A stretch of 64,000 nucleotides of DNA from an uncultured Nitrososphaeraceae archaeon. GTDB taxonomy: Archaea; Thermoproteota; Nitrososphaeria; Nitrososphaerales; Nitrososphaeraceae. The DNA is taken from positions 608,001 through 672,000 of the forward strand of contig CAVZZA010000001.1 of NCBI GenBank assembly GCA_963779615.1, given 5' to 3'. The position numbers and the translations under genes were made by a program. The notes under the pieces are model-generated. The model did no database searches. It saw only the letters and a list, made by a program, of their open reading frames with translations, and was not told the DNA's origin. Shown here piece after piece: positions 1 to 64,000 of this stretch (positions are counted from its first letter, which is position 1; each line of letters begins with the position of its first letter).

Positions 1-17
1 GACAAGTAATATGTAAT

Positions 18-803
18 TTATTTATGGAATGCATTGTAATGATTTTTAAACTGCGCATTTGATTCAGTCAATATCTTTTTGAAATGCATCTTGTTCCAGT
101 GATTTTTTGTCTTCCTCTTTTGTATTTTCCATTTCAAGTGAGAAAACAACCCTGTGGAATAGTGATTTGAGACTGTTTGATGCCAAGTCAAAGCCCCCAA
201 TTGCCATTTGCCCAAATATTTTTTTTGGGTGTGAAGGCCGACTAAGATATTTCCTCTTCATTTATTTTTTTTGAGTTATATGTTTTTTTTAGACAAAGAA
301 AACAAAGAAGACTTATCCTCCTTCAGGCCGCAGTCACATCTTCTCTTCTCAAAAAATTATTTGACTCTGACTTCAAACTAGTCTGCATATTCTCTTAAAC
401 TTGGACCAAGACTTTTCTCTATGCCTGTGCAGATACCACTCAATAAATCATTTATCACTCTGGCAAATTGTGGACTAACCGGCAATTGTCTTGTATTCCA
501 TCCCTGGATACAAATAATGCCTATGAAAACCATGTTTTCTGTGTCTTTATAACAAACCCTTTGATAAATACACCAGTTTTGAGTTTTTTGCCATTTGATT
601 CTGTGCCCGATTGAAAATGGAAAGTATGTTTTGTTTTTTGTGTATAGAGTGAACAGCCCCTGTTCTGATAATTTACATTTGGGATTCCTTGCTGATTCTT
701 TCTCTGAAAGCTGTGTGTTGCCTGTTGCTCTTTCTACCATTTTTGGGTCTACTGTCTTCTGGAGATTGTGAGTACTTTTGTGGCGGAATTTACCCCTCAT
801 CAA
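18..803 (-). pseudogene. Interrupted reading frames, possibly a degraded transposase or other gene relic
   Basis: Successive basic ORF fragments (378-803, 64-261, 18-215) broken by stops/frameshifts; no diagnostic motif recognised. Confidence 0.25.
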
Positions 804-1103
804 TTTCTCATCTTTGAATAGCTGATGTGCTGATAGATGGCCTGCAGAATTAAATTCGACGGTGGCCTTACCATCCCTAGTCGATTCTGTCTAAATTGGA
901 AATAAGCGAATCCATATCCACAATATAGAAAGAAAATACTATATGGAATGAGTATACCCATTTGTTTTAAACTCTTATGTGGGTGTTAGCAAGTTAACAA
1001 AACATGCATGAGAATGCGTTCTAGATAAAGCAGCCTGTCAATTTGGAAGAGATTTTTTTGCCTATTATCTTTCTTTTTTCATATGTGCAAAAAATATGAT
1101 TAA

Positions 1104-1772
1104 CTACTTGCAGGAGTGTTTGTCATGGTTTTCGAGTGTGTACAGTGCTGCCAATTTCGTGGCAAGTTCAGCCTTTATGTAGCTTGAATCGTCACCTCCA
1201 ATTATTACTATATCATCATTGAGTGGGTTTAATTTATTTACCAAAAGTTTTATGATTAGGGGCTCATTTTTTAGGGCGTCATAATCGGTATTGACTGTAA
1301 AGAATTTTTCATTTTCATATTTTAGTGTTGTAGCGCCTTTAACTCCCATTTTTATTGCGATATCTCTTTGTTCTATTCCAGAACTAATTTCCATTTTCAT
1401 CTGTCTCAATAAAACCGCGTGATTGAATTTGCCAATTGAAATTGAGCAGTGAGGCACACTTGTTTCAGAACCAATGTGCATGGATATTTTAGTTAAAAAT
1501 GATTTTCCTTTATCAGACATCCTTGTTCCATTGGTAGTTGTTATTATCATGTTTTCCGTTTTTAGGTGTTTTATCAATGTCTTGATCGAACCTTCTCCTA
1601 ATCCAAGTTCTTTGGACAGCAAACTTCTACTTACAGTTTTCTCATCTTCAATTAACTGTAATGCTTTAAACACATGTGCAGGATTAAAGGACAAAATCCT
1701 ACTGGGTGCATATCTGCTGGAAATGCTCTCGAGGGTTTTTACTAAAAGATGCACGATATTATGCCACTGCAA
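1104..1772 (-). CDS. Winged-helix transcriptional regulator-like protein (DUF4443-type C-terminal domain)
   Basis: HTH segment SRSLLSKELGLGEGSIKTLIKHL followed by GIEQRDIAIKMGVKGATTL typical of this archaeal family; directly downstream of cbtA. Confidence 0.7.
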   Translation of the reverse strand: MQWHNIVHLLVKTLESISSRYAPSRILSFNPAHVFKALQLIEDEKTVSRSLLSKELGLGEGSIKTLIKHLKTENMIITTTNGTRMSDKGKSFLTKISMHIGSETSVPHCSISIGKFNHAVLLRQMKMEISSGIEQRDIAIKMGVKGATTLKYENEKFFTVNTDYDALKNEPLIIKLLVNKLNPLNDDIVIIGGDDSSYIKAELATKLAALYTLENHDKHSCK

Positions 1773-1893
1773 ATAAATTTATTTTTATCTTGATGCTTTT
1801 TATTTTTAGAATTATACAAAATTTTATTGCCCGAACACTTTTTGATTATGATGAAAAAATAAACTAAAATATAAAAGATGAGAACACGCAAAA

Positions 1894-2625
1894 TCAAATT
1901 GCGGTTTTTCTGGAAAGCTCATGAGGCCTAAACCTGTACCAAAGCAATCCAAATACAACACCAAGAACCACCCAAAATCCGACCATGGTTAGGCCGCTCG
2001 CGATTCTGAAAGAACTCACCAAGTCCATCGGTATGGTGATTTTGTCGGGGTTGGGTGGGAACAAAGCAAACGCACTGGACATTATCACGGCATAAACCAG
2101 TGGTATGGCTATGCGGATATGGCGTACACCCCTAAACCTGTAAAACAAAACCCCAAGACCCAGGGCAGATACTGCGGATACTGCCAAGAACCCAAGGTAC
2201 AGGCTTTCCCTTAGGTATATGGTGTCCGGGTTTCCAACAGCAGGCGGGTTTCCGGGATACTTGAGGAAAGGGATGACAAACAAAGCCAGGCAGATGACTA
2301 GTGACAGGAAAACCGCCCTCTTGATGTCGCCAGAAAAAGGGAGATAGCTTCTGCCAAAAACATAAACTATGCCAAGGAGGGAGCCAAACGCCATTCCCAA
2401 GATGGAGCCCGCAATGAAACTTCCGGACTTTTGCCATGTCCTGTATGAGTTTTGCTCATTGGTGTCCACACTTTCGCCTGCCGCAACAGCCTTGGAGGTT
2501 TCCAAACCTATGGCTTTGTCGATAAATGGCTCGACAACGATTAAGTTCATGCCGGCCAAAACCACACCAGATATGGCCCCGGAAACAAGAGAGATGAGAA
2601 CAAAGAGCAGCGATTTCAACATCAA
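1894..2625 (-). CDS. cbtA: Cobalt transporter subunit CbtA (copy 1)
   Basis: Multiple TM helices, EPFIDKAIGLE and PFLKYPGNPPAVG motifs; follows a CbtB-type peptide. Confidence 0.9.
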   Translation of the reverse strand: MMLKSLLFVLISLVSGAISGVVLAGMNLIVVEPFIDKAIGLETSKAVAAGESVDTNEQNSYRTWQKSGSFIAGSILGMAFGSLLGIVYVFGRSYLPFSGDIKRAVFLSLVICLALFVIPFLKYPGNPPAVGNPDTIYLRESLYLGFLAVSAVSALGLGVLFYRFRGVRHIRIAIPLVYAVIMSSAFALFPPNPDKITIPMDLVSSFRIASGLTMVGFWVVLGVVFGLLWYRFRPHELSRKTAI

Positions 2626-2674
2626 AATCTACTTTCGATTTCCGTTATTTGAAGAATAAGAATAAAGAAGAAGA

Positions 2675-2890
2675 TTAATGGCAAGGAAAGCCTGCTGCAT
2701 GCCTCATGTCATGAGTAATCTCATGCAAGTATTTCATATCAAATGCCTGATTGCCCTGAACGAGGCTGAAAATTTGCCCTTGATCATAACCTACCACAAA
2801 AATACCAAACACTACAATGGCTGCTAAAAAACCAATGGCCATTTTTGAATTATCATATGTGCTAACAAGGGTTTTATCAAAAGTTGACAT
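2675..2890 (-). CDS. cbtB: Cobalt transporter subunit CbtB (copy 1)
   Basis: One TM helix and C-terminal LHEITHDMRHAAGFPCH signature. Confidence 0.92.
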   Translation of the reverse strand: MSTFDKTLVSTYDNSKMAIGFLAAIVVFGIFVVGYDQGQIFSLVQGNQAFDMKYLHEITHDMRHAAGFPCH

Positions 2891-2912
2891 TAATTCAAAG
2901 TTTTTTGCACTG

Positions 2913-2938
2913 TATATAAATATTTGGATAGTTTATCC
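2913..2938 (-). promoter_or_regulatory. cbtB promoter: TATA box with upstream palindrome GGATA-N3-TATCC
   Basis: TTTATATA about 25-30 nt before the cbtB ATG; palindrome at 2926-2938, near-conserved in copy 2 (33123-33135 GGATAaacCATCC). Confidence 0.55.
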
Positions 2939-3117
2939 GGCTCTGTTCACTTAAGAAAAATTAATTGCCTTTTTTATTGTGAATATAGTAATTAAAAATA
3001 TTTGAAGAGAATTCGGGTTAAACTGTCCTTAATTTATTAAAATTGAATTTTTTGGATTTCAAAAACCATTTCATTTAGACAAATATAAAACAGGTAAATG
3101 CTTAAGTGAACAGAGCC
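2939..3117. mobile_element. 179-bp MITE with IS6-type ends
   Basis: Perfect 17-bp TIR GGCTCTGTTCACTTAAG / CTTAAGTGAACAGAGCC; 8-bp target duplication GTTTATCC (2931-2938, 3118-3125); same TIR as the IS at 15893. Confidence 0.92.
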
Positions 3118-3189
3118 GTTTATCCAATCATACTATTTAAAATAGAAAAAACAATTGATCCGTAACATTGAAAAAAAACATGATCAGCA

Positions 3190-3379
3190 TCACTAAAAAG
3201 ATAATAAAGGAGTGAATTATATGATGCCAACGTCATTTCCAGTGACTGATTCACTCCTTTATTATCTGAGTATTGATTCCAGATTATTTGCGATCCCAAT
3301 GAACTAGGCATATGCAGGATTGGTTTGTAAAGCTCATGCTTGATTTATTGAGTCTACAAAGAGCTATTTTATAGACATG
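3190..3379 (-). ncRNA. Candidate structured small RNA, copy 1
   Basis: Downstream of TATA + operator; perfect 19-bp stem (3199-3217/3249-3267) with inner GUCA/UGAC hairpin; homologous to 9375-9555 and 32708-32895; only a 4-codon ORF at the start. Confidence 0.5.
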
Positions 3380-3413
3380 ATTAGGTAAGCCTAACAAAAA
3401 TATAAACCTGATC
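3372..3413 (-). promoter_or_regulatory. TATA box + DtxR/MntR-type operator TTAGG-N4-CCTAA (copy 1)
   Basis: 42-bp block GATCAGGTTTATATTTTTGTTAGGCTTACCTAATCATGTCTA identical in three places; palindrome at 3381-3394 lies between TATA and the predicted start. Confidence 0.7.
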
Positions 3414-3959
3414 ATGATTTTCTATTGTTATAATAACAATATACTGTGGAGAAGACATTTGAAAAAATTGTTTTTAGATTACCTTCTCCTCGTGATTACA
3501 TCCTTATGATTAAAAGGAACAGTTCAACTAAAAACCGTTTTTTTATGTTGCTTTGTGTGGATGTATGTTAATAATAAAATAGATAGTTTCTGTACTCTTG
3601 ATTTCTTGCTTACAATTGAATTAATTAAAACAAATAACGCTGTACTTAATTACCGAAACCAAACTTTATTCAATTCAACCCTTTTTTAAGGATGAATCCA
3701 AATTCTCAAAGGTGGTTAGCATAGTAAAAGATTTTTCCTTTAACTATTCAAATTTGCAAAATCTAGTCTCAGGTATGGTGGTAAGGTTATATAGGAATTT
3801 GTTATCACCCTTCACAGGCTATTTTTAAGCATAAACATAAAAACAATAGGAGGAAGACACTTTTTTACCTTTTATTGGATTGAGATGGTGTAATTTCTTA
3901 TTGTGTTCTATAGTTGTACAATAATAAATATAAGTTTAAAATACTGAATTGTAGTAAAA

Positions 3960-5717
3960 TTGATGTTTTTCAACACATTCAAAATTTCGACAGCCTTTAT
4001 TATTACTGGTTTGACGATTTTCGGGATTAGTTACCTCCTTCCTGATGGTGCCTTTGGTGATACTGACAGCTCCCTGTTTGCTTATGCAACAACCAATTCC
4101 TCAGGCTCTCTGCAAAATCAGGCAGATGGCGGAAAATCAAGCAACAACAGTTCAGCATCCAATTTTAGCGAAGAGGCCATAATGCATAAAATACAGATGA
4201 TGAGCGCAAAAGAAAAACAATTCCTCTGTGGAAGCAAAACCCAAGGCTCTAGTTACTATGTAAGCGAATTCGTAACTCCTGTGCCATGCAACCATCCGGT
4301 TGGGTTAGTTGCAGACAAAGACAATAACATATGGATAGCGTCTGGTTGGAGTGGGAGTATATTGGTGTTTAATCCCCATTCAAACACCTTTATTAAAACC
4401 ATAAAAATACCCAATTGGCCTCAAAATCAAGGGGAACTTGGCTCAATGATTTGGGAAATGAAATTTGACAAAAATGGTGATTTATGGTTTACGGATGAAA
4501 AAACTAACTCCATATGGAAGTATTTTACCAAAGAGGGAAAGTTTGAAAACTATAAAATACTTGCCAAAGGGGGCTACCCATTATCATTTGTTTTTGACTC
4601 AAACAACAACATATATTTTACTCAGGTATTTGGAAAGAGACTTGGATTCCTTGACCCGTTAAAAGTAGAGAATAATACTACCAAAGGGATTTCGGAATTG
4701 GAGTTATCAAAACAACTAAAATTCGAAACCATGGGTCCAATCTCCAATGGATTTGGATTTACTGATAACACCAAGAATGGCAGTAAAAGCAACACGAATG
4801 AAACAATGTGGTTTTCAACAGTTAGTTTTCCGGTCGGTGGTCAGTTGATTAAATACGACATAACTGAGGGAACTCTTACCATTCATGACTTGACCCATAA
4901 ACACAGTGTCCCAATAAGTGTGGCAGAGGACGATAATGGAACTATCTGGACCAATGACCACGCATCAAGCCTCTTCCTGATGTTGGACCCCAAAACAGGT
5001 TACACAAAAGAATATGCAACCTCTTTCCCGTCAACAGCCAACACAACCACATTGCCCTACTACAACCAATACAGGGATGGAAAGATATGGTTCAACGAAC
5101 ACTATGGAAATGCGATTGCCTCCTATGACATAAAGAACAAAACACTTGTGGAATATCACATACCATCTAAAAATCCACTTTGGGCCAATTCATCAAATCC
5201 TCTCAAATTCACATTTGATAATGATGGTTCCGTATGGTTTACCGAATGGACAGAAAACAAGCTGGGTGTTATACCCAAGGAAAAAATCAACCAATTGCCT
5301 ATTTCGCTATCCACCTCAAAGGATAAGATGAGCATAGATAGCAAAAATGGTAAAGGAGACACAGTTGATGTTAGCATTTATAATAACAAATTGAACGGTA
5401 CTGGCACTAATGGAAACAACAGCAATGCATTTTTGGAAGGTGATGAACCAGGCAAGCCTGCCAACATCACTATGTTTGCAACTTCGTCGATATCCAAGAA
5501 TGGATCATTGTTGAACCTCACAGGTGATTTTGGCAAAGACCGCTTCTTGACAACTGATTTACCGGTATCTACTGCTGGACCTTATCAACCGCACAAAACT
5601 ACTTTAGAAATAAATCCAACCAAGGACATTGTCCCTGGAGATTACACACTGACAATCAGCGCCCGATACAATGATGACATCACTGTTTCAAAAATAATAG
5701 ATTTGGATATCCAATAG
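3960..5717 (+). CDS. Secreted Vgb-lyase-like beta-propeller protein
   Basis: Signal peptide; repeated blades of type D.dG.lWFTE...N.i; C-terminal beta-sandwich-like region. Confidence 0.8.
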   Translation: MMFFNTFKISTAFIITGLTIFGISYLLPDGAFGDTDSSLFAYATTNSSGSLQNQADGGKSSNNSSASNFSEEAIMHKIQMMSAKEKQFLCGSKTQGSSYYVSEFVTPVPCNHPVGLVADKDNNIWIASGWSGSILVFNPHSNTFIKTIKIPNWPQNQGELGSMIWEMKFDKNGDLWFTDEKTNSIWKYFTKEGKFENYKILAKGGYPLSFVFDSNNNIYFTQVFGKRLGFLDPLKVENNTTKGISELELSKQLKFETMGPISNGFGFTDNTKNGSKSNTNETMWFSTVSFPVGGQLIKYDITEGTLTIHDLTHKHSVPISVAEDDNGTIWTNDHASSLFLMLDPKTGYTKEYATSFPSTANTTTLPYYNQYRDGKIWFNEHYGNAIASYDIKNKTLVEYHIPSKNPLWANSSNPLKFTFDNDGSVWFTEWTENKLGVIPKEKINQLPISLSTSKDKMSIDSKNGKGDTVDVSIYNNKLNGTGTNGNNSNAFLEGDEPGKPANITMFATSSISKNGSLLNLTGDFGKDRFLTTDLPVSTAGPYQPHKTTLEINPTKDIVPGDYTLTISARYNDDITVSKIIDLDIQ

Positions 5718-6100
5718 CCGCACATAATATTTTTTTTCTCTCTGTTTGCATTTTTAAGAAAAATAATCAACTGCTCATTCAATTCTTTTTTTTTCTTCTT
5801 CGCTTATGATGGTTAACCTGCGGTACTAGAATCGGATGTCTGGCTATTAGCAGGATTGTGTCGCGTTTGCCTGTGCATGTGAGAAAATGCTGTTTGAAAA
5901 TAACAGTAATAGAATCGTAGTTGGACTAATGGCATGAAAATCGGGCAATGATTTATTTTTGGAATGCTTACTGATTATGTGAAAGCACAAAAAATTATCC
6001 AGATAACCTTTTCTTAATTAATAAGATGATAAAATGATTTTTTTAATTGAAATGGTGTTATATGATAAAGGGGTTTACCAAGAGAATGCTTTCAATTCCC

Positions 6101-6444
6101 CTAGTCCTTAAACTTTTGCCAGAGTCTAACAATTTTTTCTCCAACTGGTTTTTGCTTTACACTAATGAAATAGAATTGTTTTTATAACTTATGCTTACCT
6201 CATGAACCCATCGAGTGTAAAAAGACTCGTCCATCCCTTCTGCTCTCCTTATAATTTTTGTTTTCTTGATAATGCCAAGTTGTTCCAGTCCAGTCACTTT
6301 TCTATAGGTAGATGATGATGGCATGTCCAATAAAGTGGATATTTTTTGTATACTCAATTCTTTTCCATCCAGCAATTCAATTATTGTCAGGCTTGTTTCG
6401 TTGGAAAGAATAAGCAAAATATCCTTTGCGTATGAATTCGTCAA
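6101..6444 (-). CDS. ArsR-like winged-helix regulator, apparently frameshifted near 6160
   Basis: HTH SIQKISTLLDMPSSSTYRKVTGLEQLGII; another frame continues VKQKPVGEKIVRLWQKFKD* to 6101; start overlaps the upstream gene's stop. Confidence 0.75.
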
Positions 6445-6713
6445 CTTTTAAGGACAGCTAAAATTACTAACACAAAGCCAAAAATTTCAAAAACTTCTTC
6501 ACCCATTCTCCGATTAGTATCGTCTAAAAAGCTGCTGTCTGCAAAGCCTATAAAATCTCCCATTATTGTATCCCCAATGGTTATAAGAGCGAAGCCAAAT
6601 GTTAGGTAAAGCATTGGAACATATTTGGTCTTTTTAAAAGCCTTGGCTGTAAGATAAACCAAAAGAGCTCCCACAATGATATGGATTGAAATTACTATGG
6701 GATAAATATTCAT
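6441..6713 (-). CDS. Small three-TM membrane protein coupled to the wHTH gene
   Basis: Hydrophobic helices, KAFKKTKYVPMLYLTFGFALI; similar to 13563-13922. Confidence 0.75.
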   Translation of the reverse strand: MNIYPIVISIHIIVGALLVYLTAKAFKKTKYVPMLYLTFGFALITIGDTIMGDFIGFADSSFLDDTNRRMGEEVFEIFGFVLVILAVLKS

Positions 6714-6891
6714 CTTTGTATTAGGATTCTGGTTGGATTACATTTTCACTAAACTATATGAAAAACTAAAATGATATCCTCAACCCATTTAAGTCAAACA
6801 AAATATAAAGGATTACCAAATTAATGACTCCTATTATCATTTACTGAGAATAGAGCTATATTTTTTATATCAATTGAATAAAGTAAATTAA

Positions 6892-7677
6892 ATGACATTA
6901 CCGAAAACTAACCTATCAAATACATTTTACTTAATAATGGCGATTACCACATTTACAATTCTTTTGCAATCCATGACATCTGTTAATGATATTGCATTTG
7001 CACAAGTAAGCAACCAACAGCCAAACATCAATGCCCAGAGTCTTTTCAACACCCAAGCAATGACATTGGGAAACAATGTGAAGAACCTTGTGATACTCAT
7101 ACCCAATGAGGGACACCATGGCCCCAATGAAGCCAGTGAAGCCAGGTTCCTGGAACCGTCATTTGTCCCTGCAAATGCGGTGATAAACACTGGAACCACA
7201 GTAGCATGGTATAATGGTGATTTCGGTCACGAACGTACGGTAAACGTAAAAGACGCAACCGGCAGCTCGGTTGTATTTAGCACCGGGGCAATAATAGACA
7301 ATCAGGCATCAAAAACATACACATTCAACACTCCCGGAACCTACAGTTATGAGGCAATTGGCGACGCGGGTTACATAATGAAGGGCACCATAACTGTCAA
7401 AAACATTCAATCCCCTGTAACCTCACCCGCTGCTGCTGGTGGAATAGACACAGTGGGGGTATTGATGGTTCCAACACAAGACTTAAACAAATACATGCAG
7501 GACATCAAGAATGCCGGTTTAACTGTCGACAGCGGGCATAACTTCAAAGACCTAAGGGGAGGTCAGAGCGGAACAGGAGACGTGCAGACACTCTTGGTGT
7601 GGGCCTCAGGCGGCAAGGATTTGAATACCGCGATTGCGCCCCTAAGCCAGCTATCGTTAACCTTACCATACAGTTAA
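6892..7677 (+). CDS. Secreted cupredoxin-like protein, IPxEGHH family (paralogue 1)
   Basis: Signal peptide; NLVILIPNEGHH; cupredoxin-like strands (GTTVAWYN, FNTPGTYSY, MKGTITV) without the type-1 Cys. Confidence 0.8.
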   Translation: MTLPKTNLSNTFYLIMAITTFTILLQSMTSVNDIAFAQVSNQQPNINAQSLFNTQAMTLGNNVKNLVILIPNEGHHGPNEASEARFLEPSFVPANAVINTGTTVAWYNGDFGHERTVNVKDATGSSVVFSTGAIIDNQASKTYTFNTPGTYSYEAIGDAGYIMKGTITVKNIQSPVTSPAAAGGIDTVGVLMVPTQDLNKYMQDIKNAGLTVDSGHNFKDLRGGQSGTGDVQTLLVWASGGKDLNTAIAPLSQLSLTLPYS

Positions 7678-7724
7678 TAGCGTCTTTTTCTTATTTTCCA
7701 AGTCAATTTAATACCCCACTTCTC

Positions 7725-8120
7725 CATTATGGGAGTATGATGTGGTAACCTTACAAAATTCCCTCGTATGAAAGATGGTGACACGAAGTTGTTGATCCAG
7801 GTTTGGGGAATGGTATAGATGTGTTCCTGGCTGCAAATGTTGTCAAGGAAAACTGAAAGTTCTGGAGTGGATGTGACGGATAAAATGTTAGATAAAGCAA
7901 GGGACAATGGTGAAAAATATAATTACAAAATGTTGATTTTGGACAAGGATACATTGAAGAAAAAATACCAGGAGAGGATAACAGTGTGGATATTGTTACA
8001 AGTAATTGTGTGATCAATCTTGCATCAAGCAAGGTAAATGCATTCAAGGAGGTTTACTGAATCCTAAAACCAAACGGAAATGGTAAAATGGTTATCAGAT
8101 CTAGTCACGGATAAATGGGT
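7725..8120 (+). pseudogene. arsM: Arsenite methyltransferase-like pseudogene fragment
   Basis: Across frames: CGNL, VVDPGLGNGIDVFLAAN, GVDVTDKMLDKARDN, SVDIVTSNCVINLA..K..AFKEVY*ILKPNG; several stops and frameshifts. Confidence 0.75.
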
Positions 8121-8214
8121 AGCAGATACAGGTGGGCTCACGATTTTAACAAACTCTGCCTTGTCCAAAACAATGTTTATTTCACTGATGGTTTGCTTGA
8201 TTTACTCCACTGGT

Positions 8215-8560
8215 GCGTTACCGTCTATCTGTGTCCTAGTTTTTCCATTAACAGTGATTATTCATGGTCTGACAACTCTTTGCCTATTGGCTGCTCAATG
8301 TGCTCAAAATTGTCCAAATAGGCTGCTGTTGCCCACTCTTCGGCCTTGGTCGAGTCATTGGTCGAGTATGATGCGATTACCTGATCAAGCAGTGATCTTA
8401 TGTTGATATTTGGCCTTGGGTGCTTTTTTCATCAGATGCTGTATTGTTTGCTTGGGCAAATGATGATGATGCAGTATTGCCTATCACTAAAGATATGGCG
8501 GCCACAACAATTGCGACAAATGCTTTGTTTCCTTGCTGAATGTTTGTAAGCATTTTTTGA
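8215..8560 (-). pseudogene. Internally deleted copy of the secreted protein at 30514-31605
   Basis: 8215-8400 matches 30600-30770 and 8440-8560 matches 31485-31605 at DNA level. Confidence 0.8.
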
Positions 8561-8853
8561 ATTTTTTCTTCAACATTATTCAGCAATTATAAAAATGCGT
8601 TATAGAAAGAAGCATTGCGAACTTTGTTGAATTTCAGTTTTATTTAATTATTTTACTGGTTACTATCGGGGCATATATCTATTCCCAAGAAAGAGAATGT
8701 CAAATACCTCCTAAATTGAAATGTCGCTACCAGAACACTAAACAGTGTATGGTGGGCATCTATGGCATTAGAGAATATACTATCCTAACTATTTTATGGA
8801 AAGATCTGACAAAATCAACTTATGGATGAACATGGTAAAACAATTATACCTGA

Positions 8854-9064
8854 ATGAATGGAACTTTGTTTTGCCATGTTATGCTGCTTATTGTAGGAGT
8901 CTTGGCCTTTGCCTTAAAGGATTCTCAGAAAAGTAATGCTTCCACAGATAGCTATAACCCGGATAACCCAAATGATTCGCCATTCTGTTTACCGTTGATT
9001 CCGATGCTGCAGATCAGTCAGACGATGGAGATTATCAGTCAGACGGTGACATACCATTCCCATA
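8854..9064 (+). pseudogene. Frameshifted copy of the small secreted acidic protein at 32169-32402
   Basis: Near-identical N-terminus; frame lost at about 8995 relative to the paralogue's DDGDYQSDGDIPFP end. Confidence 0.6.
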
Positions 9065-9339
9065 ACGTATTTCCGCCTCTAAATATTAAAAAAATACTAT
9101 AAAAAATTTAATCCATTTCTTTTCCTTTTTAAAATACCAAAATGATTCACCATGTCAGGTTTTATAAATAAAATTGAATGTTTGTAAAAATTTGAGAAGA
9201 TCTTTCTTCAATTGCAGCCTTAAATTCAGGCGTTGCATTCAACTTTTATTGTAACGTCAACAGGAACAAGATCTTCTGGAGAAACAATTACCCTCCTACG
9301 ATCTTTATTTATGATGTTATTTTAACAACGGAGAATCAT

Positions 9340-9381
9340 GATCAGGTTTATATTTTTGTTAGGCTTACCTAATCATGTCTA
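9340..9381 (+). promoter_or_regulatory. TATA box + TTAGG-N4-CCTAA operator (copy 2)
   Basis: Identical 42-bp block; palindrome at 9359-9372. Confidence 0.7.
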
Positions 9382-9555
9382 AAATAACAAACTAGACACA
9401 AAAAATAGGCGCAATCTAATACACATCAAATCCTGGGTAAGTCATAAACACTGGAACATAGTCAACTGGGACTCATATTCACGATAATAAAGGAGTAAAC
9501 GTTATTGGGGATGACATTGGCATTCTTACCATCACTCCTTTATTGTCTCTTTAAT
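9375..9555 (+). ncRNA. Candidate structured small RNA, copy 2 (no downstream gene)
   Basis: 14-bp stem 9483-9496/9534-9547 with one U.G pair; inner GUUA/UGAC stem. Confidence 0.45.
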
Positions 9556-9877
9556 ACTAATATCTATCGTTACTCAACGATAGATATTTTATTTTTTTTT
9601 CACTATATTTACGGATAAATGGACATACTATCCATTCTTAATATGAGAAAATATCATTGAGAGAACCATGCAGTACATCAAAGGCAGAACAAAATATTAT
9701 GATGATTAATACCCGGTAAAAAAATCTCAAACTAAATCAAATGCAAAATTGGCTAATCATATGTTTGATTCCACATCAAGGAATTAGAAACTTTTTAGCG
9801 TAAGGAAATCATTTACAAAATAACTAATAAAAAATGAGCAAAAGAATAGGAAGAAGAAGTTTTTCTTATCTGTTCTT

Positions 9878-11584
9878 CTAATTGTTCTGGTCGTTCTGGT
9901 CTTCCTGGTCGTTCTGGTCTTCCTGGTCTTCTGGTCCTTTCACGTGGATTTCTCCAACCATGGAAGGATGGTAGACACAATAGTATGGGAAAGTGCCGGG
10001 TATGTCAAACACCAAGCTATAGTGCTGGCCCGTCAGAATCGCATTTGAGTCAAACAGGCTTCCCTCATCCGTATCTTCACCCGTTCCCGAAGTTACGGTA
10101 TGGGAGGCTATGTCCCCATTAAACCATGTAACCGTTTGCCCAACATCAATTTCAATTGGGTCTGGAGAATAGGAATTGCTGCCATCAATCCCTACAATTA
10201 TTGCCTTTGTGGAATTGGCCGGCGGTGCCATATTTGAAACATCGGTGATATTAGAAGAGACCGGTTTTTTTACCTCCGCTTTGGCTTGTGACTTTGGCAG
10301 GATTTTATAGAGATCCCCGTGATAGCCCAAAACATAAAGGTACCCGTCTGGGCCAACCTTCATATCGGTAATCCCACCAAACCCCTGGCCAAATATTATT
10401 GGCTGGTTCTCAGGGGGCGTGTCAGCCTGGTTGTCGGACAATGCCTCAAAGTCACCCACATAGGTGTTGTTGGTGATTTCAATGTCCTCCCTATCGTCAC
10501 TCAGGGTGAATCTGTACAGATACCCGTTGTTGATGTCACCTGTGAACATGTTGTTTTCATACTCTTTGCCAAGCTTGTCCGAGTTCAGGAACTTAACCGC
10601 GGTGGGACCGACTGTTGTTTTCCAAACGAATTTTGGGTCACTGTACTCACTATTTCCCAAGGTAACAAGATCGCTGTCTGAAAACCCGGTCTGCAAAAGG
10701 TCATCGTCGGCATATCCCTGAATCAGGGACCAACCGCCATTAAACCCCGGTTTGATCAGGTTAACTTCATCCCCCGTGTCGGGACCGTTCTCTGTGTCCC
10801 ACAGGTTTCCTGTTACCGGGTCAAAATCCATGCCAAAACTGTTGCGGATTCCTATCCCATAATACAGGCTCAACGGCAAATCCTCACCAAAAATCGGATC
10901 CCCTGGCACAACCTTGCCATCCTGGGTCATTCTCAGCACTCCACCCACACCGTTGGCCTCAGGCCCTGTGGCATTGTTTTGGGTGATGGTCCTATGTCCA
11001 CCAACCTCGCCAACAATCACATACACATTGTTATCGGGCCCTATCACAACCTTACCACCATTGTGTTCCGCCCTGCCATTAACTGGAATTGCGGTTAAAT
11101 CCAAAAGAAGCACAGGGTTAAACAGCTGTCCATCCTTGTACTCATATCTGTACAGCCTGTTGCCCAATGGATCAATGTTGGTTGTTGCAGGGGAATCACT
11201 CCCATCCAGATTGTTTCCAGACTCGGTATAATACAGAAAAACATAGGTTTTGCCAGTATCGTTGTGCTTGGATACGGCCATGCCAAGCAATCCCCGCTCA
11301 ATCTGGTTAGCCACAGCAAGATCAAGCACAGGTATGTTTCTTTGAATGTCACCGTTAAATATCCTATAAACGATGCCAGTGTTTTTTTCTGTCACAAGAA
11401 TGTCATTGGGACCTACAAAAGCCATACTTGTTGGGGCCTTTAATCCTCCTGCTATTTTCACAACTGCGAGGTTTGGGTCATTGACCGAAGGGCCAGTGGG
11501 TAATGCTGGCGCTTTTACATAAGCACCAAATGAAAAATATACGGGTAAAACAACCGACATTGATAGTACACCAAAAAAGAACAT
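9878..11584 (-). CDS. PQQ-dependent sugar/aldose dehydrogenase-like propeller fused to a C-terminal type-1 copper cupredoxin
   Basis: ERGLLG, HNGG, GIRNSFG, ENGP..GDEVN motifs; C-terminal SHTVT...YYCVYHPSMVG. Confidence 0.88.
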   Translation of the reverse strand: MFFFGVLSMSVVLPVYFSFGAYVKAPALPTGPSVNDPNLAVVKIAGGLKAPTSMAFVGPNDILVTEKNTGIVYRIFNGDIQRNIPVLDLAVANQIERGLLGMAVSKHNDTGKTYVFLYYTESGNNLDGSDSPATTNIDPLGNRLYRYEYKDGQLFNPVLLLDLTAIPVNGRAEHNGGKVVIGPDNNVYVIVGEVGGHRTITQNNATGPEANGVGGVLRMTQDGKVVPGDPIFGEDLPLSLYYGIGIRNSFGMDFDPVTGNLWDTENGPDTGDEVNLIKPGFNGGWSLIQGYADDDLLQTGFSDSDLVTLGNSEYSDPKFVWKTTVGPTAVKFLNSDKLGKEYENNMFTGDINNGYLYRFTLSDDREDIEITNNTYVGDFEALSDNQADTPPENQPIIFGQGFGGITDMKVGPDGYLYVLGYHGDLYKILPKSQAKAEVKKPVSSNITDVSNMAPPANSTKAIIVGIDGSNSYSPDPIEIDVGQTVTWFNGDIASHTVTSGTGEDTDEGSLFDSNAILTGQHYSLVFDIPGTFPYYCVYHPSMVGEIHVKGPEDQEDQNDQEDQNDQNN

Positions 11585-11694
11585 AACAAAGGTTAATGAA
11601 ATTTTTATATAGAACGCCTCTCAAAATACTAAAATAATATTCTATAACCTTTAATAAAATAAATAAAAAATTGGTACATGCCAGTTTTGTCTAA

Positions 11695-12501
11695 TTATTT
11701 GTAAGGCAGTGATTCAAGTATTGGGAAAAGCTTTGGGATTGCTTGGCCAATTGGTGCTGAGGTTGAGTAAATAATCAAAGAGTTAGGTCCATTGATATCT
11801 TTTTGCACCGTTTTATCAACGAAATCATATGATGAGAGAACATTAAACCCTGCTTTTGCAAAGTCTGACTTGTATTTTTCAAGCGATGGGGTGGGAACAA
11901 AGAGGCCTCCCACCACCAAATTCCCTGCGGATTTTACATTGTTGGATACTGTTATTGTGCCTTTCATGTCAGGGTATTTTTCATCTTTCACATCATATTT
12001 TCCTGCAGGCAATACCTTGGCGTCAGAACCACCAGGATGCTCCACAGGAGTTGTTTGCCATGCAACAGTGCCACTGCTTGAATCTGTTACTGTTCCTACA
12101 TGGACATGCCCAGGATCGCCATGAACATAGGCTATTGACGCGCCAGATGGAACCACAAGATTGCTTGGCACATAAGACGGGTTCTTTAAGCTGATTGTCT
12201 TTTGGTCAACTAGTGGATGATGGCCTTCATCAGGAATTGAAATGATGGCACCACTTACAGTTGATGGTAATGCCATTGTTCCTGTTTCATAGACTGATTG
12301 TGCAGACGGGATTCCACCACCATTATTATTATTGTTAGGACCATTGGTGTTTATTCCCTGTGCATTTACATTAGCGAAACCATTCGACACTATCAACAGG
12401 GCAACAGCCAAGATAGCAATAAACAAAGAAGGAATAATCGTTTTAATTTTCAAATTTATCACATCCATGTCCCATTTTAACCTAAATTGACAGTGATGCA
12501 T
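11695..12501 (-). CDS. Secreted cupredoxin-like protein, IPxEGHH family (paralogue 2)
   Basis: IISIPDEGHH, GDPGHVH, MKGTITV, VGGLFVPT, C-terminal LPYK; true start probably downstream of the ORF-track start. Confidence 0.8.
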   Translation of the reverse strand: MHHCQFRLKWDMDVINLKIKTIIPSLFIAILAVALLIVSNGFANVNAQGINTNGPNNNNNGGGIPSAQSVYETGTMALPSTVSGAIISIPDEGHHPLVDQKTISLKNPSYVPSNLVVPSGASIAYVHGDPGHVHVGTVTDSSSGTVAWQTTPVEHPGGSDAKVLPAGKYDVKDEKYPDMKGTITVSNNVKSAGNLVVGGLFVPTPSLEKYKSDFAKAGFNVLSSYDFVDKTVQKDINGPNSLIIYSTSAPIGQAIPKLFPILESLPYK

Positions 12502-13001
12502 TTCCGAATAAAAGGAGTAACATTAGCATATTTTGATAGTGTTTGCTCGTCATTGTTTTTATGCTTTTGAGTTTTTTTAATTTTTGGAATGTAGTCGTAG
12601 TGTTTGTTTTTGCATCCATAGATTTTTTATAATGGCTCGCATATTAAGTAATTTGGTACAAGTGACTAAACAACAGCAACAATTTATTGCAAACAATATA
12701 ATTTCATTTAGATGCTTGTACTATCATAAATCAGCATCAAACTGCATTCTTTATAGCAAACTGTTTGGTAATAAGGATTTATTATATTTAAGTAAAAATA
12801 TGAGAGAAATTTCCTTCGGTTCACGCAGCCAACATCCGAATTACAAATTTAATGACCTTTTATAGTACATTGAATGATAAAGTTTTAGTACACAAATTAA
12901 CCCTTCAATATTGGTGAACTAGGGCTATCTCTTTCCATAAAATTCTAATACGCGCAGAGATATTGAATACTGCATAGATTTTGTAGATTGGGGTTTGTTA
13001 T

Positions 13002-13562
13002 ATGAAGAACTTTGGCGACCAGGATGAAAATTCAAATAGAATATTGCTTCATATAAAAGAAAATCCAGGGTGTTACCTTCGTCAAATAAAAAATGACTTG
13101 CACCTGTCGATGGGATCCATACAATACCACTTAAATAAATTAGAAAACGGAGGAAGGATTACCTCCCAAAGAAGCGGTCTTCATAAACATTACTTTCCTA
13201 TCGGGGTTTTTAATGATAATGAAAAAGAAATAATGAGATTTTTAACTCTGGAAACCTCAAGGGAAATAATAATGTTTATAACAGAGCAAGGCAACCCTAC
13301 ACAGACTGACATTGTAAAAAAAATTGATATCTCGTCATCTTCCATAAATTGGCATTTACAAAGAATGTTAAATTCAAAGTTAATTGAAGAGATAAAAGAC
13401 GGAAAATTCAAACGATATGTCTTGAACTCTGAAGTAAGTTCAACGTATATTGGTAAACTACTAAAAAATTATTACCCCAGTATTTGGGACAAATGGAGCA
13501 CCAGGTTGGCTGAAATGTTTTTAAACATCTCCTCTATTGATGATACAAAAGAGAAATATTAA
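13002..13562 (+). CDS. Double winged-helix transcriptional regulator
   Basis: IKENPG..LRQIKNDLHLSMGSIQYHLNKL and second HTH TQTDIVKKIDISSSSINWHL. Confidence 0.85.
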   Translation: MKNFGDQDENSNRILLHIKENPGCYLRQIKNDLHLSMGSIQYHLNKLENGGRITSQRSGLHKHYFPIGVFNDNEKEIMRFLTLETSREIIMFITEQGNPTQTDIVKKIDISSSSINWHLQRMLNSKLIEEIKDGKFKRYVLNSEVSSTYIGKLLKNYYPSIWDKWSTRLAEMFLNISSIDDTKEKY

Positions 13563-13922
13563 ATGATGTTTTATTATTTATCACAAATGTTATTTATTGG
13601 ATTTTCTCAACTAAACCTCTTATCCATCTTTTCGATAGAAATTGAACCAATTGGGGTAACACAAAAATTAATTTATGTTCTCATTGGAATATTTTCTATA
13701 TTGCTGCTGCTGCTGTCTATTTCATCCTACAAAAAAACAGGCTTGAGAAGCATTTTGTATGCAGCAGGTGCGTTTGGATTGTTCTCCATTAGCATATTCA
13801 TAGAAGCGATAGAGGAGAATTTCAATATCTTGGGCTCCATTTTACTCGATTTTCTTGGTGCCTTAATAACTCTTGTAATTTTGATTCTTTTCTTTTTAGC
13901 TATTGTAAAAAAGAACAAATGA
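13563..13922 (+). CDS. Small membrane protein coupled to the wHTH gene
   Basis: TM helices, SSYKKTGLRSILYAAGAFGLF; abuts the regulator stop codon; similar to 6441-6713. Confidence 0.75.
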   Translation: MMFYYLSQMLFIGFSQLNLLSIFSIEIEPIGVTQKLIYVLIGIFSILLLLLSISSYKKTGLRSILYAAGAFGLFSISIFIEAIEENFNILGSILLDFLGALITLVILILFFLAIVKKNK

Positions 13923-14391
13923 TTTTGTTATTTTTTTGGTTATGTGTTACGCAATTAATATACTGGTTAGATGGTATGGATGGAAATTCAGTAAGGCTGT
14001 GAAGTATATTTTTTAAATATGGGGGGATTTCTATTTTCTTTGCATTAGTGGCTGCTTTCTATTTCTTTGAGTTCTTTTTGATAACATGTACAACATCCAT
14101 GGAGAAAATACATGGTTAAAATGGGGGCTTACCATTGTAAAAATTATCCCGTTTATTTTTTGCTGAATCCAGTGCAAAATATGCCGGAAAAAAAATAATT
14201 TAGTAAAAGAAGGATAATCCAAAATGATTGGGTCATACCAAATGTTATCCAATCTTTTTGATTTTAAATTAGCTAATGCCTAAGTGAGTGGTGTTTTTTT
14301 AATTTCAACCGGAATTGCTTGTTTTTCTCTTCTTCGTTTTTGTTTCAAAATGTTGTGCGATTTTACACATTATTTTTTATTTGTTTGTTCT

Positions 14392-14697
14392 TTATTCCGA
14401 TTTACTGTCGCCCCCACCCTTAGGAATAACGCTGCTACCGCTTGATCCTGTGCTTGCGGATGAGCTATAAGCTTTGCCATTACACTGTTTAATTTCTTGT
14501 TCTGTCGCATAACCTTTTGTCCCCTCTCCCTTAGCAAGGCACATTTGAAAATCTTTATAGTTAGCCTTGGCGGCGCTAGTGCTTGCCTTATCCGTGCTAG
14601 TTCTCGCTGATAAAGGGTTCACAAGAGCACTTGAGGAAACAAATATGGCTATTATGAAAATTATGCCAGCGACCGATACTGTTTCTTTTGGAGCCAT
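14392..14697 (-). CDS. Small secreted protein with two Cys
   Basis: Signal peptide, FQMCL...IKQC, Ser/Gly tail. Confidence 0.65.
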   Translation of the reverse strand: MAPKETVSVAGIIFIIAIFVSSSALVNPLSARTSTDKASTSAAKANYKDFQMCLAKGEGTKGYATEQEIKQCNGKAYSSSASTGSSGSSVIPKGGGDSKSE

Positions 14698-15355
14698 CAG
14701 AAAGAATATAAATAATTGCCTAATAAGTAATCTGATACAAGTGACTAATTATTGGTAAAATTTTATTGCCATTAATCAGTTTTCATTTAGGTGATTGTAC
14801 TATTGCCAATAGGTGTATGTTAAATGTATTGTTGCTATTTGTTATAATTATTTTAAACATTAAACCAAAAATACTTCAACAGTTTATAGTGAATGTGTTA
14901 ATTTACTTGAGTGGTAACAACGGGAGGCTGCAACCTCGGTGAACATGAAAGATAATATGCAAAGGCAAAGGCATCCAAACATTTCGCCAACATGAACAAT
15001 TTGGCGCTGTTCTTCAACTGACAATGCTTAATTATCCGTGTAGTATATTTGTTCGTTTGGTATGCATCTAAAACAATGCGTGAATTGGTTTGATAAAACA
15101 ATACAGTCTTTTGGAAAATCCCAAGCCCTTTATATAAACACAATTCATGGTCATTGTGTTCCAAAGATGTTCTTTTACGGGTTCATGATGGATAGACCGT
15201 CTTCATCTATATCTTTTTTTGCAAAGTTGGCAGCCCCAACTTTTCTGATAATACAAGTATACAAATGAAACGAAATTATTTAGCAAAAAATTTTTGCTGT
15301 TGTTTAGTCACTTGTATCAGATTACTTAATTATGTGGAGGGGCTAAAAATTTAGT

Positions 15356-15586
15356 ATGCCTCTACAAACGGTTAAGGAAACAGATGAGGAAAAATTAGAA
15401 ACACTAAAGTATAATTTGGAATGGCTTTATAAAAACTATGAATACTTTGAAAAATATCACAAGAATCAATTTGTTGCAATTAAGGACAAAAGCTTTTTGG
15501 ATAAAGACTCTGAACTTGAGAGACTGGTAAAAAGGCTAAAGATAAAAAATCTCGATGACTCAATTGCAATAGAGTTTATCTACTGA
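15356..15586 (+). CDS. Small DUF5678-like protein
   Basis: NLEWL..NYE...KY.NQFVAIKD pattern. Confidence 0.65.
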   Translation: MPLQTVKETDEEKLETLKYNLEWLYKNYEYFEKYHKNQFVAIKDKSFLDKDSELERLVKRLKIKNLDDSIAIEFIY

Positions 15587-15892
15587 ATAAAATAAACTCG
15601 CTTACAGAACTTATCTTTCAGATCAATTGATCGCGCTTAAATTGAAATCAAACACCAATAAAATATATGAAGTTATGTTATATGGTATCTTCTTTTGATA
15701 TAAAAGAAAGGTATTCTTCATCCTTATTAGGATAAACAATATTTTTGAATCAATATCCTCTTTGCTATCATATTCTGATATTGGCCTTGTATGATAAATT
15801 TTTGTTGACTCATACCTTTAGAATAACCTAGTCAACAAAGCATAGCAGATCAAATGAGAATGATTTCACATACCCTTAGCATTGGCAATCAT

Positions 15893-16558
15893 GGCTCTGT
15901 TCACTTAACGATAAACCTATAGATAGAAGATTCCCTATTACTGTTGTGATTACCAGAAACAGGACACCTTCAAAGCATGCGTGCTATGGTCTGTATCTAT
16001 ACTTTTCAGGCCTGTCGCTGAGGAGAACGTCTGAAGGATTATGCTATTTTTTCAAGAGAAACCATGTCTCAGTCTAGAACCGGATACAAAAACACAAGTC
16101 TCAAAGGATATCCCACAGCAGAAGAAAGGTTGCAGAGCATGTTGCTGATGAGACCCTAGTCAAAGTTGGCGCAGAATGCATTTGGCTATGGGATGCGATA
16201 GGGCCAAAAGACAGGGAAATTCTCGCACTAACCATATCCAAAGAAAGAAACGTGTTTGTTGCGGCGCGATTCATTCCAGGTTTAGCTCATATTTATGGAG
16301 GGCGCTCGGTATCAACAGGTGGAGGAACCTGGTACCCACAGGCGTGCAGATTCCTCAGAATAAAGCACCATATCCATTCCCCATTGGAGAAAAGCCCGAT
16401 GGAAAGAGCAATGCAGTGCATCGAGGACAGAACCGAAAGTTTCGATGATTATTTTCCATGAGGAAAAATGGGTGTAAACTAAGGCATGTAAAGAATTGGA
16501 TGCGTTTTTTTGTAGACCACCACAATAATGAGTCATAATCAGTTAAATAAACAGAGCC
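15893..16558 (+). mobile_element. IS6-family element with degraded transposase
   Basis: TIRs GGCTCTGTTCACTTAAC / GTTAAATAAACAGAGCC; 7/8 target duplication GCAATCAT/ACAATCAT; fragments DETLVKVG, ERNVFVA, GGTWYPQAC, ERAMQCIEDRTESFDDYFP. Confidence 0.9.
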
Positions 16559-16632
16559 ACAATCATATATTGTATGTTTTATATCTATAGTGACTTTCAA
16601 AAATAGTCTAAACTGATAGTAAATTGTGAAAT

Positions 16633-17139
16633 TTAAAAAGGATTTTTAAATAAATTCGCCAAGAAATTATCATTAGGTGATGGTGGTTGTTTAGTCTGTA
16701 GGAATGCTATGTTAAAATAACTTACAGCAAAAGCGGATTCGTTTCTATACAGTTGCATTATGATTTTGTACTCACCATAATCAGGAAACATGTATTCTAC
16801 AGAAATTTTGCCATTTGATACGGGCATGTATTGATTATTAAACTTAAACAACCTGCCAGAGTTATCAGTTATGGTAACTCTTGAATTAAGGTCTTCAATG
16901 AATTTGGAATCATTCAGTTTTCTTATTTCAAATGAAATTTTGGTTTTTTCATCAATGATTGGAATCTTTGGCATGATCTTCATTGTGATGTTCAAATTGT
17001 CCCGTTTGCTTATCCAAGTGCTATTGCCAATAACATTGGTAACCTCCTTTTGTGAAAAAACTGGAAATGGGTATTTAATAAGGTTAATTATTAGAAAAAA
17101 TAAAGCAATTGTTATTATTATCTTAAAGTGTTTCTGCAT
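16633..17139 (-). CDS. Secreted beta-sandwich (YtkA/FixH-like) hypothetical protein
   Basis: Signal peptide; NG..SVEYMFPDYGEYKI pattern shared with 46775-47467. Confidence 0.6.
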   Translation of the reverse strand: MQKHFKIIITIALFFLIINLIKYPFPVFSQKEVTNVIGNSTWISKRDNLNITMKIMPKIPIIDEKTKISFEIRKLNDSKFIEDLNSRVTITDNSGRLFKFNNQYMPVSNGKISVEYMFPDYGEYKIIMQLYRNESAFAVSYFNIAFLQTKQPPSPNDNFLANLFKNPF

Positions 17140-17550
17140 CTAAATAATTCAACATATCCAAAATATATATTGATATTGATAACACATTGCAAAAAATTAA
17201 AAAATTTCTAAACCATTTGATAACCAAAAGTTAAAACGCGTAGGTAATTAAATAGGTGACTTGTAAACAGGAATTCATGTGTATTAGTATTAGTGGCATA
17301 ACAACTAGGTGATATTACAAAAATAACAAAAGCAAACACGAAAAGTAATTAAGTGCGAACAACCATGCCTATGCCAATAACCCATCAATTGGTTTAAAGG
17401 ATGGGGGTGGATTAAAATGGAGAATAGAGGTTGATGGTAACGAATTGGCAATAATGATAAACTGTGGAAAAGTCGTTAATTAAATAATATGTCATATACG
17501 ATAATCTTTTCTTCCGTCAAAACGCTTTGTATATTGGATTTAGTTTGACT

Positions 17551-18378
17551 ATGCATAGTCAACAATTGGTAAAATCCGAATTTTTGTAAACCGTGAAAGC
17601 GGTTATAAAAAAAGACGATTGATATAATTTTTTCTATTGGATTATGTGCTACCAATGATAATACACAGACTATCGGCAATAATGTTAACTGTAACTACTG
17701 CATATTGATGCTAAGACAATACATCAACAAAAGTCAGTCGTATTGGGTACTGACACACGCCATTTTGTAGTTTTACTGACCAATGAAGGCCATGTGTCCA
17801 TCAACCAACCAACCAACCAACCAACCAATATCCGCTTGCCGACCAAGACTGCATCCCACAAGATATCGAAGTTGATAGAGGGACATCGGTGGCCTGGCTT
17901 AGTGGAGATGCTGACCGTGACCGTACGGTCAGGTTCCACACACCCAATCCTGAAACCTTCGGGCCACCAATGAGTTTCCATATCTAGGTTACATCACTGT
18001 ACCCTTTAACCTACCATGGAAATACTCATATTTTGAGGACAAAGTAAACAATCACGAAACATCTTTTGTGATGAGGGGAACTGTTACCGTAGTGGATTCA
18101 AACCAAAAAACTACAGTTAGCAGTAGCATAGGCATACAGCCTCTAAATACCTCAGGAATCTTAATGGTGTCCTCAAAAGACCTTCAAGCCCATATTGCTA
18201 CGTTAAAAAATAATGGGATTACAATACCAAGCGACTGCGCATTTACAGATTTAAGAGGCGGATAAAAGGGAACAGGGAAAACACAGGCAATATTTTTGTG
18301 GGGTCCTGAAAAAAATAACGTTGACCAAGTCCTATTGCCAATGATAGTTGGTGCAAAAGGTTTGCCCATATTTAAATA
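17551..18378 (+). pseudogene. Degraded IPxEGHH-family cupredoxin (paralogue 3)
   Basis: IDAKTI..KSVVLG...FVVLLTNEGH, FVMRGTVTV, GILMV, FTDLRGG*KGTG; stops, frameshifts and an (AACC)n run at about 17802-17829. Confidence 0.8.
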
Positions 18379-18457
18379 AATAGTACTTTTTTTAATTACA
18401 TATTTTTATTGTAGTTAATGGATTGGATTAAATGTAAATATTTCACATCATAAAAAA

Positions 18458-19165
18458 ATGATAATGAAATCGATTGTAAGTATATTGTTATTTTTGTTGG
18501 TATTTGCGGGCCTACAGCCGCATGGTTTGCTGTCTGCATTTAACTGTTTTTTTCCTATAGTTTACGCTCACATTTTTATTTCTAAAGATGACAACTCTTC
18601 ATTTCTAACATTGCTTGAAAGAATAAGGATTGAAGCTTTATTGGTGAACAATACGATATTTACAAACACTACTGCTGCACAGCAGCATATATTTCAGTTG
18701 CTTGATCGTATAGATGATATTGGCGACAGTGAAAATGAATTCAATATTAAAAGCATTCAATTTAAAAATTCCACAGTTGATGCATTGTTGTTGGCAAACC
18801 TTGTGGATGGAGTATTAACAAATTATGGTGGTTCATATGGAATGTTGCCCAATATTATGATAAATATGTCATACATTGCTCCTGATTTATACAATAAAAC
18901 AACTAAAAGCTCATCTATGATGGATATGGGTAAGTATCAGACATCAAAGGAGTATGTTAAAAGAGCGAATGACCTATTTAACATTTCATTAAGAACCTTT
19001 GAAAACAAAGATAACGAATACGCCATGAATAAACTTGGCGAAGGTTTAGCAGATTTAAAAGATTATATATATAATAAAGCTGCCCCGATAAAAGTTATGG
19101 AAATTGTACATATGCAAATACATCCCAATTTGCAAACAGCATTTAATTTAAAACTAAAACAATGA
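18458..19165 (+). CDS. Secreted helical protein with predicted mature N-terminal His and C-terminal HxxxH (paralogue A)
   Basis: IVYA|HIF; MEIVHMQIHPNLQTAFNLK; aligns by eye with 34640 and 47507. Confidence 0.75.
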   Translation: MIMKSIVSILLFLLVFAGLQPHGLLSAFNCFFPIVYAHIFISKDDNSSFLTLLERIRIEALLVNNTIFTNTTAAQQHIFQLLDRIDDIGDSENEFNIKSIQFKNSTVDALLLANLVDGVLTNYGGSYGMLPNIMINMSYIAPDLYNKTTKSSSMMDMGKYQTSKEYVKRANDLFNISLRTFENKDNEYAMNKLGEGLADLKDYIYNKAAPIKVMEIVHMQIHPNLQTAFNLKLKQ

Positions 19166-19498
19166 AATTAGTTTTTGTGCTGTGTTGCATTACCTCATCT
19201 GTATATCTTGGAATTAAACCATTAATCATTTGTGGCATATTAGCCTAGCCTTCTTATTACAGATCCCTTGTAGATGGGCAAAATCCTTTTCTTCTTCTTT
19301 TATTGTCCATTCTATGTCCTGCCTATTAGGTAGGAGAAACCTTTCCAATCTTTTTTGATACTTTTCTCGGGTTATCGTAGACTTTGCAAATAAATACAGC
19401 GGCCAGACATTAAGATCGGTGTTATCATTATGTTTTTTTTATTACCATTTTTCTCTACACATTGTTTTCGTAGAAACCACTTAAGGAACCGGTGTGGT

Positions 19499-19530
19499 AG
19501 CGGGCCTGGTGGGAAGTGATTCAAAATTGA
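19499..19530. repeat. att-like copy of the tRNA-Lys 3' end with GTGATTCAAAA junction
   Basis: AGCGGGCCTGGTGGGA versus tRNA AGCGGGCCCGGTGGGA (40005-40020). Confidence 0.7.
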
Positions 19531-19963
19531 AAAGCACAAAATATTCATGATGTTAGGAGACCGAATGACATTAGGGATAACTTTCATTTTTATCACCATT
19601 CACTCTTTTATTGTCTCTTTAGCAATCTTGTAATTGACTTTTTGGTTCAGGTACAATTCATACAAATCGTTCACTCTTACTTTTGCGTATTTGCTAGTTT
19701 TGATTAGTGGTACTTTTATGATTAAAGGGATCTTTAGCAGTATTTATGTTTTTGAACGCTACTGGAAAGATTAGATATATGGATAAAATGAAAAGTTGGT
19801 TCAACTTAAAACAGTCTTAGATATTTAATTAGTTCGTATCAACTCATAATAGTCGGATAGTTTGCCAATGCCTGAACATTGACATAGATGCTTTACAGAT
19901 CCATAAGATATTTGATTAATCAACTTTCACATAAAAGAAAGACCTTTCTATTACCTCTACTTT

Positions 19964-21393
19964 GTGTATAGAAGATTATCTATGCGAAACGAGAATAAGG
20001 TGGTTAAAAATGTAATCTATGGAATATCAGGTTTGACTTTACTCCTTTTGATAATATCTTTGGGAGCACAAACACCTTCTAGTGCTCAGCTTCCACCTGA
20101 TGTGGATGGGAACAAAACAACAATACAACTAGCTTTGAAAACAGAATACATCAGGGCGAGAATTATGTAAAACTTTTAGCACAAGATATAGAGAACAGAC
20201 TCAAAAAAGTTGCGGCAATACTTGAACTCACAAGCATGTTACCAGAAGTAAAAAACACCTCCTCTGCGCATATGCTTAACGATACCATAGAACAGCTAAA
20301 AGGAATGCCTCAAAATGCAGATATTCCTAAAAGACAGGTGGCCAAAGATATTTTAGGAAAATATGGCGAGTTTCAGGTGGTGTTCTTTGTGATGCCAAAT
20401 GGTGACATGTATATTGAGGAGCCATATTCTTATCAAGAGAATCTCTCTAAAACTAATTTTGCATTCAGGGATTACTACAAAGGTGCGATAAATAATCATG
20501 ATACTTTCTTAGGTAATGTAATAGTGTCTGCTTCCTCTGGCCAGAATCAGGCTGTGATAGCGGTGCCAATCTATTCAGGGGCAAATGGATCATTAACAGG
20601 AATATGGGCTGGTGGCTTGGATTTGAATGATTTTAACGAGAGCCTTCAATTATTGAACCTGTCTAACAATGAACGCATAGTATACGTGGATAATCTTGGT
20701 CAGGTGGTTGCAGACTCAGACAAACAATTATCATACCAAAACGAATCATTTGCCAATCTTCAAGGATTCAAAAATGCCGTTAATGGAAAGTCAGGGACCA
20801 TTAAAGAAATAGTTAACGGCACAGAAATGCTTGTCTCCTACTATCCAATCAAAGCCCTTTCAAGCAATTGGGCAGTTTTGTTAATTCAGCCTTATCATGG
20901 CAATTCCGTTAGCTCATCCAGCACTTATGCATTAACTAATAACGGTATAATGAAAAACGAAATGCAAGAATTGCTGTTACAAAATACATCAAAGTCAAAA
21001 CCTGCTCCTGTTAGACATCCCGGACAACCATCTCATGAAGTCGTATTTGCTCTTCCATTAAGAGAAGACGGAAATGTGTATTCAGGAACAGTGACATTCA
21101 CTGCAAGTAAACCAATAGAGGTAGAAGTACTTCACACTTATTCTCCAAAGGAGAAGCCAGATTCATTACATGGTGAGCCATACCATGCTGTATTGCCAGG
21201 CAATAAAAGTATCGCTATTACTCATCTAAGAGATATAGTTGATGTACCAATAGAGATTAACGGTACCGGAATAAGCTCTGGTTCATTTGATTTTGTAGGA
21301 AATGCACTCGTGTTTCATAAAACAACTGGTGAACCATTTACAGTGACATACACTGTTGATGCCGTTGTCAAGGACTTGAATACAAATAACTAG
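19964..21393 (+). CDS. Secreted dCache-domain protein with C-terminal His-rich domain; frameshift near 20130-20165
   Basis: Signal peptide in 19964-20170; second frame open from about 20135; NFAFRDYY, AVIAVPI, YVDNLGQVVADS (dCache); C-terminal HPGQPSHEVVFALPLREDG..FTASKPIEVEVLH..GNALVFH. Confidence 0.75.
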
Positions 21394-21798
21394 TTAGATA
21401 ATGAGATCCTGCAAGTGTGTTAAGCATCATAGAAACAGTTGCACAGAACTGAGCCCTCATTTACGCCATTTGTTTTGGCATATTCATATTTTACCTATGG
21501 CCCATTAATTTGCCATCTGGGGTAAATTTGCCAGCTGCATATACACCTTCGATTTTCATCAACTGACCTAAGTAAACAATGAAGTTTGTTTTTCTGTAAA
21601 GTATAAAGCATTCTTCATGCAATACTATCAATGCAGAGATAAAAATACAATTAGGTTTTAGGATATTCCTTATTCTAATTTATTAAGAATTCAATTTCAT
21701 ATAACAGACATGATAATGGTAAATGTTTATAAAAAAGGAGTAGTAGTTAATTATTGTTGAATCTTTCAATTTAGGGGTTGAAACGAAAGATTACTTTT

Positions 21799-21834
21799 GG
21801 GCACCAGGGGAATGTGATTCAAAAATGAATGAAT
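21799..21834. repeat. Degenerate att-like tRNA-Lys 3' end copy with GTGATTCAAAA junction
   Basis: GGGCACCAGGGGAATGTGATTCAAAAATGAATGAA. Confidence 0.55.
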
Positions 21835-21951
21835 GGATCCTAAATGTGGTTCCCAGTATTATGCATATTAAAAACAGTGCATATTTTGAGATTATTGTTT
21901 TTAATATTTGCTTAAACCATCTATAAAACAATAGGTTAATTGCATTAAATC

Positions 21952-22090
21952 TGCTTTGTCACATAACTGTGAAATTCGTCAATTTATAATATAGCACATA
22001 TCGGCACAATACGAATATCGATTATTCCCCTTGCGGAAATAAAACTAACACATCTAAAAAATACGAAAATTTGAGTTACGCAACAAATCA
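21952..22090. mobile_element. ~139-bp MITE, second family (copy 1)
   Basis: Imperfect TIR TGCTTTGTCACATAACT / AGTTACGCAACAAATCA; flanking direct repeat CATTAAATC; inverted homologue at 52105-52241. Confidence 0.88.
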
Positions 22091-22714
22091 CATTAAATCA
22101 TTAAATAATTAAATAAATAATCAATTATGTTCAACCTAAATGATTTCGGTTAGTTTATTCTAAGAATGTACCGATATCCTTTTTATTTAAAATATTGTAA
22201 AAGTATTTGCAGTTTGCAATAAAATGCAAAAGTGCTTGCCCAGCAATAGGATAGTGCGACATAAAGAACAACCAGCCTGCAAATGGACATATTCTGATGA
22301 GAAAATACTGTCATTGAAGGATGATTATAGATGATGCATCTTGCTAATGTACTCTATTAAAAAGGGCGTCATCTTCCTCCTTCAATGATTATCTAATAAC
22401 ATAATTACGAGAAGAAGTGATATTGATCTGTTTCAATAAAATAGTTATTCGTTTATATTATTTTCAATCCTAAATAGGGTATTTCAAGTAAGATTAAAAA
22501 TGAAGTGAGTAGTTTTTTAAAAACTCAATTAAATAAGGAGGACAGCTAACTCAAAAACAATAATTTTTTTCTTTCTTAGATGACCTTTTTAATTGTGTTT
22601 TTTAGCTTAAAGGATATCAAGTAATTTGAGATTATTCCAAATAAGTTACATACATATGTTTTTGGGAAAATAGTGCTTACAAAACTGTATAAAAAAATTA
22701 ATAAAAATAAAAAA

Positions 22715-23396
22715 CTATGGTGTTGTAAAGTCTATCTTTGGAAAGGTTATGCTTTCTATGTTTTCAGTGCACCCAAATGCTCCGGTCCAGGTACCCTTGT
22801 TAAACTTTGTTGTGGGACCTTCAGTTGATGTACAGAACACTGTTTTGTCTATGGGGATTTCGGCCACATCAAAGTAGTTTATTGTCCCGTATACTTTATA
22901 TCCGTAAATTCCCGGGCTTTGAATCTGCTTTGAGACATAGTGCCCTGGGTCACCAAACAATTCGCTTAGCTTCACATTCTTTTTGATTTCATCTGCCTGT
23001 GTGATGGAGGAGGCGGCATTAAAGCTGCTTATGCTCTTGAAGTAGTACTTGTCGATTGTCAAGTTGGCGCCCTTCAGCGGCAATTTTGTTGCGGCATCGC
23101 TTAGCAAAATCTCCACATCATGCTCTCCTGTGTGTACGCCTGGGACTACTCCATATGCTGGCTCATTCGGAGTGCCCTACAACCACACTTACGGGGTTTG
23201 CGTTCTTTTGATCAGGATCGCTGTTGTCTGGGTTTATTGTTGTTGATGCGTGTGGGAATGCATATGCTGTTCCTGAATATAGAGACAGTGTAGCAGTAGC
23301 AGCAAGTATTACAGCCATAACATAAAATCCAATGTTATTGGTTTTTAAATTCTCACTCTCACTTTTGGAGTTTTTAATCATTGATAAAAGTTGCAA
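22715..23396 (-). CDS. Secreted hypothetical protein split by a one-base insertion near 23169
   Basis: Joining frames gives ..AYAFPHAS..VSVVVGHSNEPAYGVVPGVHTGEHDVEILLSD..; two C-terminal Cys. Confidence 0.7.
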
Positions 23397-23518
23397 CAGG
23401 GCATTTTAATACATTTTGAACGATCACTATATGATTTTATTCTGTAGAGCGTTAGCAGAACAATTGAATGTACCGATTTGTTGTAATTCTTAAGTCATAG
23501 TAAAAACAAAAAAAAGCA

Positions 23519-24184
23519 ATGAAACACAAATGCTTGGATCACTCCAATGCAAAAAAGATACTATTACCAACAATAAGTATTATAGCTATACTGAGCGTTA
23601 TTTGCGTATCATCATCGATGTCACCCAACCAGGCCTTTGCAAGCCACAGCTTTGAGCTTGGTGTGTCGGGAAGCAGCATACCTGACAACACCCACATTGC
23701 ATTGGGCGGCATAACGCTGGCCAAGGGCGAGATACTGCCACTCTATGACGCAAGCCCCAACTTTGTGGCGGGTCATTTTCTAGCCAAGGTGCCATGTGAC
23801 TCCAAAAAGGTTCCAAAGGTTACCGTGATAGCCGGGCACATTGATGAGCACCACGACACGACCCACGTTGACAAGGTGCCGCTGTACTACATTTCACACG
23901 CATCGGACCGCCTAAGCTGCACCTACCATGCCCATATCCCAGACCCATTAAATGGTGGCTCACCAAGAGTGACAGACATTGATTTTGTCAACCTCTCCTC
24001 CTCACCTATTGAATTCAACGGTGGGGATGCAGTGGACATCAACGTTCAAAGGTCACTTGGAAGCATAGTTTCACAGTCCTATGAGGGTGATACCAAACTG
24101 CCTAGCACCATAAAGCACGGGAACCCGGTATTTGACCTGAACGACAACAACCCAAACAATGATGGATTGGGGGCAGCAGATTAA
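23519..24184 (+). CDS. Secreted His/Cys protein, LYD-GH-PC-CxYH family (divergent paralogue)
   Basis: LPLYDASP, GHFLAKVPC, CTYHAHI, VTDID; extra GHIDEHHDTTH loop. Confidence 0.75.
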   Translation: MKHKCLDHSNAKKILLPTISIIAILSVICVSSSMSPNQAFASHSFELGVSGSSIPDNTHIALGGITLAKGEILPLYDASPNFVAGHFLAKVPCDSKKVPKVTVIAGHIDEHHDTTHVDKVPLYYISHASDRLSCTYHAHIPDPLNGGSPRVTDIDFVNLSSSPIEFNGGDAVDINVQRSLGSIVSQSYEGDTKLPSTIKHGNPVFDLNDNNPNNDGLGAAD

Positions 24185-24648
24185 TTACAGAAACACCGAA
24201 ATACAGTCTTCTCCCTCTCTTTTTTTCTTTTCCGTTTATTGAACATTAAATGTGTTTATGTATAGGAGTATTCTTATGGCATGCTAATTTGGTTTATGGT
24301 GTTTGGGTAAACAGATTTTTAAAAGTTACTAAAATTAGTACTTATTATTACTATCTGTTTGTTATCATTTTAAAAATCATTCACCCAAATAAGAACAAAA
24401 GATGGTGAAGGTATCGCCCTTACCATCTTTTAATGAGAACGCAATAAGTCCTAATTGTTTATCGCTTTCCCGGACAAGGTCCAGCGTAATCCAACCGGCA
24501 TAAGCAATTAATCAAAACTGCAATATAAGGCTCTTGATACATTCGTAGAATGTACAAATCGTTACTGGTAACATTTTCAATTGTTGTGTTGATTTAAGCT
24601 GATGGTCCAAAAAAAACAAAAGGGTAAAAAAAATGGTTGGTTTATGCC

Positions 24649-25290
24649 CTAAGAGGATGGTGTGGTGGTAGCACTAGATGTTTGGTTCATGGCAGCCATG
24701 TTGGTCATCTGACTAACTCCTCCTCCTCTCTCTTCAATTGTCATGCCGCCCTGGCTAGCAGGTGCTTGTGCTGGGTCTTTCATTATCTCGTTAATGCCTA
24801 CAATTGCAACGCTGTCCTGGGGGAATGTTATCTCTTTGTTGGATGGATTGTGCAATGCCAGGTCAGTTATCAGCCATCCATTTGGTCCCATCTCAGAGGC
24901 AAGGTCGGTATGGTACATGCAAGTGACACCGGTTATTGACATGTTGGCAACTGGATGTAACTCAAGTGGTCTCAAAAATGTCTGGTCTCCGGCTATTCCT
25001 CCAAGCACCTGCAATAATGGCTCTGATTTTTCATTGCATGGTATGTTGACCGATACATGTCCATCCATTATGTGAAAGCTGCCTGTGTCATAAAGGTGGA
25101 TGTGGGCTCCTGCTGAAACTGATTTGGATTCTAGCAACAGAGTGACCGAGTCCCTTGTAATTACATCTTCTGCCATTGTTTGATTTGTCCCCTGGGCTTG
25201 GGCGGAAACATTGAGCGCCGGGATAAAGGATGACGCAATAGTTGCCGCTAAAACTATAAATAAAAAGTATTTAGTATACATTAATGGCAT
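24649..25290 (-). CDS. Secreted His/Cys protein, LYD-GH-PC-CxYH family
   Basis: RDSVTLLLE, HIHLYDT, GHVSVNIPC, CMYHTDL, ITDLAL; paralogue of 46118-46774. Confidence 0.78.
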   Translation of the reverse strand: MPLMYTKYFLFIVLAATIASSFIPALNVSAQAQGTNQTMAEDVITRDSVTLLLESKSVSAGAHIHLYDTGSFHIMDGHVSVNIPCNEKSEPLLQVLGGIAGDQTFLRPLELHPVANMSITGVTCMYHTDLASEMGPNGWLITDLALHNPSNKEITFPQDSVAIVGINEIMKDPAQAPASQGGMTIEERGGGVSQMTNMAAMNQTSSATTTPSS

Positions 25291-25460
25291 ATAATAAACA
25301 AAGGTAATAAAGTTATGGAAAATTATTCGAAAACTTGAAATTTTTACAGTTTACAATCGTCATATAAATAAAATATTAATGAATCCTTTAAAATAATCAA
25401 ATTTGTTGCAGTCCAGCTGTAATTCAAAAATGAATGAAACGCATTTTTAATTCTAAGAAT

Positions 25461-25765
25461 GTCTACAACGCAACCAAGGCGGCCGTGCGCTCTTTTGCGC
25501 CCACCTGAACGGCCGATCTAAAGCAGCGCAGGATACGCGTCAACGCCATCAGTCCCGACCCAATAGAAACACCAGGCTTTAATGGCCTGCTGGAGACTGA
25601 CGAGCAGAAGGAGCAAATTAGAAAGGGGCTTTTGTCCGCCGTGCCTATGGGCGGATGGGAAGTCCTGACGAAATAGCGAAAGCCGCCACATTCATAGCGT
25701 CAGACGACAGCAGTTTCATCACCGGCATTGAGCTGTTCGTCGATGGGGGCATGGCGCAGATCTAG
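25461..25765 (+). pseudogene. C-terminal fragment of a short-chain dehydrogenase/reductase
   Basis: VYNATKAAVRSFAPT*TADLKQRRIRVNAISP...[35 protein letters not shown]; YxxxK motif; GC-rich. Confidence 0.88.
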
Positions 25766-26714
25766 GCGACTTGGACCGCGGGTATTTGGCCCCGGCTACA
25801 GATAATAATCACTAGCGGTGAAAGTGACACACGAGCCAATGTCACCTGGATTGAAACAGACCGTCTTTCCAATGGGGTTTGCCTTTCCCAAGTTTTTGCA
25901 GCAGTAATGCAAATTCGCCACCGCATCGTCGGTGTCGTGCACTGCTGAAAGACCAGTCTAACAACTACAACTGTTCCATAGATCCATACCAGCGGTGGTA
26001 TGGTATATGCTTCCTCCATGGTGAGCGGGTATGCGCATGTCAAAAGCGCAAACATGCTGCGTCAGCCCCGGAAAGAGGCTATGTGAGTGGCAACAGAAAA
26101 CACACCCATCCCATCCTCAACGAATGGTTTTGGCAAATGCCCTGCCCTGTTCTCCTTATTGCGTTATATAAGCAATGTCAGCATAGATATACTTAAGGAT
26201 AATTCATTAAAGATTGGTGTATAAAAGTACACAACTCCCCCCTATACTTATATATAAACATTTTGGCAAGGGTTGGGTTCTCCTTTTTTTAAGTGGGCCG
26301 TGTCGCATAGAGGGATCCCCTGCTTTTCGGCCTCAGCGATGGTTACGGGCAACCCCAAAGCGGGTCATCCTCATCCAATGTGCCAAGGTGAAGGGTGTCT
26401 GTTCGCGTGGAAGGGGAGGGGATTGAGTCCATACACGATTGCTTTGGCATCCGAGGCCCATGCCTGGCGGGTGCTGTATGCAGCGGTCATCCAGAACCCA
26501 AACAGGCAGCAGCAGGAAATACCGTCATGCGCGTGCATGAGGAGGTTATGAGGAGGTTATGGTGACTGCATACATGAAACATGGACATGAGGAAAGTACA
26601 ATGCTGTTAGCAACAAATTGATGTAAGGAGGCAACAGTGCCATGCTGCTCCATCATGTTTTTAAGGGGTTTTTGAAGGTGGTTTTTCCTTTTGAGTGCTG
26701 CCCTAGCCACCGCC

Positions 26715-27995
26715 TCAACCCTTCACGTCAAAGACACCCATCCACCCAAGCTCCGAAAACTCATTCACATGCGAATGGAACATGTACCTGCCATCAAAGC
26801 CAAACTTAAACTCCATTACCCCCCTGTCCCCCTGTCCAAGGGTGACGATGTCGTTGAGGTATGACTCCTCTGTGGAGGTGCCACCGGGATAGTAGTTGAA
26901 CATGTTTCCGTGCATGTGAAAGGAGTTCACCGGGTCAAACTCCAGCATGTTGACCAGGTAAATGCGGTAGTCAACGCCCCTTTGCAGCGGAATGGGGTGG
27001 TCCATGTAGTCAAACGCCCTTCCGTTTACCGTGTAGACCTCATTGGTGTGCTCAAACTCCTGCGGCATGTAGTCTTCCCTCACCTCCTCGGGGGTTGGAA
27101 TCCTGCTTGGGCCGACACCCTCCTTTTCATAGTCCAGGTCATAGCCGTTCATCATCATCGCCATCTCAACCATGTGGGGCCTTGGCGTCTTTGGGTCGAT
27201 GATGAACATGCCATACAGGCCCTTGTTGATGTGCTGGTCAATTGGGGTTACGTGGCAGTGGTAGGGGTAAACGCCATGGGGCTGGGCAACAAACGTGTAG
27301 GTGTAGCTCTGCCCGGGCATTATCTGGCCCCCCGGCCCCTCCATCCCGTCCATGCTTGCCGGGTGGACGGAATGCGTATGCAGTGAGTGGGGGTGGCTGT
27401 TCTCCTTGCCGTTTATGACGTTTATCTTGACAACATCCCCCTCCGTGACCCTCATGGTTGGTCCGGGTATGGTGCCGTTGAAGGTCCAGGCGTTGTCAAA
27501 CGTCAAGCCATGGTTTGCGATGGGTATCGACTGGTTTTCCTTGACAACCAGGGTGAACTCCCTTGTCACCTGCTTTTCACCGCCAGGCAACGTGTCTGTT
27601 TTCACGTGGCCGCAGTTAAAGTAGGTGAGGTACTCTATGGATGTTGGCTGCTTGCCCGTGTCCTGGCTGCAGTTTTTCAGTTTGTCGTAATCCTGAACCG
27701 AGGGCGACTTGGGGCCAGCGCTGTCGGAGGGGGATGATGATGAGGAGGTGGTGGTGGTGGGGCCAGTGGTGGACTCATCGGCATCGCCAGGTGAGGAACT
27801 GCTGCCGCCATGGTCGTCTTCTGCCTCATCCGCAGAGGTGGGATCCAAAAAGCTTGAGGATGCCATTGTCCTGTACGGTGACAGCGACGGCAGCAGCAGC
27901 AGGCTTAAGACAGCCAGCAGCCCAAAAAGAAACCTGGCTGTGCGAAGCAACTTTAACATGTCAACACCACCCAAAAAGTGACCAGTCATTGTCAT
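26715..27995 (-). CDS. Secreted two-domain multicopper oxidase (type-1 Cu site in domain 1)
   Basis: HPHSLHTH, YPYHCHVTPIDQHINKGLYG, NSFHMHG, MFHSH; start overlaps the stop of the upstream cupredoxin-like gene; likely start ATG about 27959. Confidence 0.92.
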   Translation of the reverse strand: MTMTGHFLGGVDMLKLLRTARFLFGLLAVLSLLLLPSLSPYRTMASSSFLDPTSADEAEDDHGGSSSSPGDADESTTGPTTTTSSSSSPSDSAGPKSPSVQDYDKLKNCSQDTGKQPTSIEYLTYFNCGHVKTDTLPGGEKQVTREFTLVVKENQSIPIANHGLTFDNAWTFNGTIPGPTMRVTEGDVVKINVINGKENSHPHSLHTHSVHPASMDGMEGPGGQIMPGQSYTYTFVAQPHGVYPYHCHVTPIDQHINKGLYGMFIIDPKTPRPHMVEMAMMMNGYDLDYEKEGVGPSRIPTPEEVREDYMPQEFEHTNEVYTVNGRAFDYMDHPIPLQRGVDYRIYLVNMLEFDPVNSFHMHGNMFNYYPGGTSTEESYLNDIVTLGQGDRGVMEFKFGFDGRYMFHSHVNEFSELGWMGVFDVKG

Positions 27996-28843
27996 TTGTA
28001 TGGTAACGTTGGGGCTATCTCCTTCAGGGCGGAGATCACGTTCCCAACACCCATTTCAGGCCCGGCGGTCCACACAACCAATGTTTGCTCTGAGTCAGTT
28101 CCCCTTGCCAAACCGCGAACATCCTTGAAGGAGTACGTGCTGTCTATCGAAAATCCCCTGTCTTTGAACTGCGAAATGTATTCATCGGCCTTTTTTGTGG
28201 GGACCATGTAGATCCCCACCGTGTCTGCGTTGTTGGTGCTGCTCGCATTTGGTCCCATCAGCTTGCTTGGCTGATCTGTGACAACAATGTCCCCTCTCAT
28301 GACAAACCCCTTCTGTTCAGCCTCCTGATCTATTTCCGGACTGCTGTAGGCATAACTGCCCACCGCATTAAAGATGGCTGGATTTGATGCGGTGAACTCC
28401 GTAAGAACTCCGCTATCATAGGGACCAGGGCTAACGGAGTTTGGTGCTCCGCCATCCAGTAGAATCTTGTGCTCATGACTTACGTCACCACTAAACCACA
28501 TGACGCTAGTTCCTTTGTTTACAATGGCTTTCTGGGGCAGAAAGGACTGATCAATGAACCTGGCTTCTTTGGGCTCCCCATTGCCGTGATGAGCTTCATC
28601 AGGAATCAATATTACCAGGTTTTTGACATTGTTTCCAAGTACAGCCGTTTTTGTAAGATAGATACTTTTGGCGTCTATGTTTGGCTGTTGATTTTGTACG
28701 CTTTCATCTATCGCAAATACAGGAATACAGTTGTTACTCATCAAAAATAATCCGAAGGTTAAAACAGAGATGAATATTCCAGATAGAAAAATAAATTTAT
28801 TGGCAAAAAGGCCATTTAGATAATCTTTATCATACATTTTCAT
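27992..28843 (-). CDS. Secreted cupredoxin-like protein, IPxEGHH family (paralogue 4)
   Basis: NLVILIPDEAHH, GDVSHEH, FVMRGDIVV, DTVGIYMVPT, LPYK. Confidence 0.82.
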   Translation of the reverse strand: MKMYDKDYLNGLFANKFIFLSGIFISVLTFGLFLMSNNCIPVFAIDESVQNQQPNIDAKSIYLTKTAVLGNNVKNLVILIPDEAHHGNGEPKEARFIDQSFLPQKAIVNKGTSVMWFSGDVSHEHKILLDGGAPNSVSPGPYDSGVLTEFTASNPAIFNAVGSYAYSSPEIDQEAEQKGFVMRGDIVVTDQPSKLMGPNASSTNNADTVGIYMVPTKKADEYISQFKDRGFSIDSTYSFKDVRGLARGTDSEQTLVVWTAGPEMGVGNVISALKEIAPTLPYK

Positions 28844-28862
28844 TTTTAGATTCTTAAATAGC

Positions 28863-28885
28863 TTAGGTCAGCCTATTTATTAAGG
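28863..28885 (-). promoter_or_regulatory. DtxR/MntR-type operator next to a TATA-like box upstream of the cupredoxin-MCO operon
   Basis: TTAGG-TCAG-CCTAT at 28863-28876, 20 nt before the ATG, adjoining TTAATAA. Confidence 0.55.
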
Positions 28886-29031
28886 TATTTTTATTAATAT
28901 TTGTTATTACTGAGTAGTAGTATACATAAACCTAAATTTGTTTGTAGGTGTGTATCATATAATAATTTATAAGAAAAAAATTTTGTATGTATCAGACGAA
29001 TATCGTCCATTGGTAAAGCTTTAGAATGAAC

Positions 29032-29722
29032 GGCCCTGTTAACTTAAGCGTTTAGCATTTCCTTGTTATGCATTGTCGCAACTAAGCTGAGCCAGTTTTT
29101 GATATGGATGAGATTGCAACCCTCTTTCTGCTGCAAGGAAAATAGTCGTCAAAGCATTCTGTCATATCCTTGACGCACTGCATTGTCCTTTCAACAATGC
29201 TTTTCTCCAAAGGGGAATGGATATGGTGATTTAGCTTCAGGAAACCGGCAAGCCTGCGGATACCAAGTTCCACCATCCGTTGAAACCGGATGCTTCCAAT
29301 GAATCCTAAAACAAACCTGCAACAAACCTGCAACAAACCTCTCTGCCACGAACATGTTTCTCTCTTTGGAGATTGACAGTGCGAGAGTCTACCTGTCTTT
29401 TGGCTCGATGGCGCCCCACAACCAGATGCATTCCGAATAGCCTTAATTGCCGTCTCGTCAACCATGAATTCAGAAATTCTCTTTCTCTTTGAGGATATCC
29501 TTTTGGGTCGATATTTCTGAATCCACTTCCAGATTGCAACGTGGCTTCTCTTTACAATGTGCAAAAAAGATAACGCTTTGGCTACATTTCTAGTCGACAA
29601 ACCAAGAAAGTACAAATACAAGCCATGGCCAATGTGTTCTGAAGGTATTCTGTTTCTTTTATTGCACTTATAGGAAATAAGGCATCTTCAAGCTATAGGA
29701 TTTTCGTTAAGTTAACAGGGCC
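29032..29722 (-). mobile_element. IS6-family element with frameshifted transposase
   Basis: TIRs GGCCCTGTTAACTTAA / TTAAGTTAACAGGGCC; perfect 8-bp target duplication GAATGAAC; YLYFLGLSTR, SHVAIWKWIQK, VDETAIK, ECFDDYFP. Confidence 0.93.
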
Positions 29723-29799
29723 GAATGAACAAAAAGTATTCTGACATGTGTTGGTAAATCGACCATTAACTTTACAGTTATGTAAACATGCAGATGCTC

Positions 29800-30273
29800 T
29801 CTCCATGTAAAATGTTTATGCTCGTTTTGCCTGCATGTTTTTCATTATAATCGCATGCCCAATCGGATACCACTTTACCTATCTCGCGTTCATTTGAAAG
29901 GTGGAGTTGTTAATAGATTGCCTGTGCATCCATAGCCACCTTACCTCTATCAGAGAGCCCGAGGTGATCTGGTCGGAAGAAATACAAATTGTATCCTTGG
30001 ATGGTATCTGGCTAAGGTTTGTTTTACTTTGTTTGATTTGTTTGATTTGTGTATAGATATGTTGTCAAGCACCAGAAATATCTGCTTGATGCTGTTGTCA
30101 TGCTTTTTGTTTACCCGTTTGATAAAATCTAAAAATTGTTCTCCTGTTTTCTTTTTGTATCCATGTGTCCACATTTTATTATCGGTGTGATCATAGACAC
30201 CAAACAAGTTTAGAATTCCATTTGTCTTTTGAGCCCTGTAAACCCTTTCAAACGCTGTCCTGGCAATAGTCAA
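29800..30273 (-). mobile_element. IS630-family transposase fragment
   Basis: LNLFGVYD, IFLVLDNISIHKS, IQFVFLPTRSP (DDE_3-type); 5' truncated. Confidence 0.82.
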
Positions 30274-30513
30274 ACACCATGCAAAATGGGGATAGGATCA
30301 TCACAGCTATGAACATTTAAAGAAAAATAAAACAATGAACACTTGTGGTTTATGTAATTATGTAAATTGGTGTACTATCTCATGGTTACAGAAATTAATG
30401 GGTCTAAATTATACGTTGCAGTATTATAAGCCCATTTATCTTGTTTTAAAAAATACTGACTAATAAAAAAAATAAAAACCTATTAAAAAAAAATTAAATA
30501 AAGAATGTTGTTG

Positions 30514-31605
30514 TTAACTGCCTGAAACCCTTAACAAATTACCCGCCTTGTCTAAAACTGTGTTTATTTCACTAATGGTTTGCTTGATTTCCTCCACTGA
30601 TGCGTTACTGTCTATCTGTGTCCTTAGTTTTTCCCTTAACAGTGATTCTCCCTGGTCTGACAACTCTTTGCCTATTGGTTTTTCCAAATATTCAAAATTG
30701 TCCAAATAGGCTGTTGTTGCTAGTTCTTTGGCCTTTATTGAATCATTAGCTGAGTATGCTAATGTCACTTGATTAAGTAATGACCTTATATTAGAGATAT
30801 AATCCACAGAACTTTCATTAGTTGATGTTGGTGTATATGGAGTAGCAGATGATTTTGATAGTTCGGCATTAATTTCATTAATTATTGAATTTATTTCAGA
30901 TGGGTTTTTTTGCTGCTGAACAGAATTGGTTAAGTTGTTAAACAGTGTAGAAATTGTCTCCCTTTCATTTGCTATCGATTTTGTGTCGTTGAATATCTTG
31001 TGGGCCCTGTCCATAAATGCTGACCCGTCTTGGTACTCAAGTATTAGTGTGATTTTGCCATCCTTTACGCCCTCTTCATACTCCCCTTCTGACGTTGTCA
31101 GCAGATCCTGGATTACGGCGATATTGTGGTCTGTGCTGTTCAGTGTTGTTGCAGGTACGACAGTAGCTATGACTTTGTTTGACATGTCAACTGAACTCTG
31201 TGCCTGTTTGCTAAACTCTTCTTTTGTGCTGTTGTTAGGTCCTGTGGGTGATACTAGGTTTGATAATAAATAAAGGTCACTGGTGTACAACTCATTTAGT
31301 TTTGAATCAGTATTGTTTAATGGTATGGCTATAAGTGATAAAACCTCCTCTATTGGATGGCTTGTGTGATTATATGCCAATGTATTGTTGTCGATGTTTT
31401 TGTTGTATACTGCCTTTTCAATATGGCCTATTATCTGCTCGATGTTTGAATGAAACTTTACATACTCGGTTCCATTACCCTGGGTATTGTTTGCCTGGGC
31501 AAATGATGATTGTGATGGTGATATGGTATTGCATATCACTAAAGTTATGGCAGCCACAACAATTGCGATAAATGCCTTATTTCCTAATTGAATGTTTATA
31601 AGCAT
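30514..31605 (-). CDS. Secreted helical protein resembling the extracellular region of FTR1/PbrT-type metal permeases
   Basis: Signal peptide; EQIIGH, HTSHPIEE, EYEEG, EYQDG, ELATTAYLDNFEYLE. Confidence 0.65.
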   Translation of the reverse strand: MLINIQLGNKAFIAIVVAAITLVICNTISPSQSSFAQANNTQGNGTEYVKFHSNIEQIIGHIEKAVYNKNIDNNTLAYNHTSHPIEEVLSLIAIPLNNTDSKLNELYTSDLYLLSNLVSPTGPNNSTKEEFSKQAQSSVDMSNKVIATVVPATTLNSTDHNIAVIQDLLTTSEGEYEEGVKDGKITLILEYQDGSAFMDRAHKIFNDTKSIANERETISTLFNNLTNSVQQQKNPSEINSIINEINAELSKSSATPYTPTSTNESSVDYISNIRSLLNQVTLAYSANDSIKAKELATTAYLDNFEYLEKPIGKELSDQGESLLREKLRTQIDSNASVEEIKQTISEINTVLDKAGNLLRVSGS

Positions 31606-32168
31606 GTTTTGGGTTTTTCTTTGAAAATCTATTTAATCCATTATCCGATTCTCCATTTAGAGAATACTTGGTAGAATATTATTTTCTTTTTTTTGGTTGT
31701 CTGTGGTTGAATGTTTTTTAATTCATTGAACATGTGATGTTTGTTTTCTTGTTGCCCTTAACACACACACTTAAAATTAAACCTATTGTTACTAACATGT
31801 TGTTAAATAAAGCATCCATACTAAAGATACGAACTATTAATGAAATAAATATACACATACATAATTAAGTTTCTAACGTTTACTACAAAATTATTCAGCA
31901 ATTGCAAAAATGCATTATTGAAATAAGCATCGCGAACTTTGATTGAATTTCAGTTTTATTTGATTATTTTACTGGATACTACGGGTTATATATCTATTCC
32001 CAAGAAAGAGAATATCAAATATCCCCTAAATTGAAATATCGTTACTAGCAAACTAAACAGTATATGGTGAGCATCTGTTGTGTTATAGAACATACTATCC
32101 TAACTATTTTACAGAAAGATCTGACAAAATCAACTTATAGATGAATATGGTAAAACAATTATACCTGA

Positions 32169-32402
32169 ATGAATGGAACTTTGTTTTGCCATGTTATGCT
32201 GCTTATTGTAGGAGTCTTGGCCTTTGCCTTAGAGGATTCTCAGAAAAGTAATGCTTCCACAGATAGCTATAACCCAGATAACCCAAACGATTCGCCATTC
32301 TCTTTACCATTTGATTCAGGTGTTGCAGATCAGTCAGACGATGGAGATTATCAGTCAGACGATGGAGATTATCAGTCAGACGGTGACATACCATTCCCAT
32401 AA
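32169..32402 (+). CDS. Small secreted acidic protein with DDGDYQS (21-bp) repeats
   Basis: Signal-like N-terminus, Asp-rich tail; paralogue at 8854. Confidence 0.6.
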   Translation: MNGTLFCHVMLLIVGVLAFALEDSQKSNASTDSYNPDNPNDSPFSLPFDSGVADQSDDGDYQSDDGDYQSDGDIPFP

Positions 32403-32672
32403 CGTATTTCCGCCTCTAAATATTAAAAAAATACTATAAAAAATTTAATCCATTTCTTTTCCTTTTTAAAATACCCAAACGATTCGCCATGTCAGGTTTT
32501 ATTAACAAAATTGAATGTCTATAAAAATTCTAGGAAATTTTTCTTTTAACTGTGTTATTAAATTTAGCAGTCATATCAACTTCTATTGAAAATCAATAGG
32601 AAAAATATCTTATGGAGAAACAATACTATCTTGTGTATATTTTGTAATGATATTTTAACAATAGAGAATCAC

Positions 32673-32714
32673 GATCAGGTTTATATTTTTGTTAGGCTTA
32701 CCTAATCATGTCTA
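32673..32714 (+). promoter_or_regulatory. TATA box + TTAGG-N4-CCTAA operator (copy 3)
   Basis: Identical 42-bp block; palindrome at 32692-32705. Confidence 0.7.
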
Positions 32715-32895
32715 TTAAATAACCCTATAGACACAAAAAAATAGGCGCAGTCTACTACCATTCAAGTCCTGGGTATGTCATATACATCGACCTCATTTGT
32801 CATCTGGAAAACTTGCAAGCACGACAATAAAGGAGTGAGTCAGTCACTGGAAATGACATTGGCATTCTTACCATCACTCCTTTATTGTCTCTTTG
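32708..32895 (+). ncRNA. Candidate structured small RNA, copy 3
   Basis: Perfect 16-bp stem 32823-32838/32874-32889 with a C-G pair replacing the U-A of copy 1; inner GUCA/UGAC stem. Confidence 0.5.
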
Positions 32896-33170
32896 ATACT
32901 AATACCTGTCATTGAGTAACAATAGGTTTTTTGTTCTTTATTCTCACCTCATATGTACGGATAAATAATTCAAAGCCTTTTCTTTTTTTTATGATTAAAA
33001 ATAGTTTAAAATTTTGACTTTATCTTTAGATGACTAATAATTATTGTTATAATAAGGATCTAAGAATCAATTATGTGCAATGTGTTCTTTTCAAAAGATA
33101 TTTGATTTTATAATACTTAGCTGGATAAACCATCCAACAATTTATATACAGTGCAAAAAACTTTGAATTA

Positions 33171-33386
33171 ATGTCAACTTTTGATAAAACCCTTGTTAGC
33201 ACATATGATAATTCAAAAATGGCCATTGGTTTTTTAGCAGCCATTGTAGTGTTTGGTATTTTTGTGGTAGGTTATGATCAAGGGCAAATTTTCAGCCTCG
33301 TTCAGGGCAATCAGGCATTTGATATGAAATACTTGCATGAGATTACTCATGACATGAGGCATGCAGCAGGCTTTCCTTGCCATTAG
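33171..33386 (+). CDS. cbtB: Cobalt transporter subunit CbtB (copy 2)
   Basis: Protein identical to 2675-2890. Confidence 0.92.
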   Translation: MSTFDKTLVSTYDNSKMAIGFLAAIVVFGIFVVGYDQGQIFSLVQGNQAFDMKYLHEITHDMRHAAGFPCH

Positions 33387-33417
33387 CAATTAACTATATA
33401 TTATATTATGGTGTTAA

Positions 33418-34149
33418 TTGATGTTGAAATCGCTGCTCTTTGTTCTCATCTCTCTTGTTTCCGGGGCCATATCTGGTGTGGTTTTGGCCGGCATGAACTT
33501 AATCGTTGTCGAGCCATTTATCGACAAAGCCATAGGTTTGGAAACCTCCAAGGCTGTTGCGGCAGGCGAAAGTGTGGACACCAATGAGCAAAACTCATAC
33601 AGGACATGGCAAAAGTCCGGAAGTTTCATTGCGGGCTCCATCTTGGGAATGGCGTTTGGCTCCCTCCTTGGCATAGTTTATGTTTTTGGCAGAAGCTATC
33701 TCCCTTTTTCTGGCGACATCAAGAGGGCGGTTTTCCTGTCACTAGTCATCTGCCTGGCTTTGTTTGTCATCCCTTTCCTCAAGTATCCCGGAAACCCGCC
33801 TGCTGTTGGAAACCCGGACACCATATACCTAAGGGAAAGCCTGTACCTTGGGTTCTTGGCAGTATCCGCAGTATCTGCCCTGGGTCTTGGGGTTTTGTTT
33901 TACAGGTTTAGGGGTGTACGCCATATCCGCATAGCCATACCACTGGTTTATGCCGTGATAATGTCCAGTGCGTTTGCTTTGTTCCCACCCAACCCCGACA
34001 AAATCACCATACCGATGGACTTGGTGAGTTCTTTCAGAATCGCGAGCGGCCTAACCATGGTCGGATTTTGGGTGGTTCTTGGTGTTGTATTTGGATTGCT
34101 TTGGCGCAATCTTAAGCCCCACGGACCTTCTAAAATAACTGCAATTTGA
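33418..34149 (+). CDS. cbtA: Cobalt transporter subunit CbtA (copy 2)
   Basis: Identical to 1894-2625 except the last ~14 residues. Confidence 0.9.
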   Translation: MMLKSLLFVLISLVSGAISGVVLAGMNLIVVEPFIDKAIGLETSKAVAAGESVDTNEQNSYRTWQKSGSFIAGSILGMAFGSLLGIVYVFGRSYLPFSGDIKRAVFLSLVICLALFVIPFLKYPGNPPAVGNPDTIYLRESLYLGFLAVSAVSALGLGVLFYRFRGVRHIRIAIPLVYAVIMSSAFALFPPNPDKITIPMDLVSSFRIASGLTMVGFWVVLGVVFGLLWRNLKPHGPSKITAI

Positions 34150-34639
34150 TTTTGATTTTGATTTTGTGCATGCATTTTCCCTCTATTTTTTTTAGTTTAT
34201 TTTTTTTCATCTGGCCCTCTAAACCTGTAAAATCAAAAATAATCAATTTGATGCTTAACATCTAATACTTGTAATATTTGAAGTTGGATTAGCAATTACA
34301 TTTGTTATAGGGTAGTAACAGGAATGGTTGATTAGATTATGTATGCTGCTAATACTAGTGTGAACAATGGTGCTGATAACACCAAAAAACCGTCATGTTA
34401 TTATTATCTTTTCATTAAAAAACACGAAAAATAAAAAATTTCTTCAATTAACGATAATCTGCAGCTATAATTGTATTTCATTGGTGGGTCCCAGCAAAAC
34501 TATAAGTAAGAAAATCGACAATGCTGAGGCTGGAATGGATATACAGAGAAGACACTTATTACTAACCAAAGGTTTTCTTAGTTTTCTTACCAAAGATGCA
34601 CACTGAGGGCACATTAATTTTTGAATCCCTTGTGTTTTA

Positions 34640-35572
34640 CTATTCCGCTATCATTTTCAAATCATAGGCCAGAAATAAATTGGTATGAACAGGTCCGTGA
34701 ATGATTTGCATAATATCACTGTATGGCTTCTTATCGTCTATCAAACTTAGCAGAAGAGATAAACCATCCTCTAATCCGGATACCGAAGTAGACCTAATAT
34801 CTGCCGTAAGATAAGATCTAGTCGGATTAGGTAGTTCCAGAGGCTTTAAGTCGTCTCTGAATAATTCTAGTGCCTTGATTGCAAGTCCTTGTGCATTCTG
34901 ATAATTAGAAATATCGGCGATTCTAGAAGCACTTGGGATTTGATTATCTTCCATACCCATAGAATCTGGAGGAGAATCAATAGGGGAATCCATATCTGAC
35001 GTGTCCATCATATTTCCCATGCTACCACTCGTAGCAATAACGGGTTCAATGCCATACGCTATCGCATATTCTCTGAGAATTTCGTCTGTTATGTTAGCAA
35101 TATTAAGAGCTTGTATTGTCGAATTTCTTAGGTCTCTGGAATCTATCTCTGAGACAATCTTGTTGTCCAAGAATCTTGATGCGTTGTCAATCGTCTTATT
35201 GATGCGTAACAGGGAATCTGTCTTTTCCGAATCAACAGCTATTGATTCAATTAATTGACGGAGGTCGTCTAGGTGAGGAATATGGAAAGTAGTAGTACCG
35301 TTACTCCTAGTTTGAATCTCTGTAGCGTCTGCCACATGTTTTAATGCCAAATTGTTGTCAGAATGATTCAAGTTATAATTAATGAGTCCTAATTCTGTTT
35401 TCAATTGATTGGCAGTTGCCAATAGCGATGCATTTTTGTCGGATAAGAATACATGGGCTAAAGCAGGTTCCAGATCCAATGATGCCACAATGAGTAAAGT
35501 GGATAAAAGGGGTAAAACTAGACAATTTACAATGCCATCTGGGGCATTAGTCCTCGTATTGTATCGGTGCAT
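34640..35572 (-). CDS. Secreted helical protein with predicted N-terminal His and C-terminal HxxxH (paralogue B)
   Basis: PALA|HVF; Met-rich loop; YQNAQGLA; MQIIHGPVHTNL. Confidence 0.78.
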   Translation of the reverse strand: MHRYNTRTNAPDGIVNCLVLPLLSTLLIVASLDLEPALAHVFLSDKNASLLATANQLKTELGLINYNLNHSDNNLALKHVADATEIQTRSNGTTTFHIPHLDDLRQLIESIAVDSEKTDSLLRINKTIDNASRFLDNKIVSEIDSRDLRNSTIQALNIANITDEILREYAIAYGIEPVIATSGSMGNMMDTSDMDSPIDSPPDSMGMEDNQIPSASRIADISNYQNAQGLAIKALELFRDDLKPLELPNPTRSYLTADIRSTSVSGLEDGLSLLLSLIDDKKPYSDIMQIIHGPVHTNLFLAYDLKMIAE

Positions 35573-36655
35573 GCAGAAGATTGAGAAATATGACAGAGCG
35601 CATGTTATAAATGAAATGCCATGTTGTGATTCAATGACACTTTTGTCATCTACAACATCAAACTAATAAACAAAGAAAGAATTTACCGCTAGGTTGAAAA
35701 TTCTGGAGTGTAGCTGCTTTTCGAATCTCCAAGTTTAATGTCATCTTCGCCATCTTGTAACTTATTTACTCTATTATTTTCCATCTCAACCTCCACATAA
35801 TCGTCTTCGTCTTTCTTTGTATCCTTTGTCTTTTCGTTCGTGAATAGATCAACAATGGCCAGCTTTGATCCTTGCTTGTCTATATCTGAACCAAACATGT
35901 CGACTTCAGCAAATTCTATTACCTATATACCTTGTTGTACTTGTAGTTTATAGTATAATTAAATTGAACATTAGTATCAGGGTTTTATAATGGGACTAAA
36001 GTTGTCATTATGTGAAATATGATGAAACGTACATAGGTAAAAAAGAGATAACATCTTGACTTACAGAGCCAGAGACTTGTATTGATAGATTCGTTAGATG
36101 TGTTTTTAATTATTATATAATTGTTAAAAAATACTTCAAGGCATTAGCAGGATAAGAAAAAGTTTGACAATATTGGATAATTATCTCGATTAACAATCAC
36201 TACAACAGATTAGTAAATGGTTATGAGTTTGTTGAAAGCGTTACATAGGCAGGTTTAACAGTGAGCAAAATGTTTTTTGGGTTTGGTTGCAGTATGGTAA
36301 AAAAATGTTCTGTTTTACTCACTTGGAGCTTTAAATGATATTCCGTCTTCTTTCTTCCATGCTGCATATGGTGAACCCTTGTAAGTTGCCATAACTGGGT
36401 ATTTGTTTTTCCATTCATACACAGAATTTGTAAATATAACTAATTTGTCATCGGGGATTATTTCTGCAAGTTCTATTGTTTTTCCGGGATTGTCGTCTCC
36501 ATTGTTCCCATTACCTTGAGGAGTATGACTTTGTTGTTGATTGTTTTGATCTGTTCCTTTGGTTGATTGCCGTTGTTCTTTGATGTTATTTTATGAGGGT
36601 TGTATTTTTTGTTTCCAGTTGGGGGGAATACCCAAAAGAATAGTGGCTGATTGCG

Positions 36656-37294
36656 TTATTCGCCACGGAGGAATTCATATTGTGAGGGTATGGCATTAGG
36701 GGGTTTACCATAAACTATGGATATTACATCATGGGCATGCAAAACAATATCTCTGTGGCTTGTTCCTTCTGGAACCTTTGTTCCATTGACATACACATTT
36801 AATGCATTGGCATTATTTACAACATTATCAAATACTTGAGTATTGTTGAATTTTCTGTTCCATATGTCAAAGAGATGCCCTAGGTTAAAGTCTCTTTTTA
36901 CAGGTGCTTCTATGTGAATAACTCCAGATTCATCGTGGGTGTGTATCCAATAGAAACACTTGTCGGTTATACCAATGAGTGCTGGAACCGTAGAATGTTG
37001 ACCATTGATGAATATGTCAAGGTGTGCATGTATGTGAAAGCCAAGTTGTTCCATGGCGCCGCATTGTATGCCATCTATAGGCGCTGATGAAGATAACGCA
37101 GTGGCAGTTGATGATATGGATGGTGGTGGTGGTGGTGGTGGTATTGATGGGGTTTTAAGATTAGCCACGTTCAATCCAACAATACCTGCTGTAGCTACAA
37201 CAGCTATTGCTATCAGGCTAACCATGACAACTGTTTTGGCCTTTTTATTTCCTTTGCCTTTGACCCCATTACTATTTTCACGATTATCCTTCAT
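36656..37294 (-). CDS. Membrane-anchored His-rich hypothetical protein
   Basis: TM anchor, poly-Pro linker, FHIHAHLDIFING, CFYWIHTHDESGVIHIE. Confidence 0.8.
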   Translation of the reverse strand: MKDNRENSNGVKGKGNKKAKTVVMVSLIAIAVVATAGIVGLNVANLKTPSIPPPPPPPSISSTATALSSSAPIDGIQCGAMEQLGFHIHAHLDIFINGQHSTVPALIGITDKCFYWIHTHDESGVIHIEAPVKRDFNLGHLFDIWNRKFNNTQVFDNVVNNANALNVYVNGTKVPEGTSHRDIVLHAHDVISIVYGKPPNAIPSQYEFLRGE

Positions 37295-37599
37295 GTTTTC
37301 TCAATGCGCTGAAAAATAAATGTACTGAAGCTTATTATAATACACCCAACGATTAATTTTTTCAAAGTAGTATTTTACTTCTTGCTAATTTAGTTCTAAA
37401 TCGCAGCAAACATTATGCTATATTAATTAGTAACGGTGGTGCATTCCACGAATATATCACGAACCTTATATAGCATTTTCTTAATGTGGTTCTAATATGG
37501 GAGGTGGGCTCGCGAAAGCCGTTTAGACAGAAAATGAAACCATATAAAATACCTTTTGCGTTAATCACCGCTGGAAAGGGATAGTGAAGGAATAAAACT

Positions 37600-38192
37600 T
37601 TTATCCTTTTCTGGTTGGTGGTGGATTGCTCCCATATACGTTATCGAAACTTTCTGTCCTGTCCTTGATATATTACGTTGTCCTTTCTGTCATGCTTTTC
37701 TCATAACGGGAATGGATGTGATGACTTGTTTTCAAAAACCTGCAGGCCAGTAGATACCAAGTTCCCCCGTCTGTTGATATGGGTCATGCTTTCAATGAAC
37801 CTTGACCAATCCTGAGATAAACCTCTCTGCTACAAACATGCTTCTCCTTTTTGAGATTGCCAGTGCGAGAATCTGCTTTTTTTTGGCTTGCCGCCCAAAG
37901 ATAGCCGGATACACTCGGAACCAACCTTGATCAATGTTTCATCAACTACAAACCCAAAAACATTTTTTCTTGAGGATATCCTCCCAGGCTTGTGCTTTTG
38001 AATCCAGTTCCAAATGAAAACGTGGTTTCGATTGATAAAGCAGGGATAGCCTTTCTGAGGCCCCCCTAATGACAAACCGGAAAAGCACAGATACAAACCA
38101 TAACCAATACGCAATGAAGGCGCTATGTTGCTCTTATTGCAAATGCAGGAAATGGGAATCCTCAATCTATGCAATTATCGTTAAGTTGACTG
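37600..38192 (-). mobile_element. Heavily degraded IS6-family remnant
   Basis: YGLYLCFSGLSL, NHVFIWNWIQK, VDETLIKVGSE; TIR-like CGTTAAGTTGAC at about 38179-38190. Confidence 0.82.
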
Positions 38193-38261
38193 GAAATGTG
38201 AGTTAGCATTTGAACTCAATATGAGTTTATTAGTGAACCCATGTTTATAGTCAAATTTATT

Positions 38262-38290
38262 GCGGGGCCGGTGGGATGTGATTCAAAAGT
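38262..38290. repeat. att-like copy of the tRNA-Lys 3' end with GTGATTCAAAA junction
   Basis: GCGGGGCCGGTGGGAT versus tRNA GCGGGCCCGGTGGGAT (15/16). Confidence 0.75.
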
Positions 38291-38628
38291 AAACGGAATC
38301 CAAAATAAATTTGATAAGATTTGGATATCGTTATTTAGCTAAATCAACTACCTTTTACTTTGACTATACCTTAGATTTAAATGACCTTACGTGCCATGAC
38401 TATAAGAAAGTATAGAAAGCCTTCATAGTGTGCAGGTAATACTATATGTGTATTTCTCTGTCTCTCATGAAGTAGGTCATCAAAGAGATTTTCTTTTTTT
38501 ATCTATAATCCCTTATCGATATGGGGCCATATGCAAAATATCATCTTAAACGATATCCACAAAAAGAAATTTAGAGCATACCATAGATAAAACTGTCATT
38601 AGTGGGTTTTGAATGCCTCTCCATTATC

Positions 38629-39855
38629 TCATCCATTCTTTTTACTATCTTGGCTATCTCCGTTATAGTCTATAGGTCTGCCATTAATGTCGATTACAGT
38701 ATTTGCAAGTATTTTATTATTTTCCTCTGCCCCTTTCTCTATGGATATGGCATCACTTAATGAGGAGGAGGAGGGCGATGATGGAGATGAGTTGGTGTTT
38801 CCTAATTTAACAATGTTATTATGTATTGTATTATTAGACGATTCTTTGTCTAAATCTATTCCCCCACTGCTGTTTGCAACAGTATTGTTATAAATCTCAT
38901 TGTTGTTAGACTCTGAAATAACTATAGCTTTGTCTTCATTACTGACAATGTTATTTCTAGCAACAGAATCATGCATGTTTCGGCTAAACATTATACCCAT
39001 CTTGGCGTTATTGTAGGCCGTGTTATTTTCTATCGTTATGTTAAAACAATCAAGGGAACAGATTATGCCAATAGAGCCATTGTCATGCACTGTATTATTG
39101 CGGATTGTCATGTCATGAGTACCGGTGTGGGGGTCAAGACCGTAATGGATATTGTCATGGATATGGTTATTTTCAAGTACCATTCCACCAACGCCCTTTG
39201 AGTAGAAAGCAAAGTATAGATTGTGTATATCGTTTCCACTTATGGTGCTGCCATGACCGCCTTCGTACCTTAGACCGGTAAGTCCTCCACCATATCCCGA
39301 TTCATACCCGAGATATGCTATCTCTGAATTAGTTATATCGGTAGTTCCTGTTGCCTCAGGTTCTACTACTATGTAGGGTCTTGGAGTGCCAATTTCGACA
39401 TCCTCTCCATCCCTATTTGAGTCAGGACTTAATGTATAATTATTTGTTGTAGGATTCCATGAAGTTATCTTTACGGAATCAATCTTTAGGCTTCCAGATA
39501 TGCGTATGGGATTTGCAGTGACTCCATCTGCGGATATCTTTAGCCATGAAGTGTCGCTAGAATTGATATATAGGGCAGCATTCTCGGCTACTGTGATTCC
39601 AGCATTCAATAACCATTCGCCATTATTCCCTTTTTGAAGTATGCTGGGATCTTTGAGTTGATTATTGATATCTGTGAGACTTGCAGAGCCACACGTTATT
39701 GTAATTATCTTTTCAGATGAATCATATGTTATGCATGTAGTAACAGCAGGGTTATTTGTAGATTGGGCATAAGCCATTAGAGAGGGAGGCAAGGAATATA
39801 TGATTAGTAAAAATATAATTGCAAATAATGGTAATAATATTCTGGATATTGTCAT
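38629..39855 (-). CDS. Secreted right-handed parallel beta-helix protein (NosD/AlgG-like)
   Basis: NSEIAYLGY, YGLDPHTGTHD and repeated I.NN..HDN rungs. Confidence 0.82.
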   Translation of the reverse strand: MTISRILLPLFAIIFLLIIYSLPPSLMAYAQSTNNPAVTTCITYDSSEKIITITCGSASLTDINNQLKDPSILQKGNNGEWLLNAGITVAENAALYINSSDTSWLKISADGVTANPIRISGSLKIDSVKITSWNPTTNNYTLSPDSNRDGEDVEIGTPRPYIVVEPEATGTTDITNSEIAYLGYESGYGGGLTGLRYEGGHGSTISGNDIHNLYFAFYSKGVGGMVLENNHIHDNIHYGLDPHTGTHDMTIRNNTVHDNGSIGIICSLDCFNITIENNTAYNNAKMGIMFSRNMHDSVARNNIVSNEDKAIVISESNNNEIYNNTVANSSGGIDLDKESSNNTIHNNIVKLGNTNSSPSSPSSSSLSDAISIEKGAEENNKILANTVIDINGRPIDYNGDSQDSKKNG

Positions 39856-40006
39856 AATTTTGTACCCTTATCAAATTTTCACATCATTATTGATAAACTT
39901 TCTTAAAATTTTACTGTCCGTTTATTATATGGAAGACAAAGGAATCAACTGTCGTTTATGAACAAATACACTAAAACTTGGGGTAAAAAAGCGTTCATTA
40001 TAGAAG

Positions 40007-40099
40007 CGGGCCCGGTGGGATTCGAACCCACGACAGCCGGATTTCTTTCCATTTCTTTAGTTAAAAGTCCGGTACTCTACCTGGCTGAGCTACGGGCCC
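40007..40099 (-). tRNA. tRNA-Lys(UUU) with 19-nt intron at 37/38
   Basis: GGGCCCG acceptor stem, anticodon stem CCGGA/TCCGG around CTTTTA-intron-A, T arm GTGGGTTCGAATCCCAC. Confidence 0.95.
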
Positions 40100-40716
40100 A
40101 TTACCTTTCATTATAAAACTCAGTACAATTTAATTTTATAGATCACTGAAAACAAGAAAGTCCGAAAATGCATCAACTATTATTTAAAAACCCCATGAGT
40201 TTGTTACAGATGGCAATGTAAAATAACAACACAATAGGAAAACATCAACATGTAATAAAAATTATGATACTGGCCAAATATGGCATGATTTTATGATTGG
40301 ATGACAAAACAACCCCATTTGTAGGTGCGATAATTTCACTTGTCTGCTTATTTATCTTAAATGATGTGGCATGAATAAAAACTGATGCTTTAAATTTCGC
40401 TGCTGTTGCTTTTGACCTAATCTGCAATGACTTCTTCTTCCATCATAAGGGATATCCCTGGCTCACATGCGAATTTAAAAAGGGATCAAGGGTGAAGCTT
40501 GGGTTGCTCAACATTCAAGTGTGTAAAATGAAAAAGATTTAGAAGGGTATGTTATGGCAATTTATAACTGTGTTATTGTTGTGACAAAATCAATCTAACT
40601 GTAACTGTGACTCTATGGCGAAACAATCTCTCTTTCGTTATTCTTGTTGTTTTAAAACAAGTTGGTTTTTCAATTTATGCAATATTGACCATTCCAAAAA
40701 TAAATGATGGCATGCC

Positions 40717-41214
40717 TTATTTGTGCCCGGCGCGATTGAACAAAAGCTCACCAAGTTTCCATTTTACAGAAACCCTGTTATCAAAACCCTTTATCTTACT
40801 TAACAGTATCAAATCTGGGCCGTAGTTGATTTGCATTTTATTATGCAGTTCATCACTGACCTTAATCAGTTCCTCCCTAAAGAACACAGTTGAGCCATGA
40901 TTGTCAATGTTTAAAATGAACACAATATGGCTTTTGTATTTGTCGCTTATGGAAAATTGCGCCTTGTCGCATAGCATTTTTTTCAAGGCGTCATTTTTTG
41001 GATGAAGGGCATCAATTGCCCTCATCAGTGGTTCCAGATGGGGTATCATGTTTCTTATGAAACCCTTAAGTTTTATGGCCTCATCGGAATAAATCCCTAA
41101 AGATCTGTCATCCCACTTGAAAAAATAATTTCCAAATGTGGTTTCGGGTTTAACCAAAGGGTTAATATTCCCACCGCATAAAAAATCCAGGATAAAATTG
41201 GATGACTCAACCAT
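40717..41214 (-). CDS. Hypothetical protein
   Basis: 165-aa ORF co-oriented downstream of the helicase. Confidence 0.6.
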   Translation of the reverse strand: MVESSNFILDFLCGGNINPLVKPETTFGNYFFKWDDRSLGIYSDEAIKLKGFIRNMIPHLEPLMRAIDALHPKNDALKKMLCDKAQFSISDKYKSHIVFILNIDNHGSTVFFREELIKVSDELHNKMQINYGPDLILLSKIKGFDNRVSVKWKLGELLFNRAGHK

Positions 41215-41301
41215 TTCGATACAACAATATTATTATCTTTTACAACTTTTTATGATATGGGCATGCGTTAAAGAGTGTTTTGCCGTCCCCCGCCAAATTT
41301 C

Positions 41302-43020
41302 TTATCTTGAAACTATAGCTTCGGAAAACCATTTTGGTATCATGTCTTTCCCGTTTCTCAATAAGTAGGAAATGTTGCTATCCAAAATGTAGGTATTTGC
41401 ATAATCCTCTGAGTTTCGGACGCTTCGGCCATATGCTTGAATTAGCCGCAATATGGTGTTCCATTCATACCATTTTGGGTTTCGCTGTTTGAGCACAGAA
41501 ATTTTTTTATCGGTTAAATCTGGATAGGGAACTTTTACAATGATCTGAAACCTTGAAAGATCATCCTTCAGGTCTACACCCAAATACATAGAAGGCGAAA
41601 TTAGAACCGTTGGTTTTGCGCTCTGAAAGTGTTTTAAAATCATCTCGTTTCTGTCTATTTTTGGATTTGTCTCTATCAGCCTAGAGGAGTTGTCTTTCGA
41701 CATGTTATTTTTGATGAATTGCAATTGAGAGTATGAGGTTGTGTGGATTATGCCCTTGTCATTTTTATGAACTGTAAGGAGATTGTCGATAACCTTTGCT
41801 AAAAGCGGCAATGACTCGTTCATGGTTCGGGCATTTAACCATGCAACATTCATCAGGTATATTGGCCTATGCTCAACCGGGAATTCGGATTCTTCAATCC
41901 TTATAAACTTGACTTGATCATCCTTCAGCCCAACTGCTTTACAAAGGTTATCTTTGCTTAATATGGTGGCACTCATTAGCAAAGACAACGAGCCTTTGTC
42001 AAAAATATCGGTGAAGTATTTTGATACATCTAATGGCTCCATTTTAATCCTGCTTATTTTGTTGTCTTTGTCGTTTTTGATTAGATTGGTGACAAGCCAG
42101 TTATCCTTGTTGGAATTCAAGTCCTCTAAAAACACGGACAAATTCTTTTCGTATGCTATTGCATCAATTAAGTTTTTTTCATTGACATCGATTTCTGTTT
42201 TGTTCTTATCATTTGGTATCGATATTTCTGCTTTGTCTACATATTTGGAGAAACTTTCCTTAAGGTGTTTACAAAAATCGATATATGTATCCACATCAAG
42301 TGGCTTATTTTCAGGCAGGTTTAATTTTGGGAAAAATCTGTTGATGTATTCTTTATTTATGATAAAGTTTTTAAAAGCGGATACTTCGGATTCTAAAGTG
42401 TGTGCCTCGTCTAAAATCAAAAGTTTTCTTTTATTTACGCCTGAAGAATAGAATAAATCGGAGAAAAAATATTTGTAGTTATAAATGGTGTGGCTGGATT
42501 TTATTGAGATCCATTTTTGGTGAAAATACACGCATGGTTTCCAGTCTATCCGTACAAGTTGGGAGTGTTGCCTTGCCTTGTCATGGTATTTTTTCAAGGC
42601 GTATTTGTTTATGTCGATACTCTCATAGATGGTTCCTTCGGCCCTTACTTCATAATCGCTTAACCTGGTTTTGTATAGACAATCATAGTCATCATCCTTA
42701 AGGCACGGGCCGTAATCACAACTCTCGTTAATCCCCATATCCTCTTTGACAATACAGGGAAAGTTGTTTCGTCCTTTTACCTCATATAAATATGAAAAAT
42801 CTCTGGAGTATTGGGTTTGTAAATCTTTTGTGGAGGTACAAAGATGGGAGCTGCCAAGAAACCTGGAAAGAGCTACAGCAACCGCGCTTTTTCCAAATCC
42901 AGTGGGAGCTTCTAAAAACAGAAATTTGTATCCTGACTTTAACGACTGATCAATGTCATCAAGGACTTTTTTTTGATTGGGACGAATATTGTCAAATGGG
43001 AAAAAACTATTCAGAGACAT
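41302..43020 (-). CDS. Rad3/XPD/DinG-family helicase
   Basis: EAPTGFGKS, Cys residues of an Fe-S-like domain, DEAH, MSAT, QAYGRSVR. Confidence 0.92.
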   Translation of the reverse strand: MSLNSFFPFDNIRPNQKKVLDDIDQSLKSGYKFLFLEAPTGFGKSAVAVALSRFLGSSHLCTSTKDLQTQYSRDFSYLYEVKGRNNFPCIVKEDMGINESCDYGPCLKDDDYDCLYKTRLSDYEVRAEGTIYESIDINKYALKKYHDKARQHSQLVRIDWKPCVYFHQKWISIKSSHTIYNYKYFFSDLFYSSGVNKRKLLILDEAHTLESEVSAFKNFIINKEYINRFFPKLNLPENKPLDVDTYIDFCKHLKESFSKYVDKAEISIPNDKNKTEIDVNEKNLIDAIAYEKNLSVFLEDLNSNKDNWLVTNLIKNDKDNKISRIKMEPLDVSKYFTDIFDKGSLSLLMSATILSKDNLCKAVGLKDDQVKFIRIEESEFPVEHRPIYLMNVAWLNARTMNESLPLLAKVIDNLLTVHKNDKGIIHTTSYSQLQFIKNNMSKDNSSRLIETNPKIDRNEMILKHFQSAKPTVLISPSMYLGVDLKDDLSRFQIIVKVPYPDLTDKKISVLKQRNPKWYEWNTILRLIQAYGRSVRNSEDYANTYILDSNISYLLRNGKDMIPKWFSEAIVSR

Positions 43021-43137
43021 TGGAAAGAATAAACATTAAAGACAAACGGAATATTAAAGTATAACCGAAGATTTTTATTATTTTTGTTCTGTTTCATTAT
43101 TTTTAATCATGAATTGCATTAAAATTGGAAGATTATA

Positions 43138-44130
43138 TTAATCCATATGGCCTGATCCCATAATTCTCATAGTTTTGGAATCGGGGCTAAATACTATACA
43201 CAGGTCATTCTTGATGTATGCTATTGGTTTTTCCAATGCGATACTAATCTTGGAGCCTCCAATTTCTTTTAATCTTACGGTGCGGATCTGTAAACCTACA
43301 CTTATCATATAGTTTTGGGTTTCAACAATGCCCTCCTTAAAATAAGGATTTTTTTTAAATTCAATTTGAAAACTATCGCTGATAATTTTGGATAGGCCAG
43401 GCGATGTGATGATGTCTCCTCTAGAAACATCCTTAGCTGAAACGCCTTTAATGGCCAGTCCTACACGAGATGACTTTATTGAGTGGTCTACAGGATCATC
43501 ATGCATCTGGATGGATTTTATAACTATGGGTTTATTCAAAGGATTTATCTCCAACTCATCATATGTTTTGATTTCTCCTTGTTTAATGCAACCTAAAACG
43601 ACAGTGCCAACGCCCTTAACGTCAAAAACATGGTCTATCGGGATATAAACAGAATTATTGGCAGCTGCAACTGTGGTTTGTTGTTCGTTTTCTTTGTCTT
43701 CGGATGGCTTTAATTCGGACAGACGGGTTTTAAGCTGTTCTACATCATCCAAAATCTGGAAAGACGATAGACTTGTCTTTTTTATTATGTTTTTAACCTT
43801 TTCTATGTCAATTTCATAACCGTATAAGATGAACCCTTTTTTTATGTTGAAAATGTCCAGTGCAAGTATTTGCTCTCCCAAAAAAGAGTCGAGGTGGGAA
43901 ATGTTTAAAATGGCATAATCTGACACAGCAATTGATTGAAGAAGAGGCTGCAGTTTGTCAGGATAAGTGTTGGGAAAGCAATAAGAAAAGATTTGATCAT
44001 TGGTCTTCCTGTCATGGATGGTTATGTCAGTTGATGTCCCCTTTTTGCCCAAATTGCTTGCAATGGATGCATCCCCCAATATTACAAAATTCAAACTATT
44101 CAAAATTTTGAAAAAGATAGTCACCATCAA
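43138..44130 (-). CDS. Archaeal SelB-like / EF-Tu domain-2 translation factor homologue
   Basis: GKKGTSTDIT, IDHVFDVKGVGTVVLG, KSIQMHD, RVGLAIKG; degenerate G domain. Confidence 0.85.
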   Translation of the reverse strand: MMVTIFFKILNSLNFVILGDASIASNLGKKGTSTDITIHDRKTNDQIFSYCFPNTYPDKLQPLLQSIAVSDYAILNISHLDSFLGEQILALDIFNIKKGFILYGYEIDIEKVKNIIKKTSLSSFQILDDVEQLKTRLSELKPSEDKENEQQTTVAAANNSVYIPIDHVFDVKGVGTVVLGCIKQGEIKTYDELEINPLNKPIVIKSIQMHDDPVDHSIKSSRVGLAIKGVSAKDVSRGDIITSPGLSKIISDSFQIEFKKNPYFKEGIVETQNYMISVGLQIRTVRLKEIGGSKISIALEKPIAYIKNDLCIVFSPDSKTMRIMGSGHMD

Positions 44131-44350
44131 ATAAAACCTTTACTTTTGGCATCTGCAAAACATGTCAAGTACCCGTCTAAAAAATACTTTGGTCTGGAAG
44201 GAATAGGTTATTTCATGTGAAAAAGACATGCTTTATGCCTGGAATTATCAAGCCTAAAAAGGCTTAAAGAATAATGAATGGTAAGCTTTTTAATGCATTG
44301 CTATTTATAGGGTATAAACAAAACAAGTGTACCTGAGCTGAAAAAATTAA

Positions 44351-45793
44351 TTGAGTACTTTTGAAGAACTTGGTATTGAAAAGTTTATAGTTAAAGCATT
44401 AAAGGAAAACGGGATTGAACAACCGTTTCCGATACAAGAGTCAATAATTCCTCTTATTTTGAAAGGGGAAGACGTTATTGGTAGATCAAATACAGGAACT
44501 GGTAAAACAGCAGCTTTTGTGGCGCCGCTTTTAAGTAAAATTAATCCTCAAAATCATTTACAAGGATTGATTTTGGCCCCAACAAGAGAATTGGCTATAC
44601 AAATTACCGATACGATCAACCAATTTGTTAAATATAGTTCTATAAGGGCCACCTCCATTTATGGTGGTCAAAATTTTCAAGTCCAAAAGAAAATACTGAG
44701 CAGAGGAGTCAACATTGTGGTTGCAACTCCAGGAAGACTATTAGATCATATAAGTCATGGAACGATTTCGCTAAATAAAATTAATTTCGTTGTTCTGGAT
44801 GAAGCAGATAGAATGTTGGATATGGGTTTTATAGAGGATATCAAAGATATTCTTTCCTATATCAGTAATGATAAGCAAATTTGCCTTTTTTCCGCAACTA
44901 TGCCTGATTCCATAATACAGTTAGCCAAAGAATACATGAAGAATCCAAAACAAATCAACATTGAAAAGACTATCTCCCAGACAAACATCAATCAGTCATA
45001 TTTACTTCTTTATGATAAAGATAAATACAAACAACTGGTTAATACTTTAAAACCCATTTCACAAAACAAAGATACCCATGTTATTGTTTTTGCGGCAACA
45101 AAGCAGCGAACAAGGGATCTTGCATTCAAGTTAAGAAATGAAAACTTTTTTGTAGATAGCATTCATGGAGATTTAAATCAAAGACAACGAGAAAATACGC
45201 TAGCGAGGTTTAGAAATAAAAAATTCAACATATTGATAGCAACGGACGTTGCCTCAAGGGGATTGGATATAACGACTGTTAGTCATATCATTAACTATGA
45301 CCTGCCAGATGATGTTGAAACATATTTCCATAGGATAGGCAGAACTGCAAGAGCGGGCGCCCAAGGCACATCTCTTTCATTCGTATCTCAAAATGATATG
45401 TTTACATTAAGAAAAATCCAAAACATCACACAAAATTCACTGAAAAACCTTAATACAGAACTTGGAATAGAGGTCGACTTTAAAGATAGCATTGGTAGCG
45501 GTCCAAGAAATAATCGTTATAGATCAAGCTACCAAAAAAGAGATTACGGCCGAAATAGGTTTTCAGGAGGCGGAGGATACAGATCAAGAGGCAGTGACAG
45601 CAGATACGGCGGCGGCGGCAGTGACAGCAGATACGGCGGCGGCGGCAGTGACAGCAGATACGGCGGCGGCGGCAGTGACAGCAGATACGGCGGCGGCGGC
45701 AGTGACAGCAGGTATAATTCAAGATTAAACGGGATAACCAAACCACTGGGCAGAAGAAATAGCTACAACAAGGAATTTAGTGAGGATTATTAA
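44351..45793 (+). CDS. DEAD-box RNA helicase
   Basis: TGTGKT, PTRELA, TPGR, DEAD, SAT, HRIGRTAR; Gly/Arg-rich tail. Confidence 0.95.
   Translation: MSTFEELGIEKFIVKALKENGIEQPFPIQESIIPLILKGEDVIGRSNTGTGKTAAFVAPLLSKINPQNHLQGLILAPTRELAIQITDTINQFVKYSSIRATSIYGGQNFQVQKKILSRGVNIVVATPGRLLDHISHGTISLNKINFVVLDEADRMLDMGFIEDIKDILSYISNDKQICLFSATMPDSIIQLAKEYMKNPKQINIEKTISQTNINQSYLLLYDKDKYKQLVNTLKPISQNKDTHVIVFAATKQRTRDLAFKLRNENFFVDSIHGDLNQRQRENTLARFRNKKFNILIATDVASRGLDITTVSHIINYDLPDDVETYFHRIGRTARAGAQGTSLSFVSQNDMFTLRKIQNITQNSLKNLNTELGIEVDFKDSIGSGPRNNRYRSSYQKRDYGRNRFSGGGGYRSRGSDSRYGGGGSDSRYGGGGSDSRYGGGGSDSRYGGGGSDSRYNSRLNGITKPLGRRNSYNKEFSEDY
45590..45715 (+). repeat. 27-bp coding tandem repeat (GSDSRYGGG, about 4.7 units)
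   Basis: GGCAGTGACAGCAGATACGGCGGCGGC repeated perfectly. Confidence 0.95.
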
Positions 45794-46117
45794 AAAAAGG
45801 TCTCTATAACAACATAAACAAAAAACAAAACACAACGACAAATTTCTATTTTTTTAATAATTTGCTTTATTTTAATTTAATTATGCAGTCAATTTATTTG
45901 ACTATGCTCAAACAAAATACCTATAAAATCAACAATGATGAAAAACCATCTGTTTGGATGATCATAACCATTCACTGGTAATATGGTGTATTGGTGTTTA
46001 ACCTGCGAATAAGTAGGCAACATCCAACTTAGATTATTTAAAACTGGTAGTCATCTGTTACAGGTGTAATAAAAAGTTTAAAAAAAGTATTAAAATTAGT
46101 GGATTTTAAAAAAGAGA

Positions 46118-46774
46118 TTAAGCGTGTTCGTGTTCTTCTTCTCCCTCAGGTAGTGGGGCTATTTTATCAACTCCAATAACAACAGTGCTGGTTGGTGGAA
46201 AGGTTATGTCGTTTGTAGAGTTGTTCTGTATTGCTATATCAGTAATAGTATTTGTGGAATTGGACATTAAATCAACGTGATACAAGCATTGATTACCTGG
46301 AGTTGAGAGTTCAGATATCAGCTCTGGGTCAGCTACGCTAAAATCAGGGGCTTGTCCTATCAAAATGTTGGCGTTGGCTACACTATCAGAATTGCAGGGT
46401 AACTTTGCAGCAACATGGCCAGTCACTATTTTATACGGTGTTGTATCATATAGATGAATGAAATCGCCTTTCGGCAATTGATGACCTTCTAACAATACAG
46501 TTGCAGAGTCTCTCACAACCTGACCATCGGTTGAATTTTGAGCATCAAGGTGTGATGTTGTGTTTTCGCCCATCGGTGTAGTAGTGTTTGAACTGCTGGC
46601 ATCCTGTAGTGGGGATGCTGCTGCTGTTGAAGACTGTTGTGCGTAAATGCTTCCATTTATTGTGAATACACTGGAAACGAGTACAAAAGCTATAAAAATT
46701 GAAAACTTTACACTAGTGGATTTTTCCATTTCAATATACAATGAAAATCTGGGGTTATGTAGTTTTTTGTACAA
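46118..46774 (-). CDS. Secreted His/Cys protein, LYD-GH-PC-CxYH family
   Basis: RDSATVLLE, FIHLYDTTP, GHVAAKLPC, CLYHVDL, ITDIAI; C-terminal EEEHEHA. Confidence 0.8.
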   Translation of the reverse strand: MYKKLHNPRFSLYIEMEKSTSVKFSIFIAFVLVSSVFTINGSIYAQQSSTAAASPLQDASSSNTTTPMGENTTSHLDAQNSTDGQVVRDSATVLLEGHQLPKGDFIHLYDTTPYKIVTGHVAAKLPCNSDSVANANILIGQAPDFSVADPELISELSTPGNQCLYHVDLMSNSTNTITDIAIQNNSTNDITFPPTSTVVIGVDKIAPLPEGEEEHEHA

Positions 46775-47467
46775 CTATCGAACTCCGTATTTCTGTACTT
46801 TATTTTTTCTATGGTTTTTGAAAACAACAATAGAAATCAATACGGCAACCGGAACGTATACGTAATAATAATTTATGAAAAGAGTTTTCAGAATGTTGTA
46901 AAATTGCTCGGTTGCAGGAACATCCACATTGAGCTCGAATATGAAATTAAGAAGGGATTGTGTATAGTAAATGTCCTTTAGCTTCACAAATAAGAGATAC
47001 TTTCCTTGATCTGGAAAAATGGATTTGAAGTTATAGTGGCCATTTCGGACCATGGCAAGACTTTGTGAAGGATTGTTGTTATTTTTGCCATCCTTTGCAA
47101 GAGATAGGTACACTGGGAGCTCCATTATTTCTTCACCAGTAGTTGAGGTAACACGTAAAAGAATGTCGGTAGTTTTGTTTAGCACTATTTTTGAAGGGTT
47201 TGTGGATAACTCCACTTTAAAATTCCCATTTGTTTGAGTTTGAATGCCACTCCCATTATTGCTGCCAAACAAGGAATGCCCATAAACATAAACAGAATTA
47301 TGGTTGACAGACAAACATACAACAACAATGACAATAAAAAATAATAAAAAAAGGAATGTTGAGCTCCATTTCAGAGAGCGTGATTCAACATTGCTTAATT
47401 TTGTTTTGGAGTTAAAAATTAGTGAATTCTTTAAGGTATTCTTTACATCAAAACAGGAATACAACAC
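46775..47467 (-). CDS. Membrane-anchored beta-sandwich protein with possible N-terminal His
   Basis: VYVYG|HSLF; NGHYNFKSIFPDQGKY; C-terminal TM helix and basic tail. Confidence 0.7.
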   Translation of the reverse strand: MLYSCFDVKNTLKNSLIFNSKTKLSNVESRSLKWSSTFLFLLFFIVIVVVCLSVNHNSVYVYGHSLFGSNNGSGIQTQTNGNFKVELSTNPSKIVLNKTTDILLRVTSTTGEEIMELPVYLSLAKDGKNNNNPSQSLAMVRNGHYNFKSIFPDQGKYLLFVKLKDIYYTQSLLNFIFELNVDVPATEQFYNILKTLFINYYYVYVPVAVLISIVVFKNHRKNKVQKYGVR

Positions 47468-47506
47468 ATTGAATAACCAAAATGATTAATATAAACTCAT
47501 TAAAAG

Positions 47507-48316
47507 TTATTTTAAATTGAATAATTTCATGAGGCTCGGGTGGATGTTCATATGCAACAATACCATGATTTTGTTATAGTTTTCGGTATTTTTTATGTAG
47601 TTTTCATAAATATCAAGACTTTTTTGCAGCTCTATAAAAAGATTTACCTTTGTGGCGTCATTTTGAAACTGGTTTACATCCATCTGATTCCATAGCTGAT
47701 TGGATTTGTTTGCGACTCCAATAGCGTTTTGATAATAAACATAATTTTTTACAGATACGACGTTTCCGTTTGAATCCTTGTTAATTCCAAGTTCATAAAA
47801 CCTCAATGACGAGTCAAGAAGATTTTTTATTGTCAAAGCGTCAACGGTGTTGTTATTGTCTATTTGATTGTCAATAAATAACTTTTTACAGTTATCCAAT
47901 AAAGAATCAATGTTATCTGTTTCTGCCTTGATTTCATCAACAGAGACAGAATCTTTGCTCTTATCATTACTGCCTGAAACTAGTTTATTCAGACTATTAA
48001 AAGATTTTGTCAAATCGCCATTATCACGGGACTCTTCAGGATAAAGCTGGTTTGCAATACGGGATATGTAACCTTGGTTTAGAACATTATCAACGTGAAG
48101 TTTGGATAAGGTAAAGTTGGAGTCAGCATTGATTTTTATTAAATTTAGTTCCGCCTTGTATTCTTCCATAGTGCCCAATAGTGAAGCAGTACCGTCATCA
48201 GAAAATGTATGAGCGCAAACTATGTTGTTTAGTTGAGAAGTGATGTAAACAACAGTGGGAATAAACACAATAATGAAAAACAGAACTATGATTTCTTTTT
48301 TTTTGGTCATGTTCAC
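47507..48316 (-). CDS. Secreted helical protein with predicted N-terminal His and C-terminal HxxxH (paralogue C)
   Basis: IVCA|HTF; YYQNAIGVA; MVLLHMNIHPSLMKLFNLK. Confidence 0.78.
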   Translation of the reverse strand: MNMTKKKEIIVLFFIIVFIPTVVYITSQLNNIVCAHTFSDDGTASLLGTMEEYKAELNLIKINADSNFTLSKLHVDNVLNQGYISRIANQLYPEESRDNGDLTKSFNSLNKLVSGSNDKSKDSVSVDEIKAETDNIDSLLDNCKKLFIDNQIDNNNTVDALTIKNLLDSSLRFYELGINKDSNGNVVSVKNYVYYQNAIGVANKSNQLWNQMDVNQFQNDATKVNLFIELQKSLDIYENYIKNTENYNKIMVLLHMNIHPSLMKLFNLK

Positions 48317-48474
48317 AGTCTTTATTGGGGTATAAATTATTTTAATATTCTAGGACAACCATAAAAATAGAGTTAAAGGTGTAGATTCAAGAGAAATAGG
48401 GATAAAGCATTTTTTCCTAACAACGTCATAAAAAAAGAATAATACCTCCGATATTAGTTTGATAGGTTACACAA

Positions 48475-48987
48475 TTGACAAATAAACCAGAAACACAAAA
48501 TAACAAAACGGGAAAAACAGTGAGAGAATCAGAGGCTGAAACCACCCTGGTGATGTTACCTTCAGATGCCAATCCCTTAGGAAATGTTTTTGGAGGGATA
48601 ATCTTAAAACATGTGGACCTGACTGCAGGCTTGGTGGCAAAAAGACACGCAGGTCATGCAAATATTGTTACTGCTAGCATGGATAGCATGACCTTTTTAA
48701 AACCAGTTTATATTGGAAATGCATTGATATTGAAAGCAAGAATTAATTATGTAAAAAGAAGTTCCATGGAGGTGCAGGTAGATATTGAAGCAGAAGATCT
48801 CAATAAATCTCAAAAAGTACACACAGGCACTGCATACGTAACATTGGTGGCGTTAGATGAAAAAGGAAAACCTGTTGAGGTTCCAAAGTTAGATTTACAA
48901 AACAAGGAAGAACAAGATAGATATTTTGATGGGGAAAATAGAATGGAATTAAGATTGAGAAACAGGAAAAAGAAAAAAATTGATTAA
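48475..48987 (+). CDS. Acyl-CoA thioesterase (hotdog fold)
   Basis: DANPLGNVFGG..LK.VD, VTASMDSMTFLKPV. Confidence 0.92.
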   Translation: MTNKPETQNNKTGKTVRESEAETTLVMLPSDANPLGNVFGGIILKHVDLTAGLVAKRHAGHANIVTASMDSMTFLKPVYIGNALILKARINYVKRSSMEVQVDIEAEDLNKSQKVHTGTAYVTLVALDEKGKPVEVPKLDLQNKEEQDRYFDGENRMELRLRNRKKKKID

Positions 48988-50039
48988 AAGATTTTGTTTT
49001 CATCCATAGGATAAAGGTAAACATTGGTTTTTTCATCACCTATGGGGATAGAGTCCAACAAAATAGAATGCTCAATTTCTGAATTATCAAGGCCACTGCC
49101 CTTTTTGCCTAAAATGCAATTACTGTTAATGGTGTAATCTAGCGTTAGAGAATTAAATGGCTCCAAAGTTACGCGCTCTTCCCCCAATATCCCATAATCT
49201 CTTATTGAATTTGACATTATTCTTCCACCATCATTTAACAGGAGTTTGACCTCGAATTTCTTTCTTAAAGTTTCTAATCCTGCTTTAATATCGAAAGTTT
49301 CACCTGTGATAACATATGAAATTAAATGAGACTCTTGTACAAGTTTTGAAAGAAAGTTGTAGATTGGAAGTGTTGTGACAATGACAACTTTTAAATTGTT
49401 CTTGGGATTTAGCATCGCAATTTCGCCATTTTTATACAGTTCAATGAAATCTGAACTGGTAATGCTTCTAAAGGACCTGATAGATACAACAAAATGAAAT
49501 TTACTCTCATCTACAAATTTCTTTGATAAATTCAACAGTTCGTTATAGACGTGTGGGTGGTTATCGTTGCTGCCTACAAGGTGTTTTCCAAAGAACTCCC
49601 AAGACCATATTTGGGCATGATTTTCCATCATGTTGTTTATTGTTACCATGATGGCACGATTTCCAACCAGAATGCGATGCAAAGATGCAAAGATGTTGTC
49701 ACCCACTTTTCTGCTTCCTCCAGTGAGCAATTGAATACCGCCGCCTTGTTTCCCGATTACTTTGTAAGCATATGTCCCGCTATTTTGACTATATGCTTCT
49801 CCAGCAATAAAACTTGTGGCTTGATAGGGAACACTCATTTTATCGACATATTCATTTGATGCTCCGATTAAAACATAGGGAAGAATTTTGGATAAATGAT
49901 GACAGCCCAGATCCTTGTCTGTATCAAACAGTTGGACTCCTCTTTTTTTAAAATGGTCGTGTTTTTCTTGGTTTAGGGCTTTTGTTTCAAAAAGAAGATC
50001 TAACTTTTTATGATAGTTTTCAGTAAATTCTTTTAGCAA
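48984..50039 (-). CDS. Hypothetical protein, possibly RibD/pyrimidine-reductase-like fold
   Basis: LETLRKKFEVKLLLNDGG resembles the RibD-C l..l...gv..llvEGG segment. Confidence 0.55.
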   Translation of the reverse strand: MLKEFTENYHKKLDLLFETKALNQEKHDHFKKRGVQLFDTDKDLGCHHLSKILPYVLIGASNEYVDKMSVPYQATSFIAGEAYSQNSGTYAYKVIGKQGGGIQLLTGGSRKVGDNIFASLHRILVGNRAIMVTINNMMENHAQIWSWEFFGKHLVGSNDNHPHVYNELLNLSKKFVDESKFHFVVSIRSFRSITSSDFIELYKNGEIAMLNPKNNLKVVIVTTLPIYNFLSKLVQESHLISYVITGETFDIKAGLETLRKKFEVKLLLNDGGRIMSNSIRDYGILGEERVTLEPFNSLTLDYTINSNCILGKKGSGLDNSEIEHSILLDSIPIGDEKTNVYLYPMDENKIF

Positions 50040-51075
50040 TTAAAAAACTCTTACCATAAAAAACAACGTGTTTAATAATTGGAGAAGCAGCAGATGGTTT
50101 CCACCGTTTACCTGGTCTTTTGTTATGTTGTTGCTACAAAAGCCGATACCAATATTTTCAGAAAGATGTTGTGAACCTTGGCCTGGAAATGATTTCAATT
50201 GGTTTGATCTTTGGTTACTAGTGGTAGTAGCGGGTGGAGGAGTGTGATTAGGAGAAGAATGATTGTTGCCATCGACTTTGTGTTTGCCACTACTATTATT
50301 ACCGCCGCCTTGTTGAAATACTGTATTGCCTCCGTTAAATAAAATTGATGGTGGTGGTGTTTTTAGTTCTATATTTGCGACAGTTAAACAGCCATTCATG
50401 ATAGCGATTTAATGTAAAACTGGGGTATTTATACTGAGCAGGTGAAGGGTTAAGGATTTGTATGGTGCTTGGACCCCTTGCGTAATTAGTACCATTAAAA
50501 CATTTCAAAAATTGCAGCGTATGGATCACAATACTCTTTCAAATAAATTTTGTATGAAATGCAAATAAAACAGGGAAAATTATGGTGCTCGTCCAATTAT
50601 GCAGGATTCAATTTAGAGGGTCCGTAAAGTTATGGATCACTAAAAATCTTAATTGTTTGGGTGTGCATCTCCAAACAAATACGATGGATTATTTGTTTAG
50701 TTGAACTAAAATGGAAAAAAGGGCAACAATTCAATTATTTGCTTAAACTTTTTAATGTGTCCCAAGACAGGAAAAATGTCTTAACTTTGCAGCTCCAATT
50801 TGTGGACTGTAATTGTATAAAATATAATGTCAATACCTGTTTAACAGGATGCTAAAAACGGAGTATAATTATTTTGTTTTTCCATGTCTGTTTTAATAAT
50901 AACAGTTAAATTTTTTTACCTTTTTATTGTCGGGGAAAAACATAGAAGGTAAATTGATGGGAAAATCAGATAATGTATTTTTCCATTATAATCTAATTGA
51001 AGTTTTGAGAAAAAAACTATTATGTATTTATCAGAAACAATCTTCATAAACAATATAGAATAAAAAATCACAGTA

Positions 51076-51762
51076 ATGCATTTCAATAAAATAAGTATCA
51101 GTTTGATGTTTTTTGTTTTAATGGTTTTGACATGCGGCATTATTGTATCTTTGCCAACAAAGACAGCTAATGCTGATGAAGATTCCGCAGTCCATAACAA
51201 TAAAATTTCAAACCATGATACTTCAGATAAGCCGGATAAAGCTTCAGATGAAAATATTGAATGCATAGTGGATTTCACACAAAACTATTTTAATTCTCCT
51301 TCTTCTCCTTCCGATTCAAACATTTGCAACAAAGACAATTCCATTTCTAACGATGAGAGCGACAATGAGAGCGACAATGAGAGCGACAATGAGAGCGACA
51401 ATGAGAGCGACATGTATCAATCGAATCAAATTCAATTCCTACAGCAAGGCAGCCCACAGCAGCAAGGCAGCCCACAGCAGCAAGGCAGCCCACAGCAGCA
51501 AGGCAGCCCACAGCAGCAAGGCAGCCCACAGCAGCAAGGCAGCCCACAGCAGCAAGGCAGCCCACAGCAGCAAGGCAGCCCACAGCAGCAAGATTCAAAC
51601 ATAGGAATAGTGAAAATAGTGAACTATAACAAACCAGTCAGTAGTATCAGCAATTCCCCAATACCTTATTCATATGCTAGCCCTTCTCCATACTATAAAG
51701 CTCAGGATCCATCACCAACAACAAATACAGCGATAAAGTGCCCTAAAAACAATACCAGCTAA
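51076..51762 (+). CDS. Secreted low-complexity protein with DNES and QQQGSP repeats
   Basis: Signal peptide; 12-bp repeats at about 51352-51411 and 18-bp x8 repeats at 51442-51591. Confidence 0.7.
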   Translation: MHFNKISISLMFFVLMVLTCGIIVSLPTKTANADEDSAVHNNKISNHDTSDKPDKASDENIECIVDFTQNYFNSPSSPSDSNICNKDNSISNDESDNESDNESDNESDNESDMYQSNQIQFLQQGSPQQQGSPQQQGSPQQQGSPQQQGSPQQQGSPQQQGSPQQQGSPQQQDSNIGIVKIVNYNKPVSSISNSPIPYSYASPSPYYKAQDPSPTTNTAIKCPKNNTS

Positions 51763-52104
51763 GTTTGAGTGCTTTTTTTATTGGTTGTTGTAAAGAACTA
51801 ATGCTAAGACCATAGATTCCAGAAACATAACAGCATACACATAAAAAAAATATTGGTGATAAAACCGTTAGTGGAATGAGGAAGTATGAAACCTTCCAAT
51901 AAATTCAAAGAATTAGGATAAACTCAATCAAAATACCTGTCAAAAAAAGGTATTTGATTTGAAATTACAAGCAAATTATTACCTGTTTGAATCTGATTTG
52001 GATAAAAATAGCCCCAGTCCAGAGAGGAAACCTTAAAGGCAGCGGCTAATAATGGCCAAGGCATATGGTACAATAACTCTCATTTAGGGTATTAGGGTTT
52101 ATTC

Positions 52105-52241
52105 TGCTTTGTTGCATAACTCATTTTCGTATTTTTTAGACGTGTTAGTTTTATTTTTGTAAGAGGAATAATCGATATTCGTATTGTGCCGATATGTGCT
52201 CTCTTTTAATTTGACGAATTTCACAGTTATGCAACAAAGCA
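52105..52241. mobile_element. 137-bp MITE, second family (copy 2)
   Basis: Perfect 17-bp TIR TGCTTTGTTGCATAACT / AGTTATGCAACAAAGCA; 8-bp target duplication GTTTATTC. Confidence 0.92.
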
Positions 52242-52666
52242 GTTTATTCAATAAGAGTCGACATGATTTTGATTGTATCTGTATCTGTATTTCTCATGAA
52301 GGGACAAAGTAGTTGGCAAATAAGAACAATCGGCAGCAATACACTGTTGCTGATAGCTTGAGTATTCCATATGGCACTCGGATGCTTCAATGACTGGTAC
52401 AAAACCAAGAATTAAGACCAAAACAAAACATTTTGTGGGTTAGAAATGCTATCAAGGGATACGGCATATGCATCATGGAACATCATCAAATGGCCTGTAC
52501 ACATTTCAAAAAGGGCGAAAAAATAATAATCAGTTATGATCCGGAAAAAAGGGAATAATAATGCTGTGAATAAGATAAAAACTTTTTAATAATTTTTAAT
52601 ATAAATTAGTAATGGATAAAATGATCAAATCGTTTAATGACAATTTAATATACAACAAAACATTAA

Positions 52667-53581
52667 TTGCCTGAGATTATCACGTCATCCTTTTTAAAAT
52701 GGGCAGGAGGAAAAAAAAGATTGGTTGTCATTCTCGATAAACTTACCCCAAAATACATAGAAAGATACTTTGAGCCCTTTTTGGGAAGCGGGGCTTTTTT
52801 CTTTTATTTGGTTCAGACAAAGAAGAAATTTAAAGCCACCCTGTCTGATTCTAATTTTGAGTTAATTAACACATACAAGGAATTAAGAGACCACACAAAC
52901 GATCTAATAGAGATCTTGTGTGGACATCAGGCAAATTATTATAAAAATAGAGAAAAATATTATTATTTTATTAGGGATGAATATGTTACAAAACACAGCA
53001 CCGAATTAGCTGGGAGGTTTATTTTTTTAAATAAATCTTGCTATAATGGGTTATACAGGGTCAACAGGCTAGGCAGTTTTAATGTTCCCCATGGAAGGTA
53101 TATAAACCCAACGATCTGTAATAAAGAAAAACTAGTTGAGTGTTCAGAGCTATTACGCGTGAATGATGTGGAGATATTGTGCGATGTTTATGGGAATGTA
53201 ACATCAAAATGTGAAAACAACGATTTTATCTACTTTGATCCCCCGTATTTCCCTATATCCAAAACCTCAAATTTTGCAGATTACACCAAGGAAAGTTTTG
53301 GGATATTGGAGCATAATGAATTGGCTAAAGAATTTGAAAGACTAAATGAAGTGGGATCCAAGGTAGTTTTATCCAACTCCAATTCAGACTATGTAAAAAC
53401 ACTATACAGAAAGTTTGATGTAATGAAGATAAAGTCCACTCGAAATATCAATTGCGACCCAGACAAAAGGAAGGATCATTATGACTTGATAATTCTCAAC
53501 TACGATAAAAAAATAAAAGACAAAAAACTAGTGTCAGAAATCAACAACAGTTCAAAGGCAAGCAGTAGTATCAAGGGTTAA
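52667..53581 (+). CDS. Dam-like (D12 class) DNA adenine methyltransferase, no adjacent endonuclease
   Basis: LKWAGGK, YFEPFLGSGA, YNGLYRVN..G.FNVP, DPPY. Confidence 0.92.
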   Translation: MPEIITSSFLKWAGGKKRLVVILDKLTPKYIERYFEPFLGSGAFFFYLVQTKKKFKATLSDSNFELINTYKELRDHTNDLIEILCGHQANYYKNREKYYYFIRDEYVTKHSTELAGRFIFLNKSCYNGLYRVNRLGSFNVPHGRYINPTICNKEKLVECSELLRVNDVEILCDVYGNVTSKCENNDFIYFDPPYFPISKTSNFADYTKESFGILEHNELAKEFERLNEVGSKVVLSNSNSDYVKTLYRKFDVMKIKSTRNINCDPDKRKDHYDLIILNYDKKIKDKKLVSEINNSSKASSSIKG

Positions 53582-53604
53582 TTATTTGCAAAGGTTTTCT
53601 AAAA

Positions 53605-54705
53605 TTATATGACTCCCACTTGTCTAAGCTTTTGGGGCAAATAAGTTTCCGCAAGGTATTTAAATCCATGTTTAAAAAACGCATCCAACTCGCATTTTTC
53701 CTTTTTGTTCAAGAACAGGCTAAGTTCCTTTTGCCATTGTTTCTCTTGTAACCATGGCTTTTTTTTCATATCATTAGCCCTGTTGATGTCCTCATCGGTA
53801 GCTGTCAGCCTGGCCACCTCAGGAATGTTGTATTCGTAAATGTCCGAAAACATCATTCCAAGAACTTGGGCGTTAGGAGTTACAAGTCTATCACTGTCAT
53901 AACTTAGCGATTCGCTGCCAATCTTGTACCTTAGAGCAATACCTAGTCCCCATGGGTCTGCGTCAGCAAAAACTACTACTGGCTTTTTCCAGGTTTCACT
54001 TAACATTTTTACCATTATCCTGGTTGCTCGATCGGGTTCACCTGACCCGGTCAATAGGATGGCGTTATATTTTTGAATGAACCCAGATTTTCGGATATTG
54101 TTTAAAACAGTGTCCTTTTCTACAACCATCACAAAGTCCGCCTTTACATCGTCTATTTGTACATCTCCAATATTTGTGGGAATAAGTTGGGATGTGGATC
54201 TGCTTCCCAAATTACAATCAATTATGTCGCCGCCAACTCTCAATTTTATTGGCCCAGAAATCATCCCTTTTGGTTTGGATGTTACAGAAAACTCTTCTCG
54301 TGGTATACCGGTCAATAACTCGACAGCTTTGATGGCGTCATCTGAATTGTCTTGATTGTTCCAGAACTTTTGCTTGTTTTTTTCATCACCGACATTACTA
54401 AGAGTGGCATAGTACATTCCTCTTATGGTACTTTCCATGTCTTCGTCGAGCAGTTTTTTTATTGCGTTTGCCATGACAAGGTATTGCGCAAATGTGGGGA
54501 TCCTTTTTATACTGTCTGGACTGACTTCAATTTTTTTATCCCCTATGGTAAGCATTCTTTTTTCATTAGACCACACGGTGTTATCATATCCTACTTTTGG
54601 CAGGTCTAAGATCGGCATTTGTTTTTGAATAATCACATCCTCAGAGATTTTTTTCATCATTTTTTTAATTATGAGTATAAATTCATTTTTTTTCTCCGAT
54701 GACAA
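53605..54705 (-). CDS. top6A: DNA topoisomerase VI subunit A
   Basis: TIRGMYY, VVEKD, DADPWG, ELDA (Spo11/TOPRIM motifs). Confidence 0.95.
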   Translation of the reverse strand: MSSEKKNEFILIIKKMMKKISEDVIIQKQMPILDLPKVGYDNTVWSNEKRMLTIGDKKIEVSPDSIKRIPTFAQYLVMANAIKKLLDEDMESTIRGMYYATLSNVGDEKNKQKFWNNQDNSDDAIKAVELLTGIPREEFSVTSKPKGMISGPIKLRVGGDIIDCNLGSRSTSQLIPTNIGDVQIDDVKADFVMVVEKDTVLNNIRKSGFIQKYNAILLTGSGEPDRATRIMVKMLSETWKKPVVVFADADPWGLGIALRYKIGSESLSYDSDRLVTPNAQVLGMMFSDIYEYNIPEVARLTATDEDINRANDMKKKPWLQEKQWQKELSLFLNKKEKCELDAFFKHGFKYLAETYLPQKLRQVGVI

Positions 54706-54717
54706 ATATGATATAGC

Positions 54718-57036
54718 TTATTTTATTTTTCCTTTATTTACCCTTCTCTGATAATAGTCCAATGTGGAGTGAGCATCACTAGCTTTGATTTTTTTCCTAT
54801 TATTGATTTTCGCTTTTTTCCCGGGGTTTTTTCCCAGGGGTTTTTTGAACACACGCTGACTAGCTTTTGATACCGGTTTTTCGGGGACCTTGTTTTCATT
54901 ATTTTTATTGCTACTTTCCTTTATTTTCGATTTATCCTTGGGGGAGGGAGAAGAGGAAGGGGAAGGGGAAGGAGTGAACGGTGTGCTGGAGGGAATTTGA
55001 TTATATATGGATAACCTGTGTTTTGATTCGGTATTTTTGCTATTTGCAACGTCTGTTTTGGAGGCACTACTTGAAATGGTTGATTTATCTTTTTTTCCAG
55101 AATTTGGGGATATTGAAGATGGGGATGCATAAGAATCAGAGCCGGAAGCAGAAAAGCCGGGCTCATCACCAACACTATCGGCATTTGGTTTTTTTGTCAG
55201 GTGTTTTTCTATTAGTGAGGAGAAAGACTCATTCAATTTGGAGTTTTTAATGCCTAATGAATCCGTTATTGCCTCCACTATGAACGGTAGATAATGTTTG
55301 TATAATTTCATTTTGTTTTCTGCCTCCTTCATCTTGAGTTCCTTTCTTATCTGTGTACTTAGTTTTCGATAAAGTTCCGAAAGACAGGATTTCATGTAGT
55401 ATTTTAATTCACCTTCAGAAGCGATACTTTCTTTACCTGCGGTTTTATAGGGTATTTTCGTAGAGCAAACATGAAAGAAAATATGTATTGGCAAAACTTC
55501 AATGACACGATCCCTTTTTGATTCTTTGTTGTTGGTAGAGAACTGCTCTTTAGCTTGTTTTTTGGTGATGCCCATTTTATTTATTTCCACTTCTGACACC
55601 ACCTCTCTTGCTACATCAGATCCTTCGTCATAAAGAAGGGGTATTTTATTGGCAAATCGGTACAATTTAAAAGAGTTTATGTCTCCACCATATGCCAACC
55701 CGGTCTCTATAATTGTTGGCCTGTTATTTATTATTCCAGTTCTTGAAGTATATGCAGTAAGAACTGGTTGTAGTACTTTAACAGAAAAGTTGGACTTGGA
55801 TGCACTATTGTTGTTTGTTTCAATATTTGAGATGTTTTTTTCATCACTGTTGTAATTACCTGCTTTTTTGGCCTGGTCTGTCAACGCCCTATCATGGTTG
55901 CTGGTGCCAGAAGGTGAATTGTCGCTATTTTTATTAGAAACAATGGTATATTCAGACATCATTCCGATTGTAAGAATTTCCTGGCCAATTGGGCTTAGAT
56001 GATCGGTATTAGGATTTTGGAATTTTGTTTTTTTACAAATGTTTACAATTTTTATGAGATCGTGTTCACTAAAATTAGCGTTAGCTTTCTTTAATTCCAT
56101 GTCCAAATCTGCATTCGATAAAATCTCTTTCGCTTTATCGTATGAAAGCTTTTGAAAAGAGGAACACAATATTTTTGGCAGCGTTATCTTCTGCCCCGAA
56201 AATTTTGAAATAGCCTTTTTCAGTGTTTGCAGATCCATGTCAGATGGGTGCGGTAAAATTTCCTGGGCTGGCGCAGGCATTATGGAAGTCCGCCTGTCAA
56301 AAGAAAAAACCCCGTCATCTGTTTCAAATGTTATGAAAGCATAAGGGTTTACAATACTCGTTTGTGTGACATAATCATAAATTTTGTTTTTAGTGATTGG
56401 TACAAGTCTTGCTCTCAAAATAACCTGTATTATAAATCCAGACCGTCCTTCTATTCGAGAGTCAGGTTTGTTTACTGATTTTTTTGACAAAACTATGGGC
56501 TTGTTAGTTCCAATATCGGTTCTCAGTTCAAAATAATACTCATCAGACTCTTCTGTTGACTTACTCCAAACCTTGATTGGAAAATCCGTATCCTTGGTTG
56601 AAAAGGCCGCAACCATTTTCAACCCTACCCCAAAAAGTCCTCGTTGTTGTTTTTCCATGTATTTTGCAGATGTTAAAAAAGAACAAACAGCAACAGGCAA
56701 TTTGTCTGAAGATATACCGGTTCCGTTATCTTCACAATACAGTGTCCAAAGATCATTGGATTGATCGAATGATTTTAATGAGATTTTGATCGAAGGCAAA
56801 ATTGAAAAGACTTCACAAGAGTCTAAAGCGTTTTCTATCAGTTCTCTTACCGCCATATATAATATGCGCTCTCCCGAAAAACCGGCTAAAGCTGAATTAT
56901 CAACAAAGAATTCTGATTCCGCTTTTTTATTGTAAATTATTTTGTGTTCTTCTTTTTGGTGGGATGGTTGTTGGTTATTTTGGGGTTTTTGTTGGTCGGG
57001 TTTCAGAACGGCTGTGACGGGTTTAAGAGATTTCAA
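54718..57036 (-). CDS. top6B: DNA topoisomerase VI subunit B
   Basis: ELIENALD, EDNGTGI, QQRGLFGVG, RFANKIPLLY, STKIPYKTAGKE. Confidence 0.95.
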   Translation of the reverse strand: MKSLKPVTAVLKPDQQKPQNNQQPSHQKEEHKIIYNKKAESEFFVDNSALAGFSGERILYMAVRELIENALDSCEVFSILPSIKISLKSFDQSNDLWTLYCEDNGTGISSDKLPVAVCSFLTSAKYMEKQQRGLFGVGLKMVAAFSTKDTDFPIKVWSKSTEESDEYYFELRTDIGTNKPIVLSKKSVNKPDSRIEGRSGFIIQVILRARLVPITKNKIYDYVTQTSIVNPYAFITFETDDGVFSFDRRTSIMPAPAQEILPHPSDMDLQTLKKAISKFSGQKITLPKILCSSFQKLSYDKAKEILSNADLDMELKKANANFSEHDLIKIVNICKKTKFQNPNTDHLSPIGQEILTIGMMSEYTIVSNKNSDNSPSGTSNHDRALTDQAKKAGNYNSDEKNISNIETNNNSASKSNFSVKVLQPVLTAYTSRTGIINNRPTIIETGLAYGGDINSFKLYRFANKIPLLYDEGSDVAREVVSEVEINKMGITKKQAKEQFSTNNKESKRDRVIEVLPIHIFFHVCSTKIPYKTAGKESIASEGELKYYMKSCLSELYRKLSTQIRKELKMKEAENKMKLYKHYLPFIVEAITDSLGIKNSKLNESFSSLIEKHLTKKPNADSVGDEPGFSASGSDSYASPSSISPNSGKKDKSTISSSASKTDVANSKNTESKHRLSIYNQIPSSTPFTPSPSPSSSPSPKDKSKIKESSNKNNENKVPEKPVSKASQRVFKKPLGKNPGKKAKINNRKKIKASDAHSTLDYYQRRVNKGKIK

Positions 57037-57560
57037 ATATAATATGTAGACACCTTATTTGATTTAATCGTTATTTATCTATGTTAGAGGTAAGAAAGTT
57101 ATAAAGAATCAGAATCAGTCAATTTGTGAGCCATATGGGGTTGAAGAGTTTTTTAATTCCTTTATAGTATCGGGCAGTATTTCTATCAAATAGCGTTTTT
57201 TTTGCTTTTGTACCACAACATAGTCGGATCCCGTGCCCACTACACATGCCTCCATCAAATTTTTTATTTTCAACTAATTTAAAAATATCTTGCATATATT
57301 TTTGGCTTTCTTTTTTCTGTTTTGATCTGTTTGTTTTTTTTGTGGTTGAATTAAACGGGTACTTCAGCAACAATATCTTTTTCTTTGGGCGCAAGGGTCT
57401 GTGGATTGCATGTATTTTTGGCTTTGATTTTTTTAAAACAAAAAGCGAGTTGCTTATCGCGTTACCAAGTTCTTTTTTTTAACGTTTGTATGAATATTGG
57501 ATAATGTTGCTGCTGTTATTGATTTTATGGAACTGAATCTTGTGCATGCATGCATGCAAG

Positions 57561-57603
57561 CGTCTAAAAATAAGAAAAAAAAATTGAGTTATGCGGCAAA
57601 GCA
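57561..57603. mobile_element. Partial third copy of the second MITE family
   Basis: CGTCTAAAAA...TTGAGTTATGCGGCAAAGCA matches the element end. Confidence 0.6.
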
Positions 57604-58030
57604 GAAGAGAATTTAAAAAGTAAAAGATCATAATATGACATATGGATGCAAAGTGCTTTAATTGCAATAATAAAGCAAATTTTGACATTGAAAAAAATAT
57701 AATAATTTGCAAAAGGTGCGATATAGAAATTGATTATGACAAATACATAGAAGCCATGAAAGAAAAAGCATTGAGTTTGGCAGATGACCTTCAAAGTAGT
57801 TGGGATAAACCAGGGTTTTAAAATGGATTCCATTTTTTATCGAGGTGCATTATCTGTCTGAATTGTTCTCTGTTGCCACAATTGTTGAATCCTAAATGAC
57901 ATGCGAAACATATTCAACACATAGTCAGTTTTTTGGCATGATGGCTTTTCACGCCCGGACACCCCATGACGACATGCAAAAAAACATTTAGCAAGGTTAA
58001 TTAAGGCTGAAAATTTATTTATACTATACT

Positions 58031-58426
58031 TTGGTAGAGTTTAAAGTAGTTGTTTCAGATTCTAATGGTATTAGTATTAGTCAGGAAATTAAAGACAAAA
58101 GCGCACAGCCTTTGTTAGGCTCCAAATTGGGTGATATTATAGACTCATCGGTTTTTGGATTCAAAGACGGAAGGATAAAGTTAACCGGTGGTAGCGACAA
58201 GTCCGGCACTCCAATGCGTTCGGATCTTCATGGGGGCTCAAAAAAATACATCCTCATGACAACAGGTGTAGGCTTAAGAAACATGGAACTTGGTGGAAGA
58301 AAAAGAAAACTAGTTAGGGGAAATTTAATTACTGAAGAAATCTATCAGTTAAACTGCCAACTACTAGATTCGACATTGCCTGAAAAAGAGAAACCTGAAA
58401 TTACTCAAACCGCAGACAATAAGTAA
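58031..58426 (+). CDS. rps6e: 30S ribosomal protein S6e
   Basis: KLTGGSDKSGTPMR, RKRKLVRGN. Confidence 0.95.
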   Translation: MVEFKVVVSDSNGISISQEIKDKSAQPLLGSKLGDIIDSSVFGFKDGRIKLTGGSDKSGTPMRSDLHGGSKKYILMTTGVGLRNMELGGRKRKLVRGNLITEEIYQLNCQLLDSTLPEKEKPEITQTADNK

Positions 58427-58520
58427 AAGACTTTATATTTTTACAGCCTGCATGTCTATCCGATGGCCAAGAATTTGATTTTAAGTAAATTAATATTTGT
58501 AAGAAAAAATACAAACAATA

Positions 58521-59783
58521 TTGCACTGGAAGGATACTTTACCTGAATGGTATATTCAAAAATATGGATATCAACCATGTATAAACATTGGCACATCAGG
58601 ACATGTAGATCACGGTAAAACTACATTAATAGAAGCTATTACGGGAGTTTGGACAAGCGGACATAGTGAAGAACTTAGACGGGGAATTACCATTAAAGTT
58701 GGATATGCAGACGCTGCCTTTTACAAATGTCAAAATTGCGAACCGCCTTCTAACTATTCAGTCCAGCCAAAATGTAACTTGTGTGACTCTGATGCGCAGC
58801 TAACCAGGGTGGTTAGCTTTGTAGATTCCCCTGGCCACGAAAGTTTGATGGCCAATATGCTTTCGGGTGGTGCTCTAATGGATGGGTCTATACTGGTTAT
58901 TGCTGCAAATGAAAAAGTTCCTCAACCTCAAACTAGAGAACATCTGTTAGCATTACAAGTGCTGGGAATAAATAACATTGTAATTGTTCAAAATAAGGTA
59001 GACTTGGTGGAGAAAGAAAAGGCGGTAGAAAACTATAATCAAATTATAGAATTTGTAAGTGGAAGTGTGGCGGAAAAGGCTCCTATAATACCAATCTCCG
59101 CTCAACATAGGGTGAATATTGATGTATTAATTGAAAACATCGAAAAACACATCCCCACGCCTGAAAGAATCAATAATAATACTGGAATAATGCATATCTT
59201 AAGATCGTTTGATATCAACAAACCCGGTACCCCCATAAAGAATATCAAAGGGGGGGCGCTAGGAGGGGCACTGATCCAAGGAGAATTTGAAACTGGTGGC
59301 GAAATAGAAATCCTTCCGGGCATTTATAATGAAAAAAAGAACAAATATGAACCCATTTTCTCTGAAATTGCGTCATTGGCTACTGGAGCTGGCATAGTGG
59401 ATAAGGTAAAACCAGGGGGATTGGTCGCAATTGGCTCAAAGTTGGATCCGTCCTTCATTAAAAGTGATTCTCTAATAGGGTCAGTTATTGGAAAGCCCAA
59501 CTCATTGCCAGATACAGTTGAGGAAATATCCATTGACATCAATTTATTTGACACTGCAGTAGGAACACAGGACATGGTAAAAGTTGACCCCATAAAAAAT
59601 AAGGAAAACCTTAGACTAAACATTGGGACAGCGGTAACAACAGGAACTGTTACAGGCTCAAAAAACCAAAGAATTGAAATAAGGGTAAAAAAACCCGTTT
59701 GTTTAATGCAAAAAAGCAAGGTAGCAATAAGTAGAAGGATAGCAGACAGGTGGAGATTGATTGGAGCCGGAACAACCGTATAG
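58521..59783 (+). CDS. eif2g: Translation initiation factor 2 subunit gamma
   Basis: GHVDHGKT, RGITIK, Zn ribbon, DSPGHE, NKVD, RWRLIG. Confidence 0.97.
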   Translation: MHWKDTLPEWYIQKYGYQPCINIGTSGHVDHGKTTLIEAITGVWTSGHSEELRRGITIKVGYADAAFYKCQNCEPPSNYSVQPKCNLCDSDAQLTRVVSFVDSPGHESLMANMLSGGALMDGSILVIAANEKVPQPQTREHLLALQVLGINNIVIVQNKVDLVEKEKAVENYNQIIEFVSGSVAEKAPIIPISAQHRVNIDVLIENIEKHIPTPERINNNTGIMHILRSFDINKPGTPIKNIKGGALGGALIQGEFETGGEIEILPGIYNEKKNKYEPIFSEIASLATGAGIVDKVKPGGLVAIGSKLDPSFIKSDSLIGSVIGKPNSLPDTVEEISIDINLFDTAVGTQDMVKVDPIKNKENLRLNIGTAVTTGTVTGSKNQRIEIRVKKPVCLMQKSKVAISRRIADRWRLIGAGTTV

Positions 59784-59794
59784 ATCAAATTAAA

Positions 59795-60223
59795 ATGGAA
59801 ATCATTTGCGATACAAGTTTTTTAATGGTTTTATGCTACGAACCGGTCAAGAATATTGATTTCCTGGCCTCAAAATTTGGAAAAACAACATTCCTTGTTT
59901 ACTCAAAAGTTCTCAAAGAATTAACACAAATAAAACACCATGGCAATATAAAAAGATCAAAAATAGCAAATTTGGCTTTAGAGGTGATAAATAAAGAAAC
60001 AGAAAATAGCAATTTTAAATACATCATGGACAATGAAAGCAAAAATCTGCTTTGTGGGGTGGACTCATATCTGCTGACATTGTCACTACAAAAAAAATGT
60101 CCATTAGCAACAATAGATAAGATTTTGATGAGGCGGGCACTGGGTAGGGGCGCAGATATAATTACTTTAAAAAACAACAAAATTCTTTTTCTCCACTCCA
60201 ATATCAGACCTAATCAAACTTAA
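59795..60223 (+). CDS. PIN-domain protein (Fcf1/Utp24-like)
   Basis: IICDTSFLM, VLKEL, LATID; usual neighbour of aIF2-gamma. Confidence 0.85.
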   Translation: MEIICDTSFLMVLCYEPVKNIDFLASKFGKTTFLVYSKVLKELTQIKHHGNIKRSKIANLALEVINKETENSNFKYIMDNESKNLLCGVDSYLLTLSLQKKCPLATIDKILMRRALGRGADIITLKNNKILFLHSNIRPNQT

Positions 60224-60248
60224 ATTATCCCAAAGCCATTTTTCCTAT

Positions 60249-60908
60249 ATGTTAGAAATTGGCGGCATAAATATACGATGGAATGGGCATGATGGCTACA
60301 GATTAAAAACAGAGGATGCAACAATATACATCGATCCTTTCAAGTTGATTCAAGAGTACGATAATAAGAAAGACGCAGACTTGATTTTTATCACCCACAA
60401 TCATTTTGACCATCTGAGCATAAAAGACATTGATAATGTAATAAACAACAACACAAAAATAATTTGTCCCCATGAATGTTTAGAAATACTAAATAAAAAC
60501 TATGGCGAAAACGAGATTGTCCCCCTTAAACCTCAAGACAACATAGTGATCAAAAACGTAAAAATAGAGGCAGTAAAGGCTTATAACACAAATAAAGACT
60601 TTCACCCAAAAGAAGACAACAAAATTGGATTTATCATAGACATAAACAATTTGAAGGTTTACCATACCGGTGACACGGATAGAATCCCGGAAATGGACAG
60701 CGTTAATCCAGACATAGCATTCGTACCTGTGTCAGGAACATATGTAATGACTGCTGAAGAAGCTGCTAAAGCCGTAAACGAATCAATCAAACCCAAAAAG
60801 ATCGCAATACCAATGCATTATAACTCAATTGTGGGTACGATCAAAGACGCAGACACATTTTGCAGCATGGTAAATGTTTGCAAAACAGAAATATTGAATG
60901 CAGAATAA
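60249..60908 (+). CDS. Metallo-beta-lactamase fold hydrolase
   Basis: THNHFDH, YHTGDT, IPMHY. Confidence 0.92.
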   Translation: MLEIGGINIRWNGHDGYRLKTEDATIYIDPFKLIQEYDNKKDADLIFITHNHFDHLSIKDIDNVINNNTKIICPHECLEILNKNYGENEIVPLKPQDNIVIKNVKIEAVKAYNTNKDFHPKEDNKIGFIIDINNLKVYHTGDTDRIPEMDSVNPDIAFVPVSGTYVMTAEEAAKAVNESIKPKKIAIPMHYNSIVGTIKDADTFCSMVNVCKTEILNAE

Positions 60909-60991
60909 GAGTGATCTACAAAAAACTTGAGCATTATAAAGAAATATTAAATAAGAAAGTTCAGAAAAATAGAGGAAAAGTGTGATAGGCA

Positions 60992-63813
60992 ATGGCAGGA
61001 AGAGAATCCTTAAAGTTAGGAAAAGATCGGGGTATTAAAACAAAATATTTGTTAGTAATTGTAATAATATGCTTATCCTTTTCAGTTGCATTTATTTTAA
61101 GAGCGTATCCGATTAAATATGGATTTTACTTAAATGAGTTTGACCCTTTTTTTGACTTCAGAGCTACTCAATACATTGTTGACAATGGATTAACTGCGTA
61201 TTTCAACTGGCATGACCACATGTCGTGGTACCCTGAGGGCAGAGATATAGCAACGACGTCGCAGTCTGGTTTACATATAACGGCAGCAGTTCTTTACAAA
61301 ATTTTTGGCATGAATATGCCATTGTTGGATTTTACCATCTGGTTTCCAGTAATAATAGGATCTGCATCCACAATACTGATGTTTTTGCTAGTGAGATCCA
61401 TAACAGGCAGCAACATTCCAGGACTAATCGCATCGGTTTTTTTTGCAGTGAGCCCTGCAATTATTCAAAGAGGAAATTTGGGTTGGTTTAAATCGGAACC
61501 ATTAGGAATTTTTTATGGTTTAGGGGGCTCATACCTATTCATTTCTGCATTAAAAGAGAAGAAGTATAAATTTTTAATCCCAAAAGCAGTTTTTAGTGGA
61601 GTGATGTTGGGATTGGCCGCGGCATCATGGGGTGGTTCGCAATATTTTGTCATCCCAATAGCAATTTTCATATTCATACTTGCATTTGTTTCAAAAGACC
61701 TCAAAAACCCCCTCTTGGTATCCGTGCTGTTCACAACATCAATTTTGCTGGTGGCATTAGCCTTTCCAAGGCCAGGGACATCTTTCGTCTTTGGATTACC
61801 GGGAATTTTATTGATGGGAAGCACTGCCTTTTTATTTGTATCAACCCTAATAAAGAAAAAAGCTCTGAAAGAACAGCCATCAGAAATACGGCCATAGTGT
61901 TTGTTATTTTTATTATCATAGGATTCGCAATAATTTCTAGCGGCCTGTATAAAACCCCCTCATTCAGGTACCTTAACGCAATAAACCCATTCATATCCTC
62001 GCAAAACAAACTGGTAGAATCAGTTGCAGAACACTCTACCCCTACAATAGTGGATTATTTTAGGCAGTTCTCTATTTTAATAATTTTTTCAGGTCTGGGG
62101 GCGTGGGTTGCATTTAAAAATAAAAATAATACCACAATGATTTTTGCATTGATAATAGGCTTAACTGGGATTTACATTAGTGCAACTTTTGCTAGACTGC
62201 TGGTTTTCGCATCTATTGGTATGGTAATTCTGTCAAGCATAGGAATTTATGAGGCAGTTAGGAGCATAACGTCGATTAGAAGGGACACAGAAAAACAGAG
62301 TATTGGGCCTGTTCAGAGTGGTGCAAAATCATCGGCAAAGAGCATAAAATCAAAAAAACATATTTTTGCATACATCGCATTTTCTTCTATCTTGATTGTC
62401 ATGCTAACTATACCAATGGTGTATGACAAGAATACAAACTGGATATCTTCTGCAGACGTGCCTACATCAATTTCCAATGGTGGCACAAACTACAGGCTAA
62501 CAACAAACGATTGGATAGATACTCTGGATTGGATGTCAAAGAATACGCCCAAGAATTCAACAATAGCGTCATGGTGGGACTATGGGTATTGGATAACAGC
62601 TCTTGGAAACAGAACGTCATTGGCAGATAATGCGACAATTAATCAAACAAGAATTGAAACAATAGCGAAAATGTTTATAAGCCCTGAAGAAGACGGATGG
62701 AAACTAGCGAAAAATCTGAAAGCTGATTATATTTTAATATATGTAGTTGGGCAAAAACTGCCTGCTTCAGATCCCACCAGTAAAAGCCCCATCTTTGTAC
62801 TGGGAAGCGGCGGAGACGAAAGTAAAAAACATTGGTTTATCAGGATAGGGGGGTTTAACGAAACAGATTATTTGGAATCCAATGGGGATGCACCAAAACA
62901 AAAGTTCTGGGATTCGCTTATAGGTCACATGATGCCTTTTAAGCCAATAGGAAATTACAATCCAAATACCGGATCAATATCCCCAACCTTTGAGCCAAAC
63001 ACGATTCCCTTTTACATGAAAGACATAAAGTATCCTAAAGGAAATTCATCGCAACCACTTACGTTAGAATACGCCTCAAAGAGTTTTGAGAGCAATGATC
63101 CAGGATTATTTTTCGGAGTGTTGTTGTACAAAGTAAACCCCAATTATGCCTTTGACATGCATCAACAACAACAAACCGCCACTTCGGAAAACCCACTGGA
63201 AAACAACACCAAAAAAGTACCAGCATCGTCATCTGAAACAATATCGAAACCAACTGAAAATAACAAATCTAATATTATCAACAGCAGCAACGGATTAACA
63301 GATAACATGACCGCAAGTAATTCTAACAATGCGACAGCCACTGTTGAAACAACACAAGGTCCAATTAAAATACAATTTTTCCCAAATGCAGCTCCAAAAC
63401 ATGTCAAAAACTTCCAGGATTTGGCTAAAAAGGGATTTTATGACGGAGTAGTCTTTCACAGATTGGTGAAAGGTTTTGTTATACAGGCAGGTGACCCTAA
63501 TACCAAGAATGATAGCAATAGAGAGGCATGGGGAACAGGGGGACCGGGGTACACAATAAACCAAGAGTTTAGCAACATTTCTCATGAAAGGGGAATAGTT
63601 TCTATGGCACGAACAATGGATCCCAATAGTGCAGGTTCGCAGTTTTTCATCGTATTGAATGACTCAAAGTTTTTAGATAATCAATACACCGTGTTTGGAA
63701 AAGTGGTAGAAGGAATGGATGTGGTGAACAAAATAGCCAACTCTGCAACCAACACAATGGACCAGCCCAGTGATCCAAATTTGGCACGCATAAATAAAAT
63801 AACCATTCCATAA
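60992..63813 (+). CDS. aglB: Oligosaccharyltransferase AglB (STT3) fused to a C-terminal cyclophilin; one-base frameshift at the A-run about 61856-61861
   Basis: EFDPFF, SVAEH, WWDYG, DESK; then FYDGVVFHRLVKGFVIQAGDP, SMAR, SAGSQFFI, YTVFGKVVEGMDVV in the same frame. Confidence 0.92.
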
Positions 63814-63827
63814 CTAATTTATTTATT

Positions 63828-64000
63828 TTATTTTGAAATCAACCCGTAATAGATGAAGGGTAAAACTGTACTAACATCCGCGTGAATGGTGATTTGTTTT
63901 GCCTCACTTGTAACCTTTCCCCACGAAATAGCTTCTGCGACAAGGGCCCCACTTAAGCTTCCGTCCCATTCAGAGGATGTGGTGATATACACAGCATAGT
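63828..64000 (-). CDS. dys: Deoxyhypusine synthase, C-terminal part (runs off the window)
   Basis: YAVYITTSSEWDGSLSGALVAEAISWGKV. Confidence 0.9.
   Translation of the reverse strand, partial: YAVYITTSSEWDGSLSGALVAEAISWGKVTSEAKQITIHADVSTVLPFIYYGLISK

Follow-up and report, generated by a model that had tools for sequence, protein, structure and literature searches.

A 42-bp run of DNA occurs three times in a 64,000-nucleotide stretch of a Nitrososphaeraceae genome (the window), and each time it carries an ATG whose reading frame stops almost at once. What does such a block specify: a protein, a leader for the genes behind it, a mobile repeat, or an RNA in its own right? A sequence-only reading had proposed a metal-repressed small RNA or a regulatory leader. 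Here we follow these readings through the rest of the genome and its relatives.

A family of free-standing elements

Direct sequence comparison confirmed that the run is identical at 3372-3413(-), 9340-9381(+) and 32673-32714(+), with the order GATCAGG, TTTATA, TTTTTG, TTAGG-CTTA-CCTAA, TC, ATG, TCTA. All three copies (A, B and C; Table 1) are real, and the earlier count grows once the whole genome is considered: there are seven full copies, A to G, besides one promoter-only variant and one decayed remnant. That the neighbouring DNA had diverged holds for only part of it, since B and C sit inside a longer segmental duplication (8158-9601 versus 30545-32943). In the upstream part of this duplication identity is 92%, against ~80% within the element. 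Similarly, the cbtBA cassettes that follow A and C are 98-99% identical, and elements A and C are ~75% identical.

We aligned 35 covariance-model matches, 34 of them full-length, from 10 of the 34 genomes of the genus. The rest of the family Nitrososphaeraceae gave one weak match among 130 genomes. Copies in other genomes form at least five paralog clades common to several genomes, so several paralogs were retained through speciation. Each copy is a free-standing unit that runs from an upstream block, TATA box and operator to a 5' hairpin, an unpaired core and a long 3' hairpin with a U-run. The element is most likely the gene for a non-coding RNA of ~190 nt (up to ~230 nt), presumably transcribed from its own TATA box.

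Table 1. Parts of copies A, B and C, in window positions
Feature	Positions	Strand	Remarks
Copy A conserved upstream block	3415..3436	-	about -58 to -37; conservation in 34 copies
Copy A TATA box TTTATAT, -28 to -22	3400..3406	-	inferred promoter
Copy A TTAGGCTTACCTAA palindrome, -16 to -3	3381..3394	-	candidate DtxR/TroR-type operator; spacing as in the H. volcanii TroR motif
Copy A predicted RNA body	3185..3378	-	covariance-model match 157.1 bits; fold z -3.89
Copy A 5' hairpin GUCUA..UAGAC	3352..3376	-	predicted pairing
Copy A unpaired core, divergent variant (CCAAUCC..AUGCCUA)	3305..3324	-	weak target pairing, rank 1060/4477
Copy A long 3' hairpin (GAUAAUAAAGGAGU ... ACUCCUUUAUUAUC), then U-rich tail	3200..3266	-	arms 3253-3266/3200-3213
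Copy B conserved upstream block	9317..9338	+	
Copy B TATA box	9347..9353	+	
Copy B TTAGGCTTACCTAA candidate operator	9359..9372	+	
Copy B predicted RNA body	9375..9562	+	160.5 bits; fold z -4.50
Copy B 5' hairpin	9377..9397	+	
Copy B unpaired core (..CAAAUCCUGGGUAAGUCAUA)	9421..9446	+	complementary to 86-aa mRNA 5' end; -22.4 kcal/mol, rank 2/4477
Copy B long 3' hairpin	9483..9547	+	arms 9483-9496/9534-9547
Copy B second hairpin (13 bp) and T-run, terminator-like	9559..9600	+	hairpin 9559-9588 plus TTATTTTTTT
Copy C conserved upstream block	32650..32671	+	
Copy C TATA box	32680..32686	+	
Copy C TTAGGCTTACCTAA candidate operator	32692..32705	+	
Copy C predicted RNA body	32708..32904	+	179.7 bits
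Copy C 5' hairpin	32710..32732	+	
Copy C unpaired core	32756..32782	+	-21.2 kcal/mol, rank 4/4477
Copy C long 3' hairpin	32823..32889	+	arms 32823-32836/32876-32889

An operator-like palindrome at the promoter

TTTATAT stands at -28 to -22 in 30 of the 34 copies, where archaeal promoter geometry suggests a promoter role for it. Between it and the conserved first base, the probable start site, lies the palindrome TTAGG-N4-CCTAA at -16 to -3, so a bound repressor would block transcription. The palindrome is exact in 26/34 copies and has at most one mismatch in 30/34; its half-sites are fixed, and the 4-nt spacer takes 14 forms. This genome contains 12 such sites against 3.6 expected from base composition, and a reversed control pattern occurs 4 times. 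The upstream block, at about -58 to -37, is conserved as well. When we searched the genome with an 18-nt consensus of this block (up to three mismatches), the close matches were the family promoters and one decayed remnant, and the remaining matches were not ahead of a TATA box and operator.

The same palindrome is found just after the TATA box of a gene for an 815-aa FTR1/EfeU-family iron permease. Two palindromes in tandem abut the ATG of a 134-aa winged helix-turn-helix (wHTH) gene, and a DtxR-family gene comes next. This tandem site and its wHTH-DtxR operon are conserved across the genus, including three complete genomes without the RNA. In Haloferax volcanii, ChIP-seq gave the motif TTTAGGC-NNN-CCTAAAANAN for the regulator TroR, which represses iron-uptake genes in iron-replete cells, as described in PMC10783522. 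The proposal of a DtxR/IdeR/MntR-type operator is supported by the fixed half-sites, the TroR spacing and the sites at the permease gene and regulator operon, and we treat the palindrome as a candidate site for a DtxR-family repressor.

Two DtxR-family paralogs are encoded in the genome. Our candidate repressor is a divergent 130-aa protein (G000:C1:702294-702686, where G000 is this genome) that scores below all NCBIfam equivalog cut-offs. The other is an MntR equivalog (150.7 bits against a cut-off of 138), which could also bind the palindrome. Because this separate MntR equivalog is present and the cbtB promoter is without the palindrome, iron is more likely than manganese or cobalt to be the signal.

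A probable structured, non-coding RNA

The long stem that had been described ~110 nt downstream is present at RNA positions ~110-180 in A, B and C, and one outer pair indeed reads U-A, U.G and C-G across the three. Copy B folds with a z-score of -4.5 and copy A with one of -3.9, and none of 200 shuffles was as stable; together with the palindrome excess, these values place the observation beyond chance. Covariation also emerged among the homologues, as both hairpins carry compensatory changes in the 34-copy alignment. In the paired columns, 96.6% of 588 cells pair, versus 34-52% in slid controls; 7 of 17 pairs have changes on both sides, and none of 500 shuffles reached any of five measures. 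The 3' stem, paired over 11-19 bp in every copy, contains an AAAGGAG/CUCCUUU segment that is invariant beyond the needs of pairing, and neighbouring stem positions vary with compensation. We also considered a pseudoknot between AUGUCAU of the core and AUGACAU of the loop, and rejected it: 76.9% of cells pair versus 26-60% in slid controls, yet 138 of 500 shuffles did equally well and there was no excess covariation.

No ORF is conserved in the 34 copies, and with covarying hairpins this agrees with the transcribed part being structured and non-coding. A gathering-threshold Rfam scan of the whole window returned tRNA only; RyhB, PrrF, IsrR and the cobalamin and NiCo riboswitches had no match there, and permissive scans of copies A and C gave chance-level matches, with E above 2 throughout. 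For expression, 24 sequencing runs were listed, all sharing small portions of the query words, and four runs from four studies were used. Soil RNA contigs from these runs (90% likeness, 1000-12000) cover cbtBA, the GSDH gene and others but miss the element. Bins 3202-3568 and 9441-9807 had zero depth in all four runs, which in contigs cannot show absence, and bin 2835-3201 had depths of 0.39 and 1.92 in two runs.

A candidate target with a nearly leaderless mRNA

New here is a complementarity between the unpaired core and the nearly leaderless mRNA for an 86-aa His-rich protein (G000:C1:696164-696424); it takes in the start codon and the first eight codons. The predicted pairing includes CCAAAUCC/GGAUUUGG and AUGUCAU/AUGACAU. 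Among 4,477 ORF-start windows scanned with a short core, whose columns were picked after the hit was known, this start ranks 1 for D, 1 for E, 2 for B, 4 for C and 59 for G, and it is first by mean z (-4.16) over these five copies; for A and F it ranks 1060 and 757. With a longer core (alignment columns 70-152) it is only 46th of 4,477, and G-rich windows dominate. Among 30,000 windows drawn at random from the genome, 2 (D), 0 (E) and 4 (B) did as well as the target, so comparable sites occur elsewhere by chance. The other top-ranked starts belong to L7Ae, a glyoxalase fragment, a PNPOx-like protein and a GMC oxidoreductase and have no common theme. A blastn-short comparison of the seven RNAs with the genome found no long antisense partner, only 11-17-nt matches to stem arms and A-runs.

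The complementarity recurs in other genomes. There, 14 of 20 copies matched against the 5' end of their own ortholog are equalled or outdone by no more than 12 of 1,500 background windows, and the other 6 pair weakly or not at all; the sequences are related and not independent, so these counts overstate the support. The gene is conserved in 31 of the 34 genomes of the genus, and its neighbourhood in this genome includes copy D, at a distance of 470 nt, and the wHTH-DtxR operon, ~7 kb away. Its protein family comprises 331 clusters in public data, has no Pfam or NCBIfam family and gave no usable match in the ESM Atlas; an AlphaFold2 model of the protein (pLDDT 53.6) was too poor for a fold search. 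As for the pairing with mRNAs of iron use or storage expected of an iron-starvation sRNA, this one 5' end, with its strong and conserved complementarity, is a possible case, its tie to iron being conjectural.

Proposed mechanism

The explanation toward which we lean, with modest confidence, is a family of iron-repressed, trans-acting small RNAs. When iron is sufficient, the 130-aa DtxR-family repressor would bind TTAGG-N4-CCTAA and block transcription; under iron shortage, all seven paralogous RNAs would be made. Their unpaired core (CCAAAUCC ... AUGUCAU) would then pair with the 86-aa mRNA right at its 5' end, over the start codon and codons 2-8, and lower its translation or stability. Stability and termination of the RNA would come from the 5' hairpin together with the long 3' hairpin and its U-run. 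Target pairing leaves the strong conservation of AAAGGAG/CUCCUUU unexplained.

Alternative explanations

This stem suggests another possibility, that the RNA is iron-repressed but does not act through the 86-aa mRNA: AAAGGAG/CUCCUUU may serve as a decoy or platform for a protein or the ribosome, or the RNA may act on other mRNAs. Its conservation past what pairing needs, next to positions that vary with compensation, speaks for this, as do the likeness, by eye, of the 3' arm to the 3' end of the genome's 16S rRNA and the equally good target sites elsewhere in the genome. However, both arms are locked in the stem in all copies, long antisense matches at other loci are lacking, and the conserved unpaired CCAAAUCC and AUGUCAU would be left without a reason. 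The earlier suggestion that ribosome-binding sites are where the AAGGAG stem might act also went without support: the genome has 202 TAAAGGAG sites beyond the family itself, and just 18 of them stand at Shine-Dalgarno spacing before an ORF, none of these obviously iron-related. We regard this explanation as unlikely, though it merits being kept in mind.

A cis-acting leader or upstream promoter, with read-through that puts cbtBA (A, C) and a Dps-like ferritin gene (D) under metal control, is a further alternative. Copies A and C do lie upstream of cbtB and cbtA (Pfam CbtB 2.3e-10, CbtA ~1e-47), the Dps-like gene is downstream of D, and 6 of the 7 copies here have a same-strand ORF 90-750 nt downstream. 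But cbtB has its own promoter, as had been noticed, with TTTATATA ~30 nt ahead of its ATG. This TATA box belongs to the 99%-identical cassette that leaves out the element, and a MITE-like insert parts copy A from cbtB. The gene that copy B faces, for a GSDH-cupredoxin, is convergent with it. Of 27 copies in other genomes, 19 have a convergent ORF as their nearest downstream neighbour and 5 a same-strand one, 3 have none within the fetched locus, and the neighbouring genes are unrelated and heterogeneous. The U-run after the 3' hairpin, the extra terminator-like hairpin of copy B and the lack of an Rfam riboswitch match point the same way. A leader or riboswitch, whose position would be constant upstream of one gene family on the same strand, is thus not supported, and neither is the idea of a cbtBA leader. 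Since the neighbours vary and no ORF is conserved, the cbtBA linkage appears incidental, a local accident and not a function; read-through control is improbable.

Could the copies be promoter cassettes whose RNA has no function, whether duplication remnants near insertion sequences or an operator array that buffers free repressor? The copies are scattered, the family is confined to a clade, transposase genes adjoin several copies, IS-end or MITE-like repeats flank some, one copy is decayed and one variant is promoter only, and B and C belong to a larger duplication. Against this, conservation in the 34 copies extends beyond the promoter into the transcribed part, where two helices show compensatory changes, and distinct paralog clades are kept across genomes. 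A check for a mobile-element family found neither inverted nor direct repeats that recur consistently around the seven copies; in the shuffle test, the best inverted match was significant for none of them, being equalled by 8/200 shuffles for A and by 70-200/200 for the rest. A MITE or other non-autonomous mobile element was rejected, as terminal inverted repeats and target-site duplications were not found at the unit ends. We give this explanation little credence.

A very small protein, encoded either by a leaderless ORF of 4-11 codons at the start or by an ORF of 10-40 codons in the 3'-hairpin loop behind AAGGAG, is most improbable: the frames described at the ATG (MSIK*, MSKITN*, MSIK*) are as stated, 23 of 34 copies have ATG at leaderless spacing, variable third positions are synonymous in the seven copies here (MSIK in 6/7) and several loop ORFs read M-[TV]-L-A-F.., but neither start codon nor frame is conserved in the homologues, given that 4 copies have GTG or TTG and 7 lack any start codon even though the nucleotides that follow are unchanged, the peptide varies by clade (MSIK, MSVNMRHRHK, MFVIQNPS), copy B has a 2-nt deletion, and in the loop 9/34 copies are without an ATG ORF of at least 8 aa, the other 25 being split 14/7/4 by frame relative to the 3' arm, with GGAG-to-ATG distances of 13-42 nt.

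Relation to known systems

Iron supply is thought to limit ammonia-oxidizing archaea. In the open-access literature we found neither RNA-level metal regulation in these organisms nor a DtxR-controlled archaeal sRNA. Trans-acting sRNAs that pair with mRNAs are described in other archaea, among them sRNA162 of Methanosarcina mazei and s479 and SHOxi of Haloferax, with s479 tied to metal (zinc) transport. Within the parts of those reports covered, none is described with a metalloregulator operator, in multiple copies or in ammonia oxidizers, and the Rfam scans gave no sequence relation to them.

The promoter arrangement has an archaeal precedent in MDR1 of Archaeoglobus fulgidus, a metal-dependent repressor of the DtxR family. 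Its operators overlap the start site, lying between it and the TATA box, and MDR1 blocks recruitment of the polymerase, not binding of TBP/TFB; the operon under its control is its own and includes an ABC metal transporter and no RNA gene. Operators of DtxR/IdeR in Actinobacteria (consensus TTAGGTTAGCCTAACCTAA, according to PMC7762939) have the same terminal half-sites, TTAGG and CCTAA, and the bound repressor occludes RNA polymerase. That site is 19 bp, with 9 nt between the outer half-sites, whereas the site here, like the TroR motif of haloarchaea, spans 14 bp and leaves a gap of 4 nt. The TroR motif described in PMC10783522 has the same half-sites and spacing as the palindrome here and often occurs twice per promoter, near the TATA box. 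TroR also activates iron-storage dpsA, and here a Dps-like gene follows copy D. The term sRNA does not occur in the main text of that paper, whose supplementary tables may list non-coding targets. TroR is the system of a euryarchaeon, and orthology of the divergent 130-aa protein to it is unproven, given that protein's scores below the equivalog cut-offs.

An operator-like site in the promoter of a multi-copy non-coding RNA makes this family probably an archaeal counterpart of the bacterial iron-starvation small RNAs. These include RyhB, under Fur, as well as PrrF1/PrrF2 and FsrA. IsrR, described as another of them, was compared too. All share with our family a small non-coding RNA, a promoter with an iron-repressor operator, a candidate one in our case, and pairing at a translation start, here a predicted one, and PrrF, like this family, comes in several near-identical copies. 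There is no homology of sequence or structure (no Rfam match), the operator here is of the DtxR type in an archaeal TATA promoter, not of the Fur type, and an Hfq context is lacking. Pairing is predicted with a nearly leaderless mRNA at its 5' end in place of a Shine-Dalgarno sequence, and any tie of this target to iron is conjectural.

Taken to its full extent, the likeness leads to a speculative picture that we hold only tentatively and think less likely than not. A RyhB-like circuit would have evolved in one sub-clade of Nitrososphaeraceae, in which sibling sRNAs under a TroR/DtxR-type repressor silence a nearly leaderless mRNA at low iron by pairing with its start codon and first eight codons. 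The 86-aa target, conserved throughout Nitrososphaeraceae, would be an unrecognized iron-dependent or iron-handling protein, and the 3'-hairpin loop (..AUGACAUUGG..), which copies the 5' end of the target, could be a built-in competitor for the core. The predicted target would give a physiological context to a conserved protein family, and the TTAGG-N4-CCTAA site, at the iron permease gene, the regulator operon and the RNA genes, is a concrete and easily tested marker of the regulon. Set beside RyhB and its bacterial peers, the family is a candidate for the first case of post-transcriptional iron control in archaea.

A family of putative RNA genes in the source genome

The sequence-only reading had proposed a three-copy small RNA or leader, and its identical 42-bp run recurs at all three positions (copies A, B and C; see table), with TTTATA, TTAGG-CTTA-CCTAA and then an ATG that opens only MSIK*, MSKITN* and MSIK*, respectively. 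About 110 nt downstream we recovered the long stem it described, GA(U/C)AAUAAAGGAGU ... ACUCCUUUAUU(A/G)UC, including the outer pair that reads U-A, U.G and C-G across the copies. All three copies are real, but the family is larger, with seven full copies (A to G) in this genome. The presence of archaeal amoA (390.6 bits) identifies the host as an ammonia oxidiser. Copies B and C, with their upstream genes, lie in a segmental duplication; small ORFs within it contain a repeated DQSDDGDY-type motif, with 92% identity to one another.

Positions of the RNA units and neighbouring features. Bare coordinates refer to the window (C1:608001-672000), C1 and C4 to contigs of the source genome, L0xx to extracted loci and signed positions to the predicted RNA start.
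Feature	Position	Remarks
Copies A, B, C	3372-3413(-), 9340-9381(+), 32673-32714(+)	identical 42-bp run
Copies D, E, F	C1:689-696 kb	full copies
Copy G	C4	full copy
Variant H	C4:108026-108160 (L013:8026-8160)	family promoter, different transcribed part
Decayed promoter module	C1:685887-685931 (remnant at 685927)	upstream block and TATA-like stretch kept, palindrome lost
Upstream block TTATTATAACAATAGAGAATCA	about -58 to -37	conserved in alignment of copies
TATA, TTTATAT	-28 to -22	30/34 copies
TTAGG-N4-CCTAA	-16 to -3	exact in 26/34 copies; at most one mismatch in 30/34
5' hairpin	from base 3	6-9 bp, conserved in units
A-rich linker	between 5' hairpin and core
Core, mostly unpaired		CCAAAUCC, 5-6 nt, AUGUCAUA, then CACUGG and CUGG; conserved
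Long 3' hairpin		AAAGGAG/CUCCUUU centre invariant
U-rich tail	after 3' hairpin
Extra hairpin and T-run	after tail (9559-9588 in B)	copies B, C, D, G
Loop motif (A/G)AUGACAUUGGCAU	e.g. 9505-9520, 32850-32865	in 3' hairpin loops
cbtB promoters	2890-2945, 33119-33171	TTTATATA ~30 nt before ATG (near-leaderless)
MITE-like inverted repeat pair	2917-2955 / 3101-3139	39 nt, ~145 nt enclosed; between copy A and cbtB
86-aa ORF	C1:696164-696424	outside the window; 470 nt upstream of copy D, other strand
Dps-like gene	C1:694265-694750 (L010:18265-18750), minus	~730 nt downstream of copy D, same strand
Segmental duplication	8158-9601 / 30545-32943	~1.4-2.4 kb
Small upstream ORFs	8854-9102, 32169-32402	in the duplication
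tRNA-Val	40006-40099, minus	anticodon AAC as reported
Tandem repeat, 18 nt x 9	51406-51621	perfect; QQGSPQ-type
Tandem repeat, 27 nt x 5	45563-45724	perfect; Gly/Ser/Asp/Arg/Tyr-rich
Dispersed repeat	12628-12724, 14707-14803, 15280-15330	~50-97 nt, direct and inverted

We made a covariance model from 14 copies and searched it against samples of genomes, several of them incomplete, finding the family in 10 of 34 genus genomes with 1-8 matches each. The single-contig genus genomes G001, G032 and G043 gave no match to this model, and of 130 same-family genomes outside the genus one did, weakly (E 9.5e-4). Of 35 matches aligned, 34 are full-length, the other being the opposite strand of the copy F hairpin. 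In a tree, copies from other genomes spread over at least five clades, each common to several genomes, which argues that several paralogs were maintained through speciation. The seven copies of the source genome cluster together with weak support (56/83), suggesting that this set was expanded or homogenised. The paralogs can be aligned only between about -60 and about +250. Type H RNAs (found also at L023, on contig C70 of genome G103) share the upstream block, TATA, a slightly degenerate palindrome and the 5' hairpin GUCUACA..UGUAGA with the family; beyond this hairpin lies a different body, ~100 nt long, which has a GC-rich hairpin and a U-run of its own.

Conservation acts on RNA structure

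The predicted RNA folds of copies A and B have energies of -50.8 and -49.7 kcal/mol (z -3.9 and -4.5, respectively), a stability that no sequence among 200 shuffles equalled. In the 35-row alignment, whose fit to the model's own structure favours the pairing figures, 96.6% of 588 cells in the two helices are paired, and in 7 of 17 pairs both partners have changed. Shuffling the columns 500 times never equalled the alignment on any of the five measures, and pairing fell to 34-52% once the partner was slid by 1-3 columns. MAFFT/RNAalifold, applied independently to 14 copies, produced the same two helices, and both are present in every single-sequence fold.

We rejected a small-protein gene. Most copies do begin with a start codon (ATG in 23 of 34, GTG or TTG in 4), but the 7 that have none retain the same downstream nucleotides, so it is the hairpin, not a peptide, that accounts for this conservation. 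In the 3' hairpin loop, 9 of 34 copies have no ATG ORF of 8 codons or more; in the remaining 25 such ORFs occupy three frames when counted from the 3' arm (14, 7 and 4 copies).

Neighbouring genes and mobile elements

A leader of cbtBA had been offered as the other option, and cbtB/cbtA do lie downstream of copies A and C. Copy B faces a convergent GSDH-cupredoxin gene. Crude ORF calls for 27 copies outside the source genome put the nearest downstream ORF in convergent orientation in 19 and on the same strand, at a distance of 152-857 nt, in 5; in 3 the locus has none. Neighbours there include a P-type ATPase, TrkH, an ABC permease, an MFS transporter, carbonic anhydrase and several transposases. 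Moreover, cbtB has its own TATA, and TTAGG-N4-CCTAA was not found in its promoter. These varied neighbours and the separate promoter argue against the leader. Identity between the two cbtBA cassettes, with 52 nt upstream of cbtB counted in, is 98-99%, against ~75% between elements A and C. A small palindrome, GGATAAAC(T/C)ATCC, precedes the cbtB TTTATATA, and GGATAAA recurs ~60 nt past the 3' hairpin in each of copies A, B and C; another regulator, perhaps of cobalt or B12, may bind here.

The units are not recognisably mobile: no terminal inverted or direct repeats were found bounding the seven in the source genome. An Rfam scan gave no family match for the units. The end motif GGCTCTGTTCACTTAA of the MITE-like pair recurs after variant H (L013:8270-8295) and after an RNA copy in G103 (L030:1797-1850), where it runs into sequence also present at window 15903-15943 and 38146-38186. 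It probably marks the end of an insertion sequence that tends to insert next to these RNA genes.

The palindrome as a candidate iron-repressor operator

Across 34 copies there are 14 versions of the 4-nt spacer between unchanging half-sites, as would be expected if a protein binds the palindrome. Composition alone predicts 3.6 such sites in the source genome, and a reversed control pattern occurs 4 times; the genome has 12, of which 7 are the RNA promoters. Another lies directly past the TATA of a gene whose 815-aa product has an FTR1/EfeU iron-permease domain (Pfam 72.9 bits). Two more, in tandem and 3 nt apart, are flanked by TTTAAATA and the ATG of a 134-aa winged-helix-like protein gene; the next gene encodes a 130-aa DtxR-family protein (Fe_dep_repr_C 7e-20). 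The last two are at C1:363423 and, inside a rhodanese ORF, C3:71685. Since the tandem site and operon are kept in G001, G043 and G032, which lack the RNA, the regulon predates the RNA family; in the genus as a whole the raw palindrome count is not above control, and conservation resides in positions. The other DtxR-family gene of this genome scores as an MntR equivalog (150.7 bits; cut-off 138), with no palindrome near it.

The ChIP-seq motif of Haloferax volcanii TroR, a DtxR-family protein, is TTTAGGC-NNN-CCTAAAANAN (PMC10783522); promoters often carry it twice, and the repression of iron-uptake genes when iron is replete depends on it. Its half-sites and 4-nt gap are identical to ours. The actinobacterial DtxR/IdeR consensus (PMC7762939) shares the terminal half-sites but is a 19-bp site. 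From this likeness, the permease and DtxR-operon sites and the MntR equivalog without a site, we infer repressor binding and metal specificity, with iron the most likely signal. On balance we lean slightly towards an RNA gene under DtxR-family control, and the regulon may include the type H RNA as a second small RNA. The Dps-like gene near copy D has a ferritin fold (Pfam Ferritin 7e-18; archaeal DPS models below cut-off), and dpsA is described as TroR-activated in Haloferax (PMC10783522).

A candidate mRNA target

A genome scan for sequence complementary to both of the best-conserved unpaired motifs, in matching order, led to the start of the 86-aa ORF. Judging from a conserved TTTAATA at -33, its mRNA would start a few bases before the ATG, and its AUGACAU-UACCCAAG-GGAUUCGG is antiparallel-complementary to CCAAAUCC-UGGGU-AUGUCAU of the RNA. 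Using RNAduplex, we compared a short core of each copy, its columns picked after the hit had been seen, with all ATG-first ORFs of at least 70 codons (4,477 windows, -7 to +35). The gene ranked 1st for D (-25.6 kcal/mol) and E (-27.0 kcal/mol), 2nd for B, 4th for C and 59th for G, and first by mean z over these five (-4.16); for A and F, whose cores differ, it ranked 1060th and 757th. A longer core placed it only 46th. Equally good random genome windows numbered 2, 0 and 4 per 30,000 (D, E and B), so comparable sites exist elsewhere by chance.

The gene occurs in 31 of 34 genus genomes at 84-94% identity, always ~7 kb from the tandem operator. For 20 of 27 foreign copies the same genome supplied an ortholog 5' end, with which we paired them. 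In 14, related sequences rather than independent cases, only 0-12 of 1,500 background windows did better (z -2.8 to -5.9); 1 was marginal (51 of 1,500) and 5 were divergent and without pairing. The His-rich protein has 331 homolog clusters, all unnamed, the labelled ones mostly from Nitrososphaeraceae, with invariant His, Asp and Glu residues. It matched no Pfam or NCBIfam family, and structure prediction gave a poor model (pLDDT 53.6). In a short paralog the first 16 residues, and with them the pairing site, are missing. As a specific target this mRNA is a tentative, rather doubtful candidate.

The loop motif (A/G)AUGACAUUGGCAU, conserved in many copies, is near-identical to the 5' end of this mRNA, and its sequence complements the core of the same RNA. 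A core-loop pseudoknot would pair in 76.9% of cells, but covariation was not seen.

Other observations

The 94-nt tRNA-Val exceeds its 71-position model and so probably has an intron. Both tandem repeats probably lie inside coding sequence; the dispersed repeat is unrelated to the RNA family. Identical 16S rRNA 3' ends on contigs C1, C4 and C5 mean either three rRNA operons, unusual for the host's group, or redundancy in the 5-contig assembly.

Proposed mechanism and known systems

Most likely, the family comprises iron-repressed, trans-acting sibling sRNAs. While iron is available, a repressor would sit between TATA and start; under iron limitation the sibling RNAs would build up and base-pair at the 5' end of the mRNA for the 86-aa protein, perhaps with other mRNAs too. 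This mechanism leaves unexplained the upstream block, the sequence-level invariance of AAAGGAG/CUCCUUU and the loop's copy of the target 5' end, AUGACAUUGG, for which a self-pairing or mimic role is possible. Searches of the main text of open-access papers turned up no such RNA in ammonia-oxidising archaea and no archaeal sRNA under a DtxR-family operator. Metalloregulator-controlled sRNAs are well known in bacteria. The present family would be of the same kind, but it is unrelated to them in sequence, archaeal and multi-copy, with putative DtxR/TroR control and a predicted action on a leaderless 5' end.

Follow-up and report, generated by a model that had tools for sequence, protein, structure and literature searches.

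The closest precedents for the locus described here are the integrated elements of Thaumarchaeota and the ssrA island arrays of Dehalococcoides. A survey of the former reports attachment (att) sites with a median length of 17 bp, places 57% of integrated elements in tRNA genes and describes how repeated use of a single site gives rise to arrays (Krupovic et al. 2019, PMC6563490). For the latter, more than 12 direct repeats of a small-RNA 3' end are described within 100 kb downstream, with a conserved non-target motif adjoining each repeat and insertion at the T loop, all of which have parallels below (McMurdie et al. 2011, PMC3146451).

In this work, we analyse a 64,000-nt stretch of DNA (the window) from an uncultured Nitrososphaeraceae archaeon, a soil ammonia oxidiser, together with the rest of its genome and relatives in its genus. 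The repeats in the window are probably attachment-site junctions, formed when mobile elements integrated site-specifically and in tandem at the 3' end of a tRNA-Lys gene. Serial integration at a tRNA is a familiar process, and in this genus it is unusually extensive.

Copies of the tRNA-Lys tail in the window

The tRNA-Lys(UUU) gene lies on the minus strand at 40006/40007–40099, and its anticodon loop is followed by an intron of 19 nt (ARAGORN in intron mode; Rfam RF00005, 60.7 bits). Its last 15–16 nt (40006–40021) are the core common to the scars. Run without the intron option, ARAGORN misread 40006–40099 as tRNA-Val, a call that became Lys once introns were allowed.

On the plus strand of the window, the 16-mer GCGGGCCCGGTGGGAT occurs, with up to three mismatches, at 40006 (no mismatch), 38262 (one) and 19500 (two), compared to 0.03 matches in shuffled sequence, where three matches were reached in 0 of 100 shuffles. 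The 11-mer GTGATTCAAAA is found exactly three times (19516, 21814 and 38278), directly after the copies at 19500 and 38262 and after a decayed one at about 21799, in whose core around 9 of 16 positions are kept in our own alignment. Allowing one mismatch, GTGATTCAAAA has 8 matches versus 3.8 expected, so that it is not significant alone, whereas the composite of 16-mer and 11-mer is. Scanning the window with a profile of the complete unit recovers 38261–38306 (E = 4e-13), 19498–19541 (E = 1e-9) and 21799–21844 (E = 2.5e-8), as well as a relic of the arm alone at 25420–25440 (E = 0.016). The three tail copies are all downstream of the tRNA-Lys gene and on its strand. Repetition of the tRNA tail in the window is thus far beyond chance, and an earlier note on this DNA was right that the tail recurs at 38262, 19499 and, decayed, 21799, that the same junction sequence follows each copy, and that a junction-only relic lies near 25419.

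Downstream of the tRNA, the first feature on the minus strand is an arm at 39917–40005 ('P-prime class 2', CTTCTATAATGAACGCTTTTTTACCCC...), whose homologues precede an integrase gene or fragment in three relatives (G007, G012 and G018) and which is followed here by cargo, not an integrase. This cargo, a gene for a 408-aa secreted beta-helix/NosD-like protein (38629–39855, minus strand; ORF list and Pfam), occupies the position of the relatives' integrase. It is followed by class A att unit 1 (38260–38311, minus strand), with a core at 38262–38277 and an arm at 38278–38305 that holds ATTCA-N4-TGAAT. The older-side flank of this unit (TAAATTTGACTATAAACATGGGTTCAC, 38232–38259, minus strand) resembles the sequence right after tRNA-Lys in G015 and G070, and in G015 such a flank precedes the integrase. 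At the place expected for an integrase there is a fragment of a high-copy IS family (37640–38184), another copy of which, with a DDE_3 transposase ORF at 29950–30273, lies at 29032–30273 (minus strand).

Further on is the class A arm relic, GTAATTCAAAAATGAATGAAAC (25420–25445, minus strand), beside which no tRNA core is recognisable; on its element side, a GC-rich block (25461–29030; up to 56% GC versus roughly 36% for the genome) encodes a multicopper oxidase (26715–27995, minus strand). Class A unit 2 (21796–21851, minus strand) combines its decayed core with an intact arm that has a 4-nt insertion, and class A unit 3 (19498–19549, minus strand) has its core at 19500–19515 and its arm from 19516. 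The 2.3-kb segment bounded by these two units carries a gene for a 385-aa dCache-domain protein (20236–21393, plus strand; ORF list and Pfam). Beyond unit 3, at 19435–19499 on the minus strand, lies an integrase-proximal arm of about 70 nt ('P-prime class 1') that has 13 copies in the genome. Its integrase is missing, and the array therefore extends further left than the earlier note had placed it.

Pfam searches of 20 ORFs find no integrase in the window, and tblastn with the genome's three integrases returns only a weak 19-aa match (15690–15746, minus strand; 68% identity, E = 0.06), a possible integrase remnant. Both small segments, 38306–39916 and 19550–21795, are att-bounded and hold one large ORF each, in agreement with the earlier description of essentially one-gene segments in a region with no visible integrase.

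A unit family spread over the genome

The window units belong to a family of roughly 22 copies in this genome, each consisting of about 15 nt of a tRNA 3' end joined to a conserved arm with a 14-bp palindrome. With an nhmmer profile of the unit, the 3.17-Mb genome yields 18 copies at E < 1e-4, a number that rises to 23 at E < 0.05, and a reversed 16-mer used as control gave 0 matches versus 24. Class A cores match the 3' ends of the genome's own tRNA-Lys, Arg-CCT, Ala-GGC and Ala-TGC genes. Across the genome, 3'-terminal 14-mers of tRNAs have 76 extra copies with up to one mismatch, and nine tRNA genes have between one and seven same-strand tail copies just downstream.

A motif equally common far from tRNA genes was what the earlier note would have held against its own reading, and this is partly what we see: about 18 of the 22 units lie far away from the tRNA gene to which their core corresponds, and several tRNA ends are represented. 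One array (C5:512899–520543) even mixes cores of three tRNA types with two arm classes. Simple serial integration at one tRNA predicts neither the dispersed units nor the mixed array; the distance of most units from their tRNA widens the att-junction picture and does not overturn it.

Integrase genes are scarce and appear to be undergoing loss. Genome-wide tblastn at E ≤ 1e-3 gives two full-length members of the integrase family and seven fragments, and integrase sequence is next to only 4 of the 13 class 1 arms. Most family units in this genome have no adjoining integrase, which counts against reading them as att junctions, and inside the genome the class A arm is tied to an integrase by only one element, 39 kb long and located at tRNA-Ala(TGC), whose distal arm is only loosely class A-like (some 17 of 25 positions agree by eye; nhmmer E = 6.6).

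A divergent integrase behind tRNA-Lys in relatives

In three relatives from the genus (G007, G015 and G016), tRNA-Lys is followed by a near-full-length integrase, and further downstream relatives have co-oriented units of the same family, with cores that match their own tRNA-Lys. It is on these grounds that we read the repeats in the window as att junctions, and the same observations support the earlier proposal of att-type junctions of one attP family. In G007, the tRNA is followed by the homologous flank, a 419-aa integrase that is 57% identical to the one beside tRNA-Ala in our genome and, 8 kb downstream, a class A unit; in G015, by the integrase, a PriX-domain protein and a class A unit at 17 kb; and in G016, by the integrase. 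Integrase fragments are found at tRNA-Lys in G018, G012 and G010, and in G018 a 5.3-kb insert there is bounded by a second core. Units of the relatives carry GTGGGGAT, as does the T stem of their own tRNA-Lys, and those of our genome carry GGTGGGAT.

The sequence after the tRNA-Lys core differs among relatives from the first bases on. The nearest genomes are 71–78% identical in the neighbouring helicase gene and have no synteny over window positions 1–40000; metagenome contigs on the window show no joint at a unit, these contigs being short and uninformative either way. Neither an excised form nor an unoccupied site was seen. Opposite the scars at 19500 and 38262, and beside the tRNA itself, the sequence is of the kind found just upstream of integrase genes elsewhere, a resemblance on the non-arm side that bears out the earlier claim that integration at the 3' end of tRNA-Lys was serial.

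The integrases form a divergent family of tyrosine recombinases. PF00589 matches five of eight members, and its best match, over profile positions 4–168 of 172, scores 26.3 bits, just below the cut-off of 27.1; Pfam gives no match at E ≤ 0.01 in one intact member and none at E ≤ 1 in three of the eight. Six residues are invariant (R158, K183, H283, R286, H309 and Y317) and fit what we take to be the catalytic set of tyrosine recombinases. Foldseek returns 21 PDB matches at E ≤ 0.001, led by the tyrosine recombinases XerA, VchIntIA, XerH and Cre.

Long arrays and alternative explanations

In the complete genomes G015 and G070, the repeats build long arrays: 15 of 18 matches to model R1 in G015 and 15 of 19 in G070 are co-oriented within 116 kb and 137 kb, respectively, downstream of tRNA-Lys (three of four in G007 are co-oriented downstream of it). 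Such arrays invite comparison with integrons, which have been reported in Archaea too and in which attC sites fold into imperfect hairpins and cassettes mostly share one orientation, downstream of a single promoter and a single integrase. On such a view, a tRNA-adjacent integrase would insert and shuffle integrase-less modules that have an attC-like unit of some 90 nt at their end, and the small one-gene segments would be true cassettes, not decayed elements. The 15 units of G015 are accompanied by one near-full integrase at the tRNA end, and those of G070 by one plus two fragments, a ratio that favours this view and counts against integrated elements as the best explanation. The arrays hold accessory genes (kinases, peptidases, methyltransferases, CrcB and photolyase), few element genes (Pfam, 75 of 82 ORFs) and, in those examined, no conjugation genes; many segments measure only 0.1–4.6 kb; units of G015 and G070 are more alike to each other than to the tRNA; and in our genome a 2.2-kb att-bounded histidine-kinase segment is present in two copies, 94% identical, whose homology ends at units. 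Against this stand an inconsistent gene orientation (56 of 79 ORFs on the tRNA strand in G015 versus 41 of 95 in G070), segments of up to 24 kb, and a sole near-full G070 integrase that lies 14 kb away from the tRNA. For an alignment of 22 units, RNAalifold returns 0 base pairs, so that a consensus hairpin is absent and only the 14-bp palindrome is present. Finally, the older side of the units is the upstream region of an integrase gene, and some units have integrase fragments beside them, which indicates that the segments formerly possessed integrases of their own. We therefore regard an integron-like platform as improbable.

We give far less credence to a cut-and-paste or casposon-like transposon, possibly miniature and non-autonomous, with the core as target-site duplication and the arm as terminal inverted repeat. 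The duplicated 14–16 nt fall within the range of casposon target duplications, and many units are dispersed. Casposons are described from this archaeon's phylum and are capable of tandem integration (PMC6563490). However, the genome, which is 92.5% complete, has no match to Cas1 (PF01867), arm and opposite flank are not inverted repeats (mean local score 6.1 versus 5.8 when shuffled, 21 units), and relatives' units adjoin integrase genes, not transposases. Least credible is a regulatory motif or functional RNA with no more than a likeness to a tRNA tail, for instance a small tRNA-like RNA, a terminator or a processing signal: units often lie 40–240 nt past a gene end and the arm has its short palindrome, but the 22 aligned units have neither consensus secondary structure nor covariation, Rfam finds only tRNA in the window, and the tRNA-like part varies with tRNA species and with the host's tRNA sequence, which fits recombination products and not a shared RNA.

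Proposed stacking of elements and loss of their integrases

Tandem integration at tRNA-Lys thus remains the preferred reading, and its steps can be sketched as follows. The element's attP would comprise a distal arm (class A, GATTC-N-ATTCA-N4-TGAAT-C-ACA), in which the palindrome may be a protein-binding site; a core of 15–16 nt that matches the tRNA exactly, beginning with the 3' strand of the T stem and ending with the discriminator; and an integrase-proximal arm with the integrase gene behind it. The recombinase would swap this core, the presumed place of crossover, with the tRNA end, so that the element's copy regenerates the tRNA and the displaced one stays at the opposite end of the element, attached to the class A arm as a scar. 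Elements would stack when newcomers integrate at the restored tRNA or at a unit already present, and every internal junction would read, in the likely order of events, newer distal arm, core and older proximal arm. Deletion and IS insertion would then have removed integrase genes and left att-bounded segments with cargo only, like bacterial cis-mobilizable elements (CIMEs).

The one-gene segments are most likely such decayed elements, and dedicated cassettes less likely, because three integrase-proximal arms are kept (39917–40005, 38232–38259 and 19435–19499) in a window without an integrase. A direct ancestor was found for none of the window segments. The earlier note had suggested integrase-less cassettes mobilised in trans; the retained proximal arms, the integrase sequence beside 4 of the 13 class 1 arms in the genome and the IS insertions point instead to once-autonomous elements that have decayed.

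From these scars one can read how large-genome soil ammonia oxidisers build up their accessory genome: co-oriented stacks of foreign segments behind tRNA genes carry sensors, kinases, peptidases, and metal-handling and cell-surface genes. As most integrases are gone, integrase searches fail at island boundaries in this genus, and the units, found with a 52-position sequence model, are a practical marker of them. On a bolder and rather unlikely view, the tRNA-Lys locus in the genus and several other tRNA loci in this genome would be a gene-capture platform, in which a few surviving integrases of one divergent family recognise the palindromic arm and tRNA-derived core and still insert, excise or exchange integrase-less cargo in trans, between arrays and tRNA types, building 100-kb accessory regions in parallel to integrons and with an independent origin. 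If surviving integrases do still act on such segments, the arrays would offer an archaeal example of accretion and cis- or trans-mobilisation, amenable to work at the bench.

Comparison with known systems

As in integrons, conserved recombination sites separate small cargo segments, and in some relatives one end of the array has a tyrosine recombinase; an integron integrase is among the fold matches. Unlike in integrons, the site here is tRNA-derived, integrase remnants lie inside the arrays, and there is neither a hairpin attC-like structure nor a consistent cassette orientation. Streptococcal CIMEs, as reviewed by Guedon et al. (2017, PMC5704250), have likewise lost integration and transfer genes, kept attL and attR and accumulated next to incoming elements in tandem arrays at the 3' end of tRNA-Lys; accretion mobilisation is proven by experiment there, whereas here it would be a prediction, at which only the two copies of the histidine-kinase segment hint indirectly.

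Closer still are the thaumarchaeal elements (PMC6563490), which share tyrosine recombinases, tRNA 3' ends as targets, intron-containing genes included, short att sites and cryptic elements made mostly of cargo. The main text of that survey does not mention the genus name Nitrosocosmicus, and its sections on integration targets contain neither 15-unit arrays nor an arm conserved across elements that target different tRNAs. The Dehalococcoides islands (PMC3146451) further resemble our arrays in one fixed position that differs between gene and repeats, and 15 of them lack an integration module and were interpreted as cis-mobilizable elements. That system is bacterial, targets tmRNA and employs a serine recombinase within a six-gene integration module, whereas the present one has an archaeal host, targets tRNA-Lys and other tRNAs, and has a divergent tyrosine recombinase as its enzyme.

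Repeated tRNA-Lys 3' ends in the window

Rfam has a single match in the window, a tRNA-Lys(UUU) gene on the minus strand at 40006/40007-40099, interrupted by a 19-nt intron that follows the anticodon loop (found by ARAGORN with introns allowed and by Rfam); run without the intron option, ARAGORN instead calls a 94-nt tRNA-Val(AAC) at 40006-40099. The last 16 nt of the tRNA-Lys gene, GCGGGCCCGGTGGGAT on the plus strand, recur at 38262 with one mismatch and at 19500 with two, where shuffled sequence yields 0.03 such copies. Both are directly followed by GTGATTCAAAA, which also follows a decayed copy at 21799, and a variant, GTAATTCAAAA, occurs at 25419 without a recognisable core beside it. A profile of the whole unit, that is, the tRNA 3'-end core plus its adjoining arm, finds four places in the window (E values of 4 × 10−13, 1 × 10−9, 2.5 × 10−8 and 0.016). 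Given the shuffles and these E values, the repeated tRNA-Lys ends with a common junction described in an earlier note on this DNA are real.

Read from tRNA-Lys toward lower coordinates, the gene is followed by a proximal arm (39917-40005), a beta-helix gene, a unit made of a class A arm and core (38260-38311) and a second proximal-type flank (38232-38259), which resembles the flank after tRNA-Lys in two relatives, G015 and G070. Beyond these, an IS fragment and several ORFs precede CbtA, an IS that encodes a DDE_3 transposase, and a GC-rich block containing a multicopper oxidase; next come an arm relic at 25420, 3.6 kb of further sequence, a decayed unit (21796-21851), the dCache gene, a unit at 19498-19549 and a 70-nt integrase-proximal arm at 19435-19499, after which integrase is absent. 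Each internal junction is built as tandem integration would predict, from the distal arm of the newer element, the core and the proximal arm of the older one. The stack holds four or five elements at minimum, all of which have lost their integrase, and the array extends further left than the earlier note had placed it.

The GC-rich block (25461-29030; 45-56% GC compared to 36% for the genome) contains, besides the multicopper oxidase gene (26715-27995), an ORF of 283 aa, and an IS copy borders its right side. One metagenome contig matches the window from 25461 rightward and carries unrelated GC-rich sequence on its left, which suggests that the block is present in another context elsewhere. 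A single IS family accounts for three copies or fragments in the window (15893-16558, 29032-30273 and 37640-38184, with the DDE_3 transposase ORF at 29950-30273) and has dozens of copies in the complete genome of the relative G012. The region of CbtA, a cobalt transporter subunit, occurs twice in opposite orientation (2003-2938 and 33122-34040), both matching the same loci in the relative G018. Among public reads, taken as contigs, the best run contains 28% of sampled words; the joints listed from short contigs of four metagenome runs against 20111-40110 fall inside the GC-rich block or connect IS copies (29073 to 37986), none at a unit, and are uninformative on excision either way.

A family of probable attachment-site units across the genome

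The unit is roughly 50 nt long and joins 14-16 nt of a tRNA 3' end, spanning the 3' strand of the T stem, the 3' strand of the acceptor stem and the discriminator, to a conserved arm that on the tRNA strand lies before the core and reads TTTAGRTTCC-ATTCA-YTTT-TGAAT-C-ACA. Within the arm is a 14-bp palindrome, ATTCA-N4-TGAAT, which in relatives takes the form ATTCAA-CC-TTGAAT at equal length. Searching the genome (3.17 Mb in five contigs, C1-C5) with nhmmer, we found 18 copies at E < 1 × 10−4 and 23 at E < 0.05; a reversed 16-mer, used as a control, had 0 matches compared to 24. Cores vary among copies: they match the ends of this genome's own tRNA-Lys, tRNA-Arg(CCT) and tRNA-Ala(GGC) genes, and that of tRNA-Ala(TGC) at all but one position. 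ORF lists and all-against-all BLAST of the 4-kb flanks of 21 units revealed no gene common to class A arm flanks, only scattered paralogous cargo and IS copies.

Class A is one of several arm classes that stand in front of tRNA-end cores. The 3'-terminal 14-mers of 35 tRNA genes have 76 extra copies outside tRNA genes (at most one mismatch), a few of which will be chance, and nine tRNA genes are followed by one to seven same-strand copies of their own end: seven for Met, four for Ala-CGC, three each for Ser-GGA and Gly-CCC, two each for Arg-TCT and Val-TAC, two plus a decayed one for Lys, and one each for Arg-TCG and Ala-TGC. The tRNA-Met array, with its seven copies spread over roughly 148 kb (C3:117220-264892), is the largest tRNA-anchored array in the genome. 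Besides five tRNA-end copies (three of Val-GAC, one each of Met and Ala), contig C2 (29.8 kb) contains two class A-like units and a fragment of an integrase; it may represent an island that the assembly left unplaced, or be extrachromosomal.

The majority of class A units lie far from the matching tRNA gene, and three core types and two arm classes occur together in a single array (C5:512899-520543), which sits uneasily with serial integration at one tRNA gene. As all cores of this array terminate in CCGGGCCCG or in a sequence one base different, new elements may have integrated into units that were already present and had similar cores; alternatively, composite islands could have moved, or rearrangements could have involved the repeated units and the IS copies, which are very abundant. 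An att-bounded 2.2-kb histidine-kinase segment is present twice (C5:512896-515069 and C5:588711-590876, 94% identical); its gene is split into two ORFs in one copy, and the outer core is cut to 4 nt in the other.

A divergent integrase family beside tRNA genes and scars

The genome has three PF00589 matches, each beside a tRNA gene. Two of them, one next to tRNA-Ala(TGC) at C3:386291-387649 and the other next to tRNA-Arg(GCG) at C4:212891-213994, form one family (47-49% mutually identical), to which tblastn adds seven more fragments. Of the nine copies, seven begin no more than a few hundred bases downstream of a tRNA or scar core; those at C2:18887-19479 and C5:240999-241115 were not linked to either. 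An arm of roughly 70 nt, conserved in 13 copies, precedes the integrase start, with integrase sequence remaining behind four of the 13.

In an alignment of eight family members, R158, K183, H283, R286, H309 and Y317 are invariant, and we take these to fit the tyrosine recombinase catalytic set. PF00589 is matched by five of the eight (best score 26.3 bits, cut-off 27.1), and a fold search with an AlphaFold model (mean pLDDT 70) returned 21 PDB matches at E ≤ 0.001, with XerA, the Vibrio integron integrase, XerH and Cre at the top. A PDB sequence search with the integrase profile returned no recombinase, only three chance-level matches. Together, the invariant residues, the PF00589 matches and the fold matches of the model identify the family as a divergent tyrosine recombinase. 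Database records that match it come from Candidatus Nitrosocosmicus and Nitrososphaeraceae.

Directly downstream of tRNA-Val(TAC) and tRNA-Arg(TCT) are members of another tyrosine-integrase family, unrelated to the first (C1:517032-518564 and C4:252155-253373), and the matching scars carry other arm classes.

Relatives link the unit to tRNA-Lys and an integrase

Genomes of the same genus keep the pair of tRNA-Lys and a helicase gene (71-78% identical). After tRNA-Lys, G007 has a flank homologous to the window's, followed by genes for an integrase (419 aa), an HTH protein and a putative ATPase (640 aa) and, 8 kb downstream, by a class A unit; G015 has an integrase, a PriX-domain protein and a class A unit at 17 kb; and G016 has an integrase. 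In G018 a 5.3-kb insert is followed by another core, by the same flank and by part of an integrase, and integrase fragments also follow tRNA-Lys in G012 and G010. Unit cores in the relatives read GTGGGGAT, like their own tRNA-Lys T stem, and those in the window GGTGGGAT.

We built a sequence model of 52 positions from 22 units and searched 61 genomes of the family, of which ten had matches: 22 in the genome under study (where 18 units match by construction), 18 in G015, 19 in G070, four each in G007 and G003, and one to three weak matches in each of five genomes from other genera, one of which is flagged as unpublished and carries no weight in our conclusions. The search of G012 gave no match. 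Co-oriented matches downstream of tRNA-Lys make up 15 of 18 in G015 (within 116 kb) and 15 of 19 in G070 (within 137 kb), and three of the four in G007 lie downstream within 28 kb. Beyond the units, synteny comparisons of window positions 1-20000 and 20001-40000 with five relatives revealed only multi-copy IS and scattered paralogues, and window ORFs had eight weak matches in the 20 kb downstream of the relatives' tRNA-Lys. As relatives link the unit to tRNA-Lys and an integrase, and the junctions fit tandem integration, the reading of the tRNA-Lys repeats as att scars is well supported.

Cassettes or decayed elements

The earlier note had further suggested that the segments are possibly integrase-less cassettes mobilised in trans. 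Several features would suit such a cassette platform: G015 and G070 each have one near-full integrase per 15-unit array, array contents are accessory genes (from a scan of 75 of the 82 ORFs), short segments are common, array units are closer to each other than to the tRNA, and the homology between the two kinase segments ends at the units. However, the unit flanks are integrase upstream regions, some with integrase fragments remaining; ORFs are inconsistently oriented, with 56 of 79 on the tRNA strand in G015 compared to 41 of 95 in G070; segments are as large as 24 kb; and the unit forms no hairpin. On these grounds dedicated cassettes mobilised in trans are less likely than decay, and we regard the small segments as decayed elements that parallel the cis-mobilizable elements of bacteria.

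Because only 37 (Rfam) to 38 (ARAGORN) tRNAs are detected in the genome, we also considered that the units might be 3' fragments of split or T-loop-interrupted tRNAs. We rejected this, as corresponding 5' halves did not turn up, a search with the tRNA-Lys 5' end returned the intact gene only, and the tRNAs matched by units are already intact. As for the tRNA set itself, several codon families are without a detected tRNA, many genes have long introns and one is apparently interrupted in the T loop (an example locus is C1:580033-580163); the set may include non-canonical introns that standard finders miss. A casposon or other element with terminal inverted repeats is dismissed, as Cas1 is absent from the genome and the inverted similarity seen by eye between the arm and the opposite flank (11/16) is no better than in shuffled sequence, and so is a structured RNA, as aligned units share no consensus secondary structure and tRNA is the sole Rfam family in the window.

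Comparison with known systems

Decayed elements bounded by att sites correspond to the CIME and accretion model, which derives from streptococci (PMC5704250). Our literature searches on Nitrosocosmicus islands and integrases and on integrated elements of Thaumarchaeota, limited in coverage, found no description of such arrays in the genus. Thaumarchaeal integrated elements have short att sites that mostly target tRNA 3' ends (PMC6563490), both of which they have in common with the units reported here. Two features are notable here: how large the arrays are, and that elements with different tRNA targets share a conserved arm. The closest formal parallel is found in the ssrA islands of Dehalococcoides, which like our arrays have a dozen or more repeats within 100 kb, a conserved motif from outside the target gene beside each repeat, a fixed difference that sets the repeats apart from the gene, and many islands that lack an integration module (PMC3146451).
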